A DNA stretch of 64,000 nucleotides from positions 14,302 to 78,301 of IMG/VR virus record IMGVR_UViG_3300023110_000023. The stretch is one strand, 5' to 3'. This stretch comes from a virus. A program made the position numbers and the translations under genes. Below are positions 1-64,000 of this stretch, in pieces (positions within the stretch are counted from its first letter, which is position 1; every line of letters begins with the position of its first letter). Under the pieces are notes generated by a model, which had not been told where the DNA came from, made no database searches, and worked only from the letters and a program-made list of their open reading frames with translations.

Positions 1-3
1 ACC

Positions 4-47
4 CCTTGCTCATCATGTTGATATTGCGAAGCATTGATATACCCCCT
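4..47 (+). repeat. 44-bp direct repeat copy 1, containing class I double-box promoter
   Basis: CCTTGCTCATCATGTTGATATTGCGAAGCATTGATATACCCCCT, identical to 417-460; proximal TTGATA 30 bp before ATG 64. Confidence 0.9.
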
Positions 48-63
48 TCACTTCCCAATCATC

Positions 64-414
64 ATGGCCGACCAATGCCCTATCAAGTGGTTCAATGCTG
101 ACGAGATGGTGGATGCAATCGCGTTCCCCGAAAACGAACAGCGTTCAATGACGATTCAAGAAGTCAAGGAGATGGCTTGGTCGGACATCATGGAACAGGT
201 TGAGTTTGAGTGTGATATTGAAGTCAATGGCTCGTTCATCACCGATAAGTTCGGAGTTCAGTCGTTCATCGTTTCAAAGTTCAAAGACGGCATCTATGGC
301 GAGGCAGTCATGTGCGTTGTTGGTTCTTACGATGTGGCTAAGGTTGTAGCCGACCGCCACGAAGGTGCTGGTGTAGTCCAATACGCAAGCAACGGCTTCG
401 TCATCGTGTGCTGA
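64..414 (+). CDS. hypothetical protein (class I cassette)
   Basis: Track start at 34 is the TTG of the promoter box; ATG 64 is 30 bp downstream, consistent with a leaderless start. Confidence 0.75.
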   Translation: MADQCPIKWFNADEMVDAIAFPENEQRSMTIQEVKEMAWSDIMEQVEFECDIEVNGSFITDKFGVQSFIVSKFKDGIYGEAVMCVVGSYDVAKVVADRHEGAGVVQYASNGFVIVC

Positions 415-416
415 TT

Positions 417-460
417 CCTTGCTCATCATGTTGATATTGCGAAGCATTGATATACCCCCT
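417..460 (+). repeat. 44-bp direct repeat copy 2, containing class I double-box promoter
   Basis: Identical to 4-47; TTGATA at 447, ATG at 477. Confidence 0.9.
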
Positions 461-476
461 ATGCGTAGCACTCACC

Positions 477-1148
477 ATGACCCGACACACTCACATCGTT
501 GAGTTCACGACCCCGATGACCGAGCGCGAACTGAAAGTCGCTATCGGCAAGGCCGTTTCCTTTGTCCAAGAAGAATCCAACACCATCGGGCGACAGGTTG
601 CCGAAGCAGATGCGTTCCGCTGGGTCAAGCACCCATTCACCAACATCACATACGAGGACAAGCAAGTGGACAAGCCCACCAGCCTCCCCTTTTACACCAC
701 GCACGACTTTCAGTTCCGCATGGTTGATGGAAAAATCCAGCAATACGCAGTTATCCACCTATCCATACAAGTCGGTGGACAGGTCAAGGGCGATTCAATG
801 ACTCTTGACGAGATGCCCGAAGACTTGACAATTGAAGGCATCAAGTTCGGCAAGACCCGAAGCCGTCAAGGAACGGTTTGGATGGACTTCACGGGCGATT
901 CTCACGCCTTCGTCTTCTTCGTTGCCTTGAAGGACTGCATGACCTTTGAAACGCCCGATGAACTTCGTGAGGCTTATGTCGGCTACGGGCGACAACCCAC
1001 AGACTTCCAACGCATTGACTCGGCAAGGGGATTCGCACACGGGATTCAGCGAGTCAAGGAAGCAAACGGCATCACAGCCGTTTCGGATGAGAACACCATC
1101 AAGGCCATCACGCTTCTCTATGAAGACCGCAAGGACAGGCAGGGTTGA
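477..1148 (+). CDS. hypothetical protein (class I cassette)
   Basis: ATG 30 bp after the promoter box; long ORF with genome-typical codon usage. Confidence 0.75.
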   Translation: MTRHTHIVEFTTPMTERELKVAIGKAVSFVQEESNTIGRQVAEADAFRWVKHPFTNITYEDKQVDKPTSLPFYTTHDFQFRMVDGKIQQYAVIHLSIQVGGQVKGDSMTLDEMPEDLTIEGIKFGKTRSRQGTVWMDFTGDSHAFVFFVALKDCMTFETPDELREAYVGYGRQPTDFQRIDSARGFAHGIQRVKEANGITAVSDENTIKAITLLYEDRKDRQG

Positions 1149-1149
1149 T

Positions 1150-1641
1150 TCACTCTTCCTCATCGGGATTGAGCCGACCGAACTTCCGCTGGATGCGTTT
1201 GCGTTGGCGACCTTCCGCCTTGCGTCTGCGAGTGTTGTCCTTGCGAGCCGATTCGTTGGGCAATCGGGTGTTGTAGTCATCGCCCTGTTCCTCAAACCGC
1301 TTGCGTTCACGGGCGCGATGACAATTGGAACACACGGGTTCGCACTTCTTGATTTCAGCGAGGACTCGCTTCCACGCGATTCCATCGGAGAGCATTCGTG
1401 AGATGGTTCGTTCCTTCGTATCGCGGTCAATATGGTCAAACTCCATCGCCCACACATTCCTGTGGCCTTCAAATCCACAGTCGGTGCAGACGAGTTCCTT
1501 TTTGTATTCCTCATATTGACGCTTGATTCTCTCTCGCCTTCGCTTCGCCTTCTCAAGATACATCTGCCTGTTGCTTGCGTAGTGCTGTGGGTTGTATCGC
1601 TTTTGATACGCCTTCCGCTTCGCAGGGTCTTTGTAAGGCAT
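1150..1641 (-). CDS. HNH endonuclease
   Basis: MPYKDPAKRK...CTDCG...MEFDHID...EIKKCEPVCSNCHR: Zn-bound HNH motif; TTCAATAACC box 31 bp upstream on minus strand. Confidence 0.8.
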   Translation of the reverse strand: MPYKDPAKRKAYQKRYNPQHYASNRQMYLEKAKRRRERIKRQYEEYKKELVCTDCGFEGHRNVWAMEFDHIDRDTKERTISRMLSDGIAWKRVLAEIKKCEPVCSNCHRARERKRFEEQGDDYNTRLPNESARKDNTRRRKAEGRQRKRIQRKFGRLNPDEEE

Positions 1642-1819
1642 TGAACCGCAATAGCGGTTCGCGGTTATTGAATGAAAGGGTGGAGAGCAGGGGGTAGAAA
1701 GGGCATACCGACCCACCAGCGAGCCCCTGCCCTCCGTCATCACCGATGTGAGAGCCGAAACACAAGGAGGTGGTGATGAGAGGTGATTCCCGCTGGCGAA
1801 TTGAAGACCAACCCCCACC

Positions 1820-1829
1820 TTATTAAACC
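1820..1829 (+). promoter_or_regulatory. class III (putative late) promoter box TTATTAAACC
   Basis: 30 bp before ATG 1850; the AA(A)CC box recurs before structural genes. Confidence 0.6.
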
Positions 1830-1849
1830 AAGTGCGTGGTGGAAATTGC

Positions 1850-2257
1850 ATGAGCGACCTCATGGAACTCACCAAGAAGCAATTGATTGCCCTGTGCGAA
1901 GAAGCAGGGTTGGACACGGATGGAACGAAGGCTGACCTCGTTGCTCGTTTGGAAGCACCCGCAGAATCACCCGCAGAAGCCCCTGTGGAAGCCGTTGTTG
2001 AGGAAGTGGTGGAAGAACCCACCCCAGCCCCAACAAAGCCCAAGAAAGCCACGCAGAAGGGCTCTATGCCCGATGTGGAAGACGAGAGCCTCTCCAGCGA
2101 GGATTTTGTCAAGCAAGCATACCTCGCTATCCTCAAGCGTGAGGCTGACCCAAGTGGCCTCAAGCACTACACACGGGCATTGGATTTGCACCGAACCTTG
2201 ACTCGCCAGCAGGTCTTGGACAAACTCTCCGATTCGGAAGAAGCCAAGTCCCTGTGA
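1850..2257 (+). CDS. SAP/HeH-like domain plus DUF4214-like domain protein
   Basis: N-term LMELTKKQLIALCEEAGLDTDGTKADLVARL (SAP-like); Pro/Glu linker; C-term FVKQAYLAILKREADPSGLKHY...LTRQQVL (DUF4214-like). Confidence 0.65.
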   Translation: MSDLMELTKKQLIALCEEAGLDTDGTKADLVARLEAPAESPAEAPVEAVVEEVVEEPTPAPTKPKKATQKGSMPDVEDESLSSEDFVKQAYLAILKREADPSGLKHYTRALDLHRTLTRQQVLDKLSDSEEAKSL

Positions 2258-2272
2258 TTTGAGCGATTAAGA

Positions 2273-2300
2273 CATTGATACGACAAAGGTTTGATATACC
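2273..2300 (+). promoter_or_regulatory. class I double-box promoter
   Basis: CATTGATA-CGACAAAGGT-TTGATATACC; ATG 2321 at +30. Confidence 0.7.
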
Positions 2301-2320
2301 AGCATCGGCTGGTTCATATC

Positions 2321-2542
2321 ATGTCGGACAACCGAACACCGAAGAAGGGACACACCGAATGGGGAACAGGTCTTGGGCGAATCCACCTCGTTCATTCCAT
2401 GACAGGTCGCTGTATGGGATGCAAGAAGAAAGTCGCCAAGTGGGTCGGCCAGCAAGACATGACTGTTCAAGAAGTCAAGGAAACCGACTTCGGCCTTTGT
2501 TCCTTCGTGAGCGACTTTTGGCTTGACCAATTGACGAACTGA
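2321..2542 (+). CDS. small hypothetical protein with CxxC (class I cassette)
   Basis: MSDNRTPKK...CMGCKK; ATG at +30 from box. Confidence 0.65.
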   Translation: MSDNRTPKKGHTEWGTGLGRIHLVHSMTGRCMGCKKKVAKWVGQQDMTVQEVKETDFGLCSFVSDFWLDQLTN

Positions 2543-2570
2543 AATAAACCCCACAGACCCATCGTGAAGC

Positions 2571-2999
2571 ATGGGTCGCAATTGGGGCGCGTCGGCACTC
2601 GCTCGGTCGGGCAGAACGATTCCATCGTGGAGTCCTCGCCCTCTCGCGTACGATGAAGACTATTTTTGGCTCACGCTACGCTGGGGTCAATGGGCTGGTG
2701 ATGGTGCGACCATATCGGGAACAGTCGCTCTCGTATCGGGCGAGAGCATGGGTGAAATCGCCCCTGCCTTGCTTCCTTATCCGTTTGCTGGATGGGGCTA
2801 CAACACGGATTCGGCCATCGGATTCGGCACACGAACCGAACCCTATGTCGTGCCTGTCCTGTCGCAATCGGGGACTTTCCTGTTCCACGATTCCACCTTC
2901 TTGGACAGATGTTGGCTATCGGTTTCGGGGACTCTCCAGCGTGAACTTGACGAGCGTGAGAAGCGAACTTTTCGCCCAAACTTCGTCAAGCAGTCGTGA
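2571..2999 (+). CDS. hypothetical protein, possibly virion/neck-tail component
   Basis: Class III box GAAATAAACC at 2541; lies just upstream of tail genes. Confidence 0.55.
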   Translation: MGRNWGASALARSGRTIPSWSPRPLAYDEDYFWLTLRWGQWAGDGATISGTVALVSGESMGEIAPALLPYPFAGWGYNTDSAIGFGTRTEPYVVPVLSQSGTFLFHDSTFLDRCWLSVSGTLQRELDEREKRTFRPNFVKQS

Positions 3000-3045
3000 T
3001 ATTGACTCCGATAACAGCCTCGCTGTCCAAACCCAATCTCAAAAC

Positions 3046-3074
3046 CATTGATATTCCGAAGGTATTATAGGGGG
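3046..3074 (+). promoter_or_regulatory. class I double-box promoter (variant)
   Basis: CATTGATATTCCGAAGGTATTATAGGGGG; ATG 3094 at +30 from ATTATA. Confidence 0.65.
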
Positions 3075-3093
3075 CAACCTGTTGGCTCACATC

Positions 3094-3285
3094 ATGCAGA
3101 AGCAACACTTCGTCAAAGTCCGAGAAGACGGCCAGCGATTCGTGGTCTATTGGTTCATCGTTGAGCCAACGCGAGCATACGGGGGCGACATCATCGGAAT
3201 CCAGCAAAGCCGATGCAACGCTATGGAGGTCGCATACAGCGTAGCCCAGCGACACGGCACTACGGTCGTCATGCACCAAGCGTGA
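3094..3285 (+). CDS. small hypothetical protein (class I cassette)
   Basis: MQKQHFVKVREDG...; leaderless spacing from box. Confidence 0.6.
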   Translation: MQKQHFVKVREDGQRFVVYWFIVEPTRAYGGDIIGIQQSRCNAMEVAYSVAQRHGTTVVMHQA

Positions 3286-3324
3286 ACCAATTCCGTTAAG
3301 AACCGCATTGACCAACCAATCGGT

Positions 3325-3717
3325 ATGGCGGTTCACTCTTTCACAGGTGTCAGCGGAAAAATCACCGTGTCGGGAAGCATTGTCGGATTCGTTTCGGGCG
3401 ACTTCTCAATGACTGCGACAACGGGCAAATACATCACACTCGGAACGAACTACAACACGGCACACACTCGCGGTGTGCGAACTGTGTCGGGCTCGCTCAA
3501 GAAAGCGTGGGGTGTCAGCGATGACGAACTCTTTGATTGGTTCAACAACGACACCGAACTTGACATTGAGTTTGACGCTGATGACGCTGGAACGCACACA
3601 TACACCGTGTCGGGCTGTGTCTTGACCGACCTTGCGATTGAAGGACTTGAAGCAGGGAACGAGGGTGCGTTGATGATTAACGCTTCCTTTGAGGGCTTGA
3701 CTTGGGCTCGCGATTGA
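3325..3717 (+). CDS. tail tube protein
   Basis: 130-aa beta-rich acidic protein before chaperone and tape measure genes; class III box GTTAAGAACC at 3295. Confidence 0.75.
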   Translation: MAVHSFTGVSGKITVSGSIVGFVSGDFSMTATTGKYITLGTNYNTAHTRGVRTVSGSLKKAWGVSDDELFDWFNNDTELDIEFDADDAGTHTYTVSGCVLTDLAIEGLEAGNEGALMINASFEGLTWARD

Positions 3718-3728
3718 GGTGATTCACT

Positions 3729-4091
3729 TTGTCTTGGCTGGATTCAACATTGGATGCTCACTCTTCTGCTATTGAGGTCAATACCGCTGGTCTTGGGCTC
3801 AAGGGAGAAGACGGGAAGGAACTCAAGACGCTCATGGCGAAACCGCTGTCGGCTCACGAATATCAAGTTCTCAAGAACGAACCCGAACTCCGAACTCTCA
3901 TCGGCCAAGACAGAACCGAACTGCTTGGCCTTCGCATGACCTTTGAGATGCTCAAGAAGTGCGATGATTCGCTCAAGTGGGGCGTGTTCCGTCAATTGCC
4001 TCTCACCCTCATCGCTGAACTCGCCCAGCGTGTCAGCGAGGCTGTGGGCTCACCATCCGAGAACGGTGGTGGTGCGTTGGGGGAAGCGTGA
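3729..4091 (+). CDS. tail assembly chaperone (gpG-like)
   Basis: Between tail tube and tape measure; SD GAGGTGA before TTG; ends in slippery G GGG GAA. Confidence 0.8.
   Translation: MSWLDSTLDAHSSAIEVNTAGLGLKGEDGKELKTLMAKPLSAHEYQVLKNEPELRTLIGQDRTELLGLRMTFEMLKKCDDSLKWGVFRQLPLTLIAELAQRVSEAVGSPSENGGGALGEA
4079..4085 (+). other. -1 programmed frameshift slippery heptamer GGGGGAA
   Basis: TTG GGG GAA GCG TGA in frame 0; -1 frame reads GGG GGA AGC GTG AGG..., open to 4276. Confidence 0.75.
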
Positions 4092-4276
4092 GGTTCGCCC
4101 GTTCCACAGAAGGACAGTTCTATTTTGAATTGCTGGCTAAGTTCGGGCTCACCCCTCAACAATGGAGGGAACTTGACCCCCGCGACACGACATTCTTAAC
4201 CCACGCATTCCTTGAACGGACTAAGCGTGAGCATGAGCAACAGAAGCGACTGCAAGCGAAGAACAGGAGGCGATGA
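4088..4276 (+). CDS. tail assembly chaperone frameshift extension (gpT-like)
   Basis: In -1 frame relative to 3729 ORF; GLTPQQWRELDP motif typical of gpT-like segments. Confidence 0.75.
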   Translation: MRFARSTEGQFYFELLAKFGLTPQQWRELDPRDTTFLTHAFLERTKREHEQQKRLQAKNRRR

Positions 4277-6567
4277 GCGTGGCGATGGATAGCGTGGCTA
4301 AAATCACGGCCATCGTTGAAGCGCGTACGGCTGGCTTCAAGAAGGGAATGGCGGAGGTCGGAAGTGGGCTCACGGTTGCTGGTGGTCGTTTCAGCCGATT
4401 CGGTGAAACGGCTCGCAAGTCCTTCGTGGCGGTTCAAATCGGTGCTGTGCTTGCAGGTCAAGCCCTCGTTGCTGGCTTCGCAGTCAAGGCTTCAAAGGCG
4501 TTCATTGAGTTTGAGGATTCACTCCTTCGGACTTCGGCTATCATGGGCGGGAAGTCCATCTCGGACATTCAACGAGTGGCTGACGAAGTGATGCACTTGG
4601 GTGCTACAACCCGTTCCACAGCCGTTCAAGTGGGCGAGGCGGCGCAGATTTTGGCGTTGGCTGGTTTGAAGGAAGAGGACTTGGTGGACAACAAGGCACT
4701 TGAGCAATTGAACAACCTCGCAATCGCCGCTGGCGTTGATATGCCGACCGCCGCTGGCGTTGCGATTTCAGCCCTTAAAGGTATGGGAATGGAAACCAGC
4801 GAATTGGGTCGCGTGAACGATGTGATGATGCAAACAATGAGCAATTCGTTCACTACGGTTGAGTCGCTTGGGCAGACCATGAAGTTCCTTGCACCAACGG
4901 CTCGCGCGGCGGGCATTTCATTGGAAGAAGCATCCGCCGCGGCGGGTGCATTGGGCAACGCAGGGCTTCAAGGAACGATGGCTGGAACAGGTATGCGTAT
5001 GGCTATCAACAAACTCATCAAGCCGACTACGGAGGCTCGGAGGGTCATTGAAGACTTGAACCTCAATGTCTTCCGATTGACTCCAGCGGGTGAATCGGCT
5101 CGCAACAGTCTGCGAGGGGTTGAGGCTGGGTTGGAAGAAACTCGGCTTCAAGCGGAGGGCGTGAACCTTGAAATCAAGGCACTCAACAGCGAACTCAACG
5201 ACCTGTCCATTGACCAGCAGAAGAACAACCTTGAGATAGCCAAAATCCGCCAGCGAGCATCCAAGCAGGGTCGTGAATTGACCAAGCGTGAGATTGAACA
5301 GATTGAGCGTTTGGAGATGGCGAATGATGACTTGAACATCACCATGCAAGAACGCAGTTTGGAACTGTCCATCCAGCGAAGAGAGCAGACGCAGTTATCG
5401 GAGTCAATAAGCAGTCAAGAATCGGAGATGAACTCGCTCAACCAAACCATCACCGACCAAACTCAAGGACTGACATCGCTGACCGATTTGTTCCAGCAAT
5501 TGCGCGATGCTGGTGCGACAACATCGCAGATTCTCCAAGTCTTCGGTGTGCGTGGTGGAAACGCAATCAACGCCATTTTGGGACAGGCCGATGCCTTTGA
5601 GGAATTGGTCGCCAAGAACGAGGATGCAAACGGCAGAACTGCGGAGTTCGTTCAAACCATGACAGGCTCAACGCAGAACGCCCTGTTTGAATTGCAGTCA
5701 GCCTTCACAGCGTTGATGATAACAGTCGGTGAACAGTTCGCCCCGATGATAAAGGACACACTCGTTCCAGCACTCATCTTGGCGACTGAAAAATTGGGCG
5801 ATGAAGGCTTCGTGGAGGCGATGGGAGAAATCGCTGACAAATTGGTTGAGGTCTTGCCCCAATTGATTGATTCCTTCGTGCCTGTGCTGATTCAAATGGC
5901 GGAACAGTCGGATGACTTGATTTATGTCTTCGTGGCTCTCGCTCACGCTCTCCGATTCCTCATGGTTTTCATTGAGCCCATCTATGAATTGCTGGGCGGT
6001 ATCGGGATGATATTTGAGGGAATCGCGACCCTAAATCCACAGATGATTTTTGAGGGGCTTGGAAAGGCGGCGGGTGGTCTTGCACTCATATTGATGCCGA
6101 TATACAGGCTGGTTGAAGCGATTGCTGATTTCTTGGGCATTATTGACGAGGAAGGAACGGGCGCGCAACGGGCTGGGTCGGGTGCTTTGAAGGGGGCGGC
6201 GGCTGGTGCGTTGGTCGGTTCTGCTGTCCCCGTTGTCGGAACGGCGGCGGGTGCTGTCGTGGGTGGAATCATCGGTGCTGGGCTCACGATGTTCGCAGAA
6301 GGTGGAATCGTGAACGAAGCCACGCTGGGTGTCTTCGGTGAGGCTGGTTCGGAGGCTGTGATTCCGCTGGACAGACTCCCTGCATTGATGAGCGAATCAA
6401 TGGGAGGGCAAGCCTCAAAGCCCGAAACCACAGTCGTTTTCAGCGGGGACATCATCATTGGCGAAGGCAACAACCTTTCAAAGCGCGATGTTGAGCAGAT
6501 AATGGTGGAAACGATGCCGAAGGTGTTCAACCGATTCGGAATGCAAGGTGCAAGGGGTGTGATTTGA
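4273..6567 (+). CDS. tail tape measure protein (TP901-like core)
   Basis: HLGATTRSTAVQVGEAAQILALAG, ESLGQTMKFLAP, GLQGTMAGTGMR; coiled-coil; hydrophobic segments; C-term AEGGIV...GEAGSEAVIPL. Confidence 0.93.
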   Translation: MSVAMDSVAKITAIVEARTAGFKKGMAEVGSGLTVAGGRFSRFGETARKSFVAVQIGAVLAGQALVAGFAVKASKAFIEFEDSLLRTSAIMGGKSISDIQRVADEVMHLGATTRSTAVQVGEAAQILALAGLKEEDLVDNKALEQLNNLAIAAGVDMPTAAGVAISALKGMGMETSELGRVNDVMMQTMSNSFTTVESLGQTMKFLAPTARAAGISLEEASAAAGALGNAGLQGTMAGTGMRMAINKLIKPTTEARRVIEDLNLNVFRLTPAGESARNSLRGVEAGLEETRLQAEGVNLEIKALNSELNDLSIDQQKNNLEIAKIRQRASKQGRELTKREIEQIERLEMANDDLNITMQERSLELSIQRREQTQLSESISSQESEMNSLNQTITDQTQGLTSLTDLFQQLRDAGATTSQILQVFGVRGGNAINAILGQADAFEELVAKNEDANGRTAEFVQTMTGSTQNALFELQSAFTALMITVGEQFAPMIKDTLVPALILATEKLGDEGFVEAMGEIADKLVEVLPQLIDSFVPVLIQMAEQSDDLIYVFVALAHALRFLMVFIEPIYELLGGIGMIFEGIATLNPQMIFEGLGKAAGGLALILMPIYRLVEAIADFLGIIDEEGTGAQRAGSGALKGAAAGALVGSAVPVVGTAAGAVVGGIIGAGLTMFAEGGIVNEATLGVFGEAGSEAVIPLDRLPALMSESMGGQASKPETTVVFSGDIIIGEGNNLSKRDVEQIMVETMPKVFNRFGMQGARGVI

Positions 6568-9500
6568 TGGCTTCAACCAAACAAAGCATCACACAGACCT
6601 TCTCACGCATGAAGAACGGCCTTGCTGAACTCCAGCGGTGGTTTCCAGCCTTCATCAAGAACGATGGCGTTGGAGGGCTCTCCATTGACCCTGTGCTGTA
6701 TCGCACAAACTTCTCCGCCAAGACCCCAGCCCAAACGGGTGGCTACGATGACGAAGCCAGCCAAGCAGGGATTCGGGTGGAGGCAATCAACGATGACGGC
6801 ACAGATGTCAGCAACAACCCAACCATCGTCATATCGGGAAGCGGAACACTCAACGCCAAATGCACCATCAACCATGATGATGGAAGTGGCTCAACCGTCA
6901 TTCGCTTGATTGCACCATCGGGCGACTTGACAGGAAGTGGAACAAAAACACGCTCGCATGAGGGAATCGGGGATGCGACTTCCGACACGACCACGACCGC
7001 GCCCTTCCCCGTGTTCATGACGATTCAAGAACTGACCGAGATGCTTGACACCTATCGGCACATCGGAGATGGTGATGAAAACAAAAAGGCATGGCTTCCA
7101 CATGGGTTGGAAGGCGGAGGGCAACACGGCCACTCATCAGCATCGGCTTTGCCTTCGCTCGCTGGAGGCGACCCTCGCGAACCCACATCGGTTGCGTTCC
7201 CCACAGCCTCTCCGTATCGCGCAACCGTGTTCATGCCGATGATGCTGGACAACAACCAATTTGACAAACGAATCACGGGTGCGAGCAACGAGGTTGCTGA
7301 CTATACCTACCTCCTTGCGAACTTCGGTGGGGGCTACGATGTTCTTGACATTGACCGATACGACCCCGACCCCGAAGGCGAAGACTCGGCCACGATTCGC
7401 TACAAAACGGTGGGGTATTCGGGCGACCATTTGCTTGGGAAGAACACAGCACAGCAAGCATACAAAACCGCGCCCAGCGGAACGGCACACAACACAATGA
7501 CACACAACAACCCCGACTTATCGTTTGATGGAAGTGCAAGCCACTTCCCCAAATACCGAACCCGCTGTGCTTTGGCGATGTTCCTCAAAGACGGGACATA
7601 CACGCTCAAGGGCGGGACTCTCATTCCATACATCTATGACACGAATCGCGAGATTGGGGGCAACCAAACCAGCACAGTCCACGCGATTTGGGATGGGCTT
7701 GATGGAGAAGGCGACTTTGACATGACCGCTTCGGGCATTGAAAAACAATGCTCGGCTCAAATCACTCCGATGTTTGACTTCCTCCAGCCACCCATCACAA
7801 CCTCCGCACAGGGAGGCAATTTTGACTACGAGGTGGTCAATGGGTCAGCCAAGTTCAATTGGGCAAACTACATCACAGATGTGCAGTCAATCCAAGCCAG
7901 CGATTCCAACCTGTTCACAGATGGTGATGGAACGGACTTAGACCACATCACTACGGCACGACCGTTCTTGGTTCGCAACAACCCAGCAAGCGTTCCTGTG
8001 CGATACATTCGGAGGAACAATCTCATCCTGTCCATTTGGCTTGACTACACGAATGTCAGCGGTATCAGCGGTTCAACGATTCCTCAATTCACAGTCGGAA
8101 GTCCGATTGAACTGTGGGGACTCACGGGCGCGTTGGGCAGGGACACCTCTCAAGGTCGGAACATTGGGCATAAGTTCGGCCTCTATGAGTTCGCACCACG
8201 AAGCGAAGAAACGAATCCCGACACATATTCTTTGGGCGGGTTGAATCACAACGGATGGTGGATAATCAACGCGTACGATGACGATGGCGGTGGTCTTGAC
8301 GGAGAGTTTGTCGTGGATGACATTCTCGGCAACGGGGACTCAACCGAGTTCTATGGGGCTCGGATTGATATTCAAATCTATTCAAACGAAGCCCTTCCGA
8401 GTCAAGGGAATGTCAGCGCGTACGCGCCGACCAGCGGGTATGTTTGTCAAGGACTGATTGGAGGCGCGGAAAGCACTTCTTCTCACTATGGAACTGTTGC
8501 TTGGGCAACCAGCCAAAGCAATTCCCACCCCCAATTGCGACTCTTCGGTAGTGCGAGCGAGAAACTGTATGGAACGGGTGTTGGGTATATGGGCGGGGCA
8601 AACACCCCAGCGAACAATTTGCAGTCCCATGTTGGACATCGCTATTTTTACCCATCACGCATGGTTGATTCTTATGTTGATGAGGGAGAATGGGGTGCGA
8701 CAGGAAACACGGGGAATCTCAAGTTTTTCTTTGCCGATGACGCGACCGCGTTCCGTTCAATTGAATTGCAGAAGGCGACCGACTTGCTCTATTCCAATGG
8801 TGTTCCTGTTGTTCAAAGGGGAGATGGTTTGCTTCGGCTTCCAGCACCACAGGGCAAGGACATTGGTGCAAGGCGACTCTATTCCCTCACACAGACTCAC
8901 ATCACAGGCACATTCGTGAGTGAAGAAACTGACTTTCGCGGGCTCGGTTCGGACTTGGTTGAAAGCCTCCCAGCAACATGGTTGTCAAGAGGGCTTCACA
9001 TTCCCCTGTGGTCATACATTGACACGGCGAATGGCCGTCATGCTTGGGACTACATCAAGCCCATTGGTGCATCGGGAACATGGCTCTATGGGCGAAACCG
9101 ACCATTCCCAGCCCATGAACGAACAGGAACGCGATTGGGCTACAACGGAGGCGTTGCTCTTGACACGACCAAATACGGCTTGAGCGAGATGGGATGCTCG
9201 CAGATGTGGCTGGATTGGGAGATGAAGGCCAAAATCCCATTCCGAACAAATCAAATGGTGCGAATCACCTTTGACACCAACGAGGAACACTATGTCTTTG
9301 GTCGCCACGCTTTGATGTTTGATGACTTTCAAGGAACGATGAGGGGTGGTGCTGGCTTTTTGCCCCTGTATGATGGGAAGACATCAGCATCACCACTCAC
9401 ATTGAGTGCGTCATCATCGCCCGAAATCTATATTCGGGCTGGTGAAGGGTATTCAAATGGCTTCATAACGCACCCGTATGTGAACGGTGCGTTCACAGCA

Positions 9501-11303
9501 CCGCGTACGATAATTTGGTTCGGGGATGCTACATTCCTCAAGGATTCGGCTTGGTTGGGTGAGAAGGAATATCCGCTGGAGAACGCTGGTGGGAACTGTG
9601 GTTGGGGGTCAATGAACAACGGCTACGGCACAGGCACATCGTTCACCTATGCGGAAGGCTATCACACAGTCCGAGCAGTCTTCAACCAAGCAGGGATGAA
9701 CTTGCTCTTTGATGGTGTCAGTCAAGGCATTGACACCGAATCGGCCAAGACGGTGTATGGGCTGACGATTGAAAACTGCAAAATGGGCTTGTCCGTTTGG
9801 AATCAAAGCATCGGTGTTGATGAAAGCAGATTCCCCAAAGACGATGACGGCAACAGACTCGTTGCTGACAATCAAGCGTTGAGCAAGAATCAGTCCGATT
9901 TGCAGATTGACGAGATGGTATTGAGGTCAATACCGACTTCTGCGATGTTGCCGTTCAAGGTTCACACGATGAAACAGGACTTCTCCAATGTGGCTCGCTA
10001 TACCTCATTGACGGTTGAGGCTGACAACATTGACACCAAGAAGGGAATGAATGTCAAGGCGACCTTGATGACTCCATCCACCACGACCGTTGAGAACGAG
10101 GGGCAAGCCGTCATCAGCGGGTTTGAGAATGTGGATTTGGCGTTCAGCGGTGGCGTTGGTTCAATGGACTTGACCGACCTTCCAGCGTCAGCAATCGCAG
10201 ATGGGTTTGTGATTCGGTTTGACTTCTTCATCCCTAACAACACACAGACCGAATATCACCCGATTGATTGGTCAAAATTGCCCATCATTCGCTCTTGGAC
10301 TGTGGAATACGATGAGAAGCCAACGGCTTCGCTGGCGGTCATTGGGAACACATTCAACGGGGACATCACAGGAACAATCAACACCCGTGTTGGACACATC
10401 ATCTCGTTGCGTGGAACAGGCACGACAACCGATGTGGACAGAACCATCTCGGAGGTCAAGTTTGACTTCGGTGATGGGGCTTCAACGGGCTGGATAAAGT
10501 TCGCAGACCAAACGACTCAAAGCACGACATACGACATCGCTCACTCGTATTTGGCGAGTGGAACATACACCGTCAAGTGCTATTCTCGCGATGACTCCAA
10601 CAACGAATCGCTGGAATCAAACAACATCACCATCGTGGTCGCTAACGCGCCCCCTGTCGCCATCCTTCGTGCTGTGCCTTCAATGGTTCGTGCTGGGCAA
10701 GCAATCACCTTTGACGGCTCGGCATCGTATGACATCAACGCTGGTGGAACGCTGACGACATACACCTTCACCTTCGGAGATGGGTCGTCATCTGTGTCGG
10801 GTGCTTCGTCTTCGGTCAGCCACACATACGCCAACGGTGGTGAATATCAAGCCACGCTGGTCGTGGTTGATTCCGATGGGGCGACATCGCAGACTGCGAG
10901 CGTTGTTGTCAAGGTGCTTCCAGCGACCCTCGTTGTTCCGCTGGTTTTGAACACCAAGCCGAGAGCGTTCAGCCGAACTCGGTCAGCGAATCTCACTCAA
11001 ACGCCCGTATTGGACTCAATATACCCCGAACTCACAGACATGGGACAGCGAACTGACGAGTTCAAATTGGAAGGTTCGTTCCTCAAGCACACGGCCAATG
11101 CCGACATTGAGTTCATGGAAGAACTTCACCTGTCGGGCGCGCTGGTTGAAATCGTGTGGGAAGAGGTGAACTTCACAGGAACGCCAACGGGCAAGACATT
11201 CGTTGGTCGCATGACTTCGTTTGACTATCAGCGCGAGGGCGGTCGTCATGGCGAAACGCCATACACAGCGGTGTTCGTGAGGGAGGCTGGGCTCGGTGCT
11301 TGA
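6567..11303 (+). CDS. large virion/tail protein with two C-terminal PKD domains
   Basis: About 1578 aa; FDFGDG...HSYLASGTYTV and FTFGDG...HTYANGGEYQATL PKD signatures; follows tape measure; C-terminus resembles distal-tail domain. Confidence 0.8.
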   Translation: MASTKQSITQTFSRMKNGLAELQRWFPAFIKNDGVGGLSIDPVLYRTNFSAKTPAQTGGYDDEASQAGIRVEAINDDGTDVSNNPTIVISGSGTLNAKCTINHDDGSGSTVIRLIAPSGDLTGSGTKTRSHEGIGDATSDTTTTAPFPVFMTIQELTEMLDTYRHIGDGDENKKAWLPHGLEGGGQHGHSSASALPSLAGGDPREPTSVAFPTASPYRATVFMPMMLDNNQFDKRITGASNEVADYTYLLANFGGGYDVLDIDRYDPDPEGEDSATIRYKTVGYSGDHLLGKNTAQQAYKTAPSGTAHNTMTHNNPDLSFDGSASHFPKYRTRCALAMFLKDGTYTLKGGTLIPYIYDTNREIGGNQTSTVHAIWDGLDGEGDFDMTASGIEKQCSAQITPMFDFLQPPITTSAQGGNFDYEVVNGSAKFNWANYITDVQSIQASDSNLFTDGDGTDLDHITTARPFLVRNNPASVPVRYIRRNNLILSIWLDYTNVSGISGSTIPQFTVGSPIELWGLTGALGRDTSQGRNIGHKFGLYEFAPRSEETNPDTYSLGGLNHNGWWIINAYDDDGGGLDGEFVVDDILGNGDSTEFYGARIDIQIYSNEALPSQGNVSAYAPTSGYVCQGLIGGAESTSSHYGTVAWATSQSNSHPQLRLFGSASEKLYGTGVGYMGGANTPANNLQSHVGHRYFYPSRMVDSYVDEGEWGATGNTGNLKFFFADDATAFRSIELQKATDLLYSNGVPVVQRGDGLLRLPAPQGKDIGARRLYSLTQTHITGTFVSEETDFRGLGSDLVESLPATWLSRGLHIPLWSYIDTANGRHAWDYIKPIGASGTWLYGRNRPFPAHERTGTRLGYNGGVALDTTKYGLSEMGCSQMWLDWEMKAKIPFRTNQMVRITFDTNEEHYVFGRHALMFDDFQGTMRGGAGFLPLYDGKTSASPLTLSASSSPEIYIRAGEGYSNGFITHPYVNGAFTAPRTIIWFGDATFLKDSAWLGEKEYPLENAGGNCGWGSMNNGYGTGTSFTYAEGYHTVRAVFNQAGMNLLFDGVSQGIDTESAKTVYGLTIENCKMGLSVWNQSIGVDESRFPKDDDGNRLVADNQALSKNQSDLQIDEMVLRSIPTSAMLPFKVHTMKQDFSNVARYTSLTVEADNIDTKKGMNVKATLMTPSTTTVENEGQAVISGFENVDLAFSGGVGSMDLTDLPASAIADGFVIRFDFFIPNNTQTEYHPIDWSKLPIIRSWTVEYDEKPTASLAVIGNTFNGDITGTINTRVGHIISLRGTGTTTDVDRTISEVKFDFGDGASTGWIKFADQTTQSTTYDIAHSYLASGTYTVKCYSRDDSNNESLESNNITIVVANAPPVAILRAVPSMVRAGQAITFDGSASYDINAGGTLTTYTFTFGDGSSSVSGASSSVSHTYANGGEYQATLVVVDSDGATSQTASVVVKVLPATLVVPLVLNTKPRAFSRTRSANLTQTPVLDSIYPELTDMGQRTDEFKLEGSFLKHTANADIEFMEELHLSGALVEIVWEEVNFTGTPTGKTFVGRMTSFDYQREGGRHGETPYTAVFVREAGLGA

Positions 11304-11473
11304 TTGGCTGACTTGGCTCATCCTCTTGGAACTGATTTGGTGGGCATTCATTGGATTCGTGGGGCGGGAACTGTTGTCCCTGTGGCGAATGATTCGTGAA
11401 ATCCCGATTGAATACAATTGATTCCAAAACGGGCTTCGGCTCATCGCGATTTGGCGATTTTAGGGGTGAAAAC

Positions 11474-11504
11474 CATTGATATTGTGAAAACATTGATATA
11501 CCCC
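11474..11504 (+). promoter_or_regulatory. class I double-box promoter
   Basis: CATTGATATTGTGAAAACATTGATATACCCC; ATG 11522 at +29. Confidence 0.75.
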
Positions 11505-11521
11505 ACCCCTAATGCCTAACC

Positions 11522-11899
11522 ATGAGCCCAACCATGAGCCCCCACGCACTCCAGCGCGTTGATGAGCGACTTGTCGGTGCAGAAGCCGAGAAGGTCGCCA
11601 ACGCTGTCAAGTCTGCCTGTGCAAAGCATGGAAGCCGAAGCATCGGAATCATCGCTCACCGATTGAACGGTCAGCGTGGTCAAGCATGGGGCGAGAAGTC
11701 CAATGGCGACTGCGTTGTTGTCATCGTGCGAAACAACCAAGTCAAGACCACATACCTCCGCCGAGCCACTCAAACCTTTGACCTCTCCGTGTCCCGCACC
11801 GATGTGCTGGTGGACATGACGGGAACTGTCCTCAAGTCCGTCATGACCAAGAACGGTGGCGGTCGTGGTGCTGACTTCAACCCATTCAACATGAACTGA
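11522..11899 (+). CDS. hypothetical protein (class I cassette)
   Basis: MSPHALQRVDERL...VVIVRNNQVKTT; weak resemblance to RelE-like/DUF4258 RNase folds. Confidence 0.7.
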   Translation: MSPTMSPHALQRVDERLVGAEAEKVANAVKSACAKHGSRSIGIIAHRLNGQRGQAWGEKSNGDCVVVIVRNNQVKTTYLRRATQTFDLSVSRTDVLVDMTGTVLKSVMTKNGGGRGADFNPFNMN

Positions 11900-11912
11900 A
11901 CAGGTGATACAG

Positions 11913-12035
11913 ATGAAAGCAGAAGGAAGACCCAACAAGCGACACAGCCGAGATAAGCGAGGCTTCACAGGAAAATACAACAAAGGCGGGAAGCGAATGT
12001 CGGGGGCTCGCCCTCTTCACCAATGCCGTCTGTGA
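11913..12035 (+). CDS. 40-aa basic microprotein (not in ORF track)
   Basis: SD AGGTGA; MKAEGRPNKRHSRDKRGFTGKYNKGGKRMSGARPLHQCRL; fills the gap between adjacent ORFs. Confidence 0.5.
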   Translation: MKAEGRPNKRHSRDKRGFTGKYNKGGKRMSGARPLHQCRL

Positions 12036-12050
12036 ATGGAGATGATGAAC

Positions 12051-12278
12051 ATGACGAATCTAAGCGAGATGGACATACCCGAAAACTACGAGTTTCGTGG
12101 CTACGAATACGACCTGTGGAAAGCATACACCGAAGAAGGCATGGCTCGCATTGAAGCCAGCGGTGTCCGTGATGGCTATGCCGAGCGAATGTATGGCGTG
12201 AACCGAGCCTGTGTCAAGCGATGGGTCATTGACGGGGTTGAGGTTTGGTGCGTGTATGCTCGCTATTCCTCATGGTGA
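12051..12278 (+). CDS. hypothetical protein
   Basis: SD GGAG 9 nt before ATG 12051 (track start 12036). Confidence 0.6.
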   Translation: MTNLSEMDIPENYEFRGYEYDLWKAYTEEGMARIEASGVRDGYAERMYGVNRACVKRWVIDGVEVWCVYARYSSW

Positions 12279-12310
12279 TGCTCTTAAACCAGCGTTGGAC
12301 TGCCTAAAGC

Positions 12311-15300
12311 ATGGTCGTCAGCACAGGGGGGCTTCCAGCCACCCATTCCGAACTGACCCAGCCTCTTGGGTCAAAAGGACTGCCCATGACGCTCGTTTTT
12401 GCTGACCACTACGATGACACCATCGGGAACACTCCTGTGGACAGGAAGGTGCTTTTTGACACCTCCCTGCACCAACCTCGCCCCACAGGGTCGGGGACTT
12501 CCATCGTTGCCCCAATCGCGCCCAGCGTGATTCTCACGAACATGAGTGGGACAACCCTCGCATACCCGACCAGCGATTCAACCAATCACACGATGAGCCC
12601 TCGCAACGCTGGACTGACCACGAACCTCTCCCCACCGTCTTTGAATCACGAATCGGGCGCGTTGGAGTTCGGTCAAATCGTTCACGATGTCAGTCGCTCG
12701 CACCACGATGCGACAGAATTGCGTTCAAGCGTTCCATTTGCTCGCCTTTCACTCTCGGAGGTGGGTCGGTTCACCGCGTACGAAAGAAGGCGATACGCAA
12801 GCGGAAGACCAGCAAATCACACATTCCAACAGACCAAGACGACCGATGACGATGTGGTGGGTTCAATTGACATGGGCTGGGGTGCTTATGCGGGAAGTGG
12901 GACATTCAATTGCGAAGTCCCAGCGTTCACACAGGGAGGGCGTGTGGAGGCAATCACACACTACGCTAAGGCAGACTTGCCCAGCAACGCTATGGGTGTG
13001 TCGTGGGGCGATGCTCACAACGCCACATTCCTCACCACGCTGGGTTCAGCACCCATCGCTCAAACGGGGGCTTCCAGCATGGGCATCGCAGTCCAAGACG
13101 ATGACAAACTCTTCTCATCCCATTGGAACTTGAATCTCGGAGTTCGCCAACCGATTCTCGCTTCGGGAACTTCAATCTCCAGCCCCGATGGTTCGCCCGT
13201 ATCGGTGTCAATATCCGAAGACGCAGATTCCGTGAATCTGCTGACATCTGTTGAAACGATTCAATCCATTTTGGTGGCCGACCGCTTCTCCGATGGAACT
13301 GCCTCGCCCAGCGATGAAGACAACATGACGCTGGGGCGCGTTGATTTGGGCAACCACACCGTTGCCGATTCGTGCGGTTTGATTGGCTACGAGGGCGTTA
13401 TCACGGCCACAGCCTTCTTCTCCATCTCCAAGAACTCCGACCCCTCACAGACGCAAGGGGCGGTCAGTTTCACCGATGACATGACCTATGCTGGACTGAA
13501 CATTCAAGTCCATTCGGGAACGACTGTGCGAAGGAATGGCGACCCAAACAAACAGGGCGGGTATGGACTGACTCCATTCGCCCCATACCGATACGGAAGC
13601 GATGGAACGAGCGTTGATGTCATGACCGATGCAATCACGACCTCCGCACACCGAACAGGAAGCGGGTCGTTCTCCACCAGCGATGCAAACCGCACCGTCT
13701 TCTCAACGAGGCGAGATACCCACTACAACACGGATGCAACGCAGGTGCTTCCGCTGGGTGCTGGCGAGAGTGAAATCAACGCTGGTTCGGGCGTGTTCCG
13801 ACAGCAACACCAAGCAACCGACCGACTGTTTGGCGACACAGCGAAGGCTGGCGATTCTTGGGCTGGGACACAGACCTTGAGTTCGGGCTGGCTATCGGAC
13901 TCAATACCGACCAAAGTGCAAATCATTCCACAGGTCATCGGCTACACCAATGTCCAAGTGTCAGTCGGGGAATTGAAAACAGCCACTCATCCATCGGCTC
14001 AACCCATCACATTCCGCAAGCCAATCGTGGACTATCATGTGCTGGTTTCAGTCGCAGACCGAAGTGAATTGGTCGTCAAATCCGACACCAGCGTGGGCAA
14101 CGATTCGGTTGGCGACCCAACCTCTCGGAACGACCCGAATCCAAACCGACTCCACGCCAACATGGACTTGAGCGACCTGCCTTGCACCATTTATCACGGA
14201 ATCGTGCGTATCAATCCCGATACGCTGGAACAGATTTACCTTGACCCAGCCGACCTTCCAGCAGGGTATGATGCGATTTCAGCAGACTGTCCATTTTCAG
14301 TCATGCCTCGCCACCGAAAAATGTCGGTGGATGGGAAGGTGTCAATGGGCTGGGGATTGCATCAAATCACTCCATTCCGACCTCTCGCATCACGCCAATG
14401 GGTGCGTGTTCCCAAACTGTGTTCAGCCATCCAATCGGGCGGATTTTATCAGCGAGGGGGCGTATCTCATCTGTGGGATGCTGATGTGTATGGTGGCGAA
14501 CTCTTCGTGGGTGCTGACATCATTGACGCAACCGACTTCGCTGTTGAAACGACCAAAGACGGCAAGCCGTATTTTGGGCTGTGGGGCAACGGCCAAATCG
14601 TTCCAAATGGAAGCCATGACCCAGCCATGCCTCAAGGCTGTGAACTGATGGTGTTCCGCTATTCTCCGAAGAAAGACCCGTATCACCCATCCACCAAAAA
14701 CACATCACCGAGCGACAATCCGATTCGGGATGCACTCGGAACGAATGCTTCTGCGGTGAGTGGAACGACCACTTATTCGGCTCAATATAAGACAGGGTTC
14801 ACCATCACCGATGAACGACTTCTCGCTGATTCGGCTTGGGAAGTTCACGATTGGGTGATTCCCCAATTGGAACTCATGCGGTATCTCGGCAAGGAAGAAA
14901 AGTCATCCATGCGACACCCGAAGCACTCGGAGAGCGATGGAACAGAAGTCATCCTTCACCCGACTGTGCATTGTTCCAGCCTTCGCATCATGGATGATGG
15001 AAGGATGCTGATGGCGATGGTTCATAGGGACTACATTGAAGATGTCAGCGAGTTCCCGTCTGCTGATATTGGCTATCCAGCGAACCCCGATTTGAGCATC
15101 GGTTCGTGTCCCGTTGGCTATGTTTATTCGGATGGTCAATGCGTTCCAATCACATCGCTGGGCGCGTCTGCCGATTCGGGTTTCCACATTGACCCAACCA
15201 GCGGAGATGAGATGGAGGGGAGTGGCGACCCACAGGCGTTGTCGGCTGGGACAGGAGTGCAACCATCGGGCGACAATTTCAGCCAATACCCAACATGGAA

Positions 15301-18300
15301 CAAACTCATCGCTGACACATCAGCAAGGTCGCTCATCCTCGCCTTCTCCGATGCACCAGCCAATGACAACGGACAGGTCGCTCGCGGTCGCGTGGGCTTC
15401 GCTCTCAAGTGGGAACTCGTTCCTGTGGGCGATGAATCCACGCAAGAACTCGCCATCCAAACATGGACACACGAAGATACATGGTGGAGTGGTGCAAGAA
15501 TCGCATATTGGTTTGATGAGTCGGGTCAGCGAGCCATCCCAATGACCTATGGCTCATACCCCGAATGTCGCATGAGTCATGCGAACTTGCCTCGCTCTTT
15601 GGCTTGGCTTGATTCCGACTTGAACATTCATCACGGCCTTCCATTCCGTCAGCCAGCAACCATGTCAGCACCACACCCATCCTTGCCCGATTTGATGGGC
15701 AGGTTGAGCCCTGTGGATGAGTGGTATCGCAACCGATACGACTTCCTCAAATATACCCGTTTCGTTCCTACTACGATTGGATTTGCTGACTTTGGTGCTG
15801 GGGCGAATCCATTCCAAGAACTTGGGTGGTCGGGTTGGTCGTTCCCAGCAGACCTGTATGACCCAATTTCATACGGTGATGGAACAGCGTTCTTCCGCGA
15901 TTCCACGACACCTCATGCTTGGAAGAACATGGGCGACAACCAAAACTACGATGCGACAGGTGGCGACTACAATCCGTATTCAGCGGTCGTGTATGACCTC
16001 ACAGGCATCACCCTTCCAGCCATCATCCTTTCTTGGACTGTGGGCGGGGTCAATGTGGCCGAGAATATCCCCGTTGTCGGCACTACGGTCGCAGACCTCG
16101 TTTCAACGGTCAAATCCCCACCAGCCCTGTATGACCCTTTGGTTGATGGAATGTATATCCCACATGGCGGTGCTTTGACATCATCGGGCGACCTCATGAT
16201 TCGCAAGTTTGAAGACACTCCATCGTTCCTTCCAGCACAGGTTTTCAACGAAGGAGTGCTTGAGTTCGGAGATTTGGTGATGGACACGGGTGAAACATTC
16301 TCACCGACAATCGCTTGGTCAAACGCTGGGCGAAGCACCATGCTGGGCTCGTTCTCATCGTGGTCGCATCACGGCTCGCTTCACTACGGCCTCTCGGCAA
16401 CCCATCACCCATATCGTGTGGACAGGGTGTTCAAGCAGGTTCACGCTGGACTTGGCTACGATGTTCCTCTCCACTTGCTGATTCCCCCCGAAGTCCATGT
16501 GCGAGCGAGAGCAGGGGGCAACGGGCAGATTGACTTGGAGATGGAAACGCCATTCCATCGCACCGATTATCAGCACTTGATTGGGGCTTCGTTGTTTGAA
16601 TCGGGCTTTGAACTCGGTGGTGCATCACCATCCGAAGCAAGTCAAAACCCGCTGGGTCAATGGTATCTCCGAACAAATCTGTGGGACTCACCGATGCACA
16701 CGACTTCTGCGAATGTCAGCGGAATCAGCCTGTTCAATCAGCGAATCAAGGGTGCAATCGTATCGGGCTCAATAGGGCTTGAAGCGTATTGGACAGACCA
16801 TCCGACCGACCACTTCCACGCTGGTGCGATGCCGATTCTTCCAAACAACGACTACGACCTCGCCATGATTGAAACAAATCGCTACGCGCCCGTCATGTTG
16901 GCGAGAGCATCCGAGATGCACGACCTTGATGTGCTGGCGACCAGCGAGCAATTGCTCTCCAGCGTTGATGTTCATGTCAGTCAAACAGCGAAGGCATATT
17001 GGGATTCGGGGGCAATCGTGTCGGCTCAAGGTGTCGGACAATACGACAACAATCCCGCTGGCGGTGGAACAAACGACCTCGCCATGACTGAAACTTGGCT
17101 TGGTGAGGTGAACGAGGCAAACGGTGGTGGACTCACGGGGTTCACGATGGCGAGGGGAAGCACTCCGTTTGGAATGGGCAAGGGTCAGCGAGTGATACGA
17201 ACACCCGAAGGCACACTCCACCATTTCATCATCAAGCGTTCCATTGTGAGTGGCTACGCCAACCAACCGACATGGGCTCACATGAAGAAGCCGTTGCACA
17301 GCGACCTGTTTTGGTCAAGGAGGGCTACGACAACAGCACCCGACACGCAGACGGGTGCTGGTGCTGACGAGTGCGGTGCGAAGTTCTCCAGCATCGCAAC
17401 CGTTTATGGTGGCGAAACCATACACCGAGTCTGCGGTGCATCGTTTTGTAGCGATTCCAAAGGCACGATTCACGCAGTTCTTGAATATCATCTCAACCCC
17501 GAAGACGAAGGCTCACATCGCGCCCATTCGCTCTATTATCACAAAGCAGACCGAGTGCAAATTGCTTCCAACCCCGAACCCGTGTATGATTGGGATTGGA
17601 CAGTTCACACGCCCGTTCTCATCAACAGTTCGGTTGATGCGTTCACCCCATCGGGAACGATATACGACTTCCGCCAGCCATCACTCGTCTGCGATTCCAA
17701 AGACCGATTGCACTTGACTGTGGCTCGCCCAACGGTTGAAACGCAAGTCAGCGGTTGGACATCTCCAGCAAGCACCAACCCCGTGAGCGTGTTTTACACG
17801 ATGAAGGAGGCTGACGAGGCATCATTCCCAACCCCATCATTTGAATCAACATACGGGGATTCCAACGACACGCTATGGTCATGTGTCAGCCGACCATCAA
17901 CGGACACCACAGACGATGAAATGAACAACCCAGCGAACTCAAATCACATCGTCAGCGTAGCATCCCATCCGAAAGTTTGCCTTCGTTCCGATGATGTTCC
18001 TGTCGTCTTTTTCTTGGGTTGGGCGGGGTCATCCATTCATAGCGGAACACGAAACAAGACTGCGGTGTACGCGAACATCGGTGAGGTTGGTGTTGGGGGG
18101 CGTATTCAGTTCAATACGGGCAAGTGCTGTCATGTTCTCGGACTTCCACCCAATTCCAAAAACACGATGGCGAGCAAAAACATCTCACACTACGATTCCA
18201 TCATTGACGAGAACGACCGAGCAATCACGGTCGGCATCAAAGACGACAGGGACAGCGTGAATGGTCAAACATGGGCAAGTCGCCACACGCTCATCAATAA

Positions 18301-19108
18301 GTTCAACACACGGATTCCATTTGCTGAACAATATACAGCGACCGATGGACTCGGAGATACGAGAACGCTGTTCAAAGCCCCTCAATACGATGGAACGACT
18401 GAACTGCGGTATGTGGACACCTATCTCCAAGAGCCCACGCTCACGACCAATGGGAAGGGTGAATATCACCTCGTCATGCGTTTCACCATGACGGGTCAAG
18501 ACGAAGGGCGCGTTGGTGCGACCTTCCGCGACCAAGACCTCGCGATTGAATCGGCTGTGCATCCTCTCCAATGGGCTGGAACTCCGCTGACGGGTTCGGG
18601 CAACACGCTTTACACAGGAGGCTACGCTTCGGTGTCGGGAAGCATGGATTGGACAGGGCGATACGGTGGAGGAAGGAATCCGATTTACACCAACAGCACC
18701 ACGAACACCCACACCCACTTGATGCACATTTGGTTTCCATCATACGAGTTTGATGACGATGTGAGTGCTGACGACCGTGTGATTCGCTCAATCAATCTCC
18801 GATGGCTGTCAGTCCCATCCTTGCGATACGATGCAACGCTGGGCTTCCAGCCCGTTGGTTCTGCCCAAACGATTGCTGGACAGGAAGACTTCCCTCACCT
18901 ATACCCTCAAATCCGCTATCAACGGTTTTGGGGCTACGATGCTTCGGAGATTGACTTGACATGGAAGACCAACGAGATGTCGTGGTATCGCACTCCGCAC
19001 TACGCTTCCTCGTTGTATCTGCCGAATCTCGGCGGGGCAGGTATGAGTCCAGCGGGTGATATTGGGACAGTCGGCATGGGCTTGCAGGGCTTCCCGAATG
19101 GTGAATAA
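12311..19108 (+). CDS. giant virion structural protein (tail tip/adhesin-like)
   Basis: 2265-aa Gly/Ser/Thr-rich beta protein; class III box CTCTTAAACC at 12281; C-terminal propeller-like repeats (PSLVCDSKDRLHL, PTLTTNGKGEYHL). Confidence 0.7.
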   Translation: MVVSTGGLPATHSELTQPLGSKGLPMTLVFADHYDDTIGNTPVDRKVLFDTSLHQPRPTGSGTSIVAPIAPSVILTNMSGTTLAYPTSDSTNHTMSPRNAGLTTNLSPPSLNHESGALEFGQIVHDVSRSHHDATELRSSVPFARLSLSEVGRFTAYERRRYASGRPANHTFQQTKTTDDDVVGSIDMGWGAYAGSGTFNCEVPAFTQGGRVEAITHYAKADLPSNAMGVSWGDAHNATFLTTLGSAPIAQTGASSMGIAVQDDDKLFSSHWNLNLGVRQPILASGTSISSPDGSPVSVSISEDADSVNLLTSVETIQSILVADRFSDGTASPSDEDNMTLGRVDLGNHTVADSCGLIGYEGVITATAFFSISKNSDPSQTQGAVSFTDDMTYAGLNIQVHSGTTVRRNGDPNKQGGYGLTPFAPYRYGSDGTSVDVMTDAITTSAHRTGSGSFSTSDANRTVFSTRRDTHYNTDATQVLPLGAGESEINAGSGVFRQQHQATDRLFGDTAKAGDSWAGTQTLSSGWLSDSIPTKVQIIPQVIGYTNVQVSVGELKTATHPSAQPITFRKPIVDYHVLVSVADRSELVVKSDTSVGNDSVGDPTSRNDPNPNRLHANMDLSDLPCTIYHGIVRINPDTLEQIYLDPADLPAGYDAISADCPFSVMPRHRKMSVDGKVSMGWGLHQITPFRPLASRQWVRVPKLCSAIQSGGFYQRGGVSHLWDADVYGGELFVGADIIDATDFAVETTKDGKPYFGLWGNGQIVPNGSHDPAMPQGCELMVFRYSPKKDPYHPSTKNTSPSDNPIRDALGTNASAVSGTTTYSAQYKTGFTITDERLLADSAWEVHDWVIPQLELMRYLGKEEKSSMRHPKHSESDGTEVILHPTVHCSSLRIMDDGRMLMAMVHRDYIEDVSEFPSADIGYPANPDLSIGSCPVGYVYSDGQCVPITSLGASADSGFHIDPTSGDEMEGSGDPQALSAGTGVQPSGDNFSQYPTWNKLIADTSARSLILAFSDAPANDNGQVARGRVGFALKWELVPVGDESTQELAIQTWTHEDTWWSGARIAYWFDESGQRAIPMTYGSYPECRMSHANLPRSLAWLDSDLNIHHGLPFRQPATMSAPHPSLPDLMGRLSPVDEWYRNRYDFLKYTRFVPTTIGFADFGAGANPFQELGWSGWSFPADLYDPISYGDGTAFFRDSTTPHAWKNMGDNQNYDATGGDYNPYSAVVYDLTGITLPAIILSWTVGGVNVAENIPVVGTTVADLVSTVKSPPALYDPLVDGMYIPHGGALTSSGDLMIRKFEDTPSFLPAQVFNEGVLEFGDLVMDTGETFSPTIAWSNAGRSTMLGSFSSWSHHGSLHYGLSATHHPYRVDRVFKQVHAGLGYDVPLHLLIPPEVHVRARAGGNGQIDLEMETPFHRTDYQHLIGASLFESGFELGGASPSEASQNPLGQWYLRTNLWDSPMHTTSANVSGISLFNQRIKGAIVSGSIGLEAYWTDHPTDHFHAGAMPILPNNDYDLAMIETNRYAPVMLARASEMHDLDVLATSEQLLSSVDVHVSQTAKAYWDSGAIVSAQGVGQYDNNPAGGGTNDLAMTETWLGEVNEANGGGLTGFTMARGSTPFGMGKGQRVIRTPEGTLHHFIIKRSIVSGYANQPTWAHMKKPLHSDLFWSRRATTTAPDTQTGAGADECGAKFSSIATVYGGETIHRVCGASFCSDSKGTIHAVLEYHLNPEDEGSHRAHSLYYHKADRVQIASNPEPVYDWDWTVHTPVLINSSVDAFTPSGTIYDFRQPSLVCDSKDRLHLTVARPTVETQVSGWTSPASTNPVSVFYTMKEADEASFPTPSFESTYGDSNDTLWSCVSRPSTDTTDDEMNNPANSNHIVSVASHPKVCLRSDDVPVVFFLGWAGSSIHSGTRNKTAVYANIGEVGVGGRIQFNTGKCCHVLGLPPNSKNTMASKNISHYDSIIDENDRAITVGIKDDRDSVNGQTWASRHTLINKFNTRIPFAEQYTATDGLGDTRTLFKAPQYDGTTELRYVDTYLQEPTLTTNGKGEYHLVMRFTMTGQDEGRVGATFRDQDLAIESAVHPLQWAGTPLTGSGNTLYTGGYASVSGSMDWTGRYGGGRNPIYTNSTTNTHTHLMHIWFPSYEFDDDVSADDRVIRSINLRWLSVPSLRYDATLGFQPVGSAQTIAGQEDFPHLYPQIRYQRFWGYDASEIDLTWKTNEMSWYRTPHYASSLYLPNLGGAGMSPAGDIGTVGMGLQGFPNGE

Positions 19109-19118
19109 TCACCAAAAC

Positions 19119-19150
19119 CATTGAGATTTAGCAAAGCATTGATATAGGGG
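19119..19150 (+). promoter_or_regulatory. class I double-box promoter
   Basis: CATTGAGATTTAGCAAAGCATTGATATAGGGG; ATG 19170 at +31. Confidence 0.75.
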
Positions 19151-19169
19151 ATGCCTTTCATCTCGTATC

Positions 19170-19670
19170 ATGCAATCCGCACAAACCCAAGCCCGACCCG
19201 TCAAGTTTGTCCACGATGACCACTTGAAGACCGAAGAAGACCTGCCTTACCTTGACGGCTCATGTGCCGTTGTGGTTCACCAGCGAAACGAGCCTTCGTT
19301 CTTCGTGAACGCTGGCGACAAAATTGACCTTGACAACGACTTCACCGAAGTCGGAACTTTCGCCATCGGCACATACGGAGAAGGCGATGCAATCTCCGCC
19401 ATGCCTGTGTTCAGCCATGTCTTCTTCCGCACCAACCACATTGAGTCCGATTGGACACAGGCTGACTCCATGAGCGACATCTCATGCGAAGGCCACACCG
19501 AAGTCTTCGTGCAGATGCTCAACGCTTCTTCCAACGCTCGCTCAACCTCCGTTGGCGATGTGTATGAAGTCGTGTGGACAGGCTACGAAGGCGAAACCGT
19601 CAGCGACTTTTACATCGTGGATGGCTGTGGCTGGAAAACCGTCAGCGGTGCTGGCGACCACATTTGGTGA
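19170..19670 (+). CDS. hypothetical protein (class I cassette)
   Basis: RSTSVGDV...FYIVDGCGWK resembles YodL-like small phage proteins. Confidence 0.7.
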   Translation: MQSAQTQARPVKFVHDDHLKTEEDLPYLDGSCAVVVHQRNEPSFFVNAGDKIDLDNDFTEVGTFAIGTYGEGDAISAMPVFSHVFFRTNHIESDWTQADSMSDISCEGHTEVFVQMLNASSNARSTSVGDVYEVVWTGYEGETVSDFYIVDGCGWKTVSGAGDHIW

Positions 19671-19674
19671 GTCC

Positions 19675-21486
19675 TCAATTGGACAGCCCAGCGGCGACTC
19701 GTAGTGTAGCAAGTGGGTCGGGTGCTTGTCGCCCGACTGACAGGCTCATCTCCGTTCCGTTGGTGTCCATTGTCCACTTGACATCAAAGACCCTGTGGCG
19801 ACCCGACAGGCCAGCATCACGGGATGCGAACTCCATCACATCACCAACCGAGATGTCCAGCCTTTCGGGGATTCCCTCAACGACCCAGCGAGCAAGCGAC
19901 GCGCCCTGCGAAGCCAGCATGGTTTCACCGACCAATATGGCTTGATGCTCGTCTGCGATGAAATCCTCACGAACCACACGCTCAACGGGCTTGGTTGGGT
20001 ATCGTGCCGAGCCGATTGCTGGAACGGACACGGAGATGCCTTTGCTGTCGTTCTTGACCTTGACCACATTGAAGCGGTGGGTATCACCCTCTTCACGCTG
20101 AATCATCGTTGGATAGAAGTCCTGTGGGACAGCGGTGCGTGGAATCCTTCCAGCGACCAGCGGGACAACCGTTGCATCATCCACCTCACGCAGTCGTTCC
20201 ATGACGAGATACCCGTGAGAATCGGCCTTCAACACGACCAAGTTCGGTGTTGAATTGATGATGGACAGGATGGACTGAATCGCGTTCAATCGCGTCTTCC
20301 CCACGAAGTCCATGTCGGCTGGAAGAATCACAAACGACTCGTTGAGGATGCGACCGATTGGCGGTGTGTATGCCGAATTGCTGATGATGTCTTTGATGAC
20401 GGTTGCCGAGTCCGACTCATAATACCCAACAGGAGAGTCCAACACTTCCCGTGTGAGATAGCCGAGCGAATCCAAAGCGATGAGTTCCAAACTCGTATTG
20501 GACTCAATAACCTCCGAAACGAATCCTGTGAACACCAGCGGTGGATTTGCCCAATGTCGTGGCGAAGCATACACTTGGACAACATCACCTTCTCGGATTG
20601 TCCCCGACCTTCGCCCTGCTGTGTTGTTGATGTCAATGTTCATTCGTGCTGGGGCGTTCATGGATTGGGTGAACGACACGGACTTCACGCCCTGCAAGTT
20701 CGTCATGCCGTTGATGACGACCACAGGGGCGCGTGGAGTCGCTTCATCCCTCGCCAGCCGACCATACAGGTTGCGATTCATGACCCTCCGAGAGCGAGCG
20801 AAGAATACCTTGTGAGCCCATCCGTTGCGAAGACCCGTGAGGCTCATTCGCTTTGGTCGGTTTGTCCATTGAAGCCCTTCGGGATTCCAGCCTCCATCGG
20901 AGAAGCCAAGACGACCGAGATTGAATGTTGGCTGGGGCAGAATGGAAGTCGGGTACGCGCCCTCCGTTGCACCTGTGGTCATGGCGAATCCACCACGACC
21001 TCCACCTCCACGCCTGTTCACGATGTCGTATTTGTCGGGGAAGCCCGATTCGGACAGGTAGTGATACCCGAAGCCCAGCGTTTCTGCCGACAGGTCGCCA
21101 TGCAAGTGTGGGTCAAACGGTCGTGGTGTGGTCAAAGAAGTGTAGCAAGCGGTGGATAGGCGGTCAAGTTCCCAACCATCGTCAAGGTCGGTCGGGTGCG
21201 GGATGAAATCAATGCCCCAATCGGTCGGATAATGCGATGGCCGTTCCATGACTTCCTTCTCGTAGTGGAACGCATCCAGCGTTGGTGCTGGCTCGTTGCG
21301 TATGGCTTCGTGAGTGTTCTCCAGCCATGTCTTTGACACCCACCGAGCGATTGCCGTTCTCGGTCGTCTTGGGTCGCTTCCAAGCCGTTCAATCTCATCC
21401 AGCAGGGGTTGGGAAGGGTTGATGACGATTTGAGCGTCAGCAGGGGCTCTCACAAGCCTGTGGAAGCGTTCCGTTTGGCTGTCCAT
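19675..21486 (-). CDS. baseplate hub / tail-tip (late control D-like) protein, inverted
   Basis: GDVVQVYAS...VFTGFVSEV...LELIALDSLGYL...DISVGDVMEF...SLSVG pattern of hub proteins; class III box CAATTAAACC 30 bp upstream on minus strand places start at MDSQTER. Confidence 0.75.
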   Translation of the reverse strand: MDSQTERFHRLVRAPADAQIVINPSQPLLDEIERLGSDPRRPRTAIARWVSKTWLENTHEAIRNEPAPTLDAFHYEKEVMERPSHYPTDWGIDFIPHPTDLDDGWELDRLSTACYTSLTTPRPFDPHLHGDLSAETLGFGYHYLSESGFPDKYDIVNRRGGGGRGGFAMTTGATEGAYPTSILPQPTFNLGRLGFSDGGWNPEGLQWTNRPKRMSLTGLRNGWAHKVFFARSRRVMNRNLYGRLARDEATPRAPVVVINGMTNLQGVKSVSFTQSMNAPARMNIDINNTAGRRSGTIREGDVVQVYASPRHWANPPLVFTGFVSEVIESNTSLELIALDSLGYLTREVLDSPVGYYESDSATVIKDIISNSAYTPPIGRILNESFVILPADMDFVGKTRLNAIQSILSIINSTPNLVVLKADSHGYLVMERLREVDDATVVPLVAGRIPRTAVPQDFYPTMIQREEGDTHRFNVVKVKNDSKGISVSVPAIGSARYPTKPVERVVREDFIADEHQAILVGETMLASQGASLARWVVEGIPERLDISVGDVMEFASRDAGLSGRHRVFDVKWTMDTNGTEMSLSVGRQAPDPLATLRVAAGLSN

Positions 21487-21509
21487 ACCCAACCCACTAC
21501 GCATTCGGT

Positions 21510-21794
21510 TTAATTGGCTGACGAATGATGGGGACTGTTGAGATTCCGAGCAGGGCATTGACTTGATATTGCGAGCATTGACTTGAGATTCCGACATCGT
21601 ATCAATGAACGAAGTGTTTTTATTCCAATCATTTGTGTGCCTTCGGCACACAACCCCAAAGAATCAAACGAACAGGGGTGCTGAAAGACATACACTTTGG
21701 TCAATATGTGTGTGTTCTAAGGAAGGTGCAATTCCAATCATTTAGGACATTGATGAAGCAAAGCATTGATAAGGTAGTGTGTGCTGGGCAGGGC
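21510..21794. other. non-coding regulatory island with repeated boxes and a perfect hairpin
   Basis: Three TTGA(T/G)ATT(C/G)CGA boxes, GCATTGACTTGA x2, ATTCCAATCATTT x2, inverted repeat TTGTGTGCC-TTC-GGCACACAA at 21633-21653. Confidence 0.6.
21748..21775 (+). promoter_or_regulatory. class I double-box promoter
   Basis: CATTGATGAAGCAAAGCATTGATAAGG; ATG 21795 at +29. Confidence 0.7.
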
Positions 21795-22139
21795 ATGACC
21801 AGCCAACACGGTGAGAAGTCGTATCACACGACTACGACCAAAACCCCGAAGGGTGATGTGTCGTATGGTCGCATCAAGTTCGCTGACTGCGTTCACCACT
21901 ACACCCTCAAAGACCAATACCACACTTTTGTCGTTGAAATCTATGACCTCAAGGGCAACCTCATCACGATAGGCGATGAAATGGACATCATGCCCAAAGA
22001 ACGCCACCAGCACCGACCAACACGAAGCCATGCAATCATGATGGCGAAGTCAATGGTGGAATATCACCTCAATGACGATTATCCTCTTTGGACACCAAGC
22101 GGTTGGACAACCGACCCAACGGCATACGGAATTGAATGA
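21795..22139 (+). CDS. hypothetical protein (class I cassette)
   Basis: MTSQHGEKSYH...; start chosen from promoter spacing. Confidence 0.7.
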   Translation: MTSQHGEKSYHTTTTKTPKGDVSYGRIKFADCVHHYTLKDQYHTFVVEIYDLKGNLITIGDEMDIMPKERHQHRPTRSHAIMMAKSMVEYHLNDDYPLWTPSGWTTDPTAYGIE

Positions 22140-22152
22140 AGGAGATGAGAAC

Positions 22153-22437
22153 ATGGGCAAGACGCACAGGTATCACGGAAGGGAAAATGGAAATGATGCG
22201 AAGTTCCACCGATGGTGGCGAAAGGTTGAGGGGCGGGTCTTCCGAAAGGACAACGACCGAATCCGAACTGCCCAACACGCATCTGCGACCGCGAACGAGG
22301 AAGGAATCCGACTCAAGAGCCGAAACCTCCGTGTGCCTCGCAGACCAAAGACTCACGGCTACGGCTTTACGCCACACCCGTTCCCCCTTGACCAATACGC
22401 AGATGGCTGTTTGATAACGGTGGGCGAACCTCGCTGA
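22153..22437 (+). CDS. Arg-rich hypothetical protein
   Basis: SD GGAG before ATG; MGKTHRYHGRENG... Confidence 0.5.
   Translation: MGKTHRYHGRENGNDAKFHRWWRKVEGRVFRKDNDRIRTAQHASATANEEGIRLKSRNLRVPRRPKTHGYGFTPHPFPLDQYADGCLITVGEPR
22411..22424 (+). promoter_or_regulatory. class II (putative middle) promoter TTGATAACGGTGGG
   Basis: 30 bp before helicase ATG; motif recurs about 15 times. Confidence 0.75.
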
Positions 22438-22440
22438 CAC

Positions 22441-24192
22441 ATGGCGGTCGTGCAAATCAACATTCCGAGCAAGGCGACCTTGCCGAATGAGTGGGAAAAA
22501 ATCCGACCTCACTTCCCCCTGCCCTCGCCACGAAGGTATCAAGACGATGCCCTCTCGGTCGTGTGGTGGGCGTTGGACAACGATGACTTTGACAATGTGG
22601 TGATTGAAGCACCGACAGGAATCGGCAAGTCAGCGATTGCGATGACGGTGCAAGCACGATTTCAGTCAGCATATTTGCTGTCCCCATCGCTCGGACTGAC
22701 CGACCAATATAAACGGGACTACGGCTCGGTTCTCAAAGAGGTTCGTGGTCGTGGGAACTTTCCATGCTGGGTGCGTGAAGGCACAGCAACCAACGCGCCC
22801 TGCTATTCGGCCAAGAGCAAGCAGAAGTGCGTTCATGCGAAGGAAGCCGACCCCTGCCCGTATTATGCACAGAAGTTTGAGGCGAGGGATGCGAGGCTCA
22901 CGCTGTCCAATCCATCGTATCTGTTCCGTGTGATTCAATCGCCCGATGGGACATTTGACCAGCGGGACTTCGCCATCATTGACGAGGCTCACCAATTAGA
23001 ACCGTTCTTCATGGACTTGATGGAAGTCGTCATCAACCACGCTGACTTCACCAGCGTCTTCGGGGCGCGCTATCCGTTCCCCATGCACTATCACCCAGCC
23101 GATTGGAAGGATTCGGTCAGCAAACTCTTGGAGGGCGCGATGGGAACATTGGAGAAGGCTGAATCGGACAAAGACGAGAATGTGATTGATGCGATGCGAA
23201 CCATCATTGACAAATGCGCGACCTTGCTGGAACTGTTGGAGAATCCAAACGATGTGGTTATTGAGTCCGATACGGACAAACGAGGCAAGCAACGGATGGT
23301 GGCGAAACCTGTCCGAGTGAACAAAATCGCGCCCGACCGATTGGAAGCAATATCGCGAAAGCGGATTCTGCTGTCAGCCACCATCTTGGACATTGACACA
23401 TACCTCAAGTCGCTGGGGCTGGAGAATCACAAAACGCTGTATGTGAAAATCACGCAATCACCCTTCCCGAAGGAGAACTTCAATGTGTATGTCGCGCCCT
23501 GCGGGGAGATGTCATACAGCCGAAGGGAGAAGTCCCTGCCTCGTCAAATCAAAGCCATCTCCGCCATCATGGAACGATTCCCGAACAAGCGGGGAGTCAT
23601 CCTCCCTCACACCCACGCCATTCGCAAGACCATCGTGGAGGGTCTGCAAGCGAGAGGATTGGGCGACCGCATCATCACCCACGACAGCAACGGAATCGGG
23701 CGACAACACGCCCTTGACGAGTTCTTTTCATCCAAGCGAGATGACTTGGTGCTTATCTCCACCTATGTGGGCGAGGGCTTTGACTTCAAAGGTCGGCTGG
23801 CGGAATGGCTGGTCATCTCCAAAGTCCCGTTCCCGTTCACGCCCGACCCTCAAATCGCACAGCGAATGGAACAGGATGAACACCAATGGCGAAGGGAACA
23901 CGAAGGCACACCAGCGTGTCCGTATATGCCTCCGAACAAATACAGCGGGAATCTGTGTTCAAACCGCTGGGGATGCAACCAGCCGTGTCAAAATTGGTTC
24001 AACCTCCAAGTCGCCCTGCGACTGATTCAAGGGGCAGGGAGAATCAACAGAACGCCCGATGATGTCGGCCACCTGTTCATCTTGGATGGGTCGTTCCAGC
24101 GATATTTCAACACGAATGCTCACCTATTCCCTGCGTGGTTTCACAACGCCAAACAGGATGCACCGTCATGGTTGAAAAGACACTTGAAATGA
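22441..24192 (+). CDS. DinG/Rad3/XPD-family SF2 helicase
   Basis: Q-motif PRRYQ, EAPTGIGKS, Cys cluster (RGRGNFPC...C...C...CPY), IIDEAH, LLSAT, EGFDF, QGAGRINR. Confidence 0.93.
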   Translation: MAVVQINIPSKATLPNEWEKIRPHFPLPSPRRYQDDALSVVWWALDNDDFDNVVIEAPTGIGKSAIAMTVQARFQSAYLLSPSLGLTDQYKRDYGSVLKEVRGRGNFPCWVREGTATNAPCYSAKSKQKCVHAKEADPCPYYAQKFEARDARLTLSNPSYLFRVIQSPDGTFDQRDFAIIDEAHQLEPFFMDLMEVVINHADFTSVFGARYPFPMHYHPADWKDSVSKLLEGAMGTLEKAESDKDENVIDAMRTIIDKCATLLELLENPNDVVIESDTDKRGKQRMVAKPVRVNKIAPDRLEAISRKRILLSATILDIDTYLKSLGLENHKTLYVKITQSPFPKENFNVYVAPCGEMSYSRREKSLPRQIKAISAIMERFPNKRGVILPHTHAIRKTIVEGLQARGLGDRIITHDSNGIGRQHALDEFFSSKRDDLVLISTYVGEGFDFKGRLAEWLVISKVPFPFTPDPQIAQRMEQDEHQWRREHEGTPACPYMPPNKYSGNLCSNRWGCNQPCQNWFNLQVALRLIQGAGRINRTPDDVGHLFILDGSFQRYFNTNAHLFPAWFHNAKQDAPSWLKRHLK

Positions 24193-24222
24193 CATTGATA
24201 CAGCGAAGCATTGATAAGGGGG
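24193..24222 (+). promoter_or_regulatory. class I double-box promoter
   Basis: CATTGATACAGCGAAGCATTGATAAGGGGG. Confidence 0.7.
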
Positions 24223-24252
24223 TTTTGCATGGGAGGGTTGAGGCGAACCAAT

Positions 24253-24432
24253 ATGTTCCGAGCAGACGCAATCATGGAAGAGATTTTGACCTTGCAGAAG
24301 AAACTTGACACTTGCACCCGCAGTCAAGCACACTCCATCTGCAAGAAAATCACGAAACTTGAAGCCGAATACGACCGCTTGACCGCATCCCCATTTGAGA
24401 TGCTGTTGAAGAAACAAAAGGAGATGAACTGA
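24253..24432 (+). CDS. small coiled-coil hypothetical protein
   Basis: MFRADAIMEEILTLQKK...; first gene after class I promoter. Confidence 0.6.
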   Translation: MFRADAIMEEILTLQKKLDTCTRSQAHSICKKITKLEAEYDRLTASPFEMLLKKQKEMN

Positions 24433-24732
24433 ATGACCGCACCGATTTACATTGAATACGGCGACTGCGACGAGAACCTTGAGAGGTTTGACAGCATCGT
24501 GCAAGCAACCAAGCGAGCGAAGGATTTGAAGGCACAGGGACACGCCCGTGTTTGCATTTTCAACGAGAGCGATTCCCACTACACCGATTGGTGTGCAACC
24601 GTTGTCATCCGTGAGGATGGTTTGGTTGAACTCAACCACTTCAACGACATGAGCAAATCGCTCTATGAATCCGACTACGCCAACCACATGGCTAAGGCCA
24701 TTGACTTTGTTATCAATCGGGGGATGAACTGA
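24433..24732 (+). CDS. hypothetical protein
   Basis: Abuts neighbours; SD GGAG; flanked by 15-bp direct repeats. Confidence 0.7.
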   Translation: MTAPIYIEYGDCDENLERFDSIVQATKRAKDLKAQGHARVCIFNESDSHYTDWCATVVIREDGLVELNHFNDMSKSLYESDYANHMAKAIDFVINRGMN

Positions 24733-25824
24733 ATGACGAATGAAATCCTAAGACGACAGGCAATCCGCTGGAAGAAGCAAGAGGCGAAGGGCGAGATGCC
24801 CTCCGAACTGTATGACGCACTCTCCGAAGGCACAGCCTCCGCGTACGAGAAGCGAATCGTTGTGAACCTCGCCAAAATCTCACGCATCGTGTCCGACACG
24901 GGCGCGATTCGCCCGTATTCCGAGTTCAGCAAGGATTGGAACTACGAGGGCTCGGTGTATGGACACACCGACAATTGCGAACTGTGCGGTGCATCCATCA
25001 AGGAGAACTGCAAACTCAAGAATGACGACACAGGCGACCAAATCCTCATCGGGAATGTGTGCGTGTATCGCTACATTGAGATTCGTGATTCGCTCGGTCG
25101 TGTGCTGTCGGATGAAGAAAAGAAGGAGTTCTTGAAGTCCGAGATGACCGAAGCCAAGAAGGAGTTCCTTCGGGCTGACTTCGCCACGCGATTCCCAACG
25201 GCACTTGCTGACCTTCAACGCTGGAAGCCGTTCATGACACGCAAGTGGTCGCCACACGCATCGCTATACCGCACAGTCGTCAAGAGGCTGGCTACACACG
25301 GCTATTTGGGTGCGAAGACCATGAAGGCGTGGGAAGACTTCTGCCTCAACGCTGAACAGGAGATGCAAGCATGGGAACGAAGGAACGAATTAGTCGCTCT
25401 CCAGCGACACGCTAACCTTGAGGCTGACATTGAACGCAAGAAGGCGTTCCTCGCTCAAATCAACGAGAAGCGAAACCAATTCAACCGTGAGGCTGACGAG
25501 TGGCGAGAATCCGTCAAGGACTTGGAACTCAACCGCTGGGAACGGGACATGGTGAGCCGTGTAGCAACCAAAATCAGCACATCGGGCAAGGATTCGTTGG
25601 TCGGTGGCTATCTCCGATTCACACAGGAGTGCAAGGCTCGCACCAACATCAACAGCGATGACCTGCCTCCTGTCGCAGTCAAACTCCAAGCCCGTCTTGA
25701 TGACGGCTCGCTCAACGAGTGGGAACAGTCCTTCGTGGCTTCTGTGATTCCTCGCATCGCTACGGGTCGCTCGCTGTCCAGCAAGCAACAGCAGGTCGTG
25801 GACAGGCTCTTGAAGAAGGTGTGA
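24733..25824 (+). CDS. hypothetical protein with Zn-binding motif and coiled-coil
   Basis: CELCG...IGNVCV motif; C-term LNEWEQSFVASV...LSSKQ helical domain. Confidence 0.8.
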   Translation: MTNEILRRQAIRWKKQEAKGEMPSELYDALSEGTASAYEKRIVVNLAKISRIVSDTGAIRPYSEFSKDWNYEGSVYGHTDNCELCGASIKENCKLKNDDTGDQILIGNVCVYRYIEIRDSLGRVLSDEEKKEFLKSEMTEAKKEFLRADFATRFPTALADLQRWKPFMTRKWSPHASLYRTVVKRLATHGYLGAKTMKAWEDFCLNAEQEMQAWERRNELVALQRHANLEADIERKKAFLAQINEKRNQFNREADEWRESVKDLELNRWERDMVSRVATKISTSGKDSLVGGYLRFTQECKARTNINSDDLPPVAVKLQARLDDGSLNEWEQSFVASVIPRIATGRSLSSKQQQVVDRLLKKV

Positions 25825-25829
25825 GCATC

Positions 25830-26093
25830 ATGGAACGAGAACCCCACTATCCCAGCCATGTCGTTGCACCAGCATTGGATGGCTCAACGGGCGCGGTCAA
25901 GGAAGTCATCCAAGTCATCCAAAACCAAACCTGTCGGAAGTGCGGTGAACAGGGTCAGCACATCGTTGCCTTCGTATTGAAGCCAATAGAGTCCTATCCC
26001 AACCATGTCATCTGTCATCAAGGCTGTTCGGCTCATTGGTCAATGCGTGAAATCGGTTTCTTGGACATCGCTGGCTCATCCGAATCGGAGTGA
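25830..26093 (+). CDS. Zn-ribbon hypothetical protein
   Basis: CRKCG...CHQGC; SD-like AGGTGTG. Confidence 0.6.
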   Translation: MEREPHYPSHVVAPALDGSTGAVKEVIQVIQNQTCRKCGEQGQHIVAFVLKPIESYPNHVICHQGCSAHWSMREIGFLDIAGSSESE

Positions 26094-26107
26094 AAAGTGG
26101 TCAAAAC

Positions 26108-26140
26108 CATTGATATTCTGCAAAGCATTGATATACCCCC
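26108..26140 (+). promoter_or_regulatory. class I double-box promoter
   Basis: CATTGATATTCTGCAAAGCATTGATATACCCCC; ATG 26158 at +30. Confidence 0.75.
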
Positions 26141-26157
26141 GCTTGCTACCATTGACC

Positions 26158-26538
26158 ATGACCCAAGCACAAAACCATGACGGACACTACCTTGACCTCA
26201 TCACCCACAAGGGACTTGACCACTTCGTTTGGAAGAACAAGGAACACAAAATTGTCGCTCACGACAAGCACATCGTTGGTCATGTGTTCCAAAGCGGAAC
26301 GGTCAAAATCCACGCTCGCTCTTGCCGAGCCGTCAAAATGGAACGCCGAGGAACTGCCCCTCGCTGTCAGCGTGAAGGGAATGTGGACTATGTGTTTCAC
26401 GGCATGACCGTTGCCGAGATTGCACACGAACACTTCCAAGACATCATCAGCGAGAACATGACCGCAGAAGAAGCAATCGGATTCATGGACAAAGAAGCCG
26501 TGTGCAATTGTGTTCGCAAGCACTACAACATGGCTTGA
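26158..26538 (+). CDS. hypothetical protein (class I cassette)
   Basis: MTQAQNHDGHY...; HARSC and CNC motifs. Confidence 0.7.
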   Translation: MTQAQNHDGHYLDLITHKGLDHFVWKNKEHKIVAHDKHIVGHVFQSGTVKIHARSCRAVKMERRGTAPRCQREGNVDYVFHGMTVAEIAHEHFQDIISENMTAEEAIGFMDKEAVCNCVRKHYNMA

Positions 26539-26550
26539 GCCCACACCGAC

Positions 26551-26577
26551 TTCATAATGGTGGGGCGACTCCCCACC
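26551..26577 (+). promoter_or_regulatory. class II promoter with downstream palindrome
   Basis: TTCATAATGGTGGGG-CGACT-CCCCACC; ATG 26582 at +31. Confidence 0.7.
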
Positions 26578-26581
26578 AGCC

Positions 26582-28612
26582 ATGAGTGAGAGCGAAGCAC
26601 CCATTGAAGTCCGACAGTCAGCGACATCGGCACAGCGATACGAGGCGACCGTCTGTGGTCGCAACATCAACATGACCTTCCTCTCCGCTGGGAAGGGTCG
26701 CATGGACTTCACGGTGGACTTTGATGACAAACCGCTGGGCAAGTTCAACCTGTTGAGCCAGCACTCCATCAGTCGCCTGTCCAAAGCGGTGGGCATTCCC
26801 GATTCGGAGAAGGATGACTTCAAGACAGCGATGCTTCAAGTCGGTATCTGCCTTCGTGATGGGAACTTCATCCCCGCGCCCGTTGCTGACAAAATTGAAC
26901 GAGAGGCGAGCGAATACGAGGGCTTGCCTTCCTCCTTCGGTGTTATTGAGTCCGATACGATGAACCTGTTCCTCCAGCAACCGAATCTGCTTGACCGAAT
27001 CAACGAGATTCTCCACCAATCGCGCCCGACCCCGTTTGTCGGTGATGATGCGAACCTGCTCTTGACCTTCCTCGTTTTCATGTCGTGCAAGACGGACAAC
27101 CCACTCAACCTTGAGATGATTGGTGCGTCTTCCAGCGGGAAGACATACATGACGCTCACAGCACGAAACGGGATGCCCAAGTCAATGGTCATGGTCTTGG
27201 CTGGTGCATCCAAAGAGGCACTCAAATACGACTACGATGAAGTCAGCGATGAGGGTCATTTCATCGTGAATGTTCACAACCGTTGCATCGTCATCTTGGA
27301 GAAGGATGAATCGTTCTCATTCATCAAGCGAATGAAACCGCTGATGTCGGGCGATGATGACGAACTCGTTTGGAAGACCCCAATCAAGAACGAACTGACG
27401 GGCGAGATTGAAACACGGGACTTCATCATTCGTGGTCGCCCATCGTTCATCACGCTGACCACACGCAATCCCAGCGAGGCTGAACAAATCACACGGCAAT
27501 TGCTGATGACACCCGATACGACACCCGACAAAGTGGAGGCTGTGGTGTCCAATTCCCTGCTGGCGAAGGCGCGCCCCGAACTGCTTCAAATCCACCCCGA
27601 CTTGAAACTGCTTCAAGCATCCATGCTCAACCTCAAGCAACACAAAGTTCGCAACATTTTCGCACCGTTGATGGCCGAGTTCTTCCCATCTCGGAACGCA
27701 CAGCACCAGCGTGATATTCACAAAGTCCTGTCCATCATTGATGCGGTGGCTCTCATCCACCAGCAACAACGACCGATTCAAACCATCGGGGAAGACGAAT
27801 ACCTGCTGGCTTCGGTGGAAGACAATGTGATTGGGCTGTTGCTGTGCGACCTCGTTCTCCGAGCCAGCCTGTCGGGTGTTCCCGATGATTCGTGGATGGT
27901 GTTCCGCCAAATGCAAGAGATGGAAGCCAGCACACGCTCGCTGTCCGAAGACAACATTCTCCAATGGTTGCACATTCACGCCTTCTCCGTGTCCAAGAAC
28001 GCCCTCCAGCAGAAGCATTTGCCCACGCTGGAGGATGCTGGCCTAATTGAAGTCAAGAGGCGTGGAGGCGGTCGTGGAGGCGGTCGCAAGACATGGGCAA
28101 TCGTCAAGACGCGTACGGGCTTGATGGAAACCCACGCACTCGCACCACTCTTCGTTGAGTCTGCTCGCAGGGCGATTCCCGATTTGATGAAGGAGTTCAG
28201 CGATGTGCTGGAAACCAGCAATCCACCACAGGCTCGTATTCGCCCCAATAAGCAAGACCCGAAACTTCTCCAGCGAATCGGCTGTCCCTCCAAAGCCCAA
28301 GCACCGATTTGGTCGGGGCTGATTCTTCCTCACTATCTCACGGAGGGGCGCGAGTCCAGCATGATTTACGACATCGTTGGCGAAACCAAGTTCCGTGATG
28401 ACCTCTTCAACACCCGATGTGGATGGCTCAACAAAGGACAGGATTCTGCAACCGCTGAACTCCAAAAGAAGCGTGAAGTTCGTGAGAAGGTCAAGGAGGC
28501 TGTGCGAACATTTTCGTTGGACAGCGAGGATGATGACGCTTGGGAATCGCTGGCTAATGCCCACCTCTCACACCTTGATGATGGCGACTCCTTTGATAAG
28601 GGTGGGGAATGA
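26582..28612 (+). CDS. AAA+ ATPase, putative replicative (MCM-like) helicase with winged-helix C-terminus
   Basis: NLEMIGASSSGKT Walker A, VILEKDE Walker B-like, ITRQLL Arg finger-like, LEDAGLIEV wHTH; heads the replication cluster. Confidence 0.7.
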   Translation: MSESEAPIEVRQSATSAQRYEATVCGRNINMTFLSAGKGRMDFTVDFDDKPLGKFNLLSQHSISRLSKAVGIPDSEKDDFKTAMLQVGICLRDGNFIPAPVADKIEREASEYEGLPSSFGVIESDTMNLFLQQPNLLDRINEILHQSRPTPFVGDDANLLLTFLVFMSCKTDNPLNLEMIGASSSGKTYMTLTARNGMPKSMVMVLAGASKEALKYDYDEVSDEGHFIVNVHNRCIVILEKDESFSFIKRMKPLMSGDDDELVWKTPIKNELTGEIETRDFIIRGRPSFITLTTRNPSEAEQITRQLLMTPDTTPDKVEAVVSNSLLAKARPELLQIHPDLKLLQASMLNLKQHKVRNIFAPLMAEFFPSRNAQHQRDIHKVLSIIDAVALIHQQQRPIQTIGEDEYLLASVEDNVIGLLLCDLVLRASLSGVPDDSWMVFRQMQEMEASTRSLSEDNILQWLHIHAFSVSKNALQQKHLPTLEDAGLIEVKRRGGGRGGGRKTWAIVKTRTGLMETHALAPLFVESARRAIPDLMKEFSDVLETSNPPQARIRPNKQDPKLLQRIGCPSKAQAPIWSGLILPHYLTEGRESSMIYDIVGETKFRDDLFNTRCGWLNKGQDSATAELQKKREVREKVKEAVRTFSLDSEDDDAWESLANAHLSHLDDGDSFDKGGE

Positions 28613-28623
28613 ACGGTGATGAC

Positions 28624-29835
28624 ATGGCGAGCAATAAGACCTCCAAGACCAGCACGAAGACGAACCTCCCCCCTATCGCATCCAAGCGATTGAAGCCGTT
28701 CATTGAGCGAGGAATCGCGAACGGCATCTTCTCGGATGACTCCAGCGTGGTTGCTATGTTCAAAGCAAAAGCAACCGACCCATCGTTGAAAGAAACCCTT
28801 GATTCGCTCGGTGGCTTGAAGTCCGAGATTGGTCAAGCATTCATCACGGACATCGTTCTCACCGACCTCACCAGCATTCTCCGACAGAAGCGATACACGG
28901 CTCACATGAAAGTGTGGGACATCTCGCACAACACGGTTGGCGTTGCTTCGGGCAACCCACGCCAAGTCTGCAACATCTTCGGCCAAGTGGTCATGGAAGA
29001 CGGTGATGAAGTCATGGACTCCGCCATGTTCTCCATGTCCCTGTGGGATGCTGACGCTTCCATCGGTGATGATGTTGAGGCTGACGGTGTGTATGTCGCT
29101 TCGGTGTCATGCAAGAACCTCAACAATTCCACCCTTGACCTGCGACCGCTGGCTGGTTTGACGGCATTCAAGCCCGAAGACTACGACCACGAATCCGCCA
29201 TTGAACTGCTCAAGGACACATACGAAGTCAGCCCCATCGCTGACTTGGAAGACGACATCTCACGGGGTCGCACCGACTACCGTTTGGTTGAGGCAACCGT
29301 GTCATTCAGCGGTGTTCAAAACTCCAAGTCGGGCAACCAATTTGGGAAGATGCTCTTGAAGGATGACTCCACGATGACGCTGGAAGCGATTGAATCGGGC
29401 GAGAACCTCCTGTTGAACTGCATCTGTTCACCCGAAATCGCGACCCGCTTCGGCAAATACAGCAAAATCCTCGCTCTCATCACCACGAAGGTGCAAGGCG
29501 AGTGGGGACTGTCGGCCAACATCGCTGTCGCAATCCCTGTGATTCTCGTTGCACCACCACAGCCCGAAGTCAGTTCCAAAGACGACAAAGAGGATGATGC
29601 CTCTTCGTATTTCAAGAACGCAATCTCCCTTGACGATGACGAGGATGATGACGATGCCGAAGAAACTCCACAGGAAGCCCCTGTGAGCGAAGAAACGGCT
29701 GAACCCTCCGATGACACCTCCGATGAGGAAGAAGGCGAGGAAGACACCTCCAACGGCTCGGAATCGGCATCTGCTGACGAAGGCTGGGTTGATGGCGACT
29801 CCGAAGGCGATGACGAGTGGGGAGATTGGGAATAA
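28624..29835 (+). CDS. single-stranded DNA-binding protein (RPA/OB-fold) with acidic tail
   Basis: SMSLWDADA and MLLKDDS OB-like strands; long D/E-rich tail ending EWGDWE; class II box at 28593. Confidence 0.65.
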   Translation: MASNKTSKTSTKTNLPPIASKRLKPFIERGIANGIFSDDSSVVAMFKAKATDPSLKETLDSLGGLKSEIGQAFITDIVLTDLTSILRQKRYTAHMKVWDISHNTVGVASGNPRQVCNIFGQVVMEDGDEVMDSAMFSMSLWDADASIGDDVEADGVYVASVSCKNLNNSTLDLRPLAGLTAFKPEDYDHESAIELLKDTYEVSPIADLEDDISRGRTDYRLVEATVSFSGVQNSKSGNQFGKMLLKDDSTMTLEAIESGENLLLNCICSPEIATRFGKYSKILALITTKVQGEWGLSANIAVAIPVILVAPPQPEVSSKDDKEDDASSYFKNAISLDDDEDDDDAEETPQEAPVSEETAEPSDDTSDEEEGEEDTSNGSESASADEGWVDGDSEGDDEWGDWE

Positions 29836-29898
29836 GACCGACCACCCCACCATTCCAATTCCAGCCCTTTGATAAGGGTGGGACAATAGGTGATTGAC

Positions 29899-30792
29899 AT
29901 GGCGAAATCAGCAACCAAGAAGAAGGCAAACTACGCAGACCTCATCGCTTCGTGCGATACGGGTGTCAGCATGGTGAACAACCGAACCAAGCACATGAAA
30001 CTGCAAGGTTTCAGCGGTGCTGGGAAGACCCACTTTTACCTCACGATGTTCACGGACATGGCGAGTGGGCTCAAGCCCGAAGAAGCCCTTCTGTGCATCA
30101 TTGACTGCGACCTTGAAGGTCAAGCCGACCTCATCGCTCGCGATTCCATCGTTCCAGCGGAACTACGACCTCGCATTCTGCGAAAGGTCTGCTCTCGCCC
30201 CGATGATGTCAATGACATGGTGCTGGCGTTCCTTGACTTGATGATGCAACACAAAGAGGAACACCCCGATGGTGTTCGCATGGTCGTCTTGGAGAACGAG
30301 GGTGCATTTTACATGGGCTGTCGCAACCACTACGCTGAATCCGTTCACGGCATGACCGAGGCAGACTTGCTTCTGTCCCGTCAGCAACAGGCACTCCGAG
30401 AAGGCAAGAAGACCCTTCCGACCTTTGAAGAGGGGCAGATGCACTCATACAAAGTCATCAACAAACTGTTCTCCACACCATACGAGCGACTCAAGATGGG
30501 CGCGGAGATGTGTGGGGCTCACTTCATCGGCACGACCCTCATGAAGACACGAACCGAAGGCTTCGGAACAAACGATGCGAAGGAGATAACCGTGTCTGCT
30601 GGGCGACCCGACATGACCGACCCACTCTTTGATTGGATTCTTGAGTTCTCCAGCCAGCAACGAATCAAGGCTGGCGAACTGCAAGTGCGTCATCAAGTGA
30701 TGGTCAAGAAGTCCCGTTCATGCAAGCCATTCCTGTTGGACAACCCAACGCAAGAACGATTCGCACAAGCGGTTGAAAAGTCGTCTGCTTGA
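29899..30792 (+). CDS. RecA-fold ATPase (Sak4/AAA_24-like recombinase)
   Basis: LQGFSGAGKT Walker A, CIIDCD; between SSB and exonuclease; class II box at 29869. Confidence 0.75.
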   Translation: MAKSATKKKANYADLIASCDTGVSMVNNRTKHMKLQGFSGAGKTHFYLTMFTDMASGLKPEEALLCIIDCDLEGQADLIARDSIVPAELRPRILRKVCSRPDDVNDMVLAFLDLMMQHKEEHPDGVRMVVLENEGAFYMGCRNHYAESVHGMTEADLLLSRQQQALREGKKTLPTFEEGQMHSYKVINKLFSTPYERLKMGAEMCGAHFIGTTLMKTRTEGFGTNDAKEITVSAGRPDMTDPLFDWILEFSSQQRIKAGELQVRHQVMVKKSRSCKPFLLDNPTQERFAQAVEKSSA

Positions 30793-30818
30793 TAAACCAA
30801 CAGCGTGGTGAGTGCAAC

Positions 30819-32006
30819 ATGAAAGCCCCGTATCTCTCGGCAACACGGCTCAAAATGGCGAAGGACTGCTCGTTCGCGTACGAGCAACACTACGACCCCA
30901 AGAGCGACACTCCGCGCACCTTGAAGAAACTCGCTAACTCACCGTCAAAAACACAGGCGGCGAGAATGGGGAATGTGGTTCACGGTGCGTTGGAGGATTG
31001 GCGTATGCCCGATGAAAACGGCAAAGTCCCAGCACCGAAGTTCGGTCGGCTGATGAAACTCTATGACGAGTGGGCATCCAAGCCACAGTTCGCATTGGAA
31101 TACGAGATGTATGAAGACGGCAAGAACCTCTTGAAGCGATGGTTTGACAGGCGAGGCAAAATGCCGATTCGTGTTGTCGCCACCGAGCAACAAATGGGTC
31201 GCCACGATGCACCGTATGTCCTTGACAACGGTGTGCCGATTTTCGGTTTCATTGACCTCATCGTTGAACACAAAGACGGCACGATTGAATTGGTGGACTA
31301 CAAATCCAATCGCGCCCCGAAGACGCAAGACGAGGCTGACAACGATGTGCAAGCAGGGATTTATCTGTCGTGGGCGAAGGAGAACTTCCCCGACAAACCC
31401 CTGCTGTTCTCGTTTGAGATGCTTCGGTTTGGCGTGGTTTCAACCGTGTGGACTGACAAAAAAATTGAGAACTTCAAGGGCTGGCTCAAGACCCAATTCA
31501 ACATGATTGAATCGCTCACAGAAGGCATCCCATCCATCGGTGATTCGTGTCGCTGGTGTGCATACACCTCCATCTGCCCATCGGCTCAAGACTTGATTCA
31601 CAAAGGTGCATTTGACTTGGTGGAACATGAGTTCGGCTCGGATGACGAAGCGTTGGATGCTCTCGCCAAAGTCAAGGCTGGGCAGGGAATCCTCAATCGC
31701 GTACGCAAGTCCATTGAAGACGACTTCAAGGGGCGACTTGACCCACTCAACATCTCCGAAACGATTCAAACGCAAGGCTGGGAAGTGTCCTTCAACCAGC
31801 GTGAGCGAACCGAGTTCATTCCATCGGAAGTGCAACGGCTCGTTCCTCCAGCGGTGTTTGGACAAATGGTGTCGCTCACCAAGACAGCGGTGGACAAAGT
31901 GTTGCCGATTCTGCCCGAAGACACGGCTCAAGCCATCAAGGATTCGGCAATCAAGAAGCCATACAACGCATTCACGGTGAAGAAGGCTGACAAGTTCAAA
32001 GAGTGA
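30819..32006 (+). CDS. PD-(D/E)XK exonuclease (Cas4/RecB-like, Fe-S)
   Basis: LSATRL...C, GNVVHGALE, GFIDL...ELVDYKS, QAGIY, CRWCAYTSIC; TTGATAAACC at 30789. Confidence 0.9.
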   Translation: MKAPYLSATRLKMAKDCSFAYEQHYDPKSDTPRTLKKLANSPSKTQAARMGNVVHGALEDWRMPDENGKVPAPKFGRLMKLYDEWASKPQFALEYEMYEDGKNLLKRWFDRRGKMPIRVVATEQQMGRHDAPYVLDNGVPIFGFIDLIVEHKDGTIELVDYKSNRAPKTQDEADNDVQAGIYLSWAKENFPDKPLLFSFEMLRFGVVSTVWTDKKIENFKGWLKTQFNMIESLTEGIPSIGDSCRWCAYTSICPSAQDLIHKGAFDLVEHEFGSDDEALDALAKVKAGQGILNRVRKSIEDDFKGRLDPLNISETIQTQGWEVSFNQRERTEFIPSEVQRLVPPAVFGQMVSLTKTAVDKVLPILPEDTAQAIKDSAIKKPYNAFTVKKADKFKE

Positions 32007-32063
32007 AACCTCCCTGCTTTGAGGGAGAGGGCTCATAAACCTTCATGACCAGCCTCCATCACA

Positions 32064-32408
32064 ATGGGCGAGCCCGAAGACGAAACAAACGATGACGAAC
32101 TCGTTCCTTCCAGCAAATACGGAACGAGGCGAAAGGGTCGTCTTGGTCGTCATGACGGTCGCAACATCAAGCGTCTGTGGAAGGCGATGATAAAGGCGGG
32201 TGCGACCTTCCCCGATGGAACTCCCCTGTCATCAACCGAAGTGTGTCATCTGCCGAATCAGCCGTTCTCCATGAACGCACTCACCAACCACTTGGCGAAC
32301 AAACCATACCTCTTCTCCGAGCAAGGCAGGGTCAAGGTGCAAACCCTTGACGGTCGCTCATCGTATCAACAATCCACTTGGCTGGCCTATCCCGATGCCT
32401 TTGATTGA
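32064..32408 (+). CDS. hypothetical protein, possible winged-helix
   Basis: Own box CTCATAAACC at 32032; basic N-terminal segment. Confidence 0.65.
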   Translation: MGEPEDETNDDELVPSSKYGTRRKGRLGRHDGRNIKRLWKAMIKAGATFPDGTPLSSTEVCHLPNQPFSMNALTNHLANKPYLFSEQGRVKVQTLDGRSSYQQSTWLAYPDAFD

Positions 32409-32513
32409 TGTCAAGTTTGACAGATTTTTGGAATCTCAAACCGATTCGGATTCCCATGCTGTTGCGTATTGAGCCCGATAAGCAGGGGTGCTGAACAACA
32501 AGTTCGCTGAAAC

Positions 32514-32544
32514 CATTGATATTCCGACACATTGATATACACCC
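32514..32544 (+). promoter_or_regulatory. class I double-box promoter
   Basis: CATTGATATTCCGACACATTGATATACACCC; ATG 32562 at +30. Confidence 0.75.
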
Positions 32545-32561
32545 GTGTCGTGCGAAGGGAC

Positions 32562-33107
32562 ATGACCGCCCAAAGTCTAACCACGATGCTGACACAAATG
32601 ATGAACCGCGACCTCGTTGAAGGTGCAACCTTTTGGATTGACCACGACACGCTCTATGCAACGGCATTCCCACAGGGATGCTACAATCATGGAAGCGGAG
32701 ATGGTCGTGGCTACGATGAAGCCAACCTCTTTGAGATTGAAGACATGGAAGCATTCACCGAATGGGCTGAAAGAACCATCGCAGTCTTGGAAGACGAAGT
32801 GTTCGCAGACACCGTTGCTCGCCAAGTGGAAGAAGTCTTCTTCCAATTCCTGTCCAACGAATCGGATGAGATGTTGGAAGACATGGAACGCAAGTTCGCT
32901 TGGGATGCAGAACACGCAATCCAGCGAGCATTCAACCGACCCCGTGTTGATGAGCGTCTTGCTTCCTTCGGTGTGAGCCGTGAGCAATACGAAGCCCAAT
33001 CCCAACACGAATGGGACAACCTCTTTGACGAAACCCCTTCACCCGATTGGATGGAATCAGTCCGTTGGATGAGCCACCCCAAGTGGAACGCTGAATTGGC
33101 CTGTTGA
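32562..33107 (+). CDS. acidic hypothetical protein (class I cassette)
   Basis: MTAQSLTTML...; very D/E-rich and helical (possible DNA mimic). Confidence 0.7.
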   Translation: MTAQSLTTMLTQMMNRDLVEGATFWIDHDTLYATAFPQGCYNHGSGDGRGYDEANLFEIEDMEAFTEWAERTIAVLEDEVFADTVARQVEEVFFQFLSNESDEMLEDMERKFAWDAEHAIQRAFNRPRVDERLASFGVSREQYEAQSQHEWDNLFDETPSPDWMESVRWMSHPKWNAELAC

Positions 33108-33117
33108 GGACAGCCCC

Positions 33118-33147
33118 TTGATAACGGTGGGGGGCGAAAGCCCCCCT
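33118..33147 (+). promoter_or_regulatory. class II promoter with downstream palindrome
   Basis: TTGATAACGGTGGGGGGC-GAAA-GCCCCCC; ATG 33148 at +30. Confidence 0.75.
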
Positions 33148-33957
33148 ATGAGCGAGGAATTGACTCCGAACAGCGATGTGTCCCGAACCGTCAAAGCACA
33201 GTTTGATGCTGGACAGTTCTCCGAATTGATGACCACTTTGGTGATGGATGGAAGCACCCAATCACCTGTGCGTGTTCTGCTCACGGAGGATGGTGTCAGC
33301 GTGTGGACTCACGACAACGCCAAGACGATTCAAGCGTTGGTGTCCAATCGCGATATTGACGGCTTGACCGTTGATGAGCCATGCGTCTTGCTGGTTGAGC
33401 CCAAGTCATTCTCGGAACTGCTGTCGGCCAAGTTCGGTGGACACACGGTTCGCGTACAGACTGACGCAGGGAAGCCAATCACGATTCGCTCAAAAGACGG
33501 CTCACAGGCGGTGTATCACGCCAGCGATGAAGACGACTGCAACATTGTCCCCGACCATTGGGTTCTGCCCGTGAACGACAAAGGAGAGCGTCTATTCCCG
33601 ATGTTTGACAACCAGCCAGCAACCAGCGTGGTGCAATTGACCCGAAGCGAACTGAATCGGGGCATCACCGACATGAAGGTGGCGAAAGCCCCGTATGCTG
33701 TGTTCTCGTTCAACGCCAAGAAGTCCGAATGTCAATCGGGTCATTGGGGCGCGAAGACCAATCGTTCAGCCTCTCCAATCGTGGCGACTCTCACGGGTGA
33801 ACCTGTGGAAGTCTGCTTCACGAACAACCTCTCCACGATTCTGTCCGTCTTGGATGGCGACCTCATCACGATTCACAAACACAAAGACGGTGGGTTCGCT
33901 GTCTTGGAAGGTGCGACCACTACGGTCGTCAGCACCGAAGCAACGAGGGAGGCTTGA
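33148..33957 (+). CDS. DNA sliding clamp (PCNA-like)
   Basis: 269 aa with alternating beta/alpha two-domain pattern (LLTEDGVSVW..DNAKTIQALV); in module with RFC and PolB. Confidence 0.65.
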   Translation: MSEELTPNSDVSRTVKAQFDAGQFSELMTTLVMDGSTQSPVRVLLTEDGVSVWTHDNAKTIQALVSNRDIDGLTVDEPCVLLVEPKSFSELLSAKFGGHTVRVQTDAGKPITIRSKDGSQAVYHASDEDDCNIVPDHWVLPVNDKGERLFPMFDNQPATSVVQLTRSELNRGITDMKVAKAPYAVFSFNAKKSECQSGHWGAKTNRSASPIVATLTGEPVEVCFTNNLSTILSVLDGDLITIHKHKDGGFAVLEGATTTVVSTEATREA

Positions 33958-34184
33958 CCATGCACGACCCAAACGCCAACCGATTCAATTTGAACGAAGC
34001 AGAAGAGATGCTGGGCATTGACGAGGAAACGAGAGCGCGGATTCAAACCGTCATCAGCATTGACCTCTTGCTTGCCCACGCTGGAATCACCAAAGACCAA
34101 GTGGCGAAGGCATACGCTGAACGAGTCAAGAACGATTTGAAGGACTTGGTTCAAGACCTCAACGGTGTCATCGGAGATGAGTGA
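33954..34184 (+). CDS. small hypothetical protein
   Basis: Coupled to clamp gene; SD GGAGG. Confidence 0.7.
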   Translation: MTMHDPNANRFNLNEAEEMLGIDEETRARIQTVISIDLLLAHAGITKDQVAKAYAERVKNDLKDLVQDLNGVIGDE

Positions 34185-34194
34185 GTGAGGCTGT

Positions 34195-35370
34195 ATGCTT
34201 CCGTCAGTTCAGCAGTTTGACGAACTGTGCGAGCATCTCGGATTCGGCCATTGTCCCCGTTCCATCGGCAATCCACGACAGGAGTTCGTGCTGGCGAGCG
34301 AGAGCGTCTTCCAGCGGTTCAGCAAGTGGGATGGGCAGAAGTCGTGCTTCATCTCCACACAGGGCTACGAGAACCTGCAATACGAGGCTGGTGGAAGGCA
34401 AGTCCCCAAGTCCATCATCTATGGCTTGACCTTCTTTGACTTTGACCATGACACCAAGCCCGAAAACGCATTCGCTGATGTCCAGCGGTTGTCCGAGTTT
34501 TTGACCAGCATCAAGGTGGCTCATTGGGTGCAATATAGCGGTGCTAAGGGGTATCACCTCCACATCAAGCACATTCCAACACGATTCAAGTTTGACCACC
34601 GAGATGGGTCAAGTGAGGCTCTCCGTGAAATTGTTCACCAAGTCCAAGCCCATCTCAAGACCTCGCTGGGATTGAACACCCTTGACGCACAGACGATGGG
34701 CGACCCAAAGCGACTGTGCCGATTCCCGTTCACTCGCCATGTGAACCGATTCGGAACTGTCAGCGGTCGTTATGCGACACCTATTGAAGTCAATACGCTG
34801 GCGACAGCAGACCACAGCGAGATTGAACGCTCGTCATACCGACCGAGATTTTTCATGCCCACGATTGAGGGCGATGTGCTGACATTGAAGCAATTCATTG
34901 ACCGCATTGGCGTGGAACTCCACGCGCCCGAAACGAGAATCAAACCAATGATTGACGCTGACTTCGGGTTCACCGATGCGGAGGAATCAACGGCTCGGTT
35001 CATCGCCAGCCTTGACTTCAAGTGCATGGGCGTGGTGAACGAACTCAAGCGAAGAAACCCCTCACACAAAGCGAGGGTTCACGCCTGTATGTTCGCCAAG
35101 AGCATCGGCTTGAATCAGCAGGGCTTTGAGGCGATATGGATGGAACTCGGAACGAAGGTTGGCTATGTGGATTTACACAACCACGAATACCGCGCCTTCC
35201 AAATGGCGAGCATTTTTGACAACGAGAGGATGACCACCCCAGCGAACTGCTCAACGCTCAAGCGTGATGGTTGCTGTGTCGGTGAAGTCTGCCCCAAGTT
35301 CGTGGACTCGGAGGCATTCTTTGAAGAGTTCCAAATGCCCCAAAAGCAACGCAGATGGAGGAAGAAGTGA
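34195..35370 (+). CDS. archaeo-eukaryotic primase, fused PriS-PriL
   Basis: FFDFD, YSGAKGYHL, DPKRLCRFP AEP motifs; C-terminal Fe-S cysteines (C...PANCSTL...CC...C). Confidence 0.9.
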   Translation: MLPSVQQFDELCEHLGFGHCPRSIGNPRQEFVLASESVFQRFSKWDGQKSCFISTQGYENLQYEAGGRQVPKSIIYGLTFFDFDHDTKPENAFADVQRLSEFLTSIKVAHWVQYSGAKGYHLHIKHIPTRFKFDHRDGSSEALREIVHQVQAHLKTSLGLNTLDAQTMGDPKRLCRFPFTRHVNRFGTVSGRYATPIEVNTLATADHSEIERSSYRPRFFMPTIEGDVLTLKQFIDRIGVELHAPETRIKPMIDADFGFTDAEESTARFIASLDFKCMGVVNELKRRNPSHKARVHACMFAKSIGLNQQGFEAIWMELGTKVGYVDLHNHEYRAFQMASIFDNERMTTPANCSTLKRDGCCVGEVCPKFVDSEAFFEEFQMPQKQRRWRKK

Positions 35371-36233
35371 TGGCTAAAGAACGCGTACACAGGAAGAAGG
35401 ATTTGCTCGCAGATGATGACGAAGTGCAACGAAGAGTCCAATCGGGCAATCGTGCCGAGAGGCTGTCGCTGATTCGGATTTGGCTGGAATCGGAGGGATT
35501 GACTCCAGCGGATATTGAACCCAATATGGAGTCCAAACCGAATATGCGGTTTGGCTTGGAATCCGTCAAGGAATTGTCGCTGGCTTTGCTGGTTGAAGAC
35601 CTTGAAAAACTGAAACGGATTGACCACCGTGAACATTGGCTGATGCGTCAATACCTCGCTGAACTTGGGTTTGAAATCGTGCATCTCAACACGGGAAGCG
35701 GGGACATGGCGAGTCGCAAGGTCAGCATTGAACGCAAGGAAGACGACCTTCTTCCATCACTCTTTGACCAACGCAGACTGCGACAATTGAGTGCGATGCG
35801 TGAGGAAGCCGAACACTCGTTCCTCGTCATCACGAAGGATTGGGAAGACATCAAGGTGGAGGCTGGGAAGAAAGGCATGAGCATTCGCACCCTGCTGGGC
35901 TACATCGCCAGCCTGTGTGCTGTCGGCTATCCACCCATATTCATGCCCGACAAATACGATGCAAGCGACCTCATTGAGCGAATCGTGGACAAAATTGAGG
36001 ATGACAACCACAGGCTATTCGTGGCTCGCCCCAGCAAAGCGAAGCCACAGGCGTATCGCGATGCGTTGATTGAGGGGTTGCCGAAGGTCGGGGCATCCAC
36101 CCGAAGAAAATTGGTGGCGAAGTTCAAGACGCTGGCGGAATTGACACAGGCCAGCGTTGAGGATTTGATGGAAGTGGATGGTGTCGGCAAGGTGCTTGCT
36201 GAACGCATACACTCGGTTTTTCATGCAAAATGA
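35370..36233 (+). CDS. ERCC4/XPF-family nuclease with tandem HhH
   Basis: IDHRE, GSGDM, SIERKE nuclease motif; GLPKVG and VDGVG HhH motifs. Confidence 0.9.
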   Translation: MAKERVHRKKDLLADDDEVQRRVQSGNRAERLSLIRIWLESEGLTPADIEPNMESKPNMRFGLESVKELSLALLVEDLEKLKRIDHREHWLMRQYLAELGFEIVHLNTGSGDMASRKVSIERKEDDLLPSLFDQRRLRQLSAMREEAEHSFLVITKDWEDIKVEAGKKGMSIRTLLGYIASLCAVGYPPIFMPDKYDASDLIERIVDKIEDDNHRLFVARPSKAKPQAYRDALIEGLPKVGASTRRKLVAKFKTLAELTQASVEDLMEVDGVGKVLAERIHSVFHAK

Positions 36234-36272
36234 ACAAAGCATTGATATAGGGAAGCCGACCGTCTTGACACC

Positions 36273-36674
36273 ATGAGCCAATACATCGGAACACTCCCTG
36301 TCCCAACCGCAGATACCCGCCTTGTCATCAAGAAGGGCGTGGATTCCTCTCGCCAGCCAACATACGAACTCCGTCTTGGTGGCGAATGGGATTGGAACTC
36401 CTATGTCATCGGAGTCATCGGCAAAGGTGTTCGTGGAAAATCCGCAGTCAGCGGAATCGCCACCTCTCGCATTGACCTGTGGCGAACTCCTTCCGATGTC
36501 AAGAAGGGCATCAAGACCCTCGCAGACTTCTCGGCTCTCACCGAAACCCACTTTTATGTTGATGAGAACGACACCGTGTTCATCGGCTCGGAGTTTTGGG
36601 CAAAGCCGATTGACCGAGCAACCGACACATACACCAACGCCACACGCGCAGAAGACCTCACCCTCATCTGCTGA
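36273..36674 (+). CDS. hypothetical protein (class I cassette)
   Basis: AAAGCATTGATATAGGG box (TTG at 36242), ATG at +31. Confidence 0.7.
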   Translation: MSQYIGTLPVPTADTRLVIKKGVDSSRQPTYELRLGGEWDWNSYVIGVIGKGVRGKSAVSGIATSRIDLWRTPSDVKKGIKTLADFSALTETHFYVDENDTVFIGSEFWAKPIDRATDTYTNATRAEDLTLIC

Positions 36675-36708
36675 ACTGTTCATAAAGGTGGGACACGACC
36701 CACCGAGC

Positions 36709-38007
36709 ATGGCGAGAATCCTTTGGGGCTCGGAACAACCCACACGACCGACAGGCTACGGTGTTGTCAGCCGTGAAATCATCAGCAGACTCATCAAGAC
36801 ACACGGGCATGAAGTGTTCGTGATGGGCTGGGACTACAACGGAGAACCATTCCCCCACCCCGATGGCTGGACACTCGTTCACGCTGGGCTCAACCGATTC
36901 GGTGGCGACCCGCTGAATCCCGCTGACCCGAACTCCCCAACGGTCTTGGATATGCACTTGGCCGAACTCAAGCCCGACCTGTATCTGTCTTTGATTGATT
37001 GCTGGTTCATCGGTCATGCTGTCCTTTCAACGAACAGGGCGCGCATTCCATACATCGCCTATACCCCGATTGACGGCTTCCCAATCGCGTACGCTTGGGC
37101 GAAAATCTTGGGGAATGTCCACACTCCACTCTTCATGGCTGACTACGGCAAGCAGGTCTTCCAAGACTTCGTGGCCGAATACAACAGCGAGAACGGCACA
37201 GCACCGAAGGAGATGCTCTTAGACGACCTTGACCGCTACAACAACGCAGAACTGCCGAGAATCCATCATGGCGTGGATGAGAAGGTCTTCCGACCACGAA
37301 GCCTTGCCGAGAAGGAATCAGCACGACAGGCATTGGGAATCACTTGGGACACCGTGTTCCTGTCCGTTGGTCGCAACGGGAACAGGAAGCAAATCCCTCG
37401 TCTGCTGGATGCCTTCAAACTCTTCATTGAACGCAATCCCAAAGCCAACGCTGGACTCATCATCCATTGTGGCGACCCGACTGACAACATGAGTCTTGGT
37501 GGCTGGAACTTGCCCGAATTGGTCAAGCAGAAGGGCTTGGAGAGCCATGTTCGCTTCTCCGACATGAGTGCTAATCCGCTTCATGGATTGAGCCGTGAAG
37601 ACCTCTCCACGCTCTATGGCCTGTCCGATGTCCATGTCCTCGCAACAGGAGGCGAAGGATTCGGGATTCCATCGGTGGAAGCCATGTCCTGTGGCGTTCC
37701 AATCATCCTCCCCGATAACTCAACCGCGCCCGAACTGATTGGCGAGGATGACGAGAGGGGCTGGCTCGTTCCACTTGCGACCACCATCACGGGTGCGAAG
37801 TGGGGCGTGAACATGGGCTTGGTTGATGTTGAAGCACTCGCTGATGCGATTGCAGATGCTCACCATGATGTCAAAGGTCGCAAGGCCAAAGGCAAGAAGG
37901 CTCGCCAATTTATTGAGGCGAATATGACATGGGACATCATCGCCCAGCAATTCCACGACCTCATTGAAGCAACGATTGACCGACAAAAACCGCTGGGGAT
38001 GGAATGA
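36709..38007 (+). CDS. GT4-family (GT-B) glycosyltransferase
   Basis: PTGYG, IHHGVD, VGRNGNRKQ, GEGFGIPSVEAMSCGVP; true start MARILW 30 bp after class II box TTCATAAAGGTGGG at 36679. Confidence 0.92.
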   Translation: MARILWGSEQPTRPTGYGVVSREIISRLIKTHGHEVFVMGWDYNGEPFPHPDGWTLVHAGLNRFGGDPLNPADPNSPTVLDMHLAELKPDLYLSLIDCWFIGHAVLSTNRARIPYIAYTPIDGFPIAYAWAKILGNVHTPLFMADYGKQVFQDFVAEYNSENGTAPKEMLLDDLDRYNNAELPRIHHGVDEKVFRPRSLAEKESARQALGITWDTVFLSVGRNGNRKQIPRLLDAFKLFIERNPKANAGLIIHCGDPTDNMSLGGWNLPELVKQKGLESHVRFSDMSANPLHGLSREDLSTLYGLSDVHVLATGGEGFGIPSVEAMSCGVPIILPDNSTAPELIGEDDERGWLVPLATTITGAKWGVNMGLVDVEALADAIADAHHDVKGRKAKGKKARQFIEANMTWDIIAQQFHDLIEATIDRQKPLGME

Positions 38008-38408
38008 TGGCCGAAGACACAGGCAAGAAGCAACGCAAGCGATTCAAACCAGCCAAGACCGAGAAGGTCAAGGCGACCCCGAAGAAGCGTGAGTTCCCGA
38101 ACAAACCGAAGACCTGTCATCAAATCCACAGGGGCAAGTGCGAGATTCACGACAAGCCATGCAAAATCATCGTGGCTTATCCACGCAAGGACTCAAGGAA
38201 CGCATGGCGTTCACGGCTGGAGAGGATGGGTGCTGAACGACACGGCAAGGAATCGGAACACCGATGCGTTGAGTGCGAGAACGAGCGTCAAGCCGACTCT
38301 CCGTTCAAGGAACTCCATGTGGAAGGATTGGATGCAATTCAGTCAGCCCGCTTGAAGCGAGAATCGGAAGAGTGGACAAGGCGATTTATTGAGGAAGATT
38401 CGTCTTGA
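38004..38408 (+). CDS. basic Cys/His-rich hypothetical protein
   Basis: Coupled to GT gene; CEIHDKPC and HRCVEC motifs. Confidence 0.7.
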   Translation: MMAEDTGKKQRKRFKPAKTEKVKATPKKREFPNKPKTCHQIHRGKCEIHDKPCKIIVAYPRKDSRNAWRSRLERMGAERHGKESEHRCVECENERQADSPFKELHVEGLDAIQSARLKRESEEWTRRFIEEDSS

Positions 38409-38432
38409 TATGACGAAGCATTGATAAGGGGG
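38405..38432 (+). promoter_or_regulatory. class I double-box promoter
   Basis: TTGATATGACGAAGCATTGATAAGGGGG; ATG 38450 at +29. Confidence 0.75.
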
Positions 38433-38449
38433 AACTCCTTCGTCTGTTC

Positions 38450-38839
38450 ATGACCGCACCAGCGACCACCAACCAATACGCAGACGACACGACCGTTGTT
38501 TTCACGACCAACGCTGTTTTACCAGCCGATGTTGCAGAAGCATACATGGACTATCAAGCCCGTGTTCGTGCTGAAACCGCACCTTCGCCAACCAGCACCT
38601 TCGCCAAGACCCACGAATTGTCCTTCTCGGCAACCGTTGAGGAAGTCGCAGAAGCATACACCGCTGGCTACGAGCAAGCCCACCGAGCAATCGTGAACGG
38701 ATGCAACCCACAGTCGTGGAACGCAATCGGCACTCGCTCAATCACGGGCATCCGATTCCCTTCCAAAGCCATGTGCGTCAAGGCGTTCCAAGCGGGCATC
38801 CAAGCCCGCATGAATGCTGACCAAGTGGCTTGGTTTTGA
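38450..38839 (+). CDS. hypothetical protein (class I cassette)
   Basis: Leaderless spacing; class II promoter follows immediately at 38847. Confidence 0.7.
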   Translation: MTAPATTNQYADDTTVVFTTNAVLPADVAEAYMDYQARVRAETAPSPTSTFAKTHELSFSATVEEVAEAYTAGYEQAHRAIVNGCNPQSWNAIGTRSITGIRFPSKAMCVKAFQAGIQARMNADQVAWF

Positions 38840-38877
38840 GCCTGTCTTCATAACGGTGGGGCGACCCAGCCCTGTTC

Positions 38878-39915
38878 ATGCTGTGGGCAGAATCATACAG
38901 ACCAGCCACGCTGGATGATGTGATTGGACAACCACACATCACGAAGCGACTCGCGTACATGGTGGACATTCTTCACCAGCAGGGTGGCGATGGTGGATTC
39001 CCACATCTCATGTTCATCGGCAAGGCTGGAACGGGCAAGACCTCGCTGGCGATGGCGTTGATGAAGACGATGTTCGGTGATGATTGGGATGCGAACTTCG
39101 TGGAGATGAACGCCAGCGATGAGCGAAGCATCTCGGTCGTGAGAACCAAAGTCAAGGAGTTCGCAAGGCGAGGCGTGATTGGCTCATACAAAGCACCCAA
39201 CGGGGAAGTCCGAAGCATCCCGTTCAATGTCGTGTTCCTTGACGAATGCGACCAATTGACACCCGATGCACAGGGCGCGTTGAGGCGAATCATGGAACAA
39301 TACGCCAAGACCACGCGATTCATCCTGTCGTGCAATTATCCGCACCGCATCATAGACCCGATTAAAGACCGCTGTGCGTTCTCCGACACCCGATTCCGAC
39401 CGATACCCCCAGCGACTACAAAGGAGGCTCTCCAGCGTGTCGTGGGGCGTGAAAAACTGACCATCACCGATGAGGCTGTGGAACTGATTGCCGAGATGTG
39501 CAACGGCTCTATGAGGAAGGCTCTCAACACGCTGTTCGCAACGACCCGTGTTCCCGATGAGGCGACCGTTGATGATGTCCGAGATGTGATTGCCGAGATG
39601 AGCCCGAAGGCTCGTACGCGATTGCTGGCGACCGCTTTTCAATTGGGGCAGACCGATGATGTTGAGCAATACGCCAAACTGTGTCAGCGGATTGACAAAC
39701 AGGTTGAATCGTTGGCGGAACGAGGTTTCAGCGGAACGGATATTTTGGAATCCGTGTTCAAATCCACTTCGGAAGACGAGCGAATGCCTGTGGCTGTCAA
39801 GAGGCAGATATTCGGCTCAATAGGGGATGCCCTGTATCACGCATCCATCGCTCAAGACGACATTCTTGTAGTCAAGTCATGGTTGAGGAAAATCGGTGAG
39901 GGTCATGGTGGCTAA
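38878..39915 (+). CDS. rfcS: replication factor C small subunit (clamp loader)
   Basis: WAESYRP..LDDVIGQ, PHLMFIGKAGTGKT, EMNASDER, FLDECD.LT.DAQGALRR.ME, FILSCNY, IKDRC. Confidence 0.95.
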   Translation: MLWAESYRPATLDDVIGQPHITKRLAYMVDILHQQGGDGGFPHLMFIGKAGTGKTSLAMALMKTMFGDDWDANFVEMNASDERSISVVRTKVKEFARRGVIGSYKAPNGEVRSIPFNVVFLDECDQLTPDAQGALRRIMEQYAKTTRFILSCNYPHRIIDPIKDRCAFSDTRFRPIPPATTKEALQRVVGREKLTITDEAVELIAEMCNGSMRKALNTLFATTRVPDEATVDDVRDVIAEMSPKARTRLLATAFQLGQTDDVEQYAKLCQRIDKQVESLAERGFSGTDILESVFKSTSEDERMPVAVKRQIFGSIGDALYHASIAQDDILVVKSWLRKIGEGHGG

Positions 39916-40282
39916 GGACAACGACCGCATCGCTGGCGACAACGATGAAATCCTCGCCCTCATCCGTGAACGGCTGGACATCGGGCTCAAGACATACGGG
40001 CATGGAATCAATGTCCATGACGACACACGGGAATGGGGAACGAAGGAGAACTCATGGGTTGAGATGGGGCTGGAAGAGATGCTTGACCTCGCCCTGTATC
40101 TCGGTGCATCGTGCATACGCATCCGACACATTGAGGCGGAATGCGAGGCGATTCGTGAGGAACTCAAAGCCAAGCGGAAGGAACTCAACGAGCGTGAAGT
40201 CAAGGTGTCGGTCAAGGAGAAGCGTCTTGCTGATAAGGGTGGGGACAATTGGTGGAAACGATGGCGTGGAAACCGTTCTTAA
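39905..40282 (+). CDS. MazG-like all-alpha nucleotide pyrophosphatase-family protein (putative)
   Basis: RLDIGLKTYG...W...GLEEMLDLALYL (EExxD) motif; immediately upstream of PolB. Confidence 0.55.
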   Translation: MVAKDNDRIAGDNDEILALIRERLDIGLKTYGHGINVHDDTREWGTKENSWVEMGLEEMLDLALYLGASCIRIRHIEAECEAIREELKAKRKELNEREVKVSVKEKRLADKGGDNWWKRWRGNRS

Positions 40283-42954
40283 TTGTCGCTGTGGAATATC
40301 ACGAAGACCGCGATTTGACGGTTAGGCTACGGGTGAAGTCGCTGGATGGCGACTCGTTGGTGCTGAATGTTGGAGGCTGTGTGCCTCGCTTTTGGACTGA
40401 AAAAGACCCCAGCAAACTGCGTCTGCCGAAGGGAATCAAGTTCAAGGCATCCGACTACACCTCCATTGAGGGCGCGCCCCTGTGGGAAGTGCGAGCCAAA
40501 CTTCCATCGGAACTCCGTGAGATTCGTGAGGTTCTGTTCCCATCGTATTGCGCCGATGTTCCCTTCGCCAATTTGGTTCGCTGGATTTACGATTGGACTG
40601 CGGTTATTGAAGTCAATACCGATGTTCTGCACCAGCCACAGATTCGCCCGATTCACATTCGCCCCAGCGATGAAGACCCAGCGAACTTCAAACTCAATCC
40701 GCTTTATTTTGACATTGAAACCGCTGATTCGCTGGACACCGAGAACACGCCCGAACGCGTGGTGTCCATCGCCATCTATGACCAACGCACAGATACCCAC
40801 GAATGTGCGACAATTCGCCATACGAGCGAGCGACAGGTCAAGCGGTTCTTATCCAGCCAAGAGGCGTTGCACAGCGTTGTTGAGCATGAGAACGACATTC
40901 CACCGCTGAACTCCGACCGCATCAAAGTCTTCAACATTGAAGGCGATGACGATGACGAGCGAGAGGCTGGATTGCTGTGGTGGTTTCATCACAGGCTTGA
41001 ACACTACGACCCCGACCTCATCGCTGGGCAGAACATCATTGACTACGACATACCGTATCTCCGAAACCGTTGCCGAATCCAACGCAACAACATGGAACGG
41101 CTTCACATGGGCAGTCCACCCGTGTGGGCGACCTATCCGAAACTGTTCCGAAAGAGGCGTGGATTGATGCCTCCGTTTGACACGAAAAAGGTGTATGCCG
41201 AGCAAGTTCAAGGCTCGGCGGCGACTACGGGGCAAGCGAGTCTTGGATGGATGGGGGCGACCACGCTGGGCTACGGCAAAGTTCCACGCACCTCAATCAA
41301 GGAGATGATGGACAGCGACCCGCTGATGCTGGTCATTTACAACATTTGGGACAATGTGGTGGCTCATCGTTGCATGGACACGCTGGACTTGGTGGCGTTT
41401 TATCAAGCGAAGGTGGCGTTTCACAATTCCACGATTCACCACGCTCACAGCAACATGATGCTCATTGAGGACATGATGGGACACCTGCTCAAAGAACGCA
41501 AGGTCGTGATGCCCTCGCTGGACACCGTGAGGGCGCGATTGACGGGCGAAGGGATTGAGCAAGGTGGATTCGTGATGGAAGCACCATCGGGCATTTGGAG
41601 GAACGCTATTGAATTGGATAACTCAATGGAATACCCCAGCGTCATCATCTCATGCAACGCAGACCTGTCCACGAAGGTTCGTGAGGAAGACTATCCCGAT
41701 GGCTTCCCATTCCCTGTGGCTCGCACTCCAGCGGGTCGCATTTACCGACAGGACATTGAGGGACTGATGCCCGCGTTCCTTCGCAGACTCGCCAGCGAGC
41801 GTGAGATTCTGCGAGCCAACATGAGCGAAGCCGAAGACAAAGGCGACCACGCTCTTGCTGACAAACTCAACAAAAAGCAACGGGTCATGAAGGAGAACAT
41901 GAACTCTTGGTATGGTGTGCTGGGTTCGGGCAGAACCGAGAAGACAGCCCAACGACCGTTCCGCATGACCGACCCCGAAATCGGCTCGGACATCACCGAG
42001 ATTGCGAGGCTACACAACGATTGGAACAAACAGATGATTGAGAAGACAACCATGTGGTTTCACGATGACGGAGTGTTCCCCGAACCATTGATACCCCATA
42101 ACATTGATAAACCGTCAGCCCCCCGTGTATCGGAGTCCGAGTCGGGCGGGTGGCTGGAACTCCGCTTCCGTGTGCTGTATCAAGACACCGATTCGTGTAA
42201 AATGTGCATAGAGAATCATGACGAGGCTGAACAGGCCATCCGACCATTCACCGAACAGGACATCTATTCCATCGGCAATATGCTGACGGTGATGCTCAAC
42301 GATTCGTTCCATGAGTTCGTGCAGACGACCATCGGCATCCCACGAAACGAGTTCTTCAAGGTCAAGCCCGATGCCTATTATTCTCGCTATTTTCAATGGG
42401 GAGTCAAGAAGCGATACGCGTACATGGACTTCAACGGGAAGAAGGGCTATCGTGGCGTGGAGATGCGAAGAAGTTCCTCCCCTCAAATCGTAAAAGACGC
42501 ACAGCAAGCCATTTTTGACAGCATCCTCAACGGGTGTTCCAAGACCGAATTGAACTCAATTATCCGCGATATTGAAGCCAATATGCTGGATGAAACCAAG
42601 ACTCCAGCGTTGAACTTCGGTCAGCCAATGGGAATCAAGAAAGAAGGAACGATGGCTCACAAATCAGCGATGTGGACAAACACCAATCTCGGAACTCAAT
42701 TCGCTTTGGGCGATAAGCCGATGTTGTTCATCGCATCCAACACACCCGCTGGAACGCCCTCAAACCGTGTCGTTGCTGTGGAGTGGGGAGATGACCCAGC
42801 AAGTCTTGGCGTAGTCGTGGACAGGAAGGCAAGCATCACGAAGTTCTTCAACGATTCAAACTCGTTCTCGCAGATATTGGGGGCGATGGGGACATCGTGG
42901 GAACAGGCGATTCTCGGCATCGGCAAGACCTCAATGGGTGATTGGTTCAAATGA
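40261..42954 (+). CDS. polB: family B DNA polymerase
   Basis: Exo motifs FDIET and GQNIIDYDIPYL; pol motifs LDNSMEYPSVI, KENMNSWYG, YQDTDS, KKRY; class II box at 40230. Confidence 0.96.
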   Translation: MAWKPFLIVAVEYHEDRDLTVRLRVKSLDGDSLVLNVGGCVPRFWTEKDPSKLRLPKGIKFKASDYTSIEGAPLWEVRAKLPSELREIREVLFPSYCADVPFANLVRWIYDWTAVIEVNTDVLHQPQIRPIHIRPSDEDPANFKLNPLYFDIETADSLDTENTPERVVSIAIYDQRTDTHECATIRHTSERQVKRFLSSQEALHSVVEHENDIPPLNSDRIKVFNIEGDDDDEREAGLLWWFHHRLEHYDPDLIAGQNIIDYDIPYLRNRCRIQRNNMERLHMGSPPVWATYPKLFRKRRGLMPPFDTKKVYAEQVQGSAATTGQASLGWMGATTLGYGKVPRTSIKEMMDSDPLMLVIYNIWDNVVAHRCMDTLDLVAFYQAKVAFHNSTIHHAHSNMMLIEDMMGHLLKERKVVMPSLDTVRARLTGEGIEQGGFVMEAPSGIWRNAIELDNSMEYPSVIISCNADLSTKVREEDYPDGFPFPVARTPAGRIYRQDIEGLMPAFLRRLASEREILRANMSEAEDKGDHALADKLNKKQRVMKENMNSWYGVLGSGRTEKTAQRPFRMTDPEIGSDITEIARLHNDWNKQMIEKTTMWFHDDGVFPEPLIPHNIDKPSAPRVSESESGGWLELRFRVLYQDTDSCKMCIENHDEAEQAIRPFTEQDIYSIGNMLTVMLNDSFHEFVQTTIGIPRNEFFKVKPDAYYSRYFQWGVKKRYAYMDFNGKKGYRGVEMRRSSSPQIVKDAQQAIFDSILNGCSKTELNSIIRDIEANMLDETKTPALNFGQPMGIKKEGTMAHKSAMWTNTNLGTQFALGDKPMLFIASNTPAGTPSNRVVAVEWGDDPASLGVVVDRKASITKFFNDSNSFSQILGAMGTSWEQAILGIGKTSMGDWFK

Positions 42955-43412
42955 CGCGCCCCAGCGACTACACGAAGGCGTGGAGGATTCTCCGCACGAA
43001 CTGTGGCTTGAGCCACTATCAAGTGCGAGCGATATTCAGCGAGCATCTCGGAGGGCTCGGTGTCCATAAGAACCTCGCTGGTCGTGAACTTCGCAGGGAA
43101 GAAGCCCTGTGGGAACAGGAAGCCGAAGCATTCGCTTTGATGCTGAATGACCCCGACCCCACCAAGTTCGCTGACAGGCTGTATCAAGCCGTGTGGGAAG
43201 GTGATGAACCCCAATTGGCGTATGTGCTGGTTCGGCTGGTGGAGAAGCGTGTCCGAGAATGGAATGGCTGGGGCGAGGAAGAACGCCAGCGAATCAAGGA
43301 ACGGGTGCTTCGGAGGCTGTCGCGATACGAGAAGCGAACAGGGCTTCAAGCGTGGACTGACCGCCACTTGCTGACCTATCTCCACATCAACGATGTCCAC
43401 TTTGAATCATGA
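42951..43412 (+). CDS. hypothetical protein
   Basis: ATGA overlap with polB stop; SD GGTGA. Confidence 0.7.
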   Translation: MTRPSDYTKAWRILRTNCGLSHYQVRAIFSEHLGGLGVHKNLAGRELRREEALWEQEAEAFALMLNDPDPTKFADRLYQAVWEGDEPQLAYVLVRLVEKRVREWNGWGEEERQRIKERVLRRLSRYEKRTGLQAWTDRHLLTYLHINDVHFES

Positions 43413-43423
43413 CCACTCAAATA

Positions 43424-43465
43424 TCAATGGTTGAGATTTGTAAGTGGAAAGGTATATATGCAACC
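43424..43465 (+). promoter_or_regulatory. promoter shared only with vWA gene (TCAATGGTT-N8-TAAGTGGAA-TATA)
   Basis: Matches 45848-45891; canonical archaeal BRE/TATA (GAAAGGTATATA). Confidence 0.7.
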
Positions 43466-43531
43466 GCTGTATCACAATGGTTTGTCGGACTACGAGCCGA
43501 CACCCAAACCGAAACACAGGAGATGAAAAAT

Positions 43532-44701
43532 ATGGGAATGATTGAGAATATGCGAGATGCCGTTGAAATCAACGGTGGCCGATTGAGCGAAGAACGATAC
43601 CTTGAGGAAGTGCTACGACTGACCGAGAGCGAAGGGGGTTCAACCACCATCGCTTCCTTGAAGTCCAATGCTTTCAACAGCAAGCGAATGGAATCAGCGG
43701 GAATCACCCGTGTGTCCATCGGTGCTGACAAAATGGTGTGGACTGTGAGCCTTGCAGAAGACATGATGAACGGCAACACCAGCACCCTTCAAACGAACTT
43801 CGTTCAGCGCGACACCAGCCAAGACTTCAACACGGATGAAGGATGCTTCTATGGCGTTCCACGACGCTCGCCATCGGACTATCCCGACTTCCTCCAGCAA
43901 TACATCATCCCACGCGGAACTCTCCAATACGAAGAGTCCGACCGCAACGAGATGCGTCTGTTTGCTGTTGCATTCAAGAACGGCTGGAATGTCGCCATTG
44001 ACGGTGCAAAGGGCTGTGGGAAGACGATGGGCATTCGTGCCTTCGCTTCCGAAGTCGGTATGCCTGTCCTTCGTGTGAACTGTTCCGAAGGCTTCACCGA
44101 AGAGTCCTTCATCGGCTACAACACGCTCAAGAACGGTGAGATGACTTGGATTGACGGGATGCTTCCAATCGCCATGCGATACGGTTGCCTTCTCATCTTT
44201 GACGAGTTCCGTTCCGCACGACCCGAAATCATGACCGCATGGAACGCTGTCGGTGATTCGGGACAATTGCTCTTGACGGACAACAACAACGAAGTCGTGT
44301 CGGCTCACGCTGACTTCCGCACCTTCGCCACCATGAACCCGCTTGATGGGTATTCGGGTGGACAGGACATCAACCAAGCAACCCTTGACCGCTTTGACCT
44401 CAACATGAAGGTGGACTACCTTCCCGAAGAGAAGGAAATCAAGGTCATCTGTCAGCAGTCGGGCGTGAACAACATCGCCCTCGCTCGCCAATTGGTGTCC
44501 TTCTCCAACGACCTCCGCCGAATGAAGAAGGAAGGCACTCTTGAGTCCGACACCAGCACTCGTATGCTGGTTGCGATGATGGAAGCCAGCCTTGACTTCA
44601 ACATGACCGAGATGGTTGAGTTCGTGATGCTTGGTCGCTATCAGCCCCATGAGATTGATGAAATCAAGGCTGTGGCTCGCGCTCGCTTGAGCGATTATTG
44701 A
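43532..44701 (+). CDS. MoxR-family AAA+ ATPase (CbbQ/NorQ/CobS-like)
   Basis: DGAKGCGKT, RVNCS, WIDGML, LIFDEF, ATMNP, NQATLDRF, STRML. Confidence 0.93.
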   Translation: MGMIENMRDAVEINGGRLSEERYLEEVLRLTESEGGSTTIASLKSNAFNSKRMESAGITRVSIGADKMVWTVSLAEDMMNGNTSTLQTNFVQRDTSQDFNTDEGCFYGVPRRSPSDYPDFLQQYIIPRGTLQYEESDRNEMRLFAVAFKNGWNVAIDGAKGCGKTMGIRAFASEVGMPVLRVNCSEGFTEESFIGYNTLKNGEMTWIDGMLPIAMRYGCLLIFDEFRSARPEIMTAWNAVGDSGQLLLTDNNNEVVSAHADFRTFATMNPLDGYSGGQDINQATLDRFDLNMKVDYLPEEKEIKVICQQSGVNNIALARQLVSFSNDLRRMKKEGTLESDTSTRMLVAMMEASLDFNMTEMVEFVMLGRYQPHEIDEIKAVARARLSDY

Positions 44702-44711
44702 GGCTCACACA

Positions 44712-44772
44712 CGCTGGGAGATTGGGTCGGGCTGGGGGGTTCTCCCAGCGGGGTGTTTCTGCCCCCCAGCCC
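44712..44772 (+). other. predicted H-type RNA pseudoknot 3' of AAA gene
   Basis: S1 44712-44721 / 44741-44750 (10 bp perfect) interleaved with S2 44729-44739 / 44762-44772 (11 bp perfect). Confidence 0.55.
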
Positions 44773-44823
44773 ACACCCTGTCCATCCCTGTGCTTGATAA
44801 CGGTGGGGGCTGAACTCCAGCCC

Positions 44824-44985
44824 ATGTCCTCCGTTGAAGACCTCATCAGCAAGCAAGCCGACCAAATCCGTGAACTCCAATCCAAAGTGGAACGCCTTGA
44901 GCGAATCATTGACGGATTCGGTGAGATGTTGCGACCTTCTCCGAAGGAAAACAACGCACGACTGACCCGATGGATGAACGACTGA
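44824..44985 (+). CDS. small coiled-coil protein
   Basis: MSSVEDLISKQADQIRELQSKVERLE; class II box at 44794. Confidence 0.65.
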   Translation: MSSVEDLISKQADQIRELQSKVERLERIIDGFGEMLRPSPKENNARLTRWMND

Positions 44986-45839
44986 TGTTGATTGGTGCGA
45001 AGAGGAACTTCTCGCCCATCAAAGCATGGTTTGAGGCATTCCAACACGGCAAGCCATCGCAATACCCACTCATCGTGGTGGGCGATGCTGGCGTGGGGAA
45101 GACGACCGTTGTGAAGCACTACGCGACCGCGAACGGATTTGATGTCATCTCCAGCGAGGGCGGTGAATCGCGTACGGCTTCGGACTTGAAGCGTCTGTTC
45201 AGCGATGCGAGGATGCCGACTTTCTTTGGACAACGCAGGGCTGTCATCCTTGAGGATGCCGACCTGCTGGGGAAGAAGGAATGGAAGGAGGTTGCCGAGC
45301 CGATTGGAAGCAAGGCATTCCCGTTGGTCATTATCGCGCCCAGCGTGTCGTCTGTGGCGTGGAATTATCGCAGGGGTGCATTGGTGCATCACCTTCCGAA
45401 TCCTTCGCACAGCGACCTCACAGCGTATCTCACGGGGATTGCTGACGATTCCGACCCAGCCCACTTGGATTGGATTGCATCCAACGCATCCACATGGCGA
45501 CAGGCTGAACACCTTCTCCGAACCACGCCCGTTGGATTCCAAGACGAGATTGGAGATTGGAAGCCCAGCCGACACGGACACGATGAAGTCGTGGCGTTGC
45601 TCGCTGGAGATGGTGGCGAATCATTCTCATCCCATCCACTCGCTGTGATTTCATGTGCCGAGTTCAACGGGTGCGACCCCGATGTTGTGTTGAAGGCGAT
45701 GGATTTGCACAGCAAGTCTTGGTCAGCCGACCTATTGAGTCCGATAAGCCGAGCATACATCTCCACGATGCGAACCCAAACGCAGAACCGACCGCCATTC
45801 CGTCAGCGTCAAGCCCAAACCCGATTCCTCAACAAATGA
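44970..45839 (+). CDS. replication factor C large subunit-like AAA+ protein (short, divergent)
   Basis: IVVGDAGVGKT, DVISSEGGESRT (degenerate ELNASD.R), VILEDAD. Confidence 0.7.
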   Translation: MDERLMLIGAKRNFSPIKAWFEAFQHGKPSQYPLIVVGDAGVGKTTVVKHYATANGFDVISSEGGESRTASDLKRLFSDARMPTFFGQRRAVILEDADLLGKKEWKEVAEPIGSKAFPLVIIAPSVSSVAWNYRRGALVHHLPNPSHSDLTAYLTGIADDSDPAHLDWIASNASTWRQAEHLLRTTPVGFQDEIGDWKPSRHGHDEVVALLAGDGGESFSSHPLAVISCAEFNGCDPDVVLKAMDLHSKSWSADLLSPISRAYISTMRTQTQNRPPFRQRQAQTRFLNK

Positions 45840-45847
45840 CTCAACCA

Positions 45848-45891
45848 TCAATGGTTCAGTTCCATAAGTGGAAGTGTTTATATGGTGCAAC
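45848..45891 (+). promoter_or_regulatory. promoter shared only with MoxR AAA gene
   Basis: TCAATGGTT-N8-TAAGTGGAA-GTGTTTATATGGTGCAAC; ATG 45906 at +29 from TTTATA. Confidence 0.7.
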
Positions 45892-45905
45892 GGGCTGGGA
45901 GGGGT

Positions 45906-48110
45906 ATGAGCCGAGCAATATCGCCACGACTACGAGCCCAAGCCCGTGTCCGAACCTTGACCCGTGTAGCCCGTGTGCTATCGGGCGAATTGGAGAAGGT
46001 TGGAACGCCTGTCAAGCAAGTCATCCTGTGTCCACAGGGTCGTGCTTGCACAGACGGACAACGAGTGTGGATTCCCGAAACCATGAGCGAAGACCCACGA
46101 CAGAACTTGATGATGCAAGAAGCCATCCTCGCACATGAGGCGGCGGGTCATCTCCGCTACACCGACTTCGGTGCATGGAAGCGTGTTGGCGACAAAATCA
46201 AGGCTGGCGAGGAAGACCGCTTGCTTCACGACTTCGTGAACATTCTTGAGGATGCCCGTGTGAACCACTTGCTCGCACAGGACTTCGCTGGAAGCGGGAA
46301 GCGTCTTGACGCAACCCAAGAGATTTTCATGGTCAAGCACCGTGAGATGTGGGCAACCAAAACCATTGACGAGTCCAACGCTGGTCGTGCTTCCATCGTA
46401 GCCATGATGACCGAAGCCATCAGCCGTGAAGCACACTTCTTCCCTCACTCCCCATTGGTCTGCGACTACATGGATGAGGTTCGCACTCACATGGTCAATG
46501 CTATCAGCCAACCAACGACCGATTCGGTCATCAAGTCAGCCAAGAAGGTCTTGGCCGTGTTCCGTGAACACTTCCCAGCAACCGCTGGTGATGACGACAT
46601 GACGGGCATCCCACAGGGCGAAGACGGTGAAGGCATGATGATGGATGACATGAGCCCCGAAGAGATTGAACGCATGGCTCAAGAGCAGAAGAAGCGAGAG
46701 GCGAAGGTGGAAGAAGCACCTCGCCAACGATTCAAGGAACTCAAGGAACAGGCCGAGAAAATGGCTCAAGAGTCCAAGAAGGCACAGGAAGACGCACAGA
46801 ACGCACAGGAGAGCGAAGAAAACGCTGGGGAGGGTCAAGACACCACCGAAGGCGAGGAAGACGCTGGAGAGGGCGAGAACGGCCAAAACAGCGATGCTGG
46901 CGATGACGCTGGTGCTGGCGATTCCTTCGTTGAAGACGAGGATGGCGACATTGAAGGCGAGATTGAGGGCGAGGGAAGCGATGGTGAAGGCATGGACATC
47001 AACATGGACATGGACACCGATGGCGACTCCGATTCCGATTGCGACAACGGCTCTCCTTCCGATGCTGACGCTGACGCTGACGCTCAAGAGGGCGATGCTC
47101 AAGACGGCACTCCACAGAACTCCGATGAAGGTGGCGAGCATGAAGGCGAAACCCCATACGATGACGACTTGGGTGTTGAACTCCAAGACCTCCTTGAAGC
47201 CGAAGAACTTGAAGCACTCAAGTCCGAAGCACAGGAGGCTGGCGAATTGGATGCAGTCAGTTCCGCAGACATTGAAGGCTCATACGATGAGAATGACCGA
47301 TACAGCCTCGTCAAAGTCATCGGTGCTTCCGAGTTCATGGCTGAATATGAAGAACGCAACATCGCTACATACAACATTCACTACGATGTGGTCAAGGGAC
47401 AGAACCGAGCCCAAATCACCACCATGAGCAACCAAATGAAGAGGCTCTTGAAAGACCCACAGGGCAAGTGGGAACGAGCAACCAAGAAGGGTCGCATTGA
47501 CTCTCGCAGACTCTCATACAGCCAAACCAGCAACCGTGTCTTCCGCAAGCGAAACGAAGAGTCCGATGCACAGGTGAACGCACTCATCCTCATTGACGCA
47601 AGCGGTTCAATGAGTGGACACCGCGCACAGATGGCTTCGGAGGCTGGCGTGGTCTTGACCGAAGTGATGGATTCAATCGGCTGGAATGTTGAAGTCGTGG
47701 ACTTCCACTCTTCCTTCTCCGACACCACCATCCGTGTTCGCAAGCCAATGATGTCCCCCATCAACCAATTCAGCAAGTCGGCAATCGCTATGCCGTTCAC
47801 GGGTTCATCCAACGGTGATGGCTACGCTGTTGAGTGGTGCTTGAACCGCTTGATGCAATTCAACGGCAAGAAGGTGCTGTTCGTCATCTCCGATGGACAA
47901 CCAAGTGGGGCTCACCCAGCCGACATGAACGAGGAAGAACACTTGCTCAAGGTCGTTGCAGAAGCACCAAAGGAAGTCGGTCTGTTCTCCATCGGCATTG
48001 ACGGCATGGACACCAGCAAGTTCTATCCTCACTCCGCATCCTGTGATGCAAGCGACTTGGCGAAGGCTGTGTTGCCTGTGTTCAAGCAAATGGTTCGCGC
48101 CATGCGATGA
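45906..48110 (+). CDS. vWA domain protein (CobT/NorD-like MoxR partner)
   Basis: HEAAGH and NILEDARVN metallopeptidase-like N-term; long acidic linker; LIDASGSM MIDAS, VISDGQP. Confidence 0.92.
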   Translation: MSRAISPRLRAQARVRTLTRVARVLSGELEKVGTPVKQVILCPQGRACTDGQRVWIPETMSEDPRQNLMMQEAILAHEAAGHLRYTDFGAWKRVGDKIKAGEEDRLLHDFVNILEDARVNHLLAQDFAGSGKRLDATQEIFMVKHREMWATKTIDESNAGRASIVAMMTEAISREAHFFPHSPLVCDYMDEVRTHMVNAISQPTTDSVIKSAKKVLAVFREHFPATAGDDDMTGIPQGEDGEGMMMDDMSPEEIERMAQEQKKREAKVEEAPRQRFKELKEQAEKMAQESKKAQEDAQNAQESEENAGEGQDTTEGEEDAGEGENGQNSDAGDDAGAGDSFVEDEDGDIEGEIEGEGSDGEGMDINMDMDTDGDSDSDCDNGSPSDADADADAQEGDAQDGTPQNSDEGGEHEGETPYDDDLGVELQDLLEAEELEALKSEAQEAGELDAVSSADIEGSYDENDRYSLVKVIGASEFMAEYEERNIATYNIHYDVVKGQNRAQITTMSNQMKRLLKDPQGKWERATKKGRIDSRRLSYSQTSNRVFRKRNEESDAQVNALILIDASGSMSGHRAQMASEAGVVLTEVMDSIGWNVEVVDFHSSFSDTTIRVRKPMMSPINQFSKSAIAMPFTGSSNGDGYAVEWCLNRLMQFNGKKVLFVISDGQPSGAHPADMNEEEHLLKVVAEAPKEVGLFSIGIDGMDTSKFYPHSASCDASDLAKAVLPVFKQMVRAMR

Positions 48111-48116
48111 GGTGAG

Positions 48117-49418
48117 ATGATGAAGCGAAAAGTGTTGATTCCGATTGGCGATGACGATGAGAACTCCACCGAGCATTCCCTGTTCGGAGGCGTTCACTCA
48201 AGTCTGCTGGGCTGGAATGTGGATGATTCTCATTGGAGAGCCACGCAAGCATCGCTGTCCCATCGCGTACAGATGGGGGCTTTCACCGAGATGACCCGAC
48301 TGATGACTGACCAACGAACCGCACGACCCGATGGTGAAATCACGCTGGAGGATTTTGGTCGGGCTGTCAAGGTCGTGGATGACACATACGATGATGTCCG
48401 AGAAGCAAAGGGTCGGGTTGAGAACACGGACTGTGAACTGACCTTCACTTCACCACAGCAGATGCTTGAGGCTGACAGTCAGCGAGGCTATCCCAACGCC
48501 CCTTCATTCAGCGACCCAACCAATTTGGGTGAGGCTAACCAATATCCGTTTGACTTCGGCTGTCCCGTCTTCGTTGTGAGGCAGGGGTGGGGAACTCCCT
48601 TCCCCGTGTTCTCCGAGTTTCAATATCTCGTTGAAGCCAACACAGCATTCAATGACGACCGTAGTGGTGCGTATTCGTGGGTCGGCAATCGCATCAAGAG
48701 CCTTCGGACTATGCCCACCGACCAATACGGCCACATCAATGCAATTGATGTGCCGATGGTGCTGATTCCACTCCCCGACCATGAACCGTATCTCGTTGGG
48801 AAGGTCGCCATGTTGAACACGAATCGCTTCTCGGTCGTGGGCAACATCGCTGACCCGATTCGCACAGGAGTGAACGCTGGGAAGCCCCTTATTCGCCCCG
48901 ATATATCGTTTGATGTGTTCCGCTGGCTTCGCCAAAACTATCAGCCACAACACCCACAGGAAACGGCTTGGACTGACATTCGCATCATGGCGTTGGAGAA
49001 GACGCTCAACGGCTTCATTCGCTCGGATGGAGAGCGACTCAATGACTACATCAACAATGCTGGCTATCTCCAATCGTCAGCCATGCTGTTGAAGCACCTG
49101 TCAGCCGTGAACGCGCTGGCGGAGGAAAACACCGAAACGCCTGTCGTGCAAGAGCGAGTGGGGGACTTCATCCCGTCTTGGAAGGATAAGCGAAAGCCCA
49201 TCCTCATTGACCGAGCATTCCCCCAATACCCCGTCTTCCATGACGAGATTCGCTGTGCTGGATGCAACGGCAGGGTGCTGATGAAACTCCCTGCTGGGAA
49301 CACCCTCTCATCGCTTCCATGCCCACACGATTCGTGCGAAAGCACCCTCCAATTCACCCACCTTCTCGGCAACCAAAACGGTCAAAAAGGTGGGACTGAA
49401 AATGAAATTGCGAAGTGA
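48117..49418 (+). CDS. hypothetical protein with C-terminal Zn ribbon
   Basis: 433 aa; SD GAGGTGA; CAGC...CPHDSC. Confidence 0.8.
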   Translation: MMKRKVLIPIGDDDENSTEHSLFGGVHSSLLGWNVDDSHWRATQASLSHRVQMGAFTEMTRLMTDQRTARPDGEITLEDFGRAVKVVDDTYDDVREAKGRVENTDCELTFTSPQQMLEADSQRGYPNAPSFSDPTNLGEANQYPFDFGCPVFVVRQGWGTPFPVFSEFQYLVEANTAFNDDRSGAYSWVGNRIKSLRTMPTDQYGHINAIDVPMVLIPLPDHEPYLVGKVAMLNTNRFSVVGNIADPIRTGVNAGKPLIRPDISFDVFRWLRQNYQPQHPQETAWTDIRIMALEKTLNGFIRSDGERLNDYINNAGYLQSSAMLLKHLSAVNALAEENTETPVVQERVGDFIPSWKDKRKPILIDRAFPQYPVFHDEIRCAGCNGRVLMKLPAGNTLSSLPCPHDSCESTLQFTHLLGNQNGQKGGTENEIAK

Positions 49419-49423
49419 TTGAC

Positions 49424-49903
49424 ATGGCGAAGAAAATCCCCAAGAGTTTGAAGCGAAGCATCGTGAAGGCGTTGCTGAATGAAGAAGAATTGACACCAGC
49501 ACAGGTCAGCGAGCGAGTGAACGCTGACCCCGAACTGCCCGAAAACTATCGGAAGACTCCGAAGCAGATGGCGTTTGTGATGAACCAAGTGGTCAAAGAA
49601 CTGAATGGCGTTGAGATGGTCGTGCTGTCCCGAAACGGTGTCAGCCATCATGGGAACGAGCGATTCCGAAAGGCGTATCGTGCAACATACGAAACGCTGG
49701 ATGAAGCCGATGAGGAACTCGGTGTCATCAACAAACCCACCAAGCGACTCAAGCAAATCACGGTGAACCTTCCCGATGATTGCGTCGCGTACATCAAGGC
49801 ATGGCGTGAGGCTGGTGTGAGTGCTGGTCGTGCGGTTGAGAACTTGATTCGTGCTGACATGGAAGCCAACGGTTTGCCCGATTCCTCCGCAGACGAAGTT
49901 TGA
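49424..49903 (+). CDS. putative transcription regulator (wHTH plus ribbon-helix-helix)
   Basis: N-term ELTPAQVSERV wHTH-like; C-term KQITVNLPDDCVAYIK...SAGRAVENLIR CopG/RHH-like. Confidence 0.65.
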   Translation: MAKKIPKSLKRSIVKALLNEEELTPAQVSERVNADPELPENYRKTPKQMAFVMNQVVKELNGVEMVVLSRNGVSHHGNERFRKAYRATYETLDEADEELGVINKPTKRLKQITVNLPDDCVAYIKAWREAGVSAGRAVENLIRADMEANGLPDSSADEV

Positions 49904-50090
49904 CTTTCGTGATAAGCCCTCTTCCGCAGGGCTTGGATTTTGAGATTTTATTGAGTTCAATATCAGCGTGAGCAAGGCGAATCGGATTCGTGCAAATCGC
50001 GACCAAAACCGATGACGGCTCGGCTTCGGGCGCGGTTGCCCAACGCAGACAAAGTGGTAGCATATAAAACTTATTGATAGCCACCAAATG

Positions 50091-50118
50091 TTGATAAAAT
50101 CCAAACATTGATAAGGTG
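50091..50118 (+). promoter_or_regulatory. class I double-box promoter
   Basis: TTGATAAAATCCAAACATTGATAAGG; ATG 50138 at +30. Confidence 0.7.
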
Positions 50119-50137
50119 TCGTGTGCTGGGGATAATC

Positions 50138-50578
50138 ATGCCGACACACACGCATACCGAGATGAGCCGAACAGGATTGCACAAGAAGACCAAATATCAC
50201 ACGGGTCGCACGAATGACGATTCGTTGGGATTGAACAGCAACCCATATCACATCACCAACATCAGCGAATCCTTCCGAGTCGCTATCCAGCGAGATGAGG
50301 ATGGAGTCCTTTGGTCAATCAAGGTGATGTCGCAACCTTACGGCTGGAACTCATGCTCTCTATGTGGCGACAGCACTCATCAACGACCCAGCAAAACGGG
50401 CGGTCGCTGGCTGACTCACGGAGAGGATTGCACCCTGTTCAACGAGCGTGGATTCTCCCTGCCCACAGGATTCGTGTCCCTCGCCAATGCGAAGGAGTTC
50501 GTTCCAACCATCGCCAAAATCCACACGACCGTTGTTGTCCAGCACGAAGTCGTCTTTGAGGGTTCACGCGTTTGTTGA
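50138..50578 (+). CDS. hypothetical protein with CxxC (class I cassette)
   Basis: MPTHTHTEM...CSLCG...H...C. Confidence 0.7.
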   Translation: MPTHTHTEMSRTGLHKKTKYHTGRTNDDSLGLNSNPYHITNISESFRVAIQRDEDGVLWSIKVMSQPYGWNSCSLCGDSTHQRPSKTGGRWLTHGEDCTLFNERGFSLPTGFVSLANAKEFVPTIAKIHTTVVVQHEVVFEGSRVC

Positions 50579-50635
50579 GCCCACCATGCGACCCTGCTGG
50601 GTCTTTGATAAGGGTGGGGGGCAAGAGCCCTCTCC

Positions 50636-50836
50636 ATGACGAGATTCAAGGTCGTAGTGGACTTGGGGGATGCTGGAGTCATCTCCGAAGAAGCAAGTGG
50701 GAATGTGAGCAACGCACTCAAGATGGCGTATGAAAAATGCAAGGAGAAGCGAACCAATCCCATCAGCGTCAGCGTAGTTCAAATCGCGGAGGCTGATTCG
50801 GGAAATTGGAAGCCCTCCATTCCATCTCGCTCGTAA
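50636..50836 (+). CDS. small hypothetical protein
   Basis: Class II box TTGATAAGGGTGGG at 50605. Confidence 0.65.
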   Translation: MTRFKVVVDLGDAGVISEEASGNVSNALKMAYEKCKEKRTNPISVSVVQIAEADSGNWKPSIPSRS

Positions 50837-51045
50837 GCGTAGCGGGTGGGGGGCGAACAGGTCGCCTTCACTTGATGCAAGGCATCGGCACATCAACGAT
50901 GTGTGGTCGTTCCACAGAAGAAGCAATCATCCACGATGGCGAATGGGTTGATGAGGTTCTCACCAACCTTGACGACAAATCCACCAGCGTGTGTGCGAAG
51001 TGTCGCGCTTGCTGGGACAAAGCAAATCGCCCAAACCGAGATTAA
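50806..51045 (+). CDS. small Zn-finger protein
   Basis: H...MCG...CAKCRAC. Confidence 0.55.
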   Translation: MEALHSISLVSVAGGGRTGRLHLMQGIGTSTMCGRSTEEAIIHDGEWVDEVLTNLDDKSTSVCAKCRACWDKANRPNRD

Positions 51046-51067
51046 CCGAGAGGGTTGATTCCATGTC

Positions 51068-51412
51068 ATGTCAGCGGAGGAAGCGGAGATGAAGCCCGAA
51101 CTCAAATGGGTCGTGGCTGGAAGCAAAGGGATGGAACTTCACGCACATCGGTGCGACAACGATGAGAAGGTCATCAGCATCACCACAGGCAACACCACAT
51201 GGGCATTCACCTTCGTTGGTGTTGAAGGTGCTGGGAAGGTTCGCATCGGTGCTGGGTGCAATTTCAATCCACTTCAAATGGTGGAATCGCTGTGGTCAAT
51301 GCTCATGTCGCATGAGCCCGATGAAGCCATCCACATCTCGCTGGATGACTTGGATTTGAGCGACATGAACATGAACGCATTCAACAAAGAATTGAGGGAG
51401 GATTGGACTTGA
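51068..51412 (+). CDS. hypothetical protein
   Basis: AGATTAACC box at 51039. Confidence 0.65.
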   Translation: MSAEEAEMKPELKWVVAGSKGMELHAHRCDNDEKVISITTGNTTWAFTFVGVEGAGKVRIGAGCNFNPLQMVESLWSMLMSHEPDEAIHISLDDLDLSDMNMNAFNKELREDWT

Positions 51413-51696
51413 TTGCATGGGCATCTAAGGTCAAACTTCTCAACGATTCGGTCGTCATGCTCGTATTCAATGAACGACTCAAAGCCGTTGGCTCAATGAT
51501 TGAGCAGGGCAACGATTGGCTGGTTCAAAATGGCGACCTCGTTCCATTTCAAATCAAGGCAGATGGCTGTCCCGACCCGATGGATTTCATGTTCAAACTG
51601 ACATCGCCACGCAACGAGGATATTGAAACCGATAAGCCGTTGATGGAGTTCACGGCTGGTTCGGGTGAACGCTGGGAAGTTTGGGAAGTGAAGTGA
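51403..51696 (+). CDS. hypothetical protein
   Basis: Overlaps both neighbours; SD GGAGG. Confidence 0.6.
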   Translation: MDLIAWASKVKLLNDSVVMLVFNERLKAVGSMIEQGNDWLVQNGDLVPFQIKADGCPDPMDFMFKLTSPRNEDIETDKPLMEFTAGSGERWEVWEVK

Positions 51697-54431
51697 TGGG
51701 TCGCGAGCAAGAACTCCGAGATTGGTTGGCGACCAACGCGCCCGATGTCGTGGTGCGAAAGAACACGACATACAGGGAACTCGCTCGGCTGGTGCAACAG
51801 CAATCGGGCGGTGTCCCCATCGTCTTGGGCGACCTTGATGACGAGTTCCGCGACCCGCGTACAACCACGACAACGACCACTACAACGACCGCCACAGGCA
51901 CAGGAACAGCCGACTTGGAGATTGGGAATGTGAACACCGTTTCGGCTTCTGCTGGTGCGTCAGCGACCATCACGACAGCGACCGATGGAACTCGCAAACT
52001 CAACCTCAACATTCCGAGAGGCGACACGGGCGCGTCGGGTGCAAACGGAAGCGATGGTGCGAATGGGACTAACGGTGCTGACGGACAAGACGGTGCAGAC
52101 GGTTCGCCAGCGACCATCACAATCGGGACAGTTTCAACGGGCTCGGCTGGGTCAAGTGCAACGGTCAGCAACAGCGGGACTTCATCTGCTGTGGTGCTGG
52201 ACTTCACGATTCCAGCAGGGGCTACGGGTGCGACAGGTGCGACAGGTGCGACAGGTGCAACGGGTTCTGCTGGTGCAGACGGGGCAGACGGGGCTGATGG
52301 TGCAGACGGCACATCGGCAACCATCGCAGTCGGAACGGTGTCCACAGGGTCAGCAGGTTCGTCAGCAACGGTTGTCAATTCGGGAACTGCGAGTTCCGCT
52401 GTCTTTGACTTCACGATTCCGAGAGGTGCAGACGGCACGAATGGAACGAATGGAACAAACGGGGTTGATGGTGCAGATGGGGCAGATGGGGCAGACGGGG
52501 TTTCACCGACTGTGGCTGTTGGAACAGTCAGCACAGGGTCAGCGGGGAGTTCTGCGACCGTTGTGAACAGCGGAACATCGTCAGCGGTCGTCTTGGATTT
52601 CACCATCCCAAGAGGCGACACGGGCGCGACAGGTGCTACGGGTGCAACAGGCTCGGCTGGTGCTGATGGTGCTGATGGGGCAACCCCAACCATCACAATC
52701 GGGACAGTCAGCACAGGTGTGGCTGGGTCGTCTGCGACAGTCAGCAATTCGGGAACGCCCACAGCGGTCGTGCTGGACTTCGCGATTCCAGCGGGGGCAG
52801 ATGGGGCAGATGGGGCTGATGGAACTGATGGGGCTGACGGCAACACGATTGACATTTCAGCCCTCCCAGCGAACACGGCAATCGCTGATGCCGACCTTCT
52901 TCTGCTTGATGACGGGGCTAACGGCACGAACCGAAAAATCACCTTCACAGCAGTCAAGAATTGGATAAAAGGCTACGGTGTGAAACACGCTGACCAATTC
53001 GGGAACGCTGGAATTGAGGGCGGTGTGAACGAACTTCGGATTCGGGATTCACGCTATGATGGCGATGTTCACCCCAACGAGTTCCCCGACAAAACCGTGT
53101 CATTTGATTTCACAGACGACATCACAGGTTCACCAAACTCTTGGGATGCAGTCATCACGATGAAGGGCTGGTCGGACAATTATCGGGCATATCAAATATG
53201 GTCGTCTGCGTCTTCGGGTGGGCAGTCTGTGGATGAAGTTCCGCTATTCTTCCGTAGTGGCGAGGAAGATGTGCAAGACGGCTGGGGTCAAACGAAGGAG
53301 ATTCTCACTTTCGCTGGAACAGCCCCACGCGTTGATGGTGCTACGGGACAAATCCTCCAAACCGATGGTGCTGGAACTTTGTCTTGGGTTGATTTGCCCG
53401 CAGGTAGCGGTGGAACACCAGCGGGCGTATTGGGCTCAATACAGTTCAACGATGGTGCTGGTGGATTCGCCAGCGATGATGCGAACTTGCTTTGGGATGA
53501 TGCGAACAACCGATTGGGCGTTGGGACAAACTCGCCAAGCGAAACGCTTCATGTCAAAGGGAATCTGCTGGTTGAAGACCCGTCATCAACAGGGTCATCC
53601 GACCATTTGCTTGAAGTCAAATCGGGTTCATCAGCAACCCCCGACAACGCTCGCATTCTCGTTTCAGCAGACACCGATGCAAAATTGCCGATGTTCAACC
53701 TGCGTGATGTGGAGGCGAATGGCGGGACATTTAGCCCGAATTATTCGGCTTATCTTGCCCTTGACCGAGCAACGCCTGTCGTATCGGGTTCGGCTCAAAA
53801 TGACCTGTTGATTGCTAACGGGAACTACAACAAAGACATTCACCTTTGCACAAACAATGCAGGGGATGGTTCGGGCGTGGAGGCTCGCTTAACGATTGCC
53901 TCGGATGGCGATGTTGGGATTGGAACAACAGCACCCGACAACCCACTCCATGTGGTCGGGGCGGGCGACTTCCCCTTCCGTGTTCAAGCAGACGAAGGCA
54001 ACCTTCGGATGAACAAATACGGCCACCTTCACATTCAAAACGACAACACATCACCACCCTCCGCAAGCACAATTGACAGTCCCTTATGGTCTGTCGGCCA
54101 GCGTGATGGCGGTCAATTGGACATCGCCTTCGGCTCGCTCGCAACGCAATTGGTGTCAGCCAACGACAAACTGCTGGAACTCAAGCGGGATGCGAACTCG
54201 GCAACAGGGGCGAAGCAGATTGGCTTCTTGGGGGCAACAGCGGTCAGCCAGCAGTCTGCCTCATTCTTTGACCACACGGGCGCGTACACAGCCCCAGCAC
54301 CTCCACCACCACCGATGCCTCCGTCAGCCGACCCAACCTTTGACGCTGAACTTGATGCTCGGTTCATCGCGATTGAGCAGTCCATCGGTGAAATCATCAC
54401 GGCTCTCAAGAACTTCGGCTTGCTGTCGTGA
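51696..54431 (+). CDS. collagen-like fibre protein (tail/head fibre)
   Basis: G-A-D/G-A-T/G-T-N triplets alternating with four TIGTVSTGSAGSSATVxNSGTxSAVxDFTIP repeats; fibre motifs WDDANNRLGVGTNSP and GDVGIGTTAP. Confidence 0.85.
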   Translation: MGREQELRDWLATNAPDVVVRKNTTYRELARLVQQQSGGVPIVLGDLDDEFRDPRTTTTTTTTTTATGTGTADLEIGNVNTVSASAGASATITTATDGTRKLNLNIPRGDTGASGANGSDGANGTNGADGQDGADGSPATITIGTVSTGSAGSSATVSNSGTSSAVVLDFTIPAGATGATGATGATGATGSAGADGADGADGADGTSATIAVGTVSTGSAGSSATVVNSGTASSAVFDFTIPRGADGTNGTNGTNGVDGADGADGADGVSPTVAVGTVSTGSAGSSATVVNSGTSSAVVLDFTIPRGDTGATGATGATGSAGADGADGATPTITIGTVSTGVAGSSATVSNSGTPTAVVLDFAIPAGADGADGADGTDGADGNTIDISALPANTAIADADLLLLDDGANGTNRKITFTAVKNWIKGYGVKHADQFGNAGIEGGVNELRIRDSRYDGDVHPNEFPDKTVSFDFTDDITGSPNSWDAVITMKGWSDNYRAYQIWSSASSGGQSVDEVPLFFRSGEEDVQDGWGQTKEILTFAGTAPRVDGATGQILQTDGAGTLSWVDLPAGSGGTPAGVLGSIQFNDGAGGFASDDANLLWDDANNRLGVGTNSPSETLHVKGNLLVEDPSSTGSSDHLLEVKSGSSATPDNARILVSADTDAKLPMFNLRDVEANGGTFSPNYSAYLALDRATPVVSGSAQNDLLIANGNYNKDIHLCTNNAGDGSGVEARLTIASDGDVGIGTTAPDNPLHVVGAGDFPFRVQADEGNLRMNKYGHLHIQNDNTSPPSASTIDSPLWSVGQRDGGQLDIAFGSLATQLVSANDKLLELKRDANSATGAKQIGFLGATAVSQQSASFFDHTGAYTAPAPPPPPMPPSADPTFDAELDARFIAIEQSIGEIITALKNFGLLS
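51920..52840 (+). repeat. internal coding repeats of the fibre gene
   Basis: Four near-identical ~33-aa modules plus one degenerate copy, separated by Gly-X-Y runs. Confidence 0.85.
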
Positions 54432-54502
54432 TGCGAGGAATCGCCACCATCGCTGGCGTATCAATGGAAACGCTTATCAATTGATTCGGGTTGCGGTCGC
54501 TC

Positions 54503-54652
54503 ATGGCCGAACTGCTATACGAGATACAGACTGACAAAACGATTGAGCGAGTGTTCCGAGAGCGTGGTGTGCGATTCCATTATGTCGCCACCGAAGCGTG
54601 TGAACTGTTGATTGCCGATGAAGAGTTCATGGGCTTCCCGACAGGTATATGA
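54503..54652 (+). CDS. 49-aa microprotein (not in ORF track)
   Basis: MAELLYEIQTDKTIERVFRERGVRFHYVATEACELLIADEEFMGFPTGI; stop overlaps next ATG. Confidence 0.5.
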   Translation: MAELLYEIQTDKTIERVFRERGVRFHYVATEACELLIADEEFMGFPTGI

Positions 54653-54900
54653 CACAGGGCTCAACGACTCTCATCATGGCTTCCGACATCACTCTTCCAC
54701 CTAAGTGCAGGTGGGTTGCGAGTGGGAAGAATCCGACAGCATACATCATGAATCAATACGACCAATGCGTGTGTCAAATCTGCCTCAAGCCAATCACCCA
54801 GCAGAACACCAAATGCACTCGCAGACTCAAGGAGAAGTCCTGTGGTCAATGCTATCTCAAGTGGAAGGCATTGGAACGAGAGCGAATGGGCTTGTCTTGA
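54649..54900 (+). CDS. Zn-finger protein
   Basis: CQICLK...CGQCY. Confidence 0.6.
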   Translation: MTQGSTTLIMASDITLPPKCRWVASGKNPTAYIMNQYDQCVCQICLKPITQQNTKCTRRLKEKSCGQCYLKWKALERERMGLS

Positions 54901-54926
54901 TAACGGTGGGACAGCCCGTTCCACGC

Positions 54927-56363
54927 ATGGCCTCATACGAAGTCGTTCTTGGCGACTGCCTCACCGAACTCAAAGCGATGGAGGGTGGGCGATTCCATTC
55001 GTGCATCACCTCCCCTCCGTATTTCATGTTGAGGGACTACGGCACAGACGAGCAGATTGGGAACGAGGAATCGCTGGATGACTACATCGCCAAAATGGTT
55101 GAGGTGATGCGTGAGGTTCGCAGGGTGCTTCGGGATGACGGAGTGCTGTGGCTGAACATCGGTGATTCATACAACGGAAGCGGGGGTGCTGGAGGCGACT
55201 ACAACAAAGGTGGCTGGAAGGAAGGACAACCGCGATACGGCAAGAAGGATGACCCACGATTCAAGCCGAAGGACTTGATGCTCGTTCCACATCGGCTGGC
55301 GATTGCTCTCCAAGAGGATGGTTGGTTCTTGCGACAGGACATCGTTTGGGCGAAGAACAACCCGATGCCCGAACCAGCGAAGGACAGGTGCGTGAAGGCT
55401 CACGAATATGTCTTCCTCCTGTCCAAATCTCGCCACTATTTCTTTGACCACATCGCCATCCAAGAGCCCGTTGCAGACTCCAAACGCACGAACTACGCCT
55501 GTGGCGGTCGGACAAACGGAATCAACCACGACAGGAACGACAACGACATGAGGGAACGGTCGCTGGGAATCGTGTTCAAGACTCGCAACAAACGAAGCGT
55601 GTGGACTGTCAATACGAAGGCATACGCTGGGGCTCACTTCGCTGTGTTCCCACCCGAACTGATTGAACCATGCGTCTTGACCACGCCAACCAAGTGCTGT
55701 GCAGAATGTGGACAGGGCTACGAGAGGGTCGTTAAAGACCGAGCCTTGACTGACGAGGAAGTGCATGACTTGATGATGACACCCGAAGGGGATGATGTTC
55801 CATACACGGTCAAGGAACTTGGACACGGCAGAAGTGCTGTGGTTGAGTTTAGGGACTTGCCTCCACCGAAGGTGCTGGCGACCTATCTCAACGATGCGAG
55901 GAAGAGGGCTGGCTTGACCATCAAGGAAGTGGAGGAACGGCTGGAGTCAAGAGCCCCACATCATTGGTTTGAGATGGGCGATTCGCATTCATACCCGTCT
56001 GCTGACGAATGGCCGACCGTCAAGGAACTGTTTGACCTTGACGACCGATACGATGAGCAGATGACCAATGTGAAGTTCAAGAGTGGAATCAAAGGCGAGA
56101 ACGAGCCCACAGTCTATGGCTGGGAGAAGGCTTGCGTTTGTGAAACTGACGAAACCAAACCAGCGGTCGTGCTTGACCCGTTTGGCGGAAGTGGAACTAC
56201 GGCTGGAGTGGCGGTCAAGAATCAGCGAGATGCTGTGCTTATTGAAGTCAATAGCGAATACGCCAAACTCATCCCGAACCGTGTCAAGTCAATCGTTGGC
56301 TACGACCTTGCAGAAGGCGAGGCTTCGGTGGACACCCAAACTTTTGATGATTGGTTCAATTGA
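54927..56363 (+). CDS. DNA N4-cytosine (beta-class amino) methyltransferase with inserted HTH
   Basis: ITSPPY catalytic motif N-terminal, VLDPFGGSGTT SAM motif C-terminal, HFAVFP; start 30 bp after class II box at 54897. Confidence 0.93.
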   Translation: MASYEVVLGDCLTELKAMEGGRFHSCITSPPYFMLRDYGTDEQIGNEESLDDYIAKMVEVMREVRRVLRDDGVLWLNIGDSYNGSGGAGGDYNKGGWKEGQPRYGKKDDPRFKPKDLMLVPHRLAIALQEDGWFLRQDIVWAKNNPMPEPAKDRCVKAHEYVFLLSKSRHYFFDHIAIQEPVADSKRTNYACGGRTNGINHDRNDNDMRERSLGIVFKTRNKRSVWTVNTKAYAGAHFAVFPPELIEPCVLTTPTKCCAECGQGYERVVKDRALTDEEVHDLMMTPEGDDVPYTVKELGHGRSAVVEFRDLPPPKVLATYLNDARKRAGLTIKEVEERLESRAPHHWFEMGDSHSYPSADEWPTVKELFDLDDRYDEQMTNVKFKSGIKGENEPTVYGWEKACVCETDETKPAVVLDPFGGSGTTAGVAVKNQRDAVLIEVNSEYAKLIPNRVKSIVGYDLAEGEASVDTQTFDDWFN

Positions 56364-56436
56364 TACAATGGAAACCTTGATAAACTCTCATGTGCTGGGC
56401 GGAATAAGCCCGACCGAAACGGGCGGAGATGATACA

Positions 56437-56886
56437 ATGGAAACGAAAACGACATCATATTGGACAAAAACAGGGAGAGGCAAAAGCAAGCGATGGGTCA
56501 AAGCGGGTGCAAGCCGTTTTGAACTTGACCTGTCCATCGTGGAGATGACCGCATACCCAATGAAGAACCAAGACCCAACGGAATGGTTTGACGGATTCGC
56601 AGTCTGCTTTCGTGGACAGGCTCTCTTTCATGGGTTGTTGCAGGGTTCAAGGGTGGAATGCTTCGTCATCGCACGACACGCTGACCGCACCCAAACGGGA
56701 ACATTCGCTGTGATTCAAGACGACGACACGATGCACCACGACCATGTGCTGTCATACGCGCCCGAACTGTTGAAGTCGCCACGCTCTCACCCGTTCCTTT
56801 TCGTGTCGCTGGAGGATGCAAAAGCCTTTGTTGATTCCTTGCATTCCATCACGGTCAGCCACTCGGCTCACAGGAGGGATGCTTGA
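56437..56886 (+). CDS. hypothetical protein (class I-like cassette)
   Basis: SD GGAG; double box TTGATACAATGGAAACCTTGATAAAC at 56360-56385. Confidence 0.65.
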   Translation: METKTTSYWTKTGRGKSKRWVKAGASRFELDLSIVEMTAYPMKNQDPTEWFDGFAVCFRGQALFHGLLQGSRVECFVIARHADRTQTGTFAVIQDDDTMHHDHVLSYAPELLKSPRSHPFLFVSLEDAKAFVDSLHSITVSHSAHRRDA

Positions 56887-57437
56887 TGTCCTTCCCATCA
56901 CCTCAAGCCAAACTGATTCACTACAACATGGCTCAAGAGATTCTTGAGGATGCAGAACTGAATGGCGTGGTGCTGGAGTCCGAAGAGGGCTTCGTGAACT
57001 ACCGAGATGACTTCGTGAAGCAAGTCTTCCTTGACCCAGCCAGCCCGCGATACCGAATGTCGTGGAGTGGCGTTGGTGTGCGAGCGAACTTCAACAGGAA
57101 CAGCATCACCTATTGGCGAGCGAGCAACCGAGAGCGTTTGGTTGAGGATGAGAAGAACCGCTTGCGTGAGATTGATGAAAACCTCCGACGCGCCCACGCC
57201 ATGCGTCGTGATGCACTTGCATTGGCCGATGGTGCGGTTGCTGAAATCTTGGCGACCGACTTGACCACGCACACCAACGAATCGGTGTACGCGTTCTTCA
57301 ACGAGGTTTGGTGCAGGGAGAAGGGTTGCGACATCAAATCCTTCGCCAAGACGAAGCAGTTCCGAATGTTCCAAGACTTCGCATTCCGAAGGCTCAACGA
57401 AGCCGTTGCAGACGCAGGGATTGGTGAAGACGAATGA
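56883..57437 (+). CDS. hypothetical protein
   Basis: Coupled; SD GGAGG. Confidence 0.7.
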   Translation: MMSFPSPQAKLIHYNMAQEILEDAELNGVVLESEEGFVNYRDDFVKQVFLDPASPRYRMSWSGVGVRANFNRNSITYWRASNRERLVEDEKNRLREIDENLRRAHAMRRDALALADGAVAEILATDLTTHTNESVYAFFNEVWCREKGCDIKSFAKTKQFRMFQDFAFRRLNEAVADAGIGEDE

Positions 57438-57631
57438 CAACACCATCCTTCTCCGAGCGATGCCGACTGTGCCTTGAGCCTCTCGCATCGGGATGCTTCA
57501 ACGGTCGTGGTCATGTGCTGACCAACCTCATGGACTTGCCGAGTGGCGACCCGACCCAGCAGGGACAATGCTGTGATAGGTGCAACGCCCACACGGTTCT
57601 GCCCTTGCGATTGAAGGGGGTTCATGTTTGA
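57434..57631 (+). CDS. small Zn-finger protein
   Basis: CRLC...GH...CCDRCN..VLP.R, a common phage Zn-finger pattern. Confidence 0.7.
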   Translation: MTTPSFSERCRLCLEPLASGCFNGRGHVLTNLMDLPSGDPTQQGQCCDRCNAHTVLPLRLKGVHV

Positions 57632-57789
57632 AATTGAAGGCTTCGTATTTTGGGAATGTGTGGGAAGCCCATGCCGATGCCCTGCGTTCTCGCAACCGCT
57701 GGCGACTGCTGTTCGTGATGTCCATGCTTGGACACATCGGGTGGGGTGTTGGGGTTGTTTGATAACGGTGGGGAGGCAGACCAATGAGC

Positions 57790-58125
57790 ATGGAAGACAT
57801 TCCCGTTGAAGACTGCGTTCCGACCCAAGACACCGACTATCCACCCGAAGTGCTGGAGGCGATGTTCCAAGAGCATGAGGAAGAGGTCGCTTGGAGGCGG
57901 ATTCAACACGAAGTCAGCGAGTGGGCGAAGGGCGTGGAACTCTTGAGCCATCCCGACTTGGAGTTCTTCGTGCGACCATCGTTGAAGGTGGAACTTGAGC
58001 AGACGCTCGCCACCATTGACGAGGGCATGACCCCGAACTCTCCGCTGGAACACATGATTCGTGAGAAGGTGCGAGATGCCTTGCTCATCGTTGAGGCATA
58101 CGAGGACATTCAAGGCGTTGAGTGA
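57790..58125 (+). CDS. acidic hypothetical protein
   Basis: Class II box at 57759, ATG at +31. Confidence 0.7.
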   Translation: MEDIPVEDCVPTQDTDYPPEVLEAMFQEHEEEVAWRRIQHEVSEWAKGVELLSHPDLEFFVRPSLKVELEQTLATIDEGMTPNSPLEHMIREKVRDALLIVEAYEDIQGVE

Positions 58126-58126
58126 G

Positions 58127-58234
58127 ATGACAGACACGCATAGGAAGTGCGAGGTCTGCTGTGCTTGGCGGTGGTTTTCACCCGATGGTCGCTGTCGTTC
58201 CTGTGGCTGTCGCATGGATAATCAACCTCTTTGA
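58127..58234 (+). CDS. 35-aa Zn-finger microprotein (not in ORF track)
   Basis: MTDTHRKCEVCCAWRWFSPDGRCRSCGCRMDNQPL. Confidence 0.5.
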   Translation: MTDTHRKCEVCCAWRWFSPDGRCRSCGCRMDNQPL

Positions 58235-58413
58235 GAACCCATCATCGTGAGCATCTCGGACACTTTTGACAGGCTGAAAGAAGTCTATTTCACCGTGTAC
58301 GCGTGGGTCATGATTCCACCCATTCTCATCGCGATTTGGGTGCTTCAACATCACCGAGCAAATCGCATTGAGATACCGAAAGAGTGAAAATCCACATAGC
58401 CTTTGGGAATAGC

Positions 58414-59004
58414 ATGAGCGAGTTCGCAGATGAGGACACGGAAGACATTGAGGAAGTCGTTGAGAAGGCAGAAGTGATGGGGCTCGTTCCCACATACGAT
58501 GAGGCGTTGGTTCGCTACATCGCCACGCTCTTGGTGAAGGGCAAATCCGAGTCGGAGATTTGGAAGACTCTCAATGAAAACTCGCTGGTTTCCTCTCGCG
58601 TCGCCCCCCAGCAGAAAACTTCCCTTATGTCGCAAGCCGAGCAGGTTGCAGACGAGATACGCTGGATGGTCGTGAGCAAGGCCGAGATGGAAGATGTTGA
58701 GCAACAGCGGATTGATTCGTATGCCCGAAGGAAGCGCGCCCTGTCGCGATTGGAGGCGGTCATTGAATCGGCTCATGGACAGGCTGACAGCGTGGGCAAA
58801 CTGAACCAAGTGTCGTTCATGGTTGGTGGGCTAATCAAGGCTCAAGAGTCGCTGGACAAGTTCACGGGGGCTCAAGACGCAGTTCCCCAAGTGGTCGTCA
58901 ATGTCGGCTACGACCCGCTTCAACAATTCCGTGAAGTCGTGCAACAGGAACTCAACACGGTTGATATTGAGCCCGATACCGAAGACGAAGACGAATCCGA
59001 TTGA
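58414..59004 (+). CDS. helical protein, possible terminase small subunit
   Basis: HTH-like N-term, long helices, KAQESLDKFTG then VVVNV tail; function tentative. Confidence 0.45.
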   Translation: MSEFADEDTEDIEEVVEKAEVMGLVPTYDEALVRYIATLLVKGKSESEIWKTLNENSLVSSRVAPQQKTSLMSQAEQVADEIRWMVVSKAEMEDVEQQRIDSYARRKRALSRLEAVIESAHGQADSVGKLNQVSFMVGGLIKAQESLDKFTGAQDAVPQVVVNVGYDPLQQFREVVQQELNTVDIEPDTEDEDESD

Positions 59005-59049
59005 ATCCGTTTTCCGAATCGGGCGATTCCCGCTGGATGATTGGTCAAG

Positions 59050-59095
59050 CATTGATGACCATTTCATCTTGATACAACGACACATTGATAAGGGG
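59050..59095 (+). promoter_or_regulatory. class I promoter (three boxes)
   Basis: CATTGATG...TTGATACAACGACACATTGATAAGGGG. Confidence 0.7.
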
Positions 59096-59129
59096 CAACC
59101 TCTTGGGGTTGGATAAGGAGGCACAAAAA

Positions 59130-59681
59130 ATGCAGACCGAAACCCGAAACGAAGCAAGCAAAACGAACACCCTTGTCCTTGACCGAGAGGCTGGCGAACT
59201 CGTCAGTCCCTCCGTTGATGCACCCATCGGTGCAGGGGCTCTCTTGGGGGCTGTCGCCACTCAAATGAAGAAGGCCGACAACGCCATCGCAACCGAGATG
59301 CTCGGCAACACCAAAGACACCATCAAGGACACCATCGGTGCAACCATCACCTTTGACAACGGTGCAACATACCGTGTTGAAGGCAACACCAGCGTGGGCA
59401 ACAACCACGAAGGAATCATCACGCAGAAGATGGGAACGAAGTCCCTCGCACTCTTGCTCTTGATGAGCCAAAACAAAGTGTCGGCTGAAACCATCACCGA
59501 TGACATCATCGCTTCCCTCATGAACGGAGAAGTCGGTGCTATGGCTCGCGTGTTTGACCTTGACTTTGACAGCGACCGCTTCGCTCAAGCAGAAGCCCTT
59601 CTCAAGAAAATTGAGATGCAAACCGTTGGAACTGTCAGCGGTCGCCAGCAAGCCAGCAAGGTCGTCATCACCCAAGAGTGA
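59130..59681 (+). CDS. hypothetical protein (class I cassette)
   Basis: SD GGAGG; MQTETRNEASK... Confidence 0.75.
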   Translation: MQTETRNEASKTNTLVLDREAGELVSPSVDAPIGAGALLGAVATQMKKADNAIATEMLGNTKDTIKDTIGATITFDNGATYRVEGNTSVGNNHEGIITQKMGTKSLALLLLMSQNKVSAETITDDIIASLMNGEVGAMARVFDLDFDSDRFAQAEALLKKIEMQTVGTVSGRQQASKVVITQE

Positions 59682-59813
59682 TTGCGACCCGTTGGAAGCC
59701 ACGCAGACGGACAGGACAGCCCTCACGGGATGACGGACTCCCTTCGGGGATTCCCGACCAGCAGGGGCGTGGGCTGGCTCGCCTTGATAATGGTGGGCAT
59801 CGCATGGCTGGGC

Positions 59814-60077
59814 ATGGCTCGGAACGCTTCACGCAAGACGAGGCGAGCGAACCTGTATCGGCACATGGTCAAGTCCATGAGTGTGCTGGGGGACTTCACA
59901 GCGAGTTCCCTGTGCGACCACATGAACGGTGGCTACACTTACACGCCCAGCGTTCAGTCGTTGTCCATGCACCTTCGTGCGTTTGTCCGAGATGGGCGCG
60001 TACGAATCGTCAAGGAGGCTCGTTGTCGCAGGGAATATCGGTGGGTTGGTGATGAACTCGTTCACGAAGACCCGTGA
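59814..60077 (+). CDS. small winged-helix-like protein
   Basis: FTASSLCDHM...PSVQSLSMHLRAFVRDGRV; class II box at 59784. Confidence 0.6.
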   Translation: MARNASRKTRRANLYRHMVKSMSVLGDFTASSLCDHMNGGYTYTPSVQSLSMHLRAFVRDGRVRIVKEARCRREYRWVGDELVHEDP

Positions 60078-60330
60078 AAGACGCTGGCGACAGGCTCGTT
60101 CCATTGACCGAGTGCTGACCACGATTGAGTCCATGCAGGGCGGTGAGTTCACCATCCACGATGTCCTTGAGGCGATTCCATTCAAGCACAGGCCACACGC
60201 CAACGCGGTCGCGATGGTGATGAACGCGCTGGAGGCAGACGGGTATGTTGTTTCTGTGGGGACACGCAGGGTTAGTCAAACCAACACAGCGACACGCGTG
60301 TGGGCATTCGCACAGACCCCTCCCCCATGA
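60052..60330 (+). CDS. small winged-helix-like protein
   Basis: EFTIHDVL...PHANAVAMVMNALEADGYV; SD GGTTGGTGA. Confidence 0.6.
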   Translation: MNSFTKTRERRWRQARSIDRVLTTIESMQGGEFTIHDVLEAIPFKHRPHANAVAMVMNALEADGYVVSVGTRRVSQTNTATRVWAFAQTPPP

Positions 60331-60845
60331 TTATTGACAGCCATATCCATTTTCGTTTCTTGCTGACTATCCTCTCAAGCGAGAAGTCCGAAAATCACTA
60401 TGTTTTTCGGAATATCAATGCTTCCGCACCATGCCTCCAGCACATTCCACCACTTAAATGTATCAATGTTTTATTCTCTTTCAAACAATTAAACAAACGA
60501 AGAGGGGGTATGGGACACACACACTTTGGAATCGGGAAGAACACTATGGGTGCTTATATGCACATCTCCGACATCACACGGTTTTGGATGCTCAAGACAA
60601 GGTGTGTGTGTAGCAAGGGGGGTGTTCGTTTGATTCTTTTCCAAAATATCGGGCTCAATAGGCTCGCAGTCCATCGGTTTTTTTCTGCAACAATTATGCG
60701 GATTCTTGATATTCTGAAAAATCGGACTCAATGGTTTGGCCGATTCAGTTCCAATCATTTAGCGACCATGATTTTGGGGTCAAATCGGAATCTCAAGACA
60801 TCGCAATATCAACACATTGATAAGGGGGAACTCGCTGGGCGATTC
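60331..60845. other. 515-bp AT-rich non-coding region, candidate origin/regulatory hub
   Basis: Largest intergenic gap; inverted copies of TTGA(T/G)ATT(C/G)CGA (about 60407, 60786, 60801); ATCGG(G/A)CTCAAT x2; TTCCAATCATTTAG shared with 21732. Confidence 0.5.
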
Positions 60846-61202
60846 ATGTCCCGAACAATAGCCGACATCACCCAAGCCATGCGAGTGTCCCTTGACTGCC
60901 GACTAAATGACTACACGCTTGAGCAAGTCATTGACCGATTCCAAGCCTGTCTTGATGGCGAGTCCAATTGGCTTGATTTTGGCCTCACCTTCCGCTACGA
61001 AGAACAGCGAGATGCTTTCATCGGCCTCTTCCCAAAATATGTCCGATGGGGCAAGGGAAGCATGGGCGGTGTCATTGAGGGCGAATGGCTTCCAACCGCT
61101 GACCTCACTTTTGAGTTCCACTCCAATGTCGCTGGCGAGCGAAACGAAACGGGCGAGAAGCGACTTCGCAAGGTTCTCGCAGTTCTCCAATCCCTTGAGT
61201 GA
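60846..61202 (+). CDS. hypothetical protein (class I cassette)
   Basis: ATG at +29 from CATTGATAAGGGGG; the track's 5' extension runs through non-coding DNA. Confidence 0.7.
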   Translation: MSRTIADITQAMRVSLDCRLNDYTLEQVIDRFQACLDGESNWLDFGLTFRYEEQRDAFIGLFPKYVRWGKGSMGGVIEGEWLPTADLTFEFHSNVAGERNETGEKRLRKVLAVLQSLE

Positions 61203-61235
61203 ACTTGATAACCCGCAGATACGCTCGGAAGGGCT

Positions 61236-61631
61236 ATGCGGATTTTCTTCGGGCTCACGGCAAGCACATACGACCAATTCACCAAGTCCTTCTCGGCACT
61301 CACGAAGGCGATTCGTGGGCAACACCCCATCCATGTGATGCTGGACTCCAGCGACACCGCTGGGGACATGGAAGCCTATGCGAATCAGTCCACGCTGGCG
61401 AGGGACATTTTCACGGTGCATCGCGATTCCGATGCGGAGGCAATCCGAGATGACTTGCTGGCCGAAGCAGATGTGCTGGTCATGATTCAACAGGGCGAGG
61501 CTGTGGACACGAACTTCCTCCCCGACCTGTTGGGACACCTTGAAGACGGTGGTGCGACCAGCCAGCCACATGAGTGGGGCATACAGGCACTTCACAGCAT
61601 ACATCACAAAGCCGATTCGCTCGGTGCTTGA
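61236..61631 (+). CDS. hypothetical protein, degenerate GT-A-like N-terminal fold
   Basis: IHVMLDSSD...ADVLVMIQQGE..DTNFL resembles GT2 topology without DxD; TTGATAACCC at 61205. Confidence 0.5.
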   Translation: MRIFFGLTASTYDQFTKSFSALTKAIRGQHPIHVMLDSSDTAGDMEAYANQSTLARDIFTVHRDSDAEAIRDDLLAEADVLVMIQQGEAVDTNFLPDLLGHLEDGGATSQPHEWGIQALHSIHHKADSLGA

Positions 61632-62184
61632 ACTCGGCTCTCGCGATGCGTTGGATGCAATCCGACTTGCTGACCTATTCAAGTGCGAAGTCGTGGCTTG
61701 GGAATGCAACCCAAGCGCGATTGAACTGTGCAAGCACCACATTGGCGACAGGACTGACATCACGCTGGTGGAGAAGGCCGTGTGGTCGGAGAGCAAACTG
61801 CTGACCTTCCGACCCGTTGTGAACGGCAATCTCGGTGCATCATCGGTGTTCAAGGCGAACCACGCATACCCACATGAGAAGCCATACGAGCAAGTGGAGA
61901 TAACTGTGGAGGCGATGCGAGTGGATGAGTGGTGGGGCGACCGTACGCGACCGAACCTGCTGTGCATGGACTTGCAGGGCGCGGAGATGGAAGCGTTGGA
62001 ATCGCTGGGCGACATGATTGACGAGATTGACTACATCATCACGGAGGGTCAATGGAAGCGTCTGTATCACGACACTCCGCTGATTGAGGACATCTCCGAC
62101 TTCTTGGTTGAGCGTGGCTTTCGGCTCACCAAGTTCAAGGAAGTGAACGATTGGTTTGGCGACTTCCTGTTCAGTCGTGTGTGA
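61570..62184 (+). CDS. FkbM-family SAM methyltransferase
   Basis: VLELGSRD, VAWECNP, VEAMRVD, LLCMDLQGAEMEAL. Confidence 0.9.
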   Translation: MSGAYRHFTAYITKPIRSVLELGSRDALDAIRLADLFKCEVVAWECNPSAIELCKHHIGDRTDITLVEKAVWSESKLLTFRPVVNGNLGASSVFKANHAYPHEKPYEQVEITVEAMRVDEWWGDRTRPNLLCMDLQGAEMEALESLGDMIDEIDYIITEGQWKRLYHDTPLIEDISDFLVERGFRLTKFKEVNDWFGDFLFSRV

Positions 62185-62494
62185 TGTAAAGCGCGCCCGT
62201 TGATTCAACGAATGCACCCACCACGACAACGATTCCCTTGAGGAAGAGGATTCCGTTTAAGTCAATGTCAATGACCCCGCCCGATTCCTTGTCCCTGTCG
62301 TGCGATGGGATGAATTGGAACTTGGCCGTTGCTGGAAGCGTGTCGGTTTGGTTCGCATCATAGATGGAGATGAGGGGAAGCGTGGCGGAGTTTGAGGGTT
62401 TGTCAAAATACCCTTTGACACCAGCGACCCGTGTGGAATATGAGAACACCAAAGTCGTTCCATCCGATACAATCGGCAACGAGATGATAGGCAT
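62171..62494 (-). CDS. small beta-sandwich putative virion protein (paralog A)
   Basis: C-term GILFLKGIVV; class III box GTCTTAACCC 31 bp upstream on minus strand. Confidence 0.65.
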   Translation of the reverse strand: MPIISLPIVSDGTTLVFSYSTRVAGVKGYFDKPSNSATLPLISIYDANQTDTLPATAKFQFIPSHDRDKESGGVIDIDLNGILFLKGIVVVVGAFVESTGALYITHD

Positions 62495-62635
62495 GAACAG
62501 ACGATTCGCATATGCGGGTTAAGACGGTATTGACCCCGATAAATCTGAATCTCAATGCTTCCCCACGACTGTATTTAAACATGGGAATCTGCAACACCGA
62601 TTTGGTGATAAACCGCAGAACTGTTGATATGGGTC

Positions 62636-62932
62636 ATGAGCAACGCCAAAGTCGTTGAAACAGCCGATGCAACCTTGATTGGAAGCGAACCAATCATGCT
62701 CTTGAGCATCGTAGTCGGCACGACAGAACCCCCGCCAGCAGGTGCATTCACCGTTGATTTGCATAACGCCAATTCCGCTGGAGATACGCTGAACGATTCC
62801 AACAGGAAGGTTCGCCTGTCCATTGGGGCTCAATCCAATGGCTTCGCACACTCCTTTGATGGAGTCATGTTCCCGAAGGGGCTGGTCGTGAAATGCTCAT
62901 CGGCTGTTCCCATCACGGTGGAATACGAATGA
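62636..62932 (+). CDS. small beta-sandwich putative virion protein (paralog B)
   Basis: C-term GVMFPKGLVV; class III box GTGATAAACC at 62605. Confidence 0.65.
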   Translation: MSNAKVVETADATLIGSEPIMLLSIVVGTTEPPPAGAFTVDLHNANSAGDTLNDSNRKVRLSIGAQSNGFAHSFDGVMFPKGLVVKCSSAVPITVEYE

Positions 62933-63258
62933 CCCAAGCCCCGACCCTCATCCTGTGTCCGTCTGCTGAAAACCCCAAGCAATTCCGTCTTGGGATTTTC
63001 AAGGGAATCGCGATTGAACATATCGTGAACATCAATGCCGAGATTTTGGGCGATGCAATCAAGGTCGTCAAGCAGATATTGGGCTCAATCACCGAATTGG
63101 ATTTGTCTGCGTGGAACGGGGATTTCAGCATGGGACACCTTCGGGTCTTGAATCCCGAAGCAGACGCGCCCCGCTGGATGATTGACTTCTCCCCCAAAGT
63201 CCCCGAAGAAGTGAACGCTGTGTCCATCACACCCGTTCCTCCGCCTAACGGTTTTTGA
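62929..63258 (+). CDS. hypothetical protein
   Basis: ATGA overlap with upstream gene. Confidence 0.65.
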   Translation: MTQAPTLILCPSAENPKQFRLGIFKGIAIEHIVNINAEILGDAIKVVKQILGSITELDLSAWNGDFSMGHLRVLNPEADAPRWMIDFSPKVPEEVNAVSITPVPPPNGF

Positions 63259-63282
63259 TGGTGGGACAAAGTGAGTGGGAAC

Positions 63283-63465
63283 ATGGACAAAGAACCACAG
63301 GTTCGGGAATGGGTTCTTCCCGCCCTGTCATCAACCAGCGCGATTGGTGAAAAATTAGTCAGCATCCTCATGGCGAACCCGAATCAAGTTCTGCGAGCGT
63401 GTCGCATCGGAGAGGAAATCCTGTTCGTTGCTGTGGAGGGTGAGGTATGGAAGAAAGCCGACTGA
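63283..63465 (+). CDS. small hypothetical protein
   Basis: Class II-like box TTTTTGATGGTGGG at 63252. Confidence 0.55.
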   Translation: MDKEPQVREWVLPALSSTSAIGEKLVSILMANPNQVLRACRIGEEILFVAVEGEVWKKAD

Positions 63466-64000
63466 CAAATCCATTGTCGGTTGAACACCTCCTTCAAGTC
63501 CAAGCCCACTATCGCTCGCTTCGTGAATCGGACAATTTCATCAAGGAACTTCCGCCCAAGAGCGATTGGATTCGCTGGCGATACCTTGACGATGACATCA
63601 ATCACAAATTGGCTTCCGTGAGGTTTGAGCAATCTCCGACCATCAGCATCCATGCGTACGCGTTTGATTGGAACGACCCGCTTCTGCTGGAGGGGCTGAT
63701 TCGCCACGAACTCTTGCATCTCGTATGGGGCGCGAGCGAGGGTCATGGTGCGTTGTTCACGGCATCCGAAGAGGGCTGGGACAAGTTCCACCGCTACAAA
63801 CGGCAGAAGCGGAGGTTCTTCTCGGCCTTGCACTCGGAATCGGGGCGAGAGTTCTCGTATGCGTGTGCAAATTGTCAGCGAATGGTTCACCTAAACCGCG
63901 CCCTGCGACCCAATTCGGCTTGTCTTGAGTGTTGTAAAGCATTCAACAACGGCAAGTGGTGTGAAGCATATACATTGATAAGGGTGGGCGACCTCCCGTG
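63447..64000 (+). CDS. SprT-like metalloprotease with Zn ribbon (runs to window edge; not in ORF track)
   Basis: MEESRLTNP...LIRHELLH...EGHGALF...YACANC...CLECC; SD GGAGG/GGTGA; last codon TG. at 63999-64000. Confidence 0.85.
   Translation, partial: MEESRLTNPLSVEHLLQVQAHYRSLRESDNFIKELPPKSDWIRWRYLDDDINHKLASVRFEQSPTISIHAYAFDWNDPLLLEGLIRHELLHLVWGASEGHGALFTASEEGWDKFHRYKRQKRRFFSALHSESGREFSYACANCQRMVHLNRALRPNSACLECCKAFNNGKWCEAYTLIRVGDLP
63975..63988 (+). promoter_or_regulatory. class II promoter for the next gene beyond the window
   Basis: TTGATAAGGGTGGG. Confidence 0.65.

Follow-up and report, generated by a model that had tools for sequence, protein, structure and literature searches.

The genome of G000, a tailed archaeal virus, lacks about 50 short DNA words completely, and the loss extends to its proteins, from which six dipeptides have been abolished. 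G000 is an extreme case of a known anti-restriction strategy, restriction-site avoidance. Very probably, purifying selection by methylation-sensitive nucleases purges the target words and forces the dipeptide loss, with a putative CGCG methylase shielding the sites that survive. The whole virus record is 78,301 bp and near-complete, its source is salt-marsh metagenomes, and the hosts are uncultured salt-marsh or marine archaea. The window is the 64-kb stretch G000:C1:14302-78301; positions below are those of the window, and every feature located in it lies on the forward strand. TerL, portal, protease, MCP, PolB, and RFC were identified in G000 (HK97-type capsid module), as were an XPD-like helicase, XPF-HhH, and MoxR-VWA. 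No nucleotide match was found by megablast between 24 kb of G000 and 50,697 phage records, and the sole matches in protein searches were halovirus and cyanophage PolB, at ~24% identity, and one weak capsid match. A scan of viral contigs with the VWA protein as sole query recovered no relatives; relatives were recovered by PolB alignment.

How complete is the loss? An initial annotation listed nine words as missing: GATC, AGCT, TCGA, ACGT, CCGG, CTAG, GGNCC, CCNGG, and GTNAC. Exact counts give zero for each of them, both in the window and in all 78,301 bp, whereas 300–400 copies per word are expected from base composition and 60–500 from a first-order Markov model. Synonymous-codon shuffles that preserve the proteins predict 41–488 copies per word, and GGNCC, CCNGG, and GTNAC, which are nowhere near their expected frequency, return at 110–180. 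The list was correct as far as it went, but it was too short. GGNNCC, GCWGC, CASTG, CTSAG, and TGSCA are also at zero, as is AGTA, with a single copy of TACT; ~12 asymmetric 5-mers are missing too, including ACTGG, CCAGA, CAGAG, TCAGG, GGACG, GGAGC, GTCTC, and AGTTG. In total, ~50 short words stand at exactly zero, ~19% of the possible hexamers never occur, and the expected density of forbidden words is ~1 per 10 bp. Enumerating maximal degenerate zero patterns yields 257, which overlap and are too redundant for counting enzyme specificities. Palindromes are strongly affected: G000 lacks 25 of the 38 eligible 6-bp palindromes but only 52 of 1706 non-palindromic pairs. Among all 64 6-bp palindromes, 51 are absent from the window, and shorter palindromes are missing as well (6 of 16 tetramers and 10 of 32 W/S-centred pentamer classes). 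For NGGCCN, the missing words are only the three palindromic flank combinations.

Could a mutational or structural process produce this pattern without nuclease selection, through methylcytosine deamination or a general intolerance of palindromes? Many absent words are indeed palindromic, several contain CpG, and TA is strongly depleted (observed/expected 0.30). TA depletion and overlapping constraints account for some of the missing 6-mers, so the number of restriction-modification (R-M) systems is overestimated from such words. However, other palindromes are still abundant (CATG 426, TGCA 278, CGCG 208, and CAATTG 51), words made only of A and T and asymmetric words have been lost too, the word sets vary among close relatives, and the loss is total rather than graded. 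Nor would mutation bias be expected to exempt sites that overlap CGCG, as described below. A mutational or structural explanation is disfavoured, and we consider it very improbable.

The loss covers every frame, both strands, and non-coding DNA, which indicates selection on the DNA word and not on the protein. Under the preferred reading, the majority of sites would be removed through the choice and order of synonymous codons. Five kinds of codon pair, GGN-CCN, CCN-GGN, GTN-ACN, TGG-CAN, and CCN-TGG, offer no synonymous alternative, so six dipeptides are replaced by amino-acid change; at such pairs, selection would swap amino acids instead, including at tolerant positions of the Walker-A loop. 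In the 70 called genes (22,935 aa), Gly-Pro, Pro-Gly, and Val-Thr do not occur at all, with 78, 78, and 102 expected, just as the initial annotation had claimed. It had overlooked Trp-His (8.4 expected), Trp-Gln (12.8), and Pro-Trp (16), which are also at zero. Ala-Ala (16 versus 155 expected) and Trp-Pro (2 versus 16) are each depleted ~10-fold. The zero-count dipeptides are exactly the set that cannot be encoded under the absent words. The replacements in G000 are GA or GK for GP, VS or IT for VT, and PD, AG, or EG for PG. These losses reach the large structural proteins. The 2265-aa virion protein (12311–19108), which has no Pfam match, is without GP, PG, and VT. The 1579-aa tail protein (6564–11303) is without PG and VT; the consensus stretch of PKD domains is pGtYtVtL, and its PKD domains read SGTYTVKC and GGEYQATL, confirming that they lack the typical PG/VT stretch. 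The 916-aa collagen-repeat protein (51681–54431) has five Gly-X-Y runs of 6–11 triplets (GATGATGADGADG...) with no proline, and its repeats are without Gly-Pro, as the initial annotation had noted.

It might be argued that selection acts on the proteins themselves, against GP, PG, and VT, or that the pattern is an artefact of assembly or design, the loss of DNA words being secondary. The first idea conflicts with the absence of the words from six frames and from non-coding DNA and with their return in the protein-preserving shuffles. The second conflicts with the occurrence of comparable purges in 28 relatives, each assembled independently, and in sequencing runs from at least five studies. 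Moreover, changing GP to GK requires two separated base changes, which is not what a base-calling error produces. The relatives' purges, the shuffles, and the multi-study runs together rule out both ideas, to which we give almost no credence.

Orthologues in the relatives show what has been replaced. None of the relatives' 153 Gly-Pro, 209 Val-Thr, or 49 Pro-Gly pairs is conserved at the orthologous G000 position, versus 20–63% for other dipeptides; the sites are substituted in G000 by GA/GK, VS/IT, and PD/AG. Five altered motifs had been singled out from the sequence as effects of avoidance, and all five strings are present where they were placed. For three of them, the link to GGNCC avoidance is borne out. 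First, the RFC-small Walker A, GKAGTGKT (39019–39042, gene 38878–39915), is GPAGTGKT in permitting relatives: GP is found in 17 of 20 GGNCC-permitting relatives and GK, GN, or GR in 6 of 6 avoiders. When loss of this proline was tested against GGNCC avoidance in phylogenetically independent pairs, there were only three pairs (two in the same direction and none opposite), which leaves the test underpowered. Second, the MoxR/AAA_5 ATPase Walker A, GAKGCGKT (44003–44026, gene 43409–44701), is GPKGCGKT in permitting relatives, 95% of which have GP, and GA or GG in avoiders, GG being the state of the G003 group. Third, GEAGSEAVIPL in the tape-measure protein (6337–6369, gene 4273–6567) corresponds to GEAGPEAIIPI in the GGNCC-permitting G001 and to GEAGREALVPL in the avoider G003. 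The same applies beyond the motifs first listed. A VWA/CobT-like protein (gene 45882–48110) has SGA at a conserved DGQPSGP motif (47907–47912), and the 22.7 kb of L015/L038 retain just two GGNCC sites, which encode the two most conserved Gly-Pro pairs, those of MoxR and the VWA protein. A PD-(D/E)XK nuclease (gene 30789–32006) has Val-Ser at a conserved Val-Thr (31437–31442); Val-Thr is found in 88% of GTNAC-permitting relatives and Val-Ser in 4 of 4 aligned GTNAC-avoiders. Val-Thr is also replaced by Val-Ser in the large terminase, outside the window (L041:2484).

The other two motifs fared less well. For the hairpin LPKVG of the XPF/ERCC4-HhH protein (36078–36092, gene 35355–36233), an effect of avoidance is partly upheld: LPGIG is confined to the CCNGG-permitting L016–L018, but other permitting genomes show R or N. 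The sequence GDAGVGKT (45081–45104, gene 44970–45839), in an AAA ATPase that the initial annotation called RFC-large, cannot be attributed to avoidance because GD is common to relatives that do not avoid GGNCC. The initial annotation spoke of substitutions in catalytic motifs, but the changed Walker-A residues occupy variable x positions of GxxxxGK[ST] and are not catalytic. Thus, the claim that avoidance forces amino-acid substitutions stands for RFC-small, MoxR, and the tape measure, and in part for the HhH, but fails for RFC-large and for the label "catalytic."

The set of totally absent words differs in each of the 28 relatives. Close relatives differ in TCGA, ACGT, CCGG, GTAC, CGCG, GGNCC, CCNGG, and GTNAC. 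On the PolB tree there are 1–8 state changes per motif, with at least three for GGNCC avoidance (three separate avoiding lineages). Avoidance is also maintained among strains. Across strains from other studies that are 2%–5% divergent, 40 listed variant positions (of 704 in all) plus indels create no absent word, although an alternative reading of the deletion coordinates creates one ACTGG. With 39.5% of random substitutions producing an absent word, ~16 would be expected at 40 positions. As a separate observation, loose ends of metagenome contigs hold forbidden words (AGTA and GGTCC); these ends show no alignment to G000, may come from other organisms, and were set aside.

Two words survive in G000 under one condition. 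All 35 GTAC sites and 103 of 106 GCGC sites overlap CGCG, whereas in the relatives the GTAC-CGCG overlap is at most 1 in 46 and the GCGC overlap is partial (0%–77%). G000 also encodes a DNA methyltransferase (54705–56363; PF01555, E 8e-42), with SPPY at residue 103 and FGGSG at residue 493. This motif order, with a C-terminal FGGSG, is that of the beta-class, N4-cytosine type, and the relatives of the enzyme in the PDB include both N4C and N6A enzymes. It is a candidate for CGCG methylation, which may shield overlapping GTAC and GCGC. Specifically, an N4-cytosine-type enzyme acting on the first C of CGCG would leave overlapping sites uncut, meaning that GTAC and GCGC would be tolerated only there; both the m4C chemistry and the CGCG target are read from the overlap footprint and the SPPY motif. 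Survival almost entirely within CGCG overlaps, together with an encoded N4C-type methylase, suggests that the selection comes from methylation-sensitive nucleases.

Where might such nucleases come from? We propose that continuing purifying selection removes the words cut by Type II-like, methylation-sensitive endonucleases that the virus population meets, probably in its hosts. The viral contig of one relative (L042), binned in a euryarchaeal metagenome-assembled genome (MAG), contains no GATC, AGCT, or CTAG, whereas observed and expected counts in the cellular contigs of that MAG are 307 and 228, 157 and 228, and 270 and 228, respectively. Background skews are common to the two, with GANTC and TCGA ~2-fold high and CGCG and GCGC 4- to 10-fold low. 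Avoidance is thus a property of the virus, as judged from this relative's contig rather than from G000 itself. The candidate host lineage around this MAG, whose link to the host of G000 is indirect, is one of small genomes in which methylase genes are scarce: 0–3 in each of 41 MAGs, with PF02086 in 5, PF01555 in 19 (mostly single copy), and PF00145 in 9. MAGs are incomplete and often lack defence islands. Some 50 specificities are, to our knowledge, far above the repertoire of any single host. This is too many for one host and suggests either a diverse, shifting pool distributed through the host population or agents unrelated to host R-M systems. R-M systems for GATC, CTAG, GGNCC, GTAC, and AGCT have been documented in Euryarchaea (PMC11033074).

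An alternative source is the virus itself, with nucleases that degrade host DNA, or competing viruses and mobile elements. Avoidance of GATC (23 of 26) and AGCT (25 of 26) is near-universal in the clade, as would follow from a conserved viral gene, and the candidate host MAGs combine ordinary GATC and AGCT counts with few methylases. G000 encodes nucleases (PD-(D/E)XK and XPF), and restriction-enzyme-like nucleases have been described in magrovirus-type viruses (PMC12999244). On the other hand, 70 genes are too few for ~50 specificities, no restriction endonuclease family was recognised among the ~63 G000 proteins scanned, and the remaining words vary among close relatives, as would be expected of accessory systems that move fast. 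We therefore consider a source outside the hosts unlikely, and favour host nucleases.

What are the implications of so complete a purge? First, G000 provides a measure of how far DNA-level immune evasion overrides protein-level constraint. Separate lineages have repeatedly replaced conserved Gly-Pro and Val-Thr pairs. The clade is a natural experiment on the cost of restriction avoidance. Second, viral sequences by themselves could allow the nuclease repertoire of uncultured marine archaea, and the host range, to be inferred across the clade, and "shield" footprints could be used to find the targets of virus methylases. More tentatively, the words missing from each virus might serve as a legible, rapidly changing barcode of the nucleases it meets, much as the initial annotation expected them to fingerprint the host's R-M repertoire; G000 would then be a generalist carrying a CGCG m4C shield. 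Varying word sets, combined with small, methylase-poor genomes in the candidate host lineage, mean that the clade may reveal a large defence repertoire that is absent from MAGs. If so, this hidden repertoire would consist of population-level R-M islands or of nucleases on viruses and mobile elements, and G000 would have paid for its host range with ~450 forced amino-acid changes. Third, there are practical consequences: off-frame stop codons are rare, so composition-based gene callers fail on such genomes, and profile searches that expect GPPG-type motifs are distorted by them.

Both archaeal viruses and virulent dsDNA phages are known to avoid restriction sites (palindromes) (Sharp 1986; Karlin 1992; Rocha 2001; Rusinov 2018, PMC6286503), with non-temperate dsDNA viruses showing the greatest effect. 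As in those cases, the loss in G000 is virus-specific and affects mostly palindromic Type II words. Published avoidance is usually partial, involves one to a few motifs, and proceeds via synonymous changes (PMC8410138), whereas G000 has ~50 words at zero, ~19% of hexamers unused, and six dipeptides abolished. A further comparison is with the Magroviruses (Magrovirales), which combine an HK97-type module with a near-complete archaeal replisome of PolB, PCNA, RFC, AEP, MCM, RadA, SSB, and ligase (Philosof 2017, PMC5434244); the words "restriction" and "palindrom" do not occur in that paper. Compared by description, these archaeal tailed viruses, 65–100 kb in size and of marine or estuarine origin, share PolB, the RFC clamp loader, and nucleases with G000, and the binning of relatives with euryarchaeal MAGs is a further likeness. 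Pfam searches of G000 proteins (E ≤ 1e-4) recognised no MCM, AEP primase, PCNA, RadA, or ligase. The staphylococcal Rosenblumvirus phiAGO1.3 is without GGNCC (Sau96I) and GATC (Sau3AI), which has been linked to its broad strain range; the available text of that report does not discuss the amino-acid consequence of GGNCC loss (PMC6346686). Complete loss of GGNCC, which forbids Gly-Pro, is common to the staphylococcal phages and G000, but the former have ~18-kb genomes and a known host enzyme, whereas G000 has an uncultured host and hundreds of expected sites per motif. Staphylococcal Rosenblumvirus genomes are AT-rich, so few GGNCC sites are expected in them. Finally, phage orphan DNA methyltransferases protect from restriction, and overlapping methylation can block cleavage (e.g., RsaI at GTACG). 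G000 resembles these systems in its beta-class PF01555 enzyme and in the survival of sites only where a second motif overlaps. It differs from them in that candidate methylation is added to avoidance instead of substituting for it.

The loss of short DNA words from the virus under study (one contig of 78,301 bp, GC 0.535) is genuine and lies very far beyond chance. The window spans bases 14,302–78,301 of this contig. Exact counts, for the window as for the full genome, are zero for the nine motifs that the initial annotation had found missing by eye: GATC, AGCT, TCGA, ACGT, CCGG, CTAG, GGNCC, CCNGG and GTNAC. This absence is real because all three nulls predict many copies: 300–400 per motif from base composition, 60–500 under a first-order Markov model, and 41–488 when synonymous codons are permuted with all proteins and codon usage held constant (lowest count among 100 shuffles, 27). 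The list of nine was not complete, and the purge is larger. AGTA is at zero and TACT occurs once (both-strand count). Also at zero on both strands are GGNNCC, the pentamer palindromes GCWGC, CASTG, CTSAG and TGSCA, and the asymmetric words ACTGG, CCAGA, CAGAG, TCAGG, GGACG, GGAGC, GTCTC and AGTTG. Hexamer palindromes are mostly absent (51 of 64); among hexamers free of absent 4- and 5-mers, 25 of 38 palindromes are missing, as opposed to 52 of 1,706 non-palindromic pairs. There are 83 copies of GGCC, none as TGGCCA, CGGCCG or AGGCCT. About 50 words are significant under maximal-order Markov expectation, ~19% of all hexamers are unused, and the absent words together would be expected at ~8,000 sites, or about one per 10 bp. 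Other palindromes are abundant (CATG 426, TGCA 278, CAATTG 51); the loss is therefore word-specific rather than a general dislike of palindromes. Separately, TA dinucleotides reach 0.30 of their expected frequency genome-wide and TGA is the stop codon of 64 of the 70 called genes, so off-frame stops are rare; many of the 178 ORFs of at least 100 aa are spurious antisense.

What does this loss do to the proteins? Across the 70 called genes (22,935 aa), GP, PG and VT do not occur, as had been claimed, against 78, 78 and 102 expected. WH, WQ and PW are likewise at zero (8, 13 and 16 expected), Ala-Ala is found 16 times where 155 are expected, and WP twice where 16 are. The dipeptides left without any permitted codon pair, computed from the absent words, are exactly GP, PG, VT, WH, WQ and PW. 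The DNA word is the cause of the dipeptide loss, because the words are missing in every frame and in non-coding DNA. The G-X-Y runs of the collagen-like protein are free of Pro, and at the stretch where PKD domains usually have PG and VT, those of this virus show SGTYTVKC and GGEYQATL.

Orthologous positions were followed in pairwise alignments of the virus proteins with their best matches in relatives. None of the relatives' GP (n = 153), VT (n = 209) or PG (n = 49) is conserved; other dipeptides are conserved at 20–63% in the same alignments. Opposite GP this virus has GA (59), GK (18) and others, opposite VT it has VS (44) and IT (25), and opposite PG it has PD, AG and EG. The proposed change in the RFC-small Walker A motif indeed tracks GGNCC: GP is present in 17 of 20 relatives that permit the word (as GPAGTGKT or GPAGVGKT, once GPPGVGKT) and is GK, GN or GR in six of six avoiders. 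The MoxR and tape measure examples also hold. In MoxR, 95% of permitting relatives have GP, this virus has GA and the group of relative G003 has GG; the tape measure has GEAGP in relative G001, GEAGS here and GEAGR in G003. Where the VWA protein has a conserved SGP, this virus has SGA, and every GTNAC-avoider has VS in place of a conserved VT in the terminase and in the PD-(D/E)XK nuclease. One relative (L015/L038) keeps just two GGNCC sites in 22.7 kb, and these encode the Gly-Pro pairs of the MoxR Walker A and VWA motifs, which directly exposes how word avoidance and protein constraint conflict. Other examples fared less well. The RFC-large GD is common to non-avoiding relatives, and the HhH Gly-to-Lys change is only partially associated with CCNGG avoidance. 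The altered Walker A residues lie at x positions of GxxxxGK[ST] and are not catalytic.

A PolB profile search of many metagenomes found 28 related viral contigs (PolB identity 46–67%), and one further contig is binned in a "Methanobacteriota archaeon" MAG. Every relative has lost words completely, each with a different set; among those examined, the virus under study goes furthest. GATC and AGCT are missing from nearly all, which could reflect a conserved agent because the avoidance is clade-wide. The presence of TCGA, ACGT, CCGG, CTAG, GTAC, CGCG, GGNCC, CCNGG and GTNAC differs even among close relatives. On the PolB tree each motif changes state 1–8 times; GGNCC avoidance required at least three changes, and its avoiders form three separate lineages. 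In relative G002 the PolB gene (L009:4034-6622) has one in-frame TGA, possibly from a sequencing error, a gene split or recoding.

Two words survive in a particular context. All 35 GTAC sites overlap CGCG, as CGCGTAC/GTACGCG, as do 103 of 106 GCGC sites, as CGCGC/GCGCG (window 2,645–63,662). Among 21 relatives, GTAC overlaps CGCG in at most one of 46 cases, and GCGC overlap is partial (0–77%). CGCG-core hexamer palindromes also survive (TCGCGA 36, ACGCGT 15, GCGCGC 11), with 51 others absent. Among the virus's own genes is one for a PF01555 methylase, whose SPPY motif is of the N4-cytosine type. Were the first C of CGCG methylated, the modified base would be the C of an overlapping GTAC; in an overlapping GCGC it would be the inner C on the opposite strand. 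This geometry is read directly from the sequence; the modification itself we infer. The closest complete relative, G001 (L004–L008), has zero CGCG, GTAC, ACGT, CCNGG and GTNAC, and 699 TCGA, twice expected. Its methylase orthologue does not have the central ~160-aa region present in the enzyme of the virus under study, which suggests a different target. GCWGC is at zero, the 16 surviving GCSGC are mostly GCGGCG, i.e., inside CGGCG/CGCCG (window 4,636–46,146), and Ala-Ala is ~10-fold depleted; context may thus exempt some sites here as well.

Palindrome bias, virus specificity, the CGCG-overlap rule with its methylase, and ongoing selection together point to sequence-specific, methylation-sensitive nucleases as the selecting agent. 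In the archaeal MAG with the binned viral relative, GATC, AGCT and CTAG counts are normal on the cellular contigs, so the purge is virus-specific. The viral contig (L042) and the cellular contigs (L043–L052) both have GANTC and TCGA over-represented ~2-fold and CGCG/GCGC 4–10-fold low, a possible host-signature link. The virus was detected in 12 salt-marsh runs, probably its source, and metagenomes from other studies (aquatic, marine and aquaculture) contain strains 2–5% divergent from it. Selection against the absent words is ongoing, because the 40 listed variant positions (of 704) plus indels create none on a straightforward reading of deletion coordinates (one ACTGG on an alternative reading), whereas 39.5% of random substitutions create an absent word and 27.8% an absent 4- or 5-mer. 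Poseidoniales is a plausible host, and the nearest structural PolB cluster has mostly archaeal labels (Methanobacteriota, Thermoplasmatota). The 41 MAGs of the candidate lineage hold few DNA methylases. A single host carrying ~50 systems is not supported; the agent may be a shifting repertoire that is spread across the host population and not visible in MAGs, or nucleases carried by viruses or mobile elements.

A 561-aa glycosyltransferase (window 36,322–38,007, +), conserved in relatives G001–G003, matches GT4 and PF20706 (E = 6e-10; Pfam "Family 4 glycosyltransferase in conflict systems") and could modify DNA or virion proteins. An FkbM-family methyltransferase (window 61,540–62,184, +; PF05050, E = 3e-10) has orthologues in relatives (L016–L018).

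Restriction avoidance has long been known. Staphylococcal phages free of GGNCC are documented (PMC6346686), and avoidance is presented as synonymous change in the review literature (PMC8410138). Amino acids go unmentioned in a survey of the subject (PMC6286503), the magrovirus paper (PMC5434244) does not mention restriction or palindromes, and two ICTV profiles (PMC12999244, PMC10768690) have restriction only in names of genes or products. Hence, this virus is an extreme instance of an already known phenomenon. What makes it valuable is that it comes with controls from its clade, replacements that recur in separate lineages, an example of last-surviving sites and the footprint of a proposed methylation shield.

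Follow-up and report, generated by a model that had tools for sequence, protein, structure and literature searches.

Host-type core promoters with three virus-specific classes of flanking element probably define separate regulons in a tailed archaeal virus

Leaderless archaeal mRNAs start from a canonical core promoter (BRE, TATA box near −27, initiator) that has been mapped in Haloferax, Sulfolobus and Thermococcus, and in phage T4 the promoters fall into early, middle and late classes. The late TATT promoters of herpesviruses are read by a viral TBP-like factor (PMC6541308). For the Sulfolobus rudiviruses SIRV1 and SIRV2, the accounts cited here describe a GTC element directly 3′ of the TATA box (Kessler et al. 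2004; PMC5569661, PMC1635249), which recurs in the majority of viral promoters and has been put forward as a cis-regulatory signal specific to these viruses (PMC5569661, PMC1635249). Regulatory sequences of early (anti-defence) genes are likewise conserved in archaeal viruses, the described system being that of crenarchaeal viruses with TTTAWATA boxes and the Aca8 repressor (Bhoobalan-Chitty et al. 2024, PMC11065993).

The DNA analysed here (the window, 64,000 nucleotides) is most of a 78.3-kb genome, of which 14.3 kb lie to the left of it. As the genome encodes PolB, an RFC-like clamp loader, an ERCC4-HhH nuclease, terminase, portal, HK97-type capsid and tape measure, and as a related virus was found on three contigs of an archaeal MAG, it is attributed to a marine tailed archaeal virus. 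Its host is probably a member of the Poseidoniales (Marine Group II), an assignment based on the binned MAG, titled ‘Methanobacteriota archaeon’, and on a literature match of gene content with group E magroviruses. About 45 transcription units of the virus start with a promoter box 30 ± 1 nt before the start codon. A host core promoter is combined here with three virus-specific classes of flank, and the gene sets that these flanks sort are probably separately controlled regulons. Strain-specific orphan genes fall to class I, genes of DNA replication and modification to class II, and morphogenesis genes to class III. The virus shares with SIRV1 and SIRV2, as they are portrayed in the accounts cited above, host-type BRE/TATA promoters in which a further conserved element adjoins the TATA box on its 3′ side. 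It differs from them in that this element is GGTGGG or AACC instead of GTC, in that three alternative flanks partition gene modules where those accounts give a single element and barely temporal transcription, and in being a tailed virus of marine Euryarchaeota-type hosts.

In the window TTGATA occurs 71 times (12.8 expected); for TTGATA-N10-TTGATA, with at most one mismatch, the count is 13 (0.08 expected). The motifs are far from equally common at random positions: in the 78-kb genome, 29 of the 68 copies of TT(G/C)ATA(A/T) have an ATG opening at least 50 codons at +29 (4), +30 (16) or +31 (9), against a background of 3.1% (binomial p=1e-25). A second spacing peak, at +45 to +48, stems from the upstream tandem copy of the box. 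C was found at −1 in 36 of 43 promoter-led ATGs and in 10 of 50 other starts (p=5e-10), and Shine-Dalgarno-like words, commoner at internal genes, were depleted before the promoter-led starts (6/43 versus 19/50). Such a layout bears out the archaeal leaderless promoters of the original prediction, the geometry suggesting a leaderless start. It resembles the canonical archaeal promoter in box position, in the pyrimidine at −1 and purine at +1, and in the lack of Shine-Dalgarno sequences on first cistrons and their presence on internal ones; it departs from it in the G or C at the third box position, a trait common to the probable host, and in classes II and III, which have no upstream BRE-like conservation. 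All sites listed in that prediction were present at their coordinates, and the fixed −30 spacing held for most of them, the exceptions being 24211, 56377 and 59085. Its start-codon corrections were also right. A longest-ORF list takes the TTG of the box, in frame and 30 nt upstream, as the start; orthologues align from the first residue of the ATG-defined proteins.

Class I promoters consist of a second CATTGATWT copy 16–18 nt upstream, the best TATA box (TTGATATA) and a run of G or C. All 16 are on the plus strand. The first (18..66; upstream TTGATA at 18, TTGATATA plus CCCCC at 34) precedes the ATG at 64 of a 116-aa orphan, and a near-identical copy (431..479) that of a 223-aa orphan at 477. 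Others were located at 2275..2323 (ATG 2321, 73 aa), 3048..3096 (ATTATAGG box at 3064, ATG 3094, 63 aa), 11476..11524 (ATG 11522, a conserved 125-aa protein with a class I promoter in five genomes), 19122..19172 (upstream TTGAGA, ATG 19170, 166 aa), 21750..21797 (with a TGTGCTGGG sub-element, ATG 21795, 114 aa), 26110..26160 (ATG 26158, 126 aa), 32516..32564 (ATG 32562, 181 aa), 38405..38452 (ATG 38450, 129 aa) and 50074..50140 (three boxes spaced 17 nt, ATG 50138, 146 aa). Two sites are class I-like, namely 36242..36275, which has AAAGCA and TTGATATAGGG and no upstream copy (ATG 36273, 133 aa), and 60817..60848 (TTGATAAGGGGG, ATG 60846, 118 aa). The spacing exceptions lie at 24195..24255 (box 24211, ATG at +18 or +42), at 59069..59132, where box 59085 and the ATG at 59130 (+45, 183 aa) leave a leader of about 15 nt carrying AAGGAGG, and at 56360..56410, where box 56377 has AAG in place of the ATG at +30, marking a decayed gene start or an RNA gene.

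The predicted association of class I with orphan genes was confirmed, since none of the 16 genes matched a Pfam family and only four have an orthologue in related viruses, compared with 24 of 29 class II and III genes (p=2.6e-4). Conservation of class I copies within this one genome may in part be apparent, a product of recent duplication. Class I recalls the crenarchaeal early-gene sequences in having a strong BRE/TATA core inside a longer virus-specific conserved sequence and in preceding single genes that are small, evolve fast, have no known function and are dispersed over the genome. It differs from them in its box, which is duplicated in tandem, and the viral proteins include none recognised as Aca-like; early expression and an anti-defence role of class I are putative. 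The 12 strain-specific genes lacking an orthologue are scattered among core modules, and one gene is bracketed by the two near-identical copies, 413 nt apart. Hence it is possible, though we would not favour it, that the tandem boxes are mainly borders of mobile promoter-plus-gene cassettes, with promoter function secondary, in which case accessory genes would be shuffled at these recombination hot spots. The 30-nt spacing to the ATG and the C at −1 nevertheless hold in class I too, which makes these sites promoters whatever else they may be; cassette mobility is compatible with, and not opposed to, a division into flank-defined regulons.

In class II promoters the box is immediately followed by an invariant GGTGGG, and upstream there is no conserved element. 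With at most one mismatch, TTSATAANGGTGGG was found 14 times, always on the plus strand, against 0.12 expected, and none of 14 class II sites falls in the structural arm, compared with 9 of 15 for class III (p=7e-4), so that class II is real and, as predicted, stands ahead of replication and modification genes (helicase, RFC, PolB, methylase, glycosyltransferase and conserved neighbours). The sites, all on the plus strand, are those of an SF2 helicase (TTGATAACGGTGGG, 22411..22443, ATG 22441), a conserved 676-aa protein (26551..26584, ATG 26582), a 403-aa, SSB-like protein with an acidic tail (28593..28626, ATG 28624), conserved proteins of 297 aa (29869..29901, ATG 29899) and 269 aa (33118..33150, ATG 33148), a GT4 glycosyltransferase (36679..36711, ATG 36709), the RFC-like clamp loader (38847..38880, ATG 38878), the family B DNA polymerase (CTGATAAGGGTGGG, 40230..40263, ATG 40261), a 53-aa gene followed by one of 289 aa (44794..44826, ATG 44824), a 66-aa gene (50605..50638, ATG 50636), an N6/N4 DNA methylase (54897..54929, ATG 54927) and genes of 111 aa (57759..57792, ATG 57790) and 87 aa (59784..59816, ATG 59814). 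A degenerate copy (TTTTTGATGGTGGG, 63252..63285) precedes a 60-aa gene (ATG 63283), and a last box (63975..63988) lies at the contig end, its ATG being expected past the end of the record.

In class III, AACC directly follows the box and there is no upstream element. The short motif WTAAACC is not enriched by count (8 versus 4.8 expected); it is strongly positional, 10 of its 12 genome copies lying 27–29 nt before an ATG that opens at least 50 codons (p=6e-14). Together with its share of the structural arm, this supports class III as a real class, mostly ahead of virion genes. On the plus strand it precedes a SAP/DUF4214 protein (TTATTAAACC, 1820..1852, ATG 1850), a 142-aa gene (GAAATAAACC, 2541..2573, ATG 2571), the tail tube gene, whose operon runs on to the tape measure (GTTAAGAACC, 3295..3327, ATG 3325), a 2265-aa protein (CTCTTAAACC, 12281..12313, ATG 12311), a conserved 114-aa protein (CTCATAAACC, 32032..32066, ATG 32064) and genes of 114 aa (GAGATTAACC, 51038..51070, ATG 51068), 131 aa (TTGATAACCC, 61205..61238, ATG 61236) and 98 aa (GTGATAAACC, 62605..62638, ATG 62636); a class III-like site (TTGATAAACC, 30789..30821) precedes a PD-(D/E)XK nuclease (ATG 30819). 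On the minus strand it serves a 605-aa protein (CAATTAAACC, 21490..21524, ATG at 21492), a 107-aa gene (GTCTTAACCC, 62492..62525, ATG at 62494) and the 163-aa gene 1150–1641 (TCAATAACC, 1639..1671, ATG at 1641), a site that the original prediction had missed.

Comparison with five relatives (34–83% protein identity; 27 to 83% among the matched orthologues) showed that, wherever a start was placeable in a gene/genome pair, the orthologue mostly retains the class as the bases around it drift. Class II was kept in most genomes with a placeable start for the helicase, the 676-aa, 403-aa and 269-aa proteins, RFC, PolB and the methylase, class III for the protease/capsid and tail-tube operons, and class I by orthologues of the gene at 11522. 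A box with GGTGGG (at most one mismatch in the hexamer) precedes the orthologue of the 403-aa protein in 18 distinct relatives with GC contents of 37–56%. Aligned on GGTGGG, 74 sites from six genomes gave TTcATAAc upstream and zero information further upstream. Several orthologues lack a recognisable box in one relative genome or another, and the nuclease at 30819, class III-like here, has a class II promoter in the nearest relative.

The core had been predicted to be non-canonical, which was not borne out: the MAG carrying the related virus has the same box before cellular ATGs and tRNAs. In its cellular contigs (330 kb), TT[GC]A[AT] stands 29 (17 cases) or 30 nt (8 cases) before first ATGs, compared with 2.3 cases at each other offset (p=4e-11) and none for a control word; C is at −1 in 15 of 24 starts, and 8 of 10 tRNA genes have the box 31–35 nt upstream. 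TTCAAG and TTGAAG are normal host promoter boxes in this MAG. No conserved flanks were seen around its host boxes, and 12 of 13 class II matches were on viral contigs, the 13th having no ATG at +30. Promoters of the probable host lineage thus ordinarily use TT(G/C)A(A/T) as their box, and only the flanks are viral.

First genes of transcription units thus have the core of the host lineage in front of them: a box of TT(G/C)A(T/A)A type that starts 30 ± 1 nt ahead of the ATG and a C−1/A+1 initiator, without a Shine-Dalgarno sequence. Such a host-type core at fixed spacing suggests that host TBP, TFB and RNA polymerase would start on or beside the A of the ATG and yield a leaderless mRNA. The flanks would be putative binding sites of sequence-specific regulators, viral or host, beside TBP/TFB, and if they do bind such regulators, the three classes would constitute separately controlled regulons. 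From the geometry, the most likely order would be early for class I, recognised unaided, middle for class II and late for class III. In outline this would resemble T4 and the herpesviruses, where one host polymerase is steered among gene sets by promoter variants needing added factors; these belong to other domains of life and use other factors, and the parallel is an analogy only.

It is unlikely, if less so than other alternatives below, that the flanks only tune strength, GGTGGG, AACC and the G/C runs altering the fit of a single host TFB/TBP on the box. Expression levels would then depend on the class alone, and neither extra factors nor a temporal cascade would be involved; GGTGGG could act like the eukaryotic downstream TFIIB element. 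The elements sit exactly at the TFB/TFIIB contact region 3′ of the TATA box. A single gene each for TFB and TBP is present in the MAG, and the viral proteins included no recognisable DNA-binding regulator. GTGGG also agrees with the BREd consensus RTDKKKK (PMC4581360) over its first five positions, but the last two are at chance. Moreover, host promoters of the MAG are without the GGTGGG/AACC flank, so that host TFB does not normally use it, and the strict partition of gene modules and the conservation of class in orthologues exceed what the setting of strength needs.

It is highly improbable that a virus-encoded TBP/TFB replacement or a viral RNA polymerase, instead of host initiation factors, reads classes II and III. 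Measured by the general archaeal consensus, the class II (TTCAAGAC) and class III (GTNAAGAACC) boxes of some relatives make poor TATA boxes, and several of the large conserved proteins of the virus belong to no known family. Yet TTCAAG and TTGAAG serve the host itself, so that the core needs no viral reader. The viral genome gave no Pfam match to TBP, TFIIB or polymerase, hhalign of viral protein families against the TFB or TBP of the MAG reached a best probability of 4%, and archaeal viruses are not known to encode RNA polymerases (PMC5569661). A bacteriophage using bacterial promoter elements can practically be dismissed: TTGATA is one position from the −35 element TTGACA, but a −10 element at 16–18 nt is absent, and sigma-70-like sites number 5 against 9.9 expected, the coding strand having none of them. 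The genes for replication are archaeal/eukaryotic in type, and an archaeal MAG with TBP and TFB has the same box before its genes and tRNAs.

Further sites had escaped the original prediction, namely a tandem box within the PolB gene (42088), a minus-strand tandem box (54459–54480) and several in the 14.3 kb to the left of the window.

TTGATA occurs 71 times in the window, as against 12.8 occurrences expected, and every promoter site listed in the original prediction was found in the sequence. Among the 68 TT[GC]ATA[AT] words of the genome, 29 are followed by an ATG opening at least 50 codons at +29 (4 cases), +30 (16) or +31 (9), the distance being measured to the ATG; the background for an ATG at +29 to +31 is 3.1% (p = 1e-25 for 29/68), which bears out the proposed fixed box-to-ATG spacing of ∼30 bp and would set the box where an archaeal TATA element is expected, centred ∼26–27 nt before the transcription start. 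The promoter-led ATGs are preceded by C at base −1 in 36 of 43 cases compared with 10 of 50 other starts (p = 5e-10), and Shine-Dalgarno-like words are rarer there (6/43 versus 19/50, p = 0.01). The C−1/A+1 arrangement fits a pyrimidine/purine initiator, the pattern predicted for transcripts whose first base is the A of the ATG. The start-codon corrections proposed earlier also proved right: the TTG of the box lies in frame, so that a longest-ORF list picks it as the start, and proteins read from the ATG align with their orthologues from residue 1 onwards. Exceptions to the spacing, all on the plus strand, were the boxes at 24211 (no ATG at the expected distance), 56377 (AAG instead of ATG), 59085 (a leader carrying AAGGAGG) and 63975 (running past the contig end). 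As the two closest look-alikes of 56377 have ATG where it has AAG, the site may represent a gene start that has decayed. The ends of the units were examined for oligo-T runs and hairpin terminators, neither of which marks them, hairpin terminators being fewer than the shuffled expectation.

Alignment of the promoters on the box distinguished three classes of flanks. Class I, with the consensus AAAcCATTGATATTccGAAgCA-TTGATATA-GGG/CCC, is built of AAAcCATTGATATT-N8-10, then TTGATATA (replaced by TTTATAGG or TTAATATA in relatives) and a run of G or C; the tandem TTGATA-N10-TTGATA was counted 13 times versus 0.08 expected. Its BRE position reads cgAAgCA in this genome, the same stretch varying among relatives. 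Class II consists of TT(G/C)A(T/A)(A/G)AN and, 3′ of it, an invariant GGTGGG, which occupies positions +8 to +13 of the box at the 14 sites here and at 74 sites in six genomes; box plus GGTGGG was found 14 times against 0.12 expected, each time on the coding strand. In class III, (G)TNA(T/A)(A/G)A is followed by ACC, and the AACC takes the same place 3′ of the box as the GGTGGG of class II. There is no information 5′ of the box in classes II and III, the BRE position included. By count, the class III word WTAAACC shows no enrichment (8 versus 4.8 expected); it is recognized by its position, as 10 of its 12 genome copies lie 27–29 nt 5′ of an ATG opening at least 50 codons (p = 6e-14). TA-containing words are strongly depleted across the whole window, and dinucleotide-based expectations for any TA word are thus very low; despite this depletion, the top over-represented 8-mers of the window are the promoter words TATACCCC, TTGATATA and CATTGATA.

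The three classes sort with gene content as originally proposed, i.e. with orphan, replication/modification and mostly virion genes, respectively. Pfam families were assigned to 0 of the 16 class I genes, and 4/16 had an orthologue in at least one relative, compared with 24/29 genes of classes II and III (p = 2.6e-4). Class II precedes the genes for the helicase, RFC, PolB, methylase, glycosyltransferase and an SSB-like protein with an acidic tail, together with conserved neighbours. Class III leads the protease-capsid operon, the tail tube-tape measure operon, the gene for a 2265-aa protein and other virion-arm genes, and in addition six units in the right arm; 9 of 15 class III promoters are located in the structural arm as against 0 of 14 of class II (p = 7e-4). 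Within class I, a subset (21766, 50108 and 56377; also 60817, 2291 and 3064) carries (TGT)GCTGG(G) as a second element ∼10–15 nt before the ATG.

The window comprises bases 14302–78301 of a 78,301-bp IMG/VR virus record of 97% estimated completeness. The virus encodes virion proteins (terminase, portal, prohead protease, HK97-type capsid, tail tube and tape measure), replication proteins (family B DNA polymerase, SF2 helicase and RFC-like clamp loader), an ERCC4-HhH and a PD-(D/E)XK nuclease, a DNA methylase, a GT4 glycosyltransferase and a CobT-VWA plus MoxR-type ATPase pair. A nucleotide-level search of deposited phages with the window yielded no match, and PolB shares just 22–25% identity with haloarchaeal tailed viruses. 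The comparison set comprised five relatives, four of them IMG/VR records (39–82 kb, GC 37–56%) and the fifth a virus genome split over three contigs of an archaeal metagenome-assembled genome (MAG G005; JAPOKZ01, titled ‘Methanobacteriota archaeon’), with core protein identities of 40–78%. This MAG was reached through a capsid alignment search that recovered one of its contigs; the RFC-like protein used as query against genome contigs gave no match. CobT-VWA, a PKD protein and GT4 have been given as gene content of group E magroviruses of Poseidoniales (PMC11706807). All three are present in the virus, whose gene content resembles that of group E as far as published descriptions go. MAG G005 would represent the host lineage, putatively Poseidoniales.

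Conservation of the motifs among relatives, a check suggested in the original prediction, held for most of the material and failed for some of it. Orthologues keep the class in most gene/genome pairs with a placeable start, the spacer and upstream bases being unrelated, but the PD-(D/E)XK nuclease gene at 30819 is III-like here and class II in the nearest relative, and several orthologue gene/genome pairs have no recognizable box. Upstream of the gene for the SSB-like protein, box plus GGTGGG (the hexamer with at most one mismatch) was present 30–32 nt before the ATG in 18 distinct relatives with a GC content of 37–56%. We regard such evolutionary conservation as the strongest evidence that the promoter classes carry meaning.

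In order to characterize host promoters, the first ATGs of ORFs of at least 100 codons were collected from 330 kb of cellular contigs of MAG G005. Scanning these contigs with exact TTGATA, A/T-only words and A/T profiles gave no clear −30 signal; the reading that the host lacks such a layout was overturned by the looser word TT[GC]A[AT], found at 29 nt (17 cases) and 30 nt (8) ahead of cellular ATGs, other offsets averaging 2.3 (p = 4e-11). A control word gave 0 cases and an all-A/T version two. Of 24 cellular box-led ATGs, 15 have C at −1. Independently of any ATG, 8 of 10 tRNA genes of the MAG carry a box 31–35 nt upstream. The host boxes read TTGAAG, TTCAAG, TTCAAT or TTGATA and include the ‘poor’ variants found in classes II and III of some relatives. 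The claim of a non-canonical, virus-directed TTGATA core is accordingly not supported. The flanks of the 24 host boxes, by comparison, have nothing in common, and of the 13 matches to box plus GGTGGG across the 1.4-Mb MAG, 12 fall on the three contigs of the virus and one, taken as a chance match, has neither an ATG at +30 nor viral similarity. As the box type is present at genes of the MAG and the GGTGGG flank is confined to the virus, the core is the host’s and the flanks are the virus’s. The viral promoters thus combine a host-type core, fixed spacing and an initiator with three conserved virus-specific decorations, by which the genes are partitioned. Two A/T-only boxes 12 nt apart, TTTATATT and then TTTATAAG, precede the TBP gene of the MAG (locus L115, ∼1440–1480), the second one 29 nt before the ATG, in a tandem layout reminiscent of viral class I.

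Host TBP, TFB and RNA polymerase would, in our proposal, start leaderless transcripts at all viral promoters, and the flanks would be sites of sequence-specific regulators acting beside TBP/TFB. Among the three, class I, with the best box and a duplicate upstream of it, would be the likeliest to be active early and without help; the repeated CATTGATWT could equally well be an operator that shuts class I genes off. An early/middle/late order of classes I, II and III is our working hypothesis, based on sequence. More tentatively, and with some doubt on our part, classes II and III may fire only once virus-encoded specificity factors bind GGTGGG or AACC adjoining TBP. If true, a sequence-defined early/middle/late cascade would be on record for the first time in a tailed virus of archaea, the family concerned infecting an archaeal group among the most abundant in the ocean, and the class II/III specificity factors would belong to no recognizable DNA-binding family. 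The main rival explanation is that the flanks merely tune promoter strength through TFB contacts, in favour of which the class II/III signal sits where eukaryotic TFIIB reads the downstream element BREd. The BREd consensus is RTDKKKK (PMC4581360); GTGGG of class II fits its first five positions in 63 sites, and agreement at the last two (43% and 57%) is at chance level. Class I elements might also be cassette boundaries, a reading compatible with their being promoters.

That a viral substitute for TBP or TFB reads the promoters appears unlikely. Viral homologues of these factors, suspected earlier, did not turn up: Pfam detected no TBP, TFB or polymerase homologue in the virus, TBP, TFIIB and HTH families were absent from a Pfam scan of all viral ORFs, and hhalign of all viral protein families against TFB and TBP of the MAG gave probabilities of at most 4%. 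Host paralogues reading the classes are likewise unlikely, as the MAG, which is incomplete, has one TFB gene and one TBP gene. Five conserved unknown viral proteins had no significant match among PDB sequences. The sole class I gene conserved in all relatives (11522–11899; 60–71% identity) encodes a 125-aa protein of no Pfam family with an invariant HALQR-D-RL-G motif, followed by NGD-VV-I-R and YLRR, for which AlphaFold predicted, at low confidence (pLDDT 59), two helices and then a sheet. The SSB-like class II protein (28624–29835; 403 aa), present in 29 IMG/VR loci, has a long acidic tail ending in DDDDDDWDDW, as in single-strand DNA-binding proteins of phages. The lack of a recognizable viral regulator points to undiscovered factors beside TBP/TFB. 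A bacterial host is unlikely, since sigma-70-like sites, with −35/−10 hexamers 16–18 nt apart, unlike the tandem boxes at 10–11 nt, are below expectation (5 versus 9.9 in 20 kb) and all on the non-coding strand.

Viruses of marine planktonic archaea have yet to be cultured and, to our knowledge, very little is known of how archaeal tailed viruses programme their transcription; the magrovirus papers searched hold no promoter analysis. Virus-specific elements grafted on archaeal core promoters of leaderless mRNAs are of a kind already known. Promoters of the Sulfolobus rudiviruses SIRV1/2 carry a virus-specific GTC directly 3′ of the TATA box (PMC5569661; PMC1635249). As there, a conserved element directly 3′ of the box is found at many viral promoters and is missing from host promoters; unlike there, the elements are GGTGGG and AACC rather than GTC, alike in kind and different in sequence. 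Crenarchaeal viruses have conserved promoters of early, anti-defence genes, in which a strong BRE/TATA is embedded in a longer conserved sequence (PMC11065993). Class I resembles them in that conservation reaches beyond a strong box on either side, ahead of lone small genes that are themselves poorly conserved and, by analogy, possibly early and anti-defence. What is new is that three alternative decorations on one host-type core partition accessory, replication and morphogenesis genes, and that orthologues mostly keep them within an uncultured family of marine archaeal viruses. With three promoter words, regulons can be read, gene starts corrected and accessory, possibly anti-defence, genes recognized in metagenomic genomes, a temporal cascade becomes testable with existing metatranscriptomes, and the shared TT(G/C)A(A/T) core ties viruses to hosts using the same unusual box.

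Several atypical sites were also observed. The perfect tandem box CCATTGATACCCCATAACATTGATAAACC at 42088–42113 (plus strand) lies inside the uninterrupted PolB frame 40261–42954 and lacks an ATG at +30; it could act as a promoter within the gene, mark where an RNA starts or be left over from a cassette insertion. On the minus strand, TTGATA-N10-TTGATA at 54459–54480, intergenic between 54431 and 54503, is followed by no long ORF and may drive an antisense transcript or a small RNA. The ∼450 nt of 60380–60830 hold no credible ORF, a listed one of 300 aa being probably spurious; they contain several minus-strand TTGATA boxes and the genome’s sole T7 run, and may function in regulation, as an origin or as an RNA gene. 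A class I tandem promoter to the left of the window (genome 5317–5365, locus L021) precedes a putative non-coding RNA gene with a predicted RNA start near genome position 5363. This gene showed no nucleotide-level conservation in the four IMG/VR relatives, and a 24-mer from it matched a single 4.5-kb DNA contig in the one metagenome scanned. Also left of the window, the terminase gene has a hybrid signal (genome 2115–2181, locus L021), TTGATATT and then TTGAGATT plus GGTGGG, and appears to start at a GTG ∼50 nt past the second box rather than at an ATG at +30.

What the first reader, a model, noticed from the sequence alone, without database searches (positions are those of the whole stretch)
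2645..63662. Methylation pattern readable from sequence: GTAC and GCGC survive only inside CGCG
Seen: all 28 GTAC sites I found by eye lie in CGCGTAC or GTACGCG (2645, 4322, 8270, 8417, 9502, 12775, 18067, 20953, 24840, 28110, 30875, 31698, 33451, 35382, 37086, 38952, 39614, 42417, 45169, 48264, 49786, 51856, 54281, 57287, 58297, 59997, 61943, 63656). Elsewhere Tyr after a G-ending codon is written TAT. Dozens of GCGC sites occur as GCGCG/CGCGC, and the two exceptions I found are both CGGCGC/GCGCCG. Established: cytosine methylation inside a recognition site blocks many GTAC (RsaI-like) and GCGC (HhaI-like) endonucleases. Inference: the first C of CGCG is methylated in viral DNA and shields overlapping forbidden sites. 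Only the first C lies inside GTAC, so the modified base can be predicted. The virus's SPPY N4-C methyltransferase (54927-56363) is the obvious candidate writer, but a host orphan MTase is equally possible. This would be anti-restriction by overlap shielding, written into the genome.
Basis: partly seen in the sequence, partly recalled or inferred. Interest (0 to 1): 0.9.

Follow-up and report, generated by a model that had tools for sequence, protein, structure and literature searches.

The report
Forbidden restriction sites survive only beside CGCG
An uncultured archaeal tailed virus has erased dozens of restriction-enzyme target words from its genome, yet keeps GTAC and GCGC only where they overlap CGCG, which suggests (unproven) that a chemical mark on CGCG protects them.

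Summary
All 28 GTAC in the window (35/35 in the 78.3-kb genome) lie in CGCGTAC/GTACGCG. 87 of 89 GCGC (103/106 genome-wide) lie in CGCGC/GCGCG. A protein- and codon-preserving shuffle expects 193 unshielded GTAC and 238 unshielded GCGC; 0 and 3 are seen.

The genome also lacks ACGT, AGCT, CCGG, CTAG, GATC, TCGA, AGTA/TACT and about 50 longer words. About 30 relatives each purge a different set, and none shows this signature.

Best reading, not proven: CGCG carries a modification, most simply N4-methylcytosine on its first C. That would leave GTAC and GCGC marked on one strand at the position cognate methylases use. The candidate writer is the virus's only DNA methyltransferase (SPPY motif, unique ~160-aa insert, replication-class promoter); a host enzyme is not excluded. 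One complete relative has 431 CGCG, no such enzyme and no GTAC, so CGCG adjacency alone does not protect.

New here:
- CGCG is about 2.5-fold depleted and tolerated mainly as CGCGTAC, CGCGATT and CGCGCCC.
- The heptamers are unusually evenly spaced (P about 1e-5). Repulsion over about 1 kb reproduces this, which hints at a leaky shield.
- My interim claim that the heptamer is enriched disappeared under a stricter null.

Other first-stage notes of this scan flagged the same pattern on this genome.

The parts
2645..2651 (+). CGCGTAC heptamer (shielded GTAC)
4322..4328 (+). CGCGTAC heptamer
8270..8276 (+). CGCGTAC heptamer
8417..8426 (.). CGCGTACGCG, the only GTAC flanked by CGCG on both sides
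9502..9508 (+). CGCGTAC heptamer
12775..12781 (+). CGCGTAC heptamer
18067..18073 (-). CGCGTAC heptamer (GTACGCG on + strand)
20953..20959 (-). CGCGTAC heptamer (GTACGCG on + strand)
24840..24846 (+). CGCGTAC heptamer
28110..28116 (+). CGCGTAC heptamer
30875..30881 (+). CGCGTAC heptamer
31698..31704 (+). CGCGTAC heptamer
33451..33457 (+). CGCGTAC heptamer
35382..35388 (+). CGCGTAC heptamer
37086..37092 (+). CGCGTAC heptamer
38952..38958 (+). CGCGTAC heptamer
39614..39620 (-). CGCGTAC heptamer (GTACGCG on + strand)
42417..42423 (+). CGCGTAC heptamer; no difference is listed here for three strains 4-6% diverged (only 40 of about 1,300 differences were shown)
45169..45175 (+). CGCGTAC heptamer
48264..48270 (+). 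CGCGTAC heptamer
49786..49792 (+). CGCGTAC heptamer
51856..51862 (+). CGCGTAC heptamer
54281..54287 (+). CGCGTAC heptamer
57287..57293 (-). CGCGTAC heptamer (GTACGCG on + strand)
58297..58303 (-). CGCGTAC heptamer (GTACGCG on + strand)
59997..60003 (+). CGCGTAC heptamer
61943..61949 (-). CGCGTAC heptamer (GTACGCG on + strand)
63656..63662 (-). CGCGTAC heptamer (GTACGCG on + strand)
4640..4646 (+). CGGCGCA: GCGC not overlapped by CGCG (exception 1)
40549..40555 (-). CGGCGCA on the minus strand: GCGC exception 2
54927..56363 (+). Only DNA methyltransferase found in the genome: beta-class PF01555, motif IV SPPY, motif I DPFGGSGTT; candidate writer
55683..56162 (+). About 160-aa insert (residues 253-412) between motif VIII and motif I, absent from the G001 homolog; conserved Cys pairs and an HTH-like helix pair; no Pfam family
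54897..54910 (+). Promoter box TTGATAACGGTGGG about 17 nt upstream of the methyltransferase ATG; same box class as upstream of replication-module genes

Best explanation
The virus lives under very heavy restriction pressure and has removed almost every target word from its genome. CGCG is the exception. In virion and replicating DNA, CGCG is chemically modified, most simply as N4-methylcytosine on its first C.

In GTACGCG that C is the C of GTAC. In GCGCG it is the inner C of GCGC. Both overlapping sites therefore carry, on one strand, the same mark that cognate GTAC and GCGC methylases would place. Restriction systems must spare such half-methylated DNA because it looks like freshly replicated host DNA. 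Every GTAC or GCGC that does not overlap CGCG has been eliminated.

The most likely writer is the virus's own and only DNA methyltransferase, an SPPY enzyme with a private 160-aa insert, transcribed from a replication-class promoter. A host CGCG methylase would leave the same footprint.

Protection of GTAC appears leaky when two sites lie within about 1 kb of each other, which would explain why the heptamers keep their distance.

Shown: the sequence pattern, its statistics, its uniqueness among relatives, and the enzyme's family and motifs. Inferred: the modification, its position, its writer and the leakiness.
For: - Pattern and statistics: 35/35 GTAC and 103/106 GCGC overlap CGCG, against 193 and 238 unshielded sites expected.
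- Shielded GCGC behaves as neutral given CGCG: the GCGC/CGCG ratio is 0.51 observed and 0.51-0.53 in the nulls.
- The heptamer count equals the fully constrained null: 36 against 34.2+-4.3.
- 34 of 35 GTAC sites have a single flank, so one-strand shielding is sufficient.
- Natural control: G004 has 431 CGCG, none of the three methyltransferase families searched and 0 GTAC, where 7.7 CGCGTAC are expected (P 5e-4).
- The closest relatives (G001, G008/L214, L191) have 0 CGCG and 0 GTAC. G001's homologous enzyme lacks the insert.
- G000 has a single DNA methyltransferase, with SPPY. SPPY is the motif of the m4C enzyme N4CMT, while the m6A enzyme CcrM has DPPY (PMC10406627).
- Archaeal persistent m4C methylases exist for GTAC and for CGCG (PMC10609329). 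CGCG methylation was found in marine Euryarchaeota genomes, and GTAC methylation in one (PMC8919816).
- Strains 4-6% diverged still obey the word rules: 1 violation in 39 listed substitutions against 14.7 of 40 for random substitutions.
- Spacing: gap CV 0.51, P 1.3e-5, the lowest of 4,207 k-mers, and reproduced by repulsion over 0.6-1.5 kb.
Against: - No modification data exist; the whole mechanism is inferred from sequence.
- CGCG is itself 2.0-2.5-fold depleted and concentrated in CGCGATT, CGCGCCC and CGCGTAC. CGCGCG, CGCGCCA, CGCGACG and others are almost absent. A simple 'all CGCG are protected' model does not predict this.
- The two loci whose enzymes share the insert (38-39% identity) give no support. 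L030 has CGCG 11 against 56 expected and no GTAC. L031 is not purged at all.
- GATC followed by GCG is not rescued, although the geometry is the same. This is explicable if the GATC systems read adenine, but that is an assumption.
- A second context rule cannot be explained by CGCG: GCSGC survives almost only as GCGGCG, and the three GCGC exceptions are all CGGCGCA.
- In the diverged strains one substitution pair creates an unshielded AGCGCT.
Confidence: 0.55

Rival explanations
1. The same shielding mechanism operates, but the CGCG mark is written by a host methyltransferase (an orphan, or part of a host CGCG restriction system). The viral SPPY enzyme protects some other motif.
For: CGCG methylation was detected in 19 marine genomes, including Euryarchaeota (PMC8919816). 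A persistent orphan m4C CGCG methylase exists in Nitrososphaera (PMC10609329). Loci with insert-bearing homologs do not tolerate CGCG. CGCG is partly depleted, as expected if protection depends on which host the virus last grew in.
Against: The nearest relatives purge CGCG completely, so hosts of this lineage commonly restrict CGCG rather than merely methylate it. G000 is the only family member with this insert-bearing enzyme and the only one with rescued sites. No other tolerated C-containing palindrome in G000 obviously needs protection.
Confidence: 0.25
2. CGCGTAC is a functional signal of the virus in its own right. It could be a strand-specific nick site, a replication or recombination signal, or a Chi-like self mark. 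GTAC is purged elsewhere, and the CGCG part belongs to the signal rather than acting as a shield.
For: The spacing is the most even of 4,207 k-mers (P 1.3e-5), with both short gaps (P 3e-4) and long gaps (P 0.009) under-represented. The heptamer occurs in all three frames and both orientations, including 6 uses of the rare GTA codon. It escapes the 2.5-fold depletion of other CGCG contexts.
Against: The count matches the fully constrained neutral null, 36 against 34.2+-4.3. Repulsion alone reproduces the spacing. The orientation bias (24:11) is close to the codon-driven expectation (7.6:5.2). There is no extended context apart from a following purine, no link to transcription units and no significant positional bias within genes. 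This reading does not explain the parallel GCGC rule. None of about 30 relatives has the heptamer.
Confidence: 0.1
3. No modification is involved. The host GTAC and GCGC nucleases simply fail on sites flanked by CGC/GCG, because of flank preference or local DNA structure such as alternating purine-pyrimidine tracts.
For: CGCGTAC and GCGCG are both fully alternating purine-pyrimidine runs (read directly from the sequence). Flank effects on restriction enzymes are known in general (own knowledge).
Against: G004 purges GTAC even next to its 431 CGCG sites: 0 observed against 7.7 expected. TGCGC and GCGCA are also alternating runs, yet they are absent. Flank effects are normally quantitative, not all-or-none.
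Confidence: 0.05

Closest known systems
Self-methylation versus motif purging in archaeal tailed viruses (Liu et al. 2021, PMC8651126; HF1 group, PMC7230728)
   Same: These are tailed archaeal viruses that either carry a methyltransferase and keep its motif, or lack it and purge the motif. They show complete absence of palindromic tetramers such as GATC and CTAG. The replication and cobaltochelatase-like gene content and the leaderless promoters are similar.
   Different: In G000 the purge is far wider: 6 palindromic tetramers, AGTA/TACT and about 50 longer words. The set differs from that of the HF1 group, where TGCA and CATG are depleted; here they are not. The tolerated motif appears to protect other, overlapping motifs, which those papers do not describe.
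Blocking of restriction enzymes by overlapping methylation (Dam, Dcm or CpG overlap effects; for example RsaI and HhaI sensitivity to CpG methylation)
   Same: The biochemical principle is the same: a methyl group placed by an enzyme with a different recognition site blocks cleavage where the two sites overlap (established knowledge, not tested here).
   Different: This is known as an in-vitro nuisance or tool. Here it would be an evolved genome-wide strategy, visible as an all-or-none context rule. The five literature searches run surfaced no such footprint.
Persistent archaeal m4C methyltransferases for CGCG (HG12) and GTAC (HG10, HG18) (Anton et al. 2023, PMC10609329)
   Same: They write m4C on four-base palindromes, including exactly the two motifs involved here, and they occur as orphans.
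   Different: Those enzymes are chromosomal. The viral enzyme has a private 160-aa insert.
Multispecific methyltransferases of Bacillus phages (SPR, phi3T, rho11)
   Same: A single phage enzyme gives protection against several host restriction enzymes (own knowledge).
   Different: Those enzymes carry several target-recognition domains and methylate each site directly. Here one specificity would cover other sites only where they overlap.

Membership tests
Beta-class N4/N6 DNA methyltransferase (PF01555) | Pfam N6_N4_Mtase match above the gathering score | tested here: met
   144 bits against a cut-off of 26.7; confirmed on the genome
Beta-class N4/N6 DNA methyltransferase (PF01555) | Catalytic motif IV (S/D)PPY lies N-terminal to the SAM-binding motif I (FxGxG) | tested here: met
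   TSPPYF at residues 28-33 and DPFGGSGTT at 417-425; nearest solved relatives are CcrM, TTHA0409, DpnA, N4CMT, MboIIA and RsrI
N4-cytosine-specific subgroup | Ser rather than Asp in motif IV (SPPY), as in N4CMT | tested here: met
   SPPY is present; the motif contrast comes from PMC10406627. The activity itself is not testable here, and m4C and m6A enzymes can be very similar (PMC10609329)
CGCG-specific methyltransferase | Methylates CGCG, on the first C | not testable with these tools
   There are only indirect genome footprints; loci with insert-bearing homologs do not support the link
Restriction-site avoidance in viruses | Target words absent far beyond codon- and protein-preserving expectation, with lineage-specific sets among relatives | tested here: met
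Restriction-site avoidance in viruses | Ongoing purifying selection against the words | tested here: met
   1 violation in 39 listed natural substitutions against 14.7 of 40 random ones; this is a small, truncated sample
Self-methylating virus that keeps its motif (Liu 2021 pattern) | Motif frequent in viruses that encode the enzyme and absent in those that lack it | tested here: inconclusive
   G000 has 2.7 CGCG per kb, but that is 2.0-2.5-fold below the nulls. G001, G008, G003 and L191 have 0. However, G004 has 431 CGCG without the enzyme
Chi-like over-represented oriented signal | Over-representation against a proper null, and orientation bias beyond codon effects | tested here: not met
   36 against 34.2+-4.3 under the full null; sense:antisense is 24:11 against 7.6:5.2 in the null

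The most novel reading that the evidence does not exclude
The heptamer is more than a tolerated leftover. Because CGCG methylation marks only one strand of GTAC, each CGCGTAC is a permanently half-marked, strand-asymmetric GTAC site. The virus may use about 35 such sites, kept 1-5 kb apart, as a signal: for example, strand-specific nicking by a GTAC nuclease to start recombination-dependent replication, or a strand-discrimination mark. It would thus have turned a host restriction target into its own genomic punctuation.
Probability: 0.1. Interest if true: 0.85.

Novelty: new variant of a known kind. Interest (0 to 1): 0.65.

Why it matters
If confirmed, this would be a case where the modified motif, the modified base and even the strand state of an uncultured virus's DNA can be read from plain sequence. 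It would also show a new economy in anti-restriction: one methyltransferase specificity covering several host enzymes through site overlap.

It gives a sharp, cheap experimental prediction: m4C on the first C of CGCG, with one-strand protection of GTAC and GCGC. It also suggests a general way to mine virus genomes for hidden methylation motifs, by looking for forbidden words that survive only in one fixed context.

The virus family is also a striking natural record of host restriction repertoires. Each member erases a different word set, and strains only 4-6% apart remain under active selection.

Tried and rejected
1. Positive selection for the heptamer count. It was suggested by a null with only the absolutely absent words (13.8+-2.8 against 36). 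I withdrew it after a null that also freezes 73 strongly depleted words gave 34.2+-4.3. Null C was mis-specified because the core words were left out, and should be ignored.
2. Link to transcription units. Heptamer counts per promoter-defined interval fit a random multinomial. Position within genes is not significantly biased, and there is no conserved context beyond a following purine.
3. Tracing the methyltransferase-to-CGCG link through homologs. Scans with an alignment of insert-bearing enzymes returned mostly generic beta-class enzymes. Only L030 and L031 carry the insert, and neither is informative.
The contigs of the 99%-identical and 46-53%-identical enzymes (P0002-P0009) could not be fetched.
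5. The phage nucleotide search gave no match.
6. Read laying on four diverged runs listed only 40 of about 1,300 differences. Heptamer conservation across strains could therefore not be measured; only one heptamer lay in a fully listed stretch.
7. The AlphaFold model of the enzyme has mean pLDDT 68 and was not taken to a fold search. The insert has no Pfam family.
8. The Pfam scans covered about 40 of roughly 85 ORFs and found no base-hypermodification pathway and no nuclease next to the methyltransferase gene. A PD-(D/E)XK nuclease and an ERCC4-type nuclease are encoded elsewhere in the replication module. Many small ORFs have no family.


Full report
**What the DNA is**

The window is bases 14302-78301 of a 78,301-bp IMG/VR virus record rated 97% complete. 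It encodes:
- a tape-measure protein, a tail tube protein and a large PKD-domain protein;
- a family B DNA polymerase, an RFC-like clamp loader and an archaeo-eukaryotic primase;
- an ERCC4/HhH nuclease, a PD-(D/E)XK nuclease and an XPD-like helicase;
- CobS/CobT-like AAA and VWA proteins;
- one DNA methyltransferase.

Promoter boxes of the form (C)ATTGATATA-CCCC/GGGG or TTGATAA(G/C)GGTGGG sit about 22-30 nt before start codons. That is the archaeal TATA-box pattern with leaderless transcripts.

The PolB protein is structurally closest to archaeal clusters. The DNA is held at full identity in twelve salt-marsh metagenome runs, which are the probable source. It is held at 30-56% of sampled words in marine, aquatic, freshwater and aquaculture runs of other studies.

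So this is an uncultured archaeal tailed virus. The exact host is unknown.

**The observation**

It holds exactly.
- Of 89 GCGC, 87 are CGCGC or GCGCG. The two exceptions are both CGGCGCA.
- Over the whole genome the counts are 35/35 and 103/106, and the third exception is again CGGCGCA.

I built a null by swapping synonymous codons genome-wide. It keeps every protein and the codon usage, and it refuses any swap that creates one of the 57 words that are absolutely absent. This null gives 202+-8.5 GTAC, 193 of them unshielded, and 455+-16 GCGC, 238 of them unshielded. The context rule is therefore not chance and not a by-product of the other avoided words.

**The wider setting**

The genome contains no ACGT, AGCT, CCGG, CTAG, GATC or TCGA. 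It has no AGTA and a single TACT. About 17 pentamers and 30 hexamers that should be common are also missing, and many are classical restriction sites: CCWGG, GGWCC, GGNCC, GCWGC, GTSAC, CTCAG, GTCTC, ACTGG, CTGAAG, GCAATG and others.

About 30 relatives, found through PolB at 46-67% identity, each lack a different combination of tetramers. AGCT is missing in nearly all and GATC in most. ACGT, CTAG, CCGG, TCGA, CGCG, GCGC and GTAC vary.

The purge is under active selection. Thirty-nine substitutions were listed for strains 4-6% diverged. Random substitutions of the same types would create a violation in 14.7 of 40 cases.

**Uniqueness, and a natural control**

No other locus among about 140 screened has GTAC confined to CGCG context.
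- The closest relatives (G001, L191, L214/G008) have neither CGCG nor GTAC.
- G002 and G004 tolerate CGCG and GCGC freely but have no GTAC.
- G004 is complete (terminal repeats, 80.6 kb) and has none of the three methyltransferase families searched. It has 431 CGCG and 0 CGCGTAC. From its CGCGTA[A/G/T] counts, 7.7 would be expected if CGCG context alone permitted GTAC (P 5e-4).

Adjacency to CGCG is therefore not protective by itself. Something particular to G000 or its host is required. This argues against an explanation based on nuclease flank preference or DNA structure.

**Mechanism**

In GTACGCG, the first C of CGCG is the C of GTAC, and no other C of either strand's CGCG lies inside GTAC. 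In GCGCG, the first C of CGCG is the inner C of GCGC, which is the position HhaI-type methylases modify.

Several published facts fit this:
- Archaeal GTAC methylases are m4C enzymes, and GTAC has only one C (PMC10609329).
- m4C CGCG methylases exist in archaea (same paper).
- CGCG methylation was seen in marine Euryarchaeota genomes (PMC8919816).

A mark on the first C of CGCG would thus reproduce the cognate protective mark on one strand. Only one of the 35 GTAC sites has CGCG on both sides (8417-8426), so one-strand marking must be enough. That fits the general requirement that restriction systems spare half-methylated, newly replicated DNA (established principle).

Given the number of CGCG sites, shielded GCGC is exactly as frequent as in the nulls: ratio 0.51 against 0.51-0.53. 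It behaves as neutral.

**The candidate writer**

G000 has a single DNA methyltransferase.
- It is beta-class PF01555, with motif IV SPPY and motif I DPFGGSGTT. SPPY is the motif of the solved m4C enzyme N4CMT, while the m6A enzyme CcrM has DPPY (PMC10406627).
- Its promoter box, TTGATAACGGTGGG, belongs to the same class as boxes upstream of replication-module genes. That would suit methylation during replication.
- The G001 homolog is 39-58% identical in the core but lacks about 160 residues (253-412) between motif VIII and motif I.
- Seventeen database proteins share this insert at 37-53% identity, plus one at 99% and one partial match. It has invariant Cys pairs and an HTH-like helix pair and no Pfam family.

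This fits a change of specificity, but it is only circumstantial. The two retrievable loci with the insert (38-39% identity) do not show CGCG tolerance together with rescued sites. A host CGCG methylase remains a serious alternative.

**What the simple model does not explain**

1. CGCG is 2.0-2.5-fold rarer than the nulls predict: 208 against 427-520. It is concentrated in CGCGATT (48 against 20), CGCGCCC (62 against 41) and CGCGTAC. CGCGCG, CGCGCCA, CGCGACG, CGCGGGA and others are almost absent. Possible reasons are flank-dependent methylation efficiency or further unknown target words.
2. GCSGC is eight-fold depleted (16 against 135), and 15 of the 16 are GCGGCG. Together with the three CGGCGCA exceptions, this points to a second context rule around CGGCG, as another first-stage note suggested.
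3. GATC followed by GCG is not rescued.

**Heptamer count and spacing**

Against the null with only the absolute constraints, the heptamer looked 2.6-fold enriched: 36 against 13.8, with 34 of 196 synonymously possible positions used against 12.1 expected.

I then also froze 73 strongly depleted words, mostly TA-containing ones such as GTAA, CCTAC, CTACC and TACCA. The expectation rose to 34.2+-4.3. The count therefore needs no positive selection. TAC and GTA codons are funnelled into the one legal GTAC context. This null fixes the observed codon usage, so it is somewhat circular. It also remains true that the heptamers escape the general CGCG depletion.

The spacing is not explained by any null.
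- The gap CV is 0.51, against 0.96 for uniform placement and 1.06+-0.22 in the full null.
- P is 1.3e-5, and this is the lowest CV of 4,207 k-mers tested.
- Only one gap is under 600 bp, and the largest is 5.3 kb.
- Shielded GCGC, CGCG, CGCGCCC and CGCGATT are spaced randomly.
- A simulation with soft neighbour repulsion over 0.6-1.5 kb reproduces both the CV and the largest gap.

The most economical reading is that close pairs of heptamers are selected against. One-strand protection of GTAC may be leaky towards nucleases that act on two sites in cis. That is inference.

The heptamers show no relation to transcription units, no longer motif and no orientation bias beyond the codon-driven one.

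**Verdict**

The shielding interpretation is coherent, is supported by a natural control and by published archaeal methylation biology, and makes a precise prediction. However, the modification, its position and its writer are all inferred.

I place about 0.8 on shielding by a CGCG modification. Of that, about 0.55 goes to the viral enzyme as writer and about 0.25 to a host enzyme. The remainder is about 0.1 on the heptamer being a functional signal in its own right and about 0.05 on modification-free flank effects.

It is a new variant of known anti-restriction strategies, combining site avoidance with self-methylation. My literature searches turned up no description of such a footprint.

Noticed in passing
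whole window (also G000:1-14301): The non-palindromic tetramer AGTA/TACT is absent (0 and 1 copies; about 174 expected in the shuffle). It is also almost absent in relatives L030, L192, L193, L194 and L200, even where GTAC is free (L192). This suggests a defence system with a 4-base asymmetric target.
   Followed up: partly
whole window: GCSGC is 8-fold depleted (16 against 135), and 15 of the 16 are GCGGCG/CGCCGC. The three GCGC exceptions are all CGGCGCA. CGGCG may be a second protective context. Every Ala-Ala dipeptide necessarily contains GCNGC.
   Followed up: partly
whole window: CGCG occurs mainly as CGCGATT (48), CGCGCCC (62) and CGCGTAC (36). CGCGCG (3 against about 30), CGCGCCA, CGCGACG, CGCGGGA and CGCGACT are nearly or fully absent. 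GGCC is never preceded by G or followed by C (GGNCC is avoided).
   Followed up: partly
G001 (L019-L023), whole 81.5-kb record: The hexamer CGACCG (85 copies, at its expected frequency) is spaced very evenly (gap CV 0.49, P below 3e-6, Bonferroni 0.014). G003 has CTCTTTC (17 copies, CV 0.32). Evenly spaced private motifs may be a trait of this virus family.
   Followed up: partly
G001:77170-80403 (L013-L016): The closest relative carries two adjacent methyltransferases: the short SPPY enzyme and a C5-cytosine methyltransferase in a 750-aa ORF. It tolerates TCGA (699), CCGG and GCGC, which G000 purges or restricts.
   Followed up: no
window 42383-42384: In three diverged strains (runs X16, X21, X23) CT is replaced by AG, creating AGCGCT, an unshielded GCGC. 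The GCGC rule may be relaxed in that lineage.
   Followed up: partly
window 36322-38007: A 561-aa glycosyltransferase matches GT4-conflict (PF20706, 6e-10), a family described from conflict systems. Its target (DNA, virion or host surface) is unknown.
   Followed up: no
genome-wide, e.g. window 34-64, 11476-11522, 26128-26158, 54897-54929: Promoter boxes fall into two main classes, CATTGATATA-CCCC/GGGG (often in tandem with CCATTGATATTC) and TTGATAA(G/C)GGTGGG. Each has an ATG about 22-30 nt downstream, indicating leaderless transcripts.
   Followed up: partly
Pfam gave no family at E below 0.01 for the 337-aa ORF.
   Followed up: partly
panel loci L032, L039, L045, L052, L054, L108, L126, L128, L130: Many unrelated aquatic viruses that carry beta-class PF01555 methyltransferases completely lack ACGT and AGCT. 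Avoidance of these two words looks widespread in aquatic viromes.
   Followed up: no

Follow-up and report, generated by a model that had tools for sequence, protein, structure and literature searches.

Residual Ala-Ala codon pairs of an uncultured marine virus are written almost only as GCGGCG/CGCCGC

Background

Methylation of one DNA site may protect another that overlaps it: a methyltransferase acting at the first blocks the enzyme that recognizes the second, as is familiar from Dam, Dcm and CpG methylation and commercial restriction enzymes. Viruses may also reach the same end directly, since the multispecific cytosine-5 methyltransferases of the Bacillus phages SPR, phi3T and H2 include some that protect GCNGC. 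Restriction enzymes divide this sequence into GCWGC, recognized by the TseI/ApeKI type, and GCSGC, recognized by the TauI type. A GCDGC methyltransferase is reported to treat GCWGC and GCSGC differently (PMC8936443). Restriction-site avoidance is known in phages and archaeal viruses (PMC6286503), and archaeal tailed viruses either purge motifs or methylate their own DNA (PMC8651126).

The marine/salt-marsh virus IMGVR_UViG_3300023110_000023 has a genome of 78,301 bp (78.3 kb) from which almost every restriction-enzyme target has been erased. Hundreds of words are banned in it, and the dipeptides Gly-Pro, Pro-Gly and Val-Thr are absent from its proteins. A search of a phage database with the virus DNA gave no nucleotide match. 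A sequence-only reading of 64,000 nt of this record (positions 14,302 to 78,301, hereafter the window) had proposed that the few Ala-Ala codon pairs left, which necessarily spell GCNGC, are shielded by methylation of the first C of an overlapping CGSCG. In this work we have analyzed the surviving GCNGC sites, with counts given for the window or for the whole genome, and compared them with those of related viruses.

Results

GCWGC does not occur in the window or in the whole genome (0 in both; ~186 expected), just as had been read from the sequence. All 16 GCNGC sites of the genome, 14 of them in the window (Table 1) and two upstream of it (genome positions 4636 and 10791), are GCSGC, for which 215 sites are expected from base composition or 87 from a Markov model, a 13-fold depletion. 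Each of the 16 is an in-frame Ala-Ala codon pair, no GCNGC having been found in other frames or in non-coding DNA of the genome. The Ala-Ala dipeptide, of which the reading had found only about 13 cases, is depleted 10-fold (16 seen vs 158 expected) and is indeed concentrated in the tape-measure gene. The GCNGC class lies far below expectation on both strands, and every site that could be removed synonymously is gone. Amino acids have been exchanged as well: where the sister virus G001 carries Ala-Ala, this genome encodes Ser-Ala 13 times, Ala-Ser 13 times and Ala-Ala only 10 times. At the retained sites G001 also has Ala-Ala in 10 of 15 cases. GCNGC has been purged wherever silent or conservative changes allow it, and the 16 Ala-Ala pairs left are mostly Ala-Ala in the relatives too.

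Table 1 Features of the window, in window coordinates, with the first position of each GCNGC
Coordinates	Strand	GCNGC	Feature	Evidence or conservation
4273..6567	+		tape-measure gene, 10/16 of the Ala-Ala/GCSGC sites	PF10145 PhageMin_Tail, E 5e-30; Ala-Ala list
4639..4646	+	4639	GCG GCG CAG; tail of hexamer is also a GCGC uncovered by CGCG (CGGCGCA)	Ala-Ala conserved in G001, L023
4725..4730	+	4726	CGCCGC (atC GCC GCt), Ala-Ala	
4749..4754	+	4750	CGCCGC (acC GCC GCt), Ala-Ala	
4906..4911	+	4906	GCGGCG, Ala-Ala; CGC directly before gives CGCG overlap	
4935..4944	+	4936, 4939	CGCCGCGGCG, Ala-Ala-Ala; two overlapping GCSGC, both in hexamer context; central CGCG	
6067..6072	+	6067	GCGGCG, Ala-Ala	
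6196..6204	+	6196, 6199	GCGGCGGCT, Ala-Ala-Ala; second site (GCGGCT) is the sole non-hexamer site	
6242..6249	+	6244	CGGCGGCG, GCGGCG Ala-Ala with a further CGGCG ahead	
19691..19696	-	19691	GCGGCG on + strand; coding strand gtC GCC GCt, Ala-Ala	
30957..30962	+	30957	GCGGCG, Ala-Ala in PD-(D/E)XK nuclease gene	conserved in G001, G003
40550..40555	+		GCGCCG, GCGC uncovered by CGCG within TGCGCCG (reverse complement of CGGCGCA)	word not forced by protein: TGC GCC GAT, frame from gene start 40252
41216..41223	+	41218	CGGCGGCG, GCGGCG Ala-Ala in family-B DNA polymerase gene	Ala-Ala conserved in G001, G002, G003
46140..46145	+	46140	GCGGCG, Ala-Ala in CobT-like VWA protein gene	
54705..56363	+		sole recognisable DNA methyltransferase, 552 aa, candidate CGCG modifier	beta-class N6_N4 family; SPPY aa 103, FGGSG aa 493
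61570..62184	+		FkbM-family SAM methyltransferase, only other methyltransferase-like gene	PF05050 E 2.3e-10; TIGR01444; phrog_8156

When the flanks of all GCNGC sites were enumerated they proved not to be random: 15 of the 16 lie in the hexamer GCGGCG/CGCCGC, and GCG is the second codon in 12 of the 16 pairs. The earlier statement that every Ala-Ala is written GCG GCG or C GCC GC needs one correction, the site at 6199, which had been missed; among 40 of the 151 differences seen in variant strains of 90-99% identity (runs X15, X16 and X21) there is a T>G change at 6204 by which this site, too, reads GCGGCG. The flank dependence is strand-symmetric and therefore acts on DNA rather than being an effect of codon usage. 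Avoidance of AciI-type sites (CCGC/GCGG) was rejected as a cause of the GCSGC loss, GCGG occurring 441 times.

A plain Markov model predicts 1.1 hexamers, a figure that was rejected as a null because it is blind to the hundreds of other banned words and hence misleading; enumeration of permitted spellings and a synonymous-swap MCMC were used instead. Forbidding the other absent words places 7-9 of the 16 in the hexamer by enumeration and 6.3 +/- 1.9 by MCMC, and four sites leave little or no room for another spelling. Other banned words account for roughly half of the hexamer pattern, which makes it less striking than at first sight. It may be asked whether the other half needs any cause at all, the hexamer being simply the remainder after banned words and codon preferences, with nothing special about GCGGCG. 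The 6-9 hexamer sites reached under the constrained nulls and the four sites without real choice speak for such a by-product. However, 15 were observed, and for at least 15 the different nulls give probabilities of 1.7e-4, 5.6e-5 and 6e-6 (overall 2e-4 to 6e-6), while a null based on the hexamer share of the relatives (36% of 1195 GCSGC sites) gives ~2e-6. GCG is, moreover, normally disfavoured in this context, being used for a single Ala in 11% of cases ahead of a Gly codon and in 2% ahead of CA, and relatives spell one conserved protease site in many ways (eight spellings in 29 relatives, GCGGCG once). Since CGSCG is otherwise avoided in this genome, the by-product null should be lower still, and we regard this explanation as very improbable.

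A well-supported shield word in the same genome is CGCG. It overlaps 35 of 35 GTAC, 103 of 106 GCGC and 8 of 14 CGWCG sites, and the GCGC and GTAC it covers, in the composite words CGCGC and CGCGTAC, are present in every frame and in non-coding DNA. CGCG was rejected as the true shield of the GCSGC sites, only five of the 16 having such an overlap. The three GCGC sites not covered by CGCG (window 4642 and 40550, genome 5056) share the context CGGCGCA/TGCGCCG; the first two had already been recognized as overlapping CGSCG. All three have a 5' C, vs 21% in relatives. The register is common to the hexamer and to the CGCG shield: the first C of CGSCG coincides with the inner C of GCGGC and, within CGGCGC, with that of GCGC. 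GGCG and GCG were tried as shield words and rejected, since neither GGCGCC nor GGCGCT occurs and GGCGCA is found just three times.

Examined in the same way as a shield, CGSCG gave a mixed result. The residual sites overlap it in a fixed register (15/16 GCSGC and 3/3 uncovered GCGC). CGSCG itself, however, is avoided, and the scarcity about which the reading had cautioned amounts to 31 sites vs 215 expected from base composition or 168 +/- 11 under the constrained null, a 5-10 fold depletion. Nor is the composite word free across frames and non-coding DNA: GCGGCG is confined to the forced Ala-Ala frame (15 seen vs ~57 expected from base composition), unlike the words shielded by CGCG, which agrees with the suspicion that it is used only where Ala-Ala is indispensable. 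No GTAC or CCGG in the genome is kept through CGSCG alone. CGSCG is also missing from four sister-virus loci with normal GCSGC (0 seen; 21, 26, 10 and 16 expected) and is therefore probably itself a restriction target; in this genome it probably behaves as a target, not as a protected word. We know of no enzyme that targets CGSCG.

The avoidance in the sisters and here makes it probable that some hosts carry a CGSCG-specific system. Methylation acquired in hosts with CGSCG restriction-modification could then cover GCSGC upon entry into a next host with a GCSGC enzyme, and such cross-protection would account for the coincidence of two avoided words. It would demand a particular mix of host strains, and every GCGGCG would be an added CGSCG target on unmodified virions; we consider it improbable.

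The relatives bear on a third alternative, in which nothing is modified. GCWGC is missing from ~30 clade loci with normal GCSGC, so the two halves of GCNGC are clearly under separate pressures in the clade, and CGSCG, CGWCG, GCWGC and GCSGC have each been erased in different sister viruses, an indication that the host enzymes have defined specificities. The host enzyme or enzymes responsible here might simply cut GCSGC followed by G poorly or not at all, either because the effective site is, for example, GCSGCH or because the flanks strongly influence cutting. One extra base suffices to define the tolerated context, a similar one-base rule holds in G001 (GGWCC kept only as GGACCC/GGGTCC), and CGSCG avoidance poses no problem for it. 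A GCGGCG that is no target should, however, fill all three frames, whereas only the forced copies are seen; a one-sided flank requirement is odd for a symmetric enzyme, and the three CGGCGCA sites are left unexplained. To our knowledge no enzyme spares GCGGCG specifically. This alternative we judge unlikely, though far from negligible. None of 80 terminase relatives is a virus with the same pattern.

The virus encodes one recognisable DNA methyltransferase with the layout of beta-class N4-cytosine enzymes (motif IV SPP[YF] N-terminal to motif I FxGxG, the recognition domain between them); SPPY, invariant in 13 homologues, presumably marks it as N4-cytosine type. One of its homologues is named from Poseidoniales, which hints at marine archaea as hosts. 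A second methyltransferase, which the reading had proposed as an alternative to relaxed specificity, was not found among DNA methyltransferases in a Pfam scan of all 84 ORFs, PF00145 and PF02086 being absent; the one further methyltransferase-like gene is of the FkbM family, for which no PDB relative was found and which is a poor candidate for the source of a shield because G002 has a homologue and lacks the pattern. A replicate was sought in viruses with the same recognition domain, where the best matches are 38-43% identical, the 43% match lying on a 2.3-kb contig. Methyltransferase homologues of 93% and 57% identity also exist.

Discussion

We tentatively favour the view that an indispensable Ala-Ala does least harm when spelled GCGGCG, perhaps by way of a weak overlapping modification. 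As the likeliest reason, the inner cytosine of the hexamer, with which the CGSCG overlapping it begins, would sometimes be modified, and the resulting hemi-modified GCSGC would be cut poorly by the host enzyme. The likeliest source would be a weak off-target activity of the viral SPPY-type methyltransferase, whose main target is apparently the first C of CGCG; the same register would fit the three CGCG-free GCGC sites in CGGCGCA. Protection would necessarily be partial, given that the hexamer is confined to places where the protein leaves no choice and that elsewhere the genome avoids CGSCG. A more specific form of this reading, which we hold as rather doubtful, is that a single N4-cytosine-type methyltransferase whose specificity allows a variable spacer may act strongly on CGCG and weakly on CGSCG, the genome spelling its forced Ala-Ala sites in the cross-protected hexamer so that the off-target footprint of the enzyme sets codon choice. 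For a CGCG enzyme to act on CGSCG, an extra base would have to be accommodated within its site, something uncommon among enzymes of this sort.

The proposal of a CGSCG-methylation shield thus survives in part. The strand-symmetric flank dependence, the register of the CGCG shield and the encoded SPPY-type enzyme speak for it; the depletion of CGSCG, the restriction of GCGGCG to the forced frame, the single DNA methyltransferase gene and the share of the pattern explained by banned words speak against it.

The reach of restriction pressure here extends from silent spellings to the dipeptides permitted and to the way in which unavoidable ones are written; nothing linking restriction-site avoidance with dipeptides was found in a full-text search of the literature. 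If the hexamer rule does reflect overlapping modification, sequence alone could reveal both the main and the weak secondary methyltransferase sites of an uncultured virus.

The strand-symmetric loss of short palindromes is shared with the site avoidance of phages and archaeal viruses; unlike there, it reaches the protein in this genome, and the sites that could not be avoided stand in a single hexamer context. The separate pressures on GCWGC and GCSGC in the clade parallel the split of GCNGC among known enzymes. The Bacillus phage enzymes offer a viral route to tolerating GCNGC to which G001, with a 750-aa ORF carrying a split PF00145 match and with normal GCSGC, is comparable, whereas the present genome has no PF00145 gene and has a beta-class SPPY enzyme as its sole DNA methyltransferase. 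As in overlap protection, the first C of CGCG or CGSCG, if modified, would fall within GTAC, GCGC or GCGGC on one strand; unlike those cases, which are known in vitro, the overlap would here be written into a natural genome, and with a candidate shield word, CGSCG, that is itself avoided.

Results

Gene content and loss of restriction-type words

The record (78,301 bp, linear, IMG/VR, estimated 97% complete; the window is its bases 14302-78301) belongs to a tailed virus with recognisable genes for terminase, portal, prohead protease, capsid protein, tail tube and tape measure, together with a family-B DNA polymerase, a CobT/CobS-like pair and a helicase. The tape-measure stretch is present in many salt-marsh metagenomes as well as in some marine and aquatic ones, and one homologue of the viral methyltransferase has Candidatus Poseidoniales as its named source.

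The genome is extraordinarily depleted of restriction-type words: six 4-mer palindromes (300-400 expected for each), 24 5-mers and 51 of the 64 hexamer palindromes are absent from the whole genome. Gly-Pro, Pro-Gly and Val-Thr are missing from the proteome, which nevertheless includes a protein with collagen repeats.

Non-palindromic words have also been lost genome-wide (AGTA/TACT, 1 vs 523 expected; ACTGG, CAGAG, GAGAC, TGGCA and AGTTG, none), and GAWTC (433), TTSAA (404) and CAATTG (51) are enriched about threefold. Other depleted words survive mainly beside CGCG (8 of 14 CGWCG, as CGWCGCG; CGAACG, 6/6; CCGACG, 4/4), and the four CCNNGG remaining in the genome are CCGCGG (1) and CCTCGG/CCGAGG (3).

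Features of this virus (window coordinates) and of the sister virus G001
Feature	Position	Strand
Group-1 glycosyltransferase, also matching PF20706 "GT4 in conflict systems"	36709-38007	+
911-aa protein, PF01391 collagen triple-helix repeats	51696-54431	+
PF01555 SPPY methyltransferase	54705-56363	+
FkbM-family methyltransferase	61570-62184	+
750-aa ORF with a match to PF00145 (cytosine-5 methyltransferase) that a long variable region interrupts	G001:C1:77170-79047	-

Residual GCNGC and GCGC sites

GCWGC, which had appeared absent in the sequence-only reading, does not occur anywhere in the genome. The genome has 16 GCNGC sites (14 within the window), all GCSGC and all in-frame Ala-Ala, with none in other frames or in non-coding DNA. 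Ala-Ala itself is reduced to these 16 dipeptides (158 expected), 10 of them in the tape-measure gene. Enumeration of all GCNGC with their flanks revealed a non-random context, 15 of the 16 lying in the hexamer GCGGCG/CGCCGC (coding-strand spelling GCG GCG in 11, C GCC GCN in four). The earlier claim that Ala-Ala is always written inside CGSCG thus stands for these 15 and fails at 6199, in the tail of GCGGCGGCT; in variant-strain contigs from three other runs a G at 6204, among the differences listed, turns this site into GCGGCG. Variants at 6195 and 6204 in other metagenomes change ggG GCG GCG GCT to ggC GCG GCG GCG, the former adding CGCG 5′ and the latter completing the hexamer 3′.

CGCG overlaps 103 of the 106 GCGC sites, and the remaining three all overlap CGSCG, as the same reading had noted for two such sites, each inside the 7-mer CGGCGCA. 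Because only 21% of GGCGCA sites in relatives have a 5′ C, the probability of this is ~0.01.

The hexamer preference

A plain Markov model predicts 1.1 hexamers. Since it ignores the bans on hundreds of other words, this figure makes the preference look too strong, and four more realistic nulls were used.

Hexamer share of the 16 sites under four null models
Null model	Expected of 16	P(>=15)
Permitted Ala codon pairs with fixed flanking codons	9.0	1.7e-4
Permitted Ala codon pairs with free flanking codons	7.0	6e-6
Ala codon usage by sequence context	8.8	5.6e-5
MCMC of synonymous swaps, every other ban kept	6.3 +/- 1.9	

In relatives of similar G+C the hexamer contains 36% of 1195 GCSGC sites, a share from which the observed count has P ~2e-6. 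For single Ala, GCG is used in 11% of cases before a Gly codon and in 2% before CA, yet it is the second codon in 12 of the 16 Ala-Ala pairs. Preference for the hexamer is thus genuine, but roughly half of it arises as a side effect of the other bans; that the hexamer is entirely such a side effect is highly improbable.

When the proteome was aligned to that of G001 (55% identity; GCSGC not avoided there), the Ala-Ala positions of G001 corresponded here mostly to Ser-Ala (13), Ala-Ser (13) or Ala-Gly (5), and to Ala-Ala in only 10 cases. Ala-Ala sites of this virus are also Ala-Ala at 10 of 15 alignable positions in G001, and, in the relatives G003 and L023, at 7 of 16 and 5 of 10 (two of those in an alignment gap). 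The spelling is lineage-specific rather than inherited, since the conserved prohead protease site IA[KR]AAVKE has eight different spellings among 29 relatives, GCGGCG once.

Evidence for and against protection by CGSCG

The sequence-only reading proposed CGSCG as a second shielding motif, methylated either by a second methyltransferase or through relaxed specificity. A Pfam scan of all 84 predicted proteins found no second DNA methyltransferase: the PF01555 match was the only one, the FkbM-family protein the sole additional methyltransferase, and PF00145 and PF02086 had no match. The PF01555 enzyme combines SPPY with the beta-class motif order, which by established motif rules presumably indicates N4-cytosine methylation; the search of relatives gave none close with the same recognition domain. 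As GTAC survives only as GTACGCG/CGCGTAC (35/35), the first C of CGCG is the putative modified base. In the same register as the CGCG shield, CGGCG supplies with its first C the inner C of GCGGC, and in CGGCGC that C is, on the other strand, the inner C of GCGC. The avoided words GCSGC and CGSCG coincide far above expectation, whereas independent targets should show the reverse. This coincidence, the register and the type of enzyme speak for some protection.

CGSCG is itself scarce, as had been suspected (31 vs 168 +/- 11 in the constrained null, a synonymous-swap MCMC with the other absent words forbidden), and so is CGWCG (14 vs 301). Among 80 loci recovered from viruses with terminases 68-78% identical, four (L141, L143, L160 and L161) contain no CGSCG over their whole length (21, 26, 10 and 16 expected) and normal numbers of GCSGC (29, 35, 24 and 41), never inside the hexamer. 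CGWCG is zero in other loci, and ~30 have no GCWGC and normal GCSGC. Since they are erased in different sister loci, the four words CGSCG, CGWCG, GCWGC and GCSGC are probably separate restriction targets in the virus-host system, which implies putative host enzymes specific for CGSCG and, separately, for CGWCG. Host-derived CGSCG methylation giving cross-protection is quite improbable. The erased set differs from virus to virus among the sisters (also L122/L123, L168 and L179-L181).

GCGGCG is confined to the forced frame; CGCG-covered CGCGC and CGCGTAC are spread over every frame and intergenic DNA. This confinement, the depletion of CGSCG, its absence in sisters and the single DNA methyltransferase speak against a simple CGSCG shield. 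A second methylated shielding motif, as proposed, has only partial support. We tentatively favour the reading that, among the spellings of indispensable Ala-Ala, GCGGCG does the least harm, and that weak modification of the overlapping CGSCG might protect GCSGC in part.

Comparison with the sister virus G001

G001 carries, besides a PF01555 enzyme, the 750-aa ORF (PF00145 profile positions 1-163 and 269-323), which may be a multispecific enzyme, since CCGG, GGCC, GCGC and GCSGC are tolerated in that genome; this virus has no such gene. The contrast is in keeping with a general rule: which words a virus can leave in place depends on the methyltransferases it carries. Gly-Pro is found 39 times in G001 vs 79 expected. 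Its whole genome holds 67 GGNCC, of which the 52 GGWCC are all GGACCC/GGGTCC, a one-base flank rule parallel to that of GCGGCG here. The hexamer is rather unlikely to reflect a flank sensitivity of the host enzyme itself. With GGACCC in G001 and GCGGCG in this virus, flank-limited tolerance therefore recurs in the clade and deserves a general explanation.
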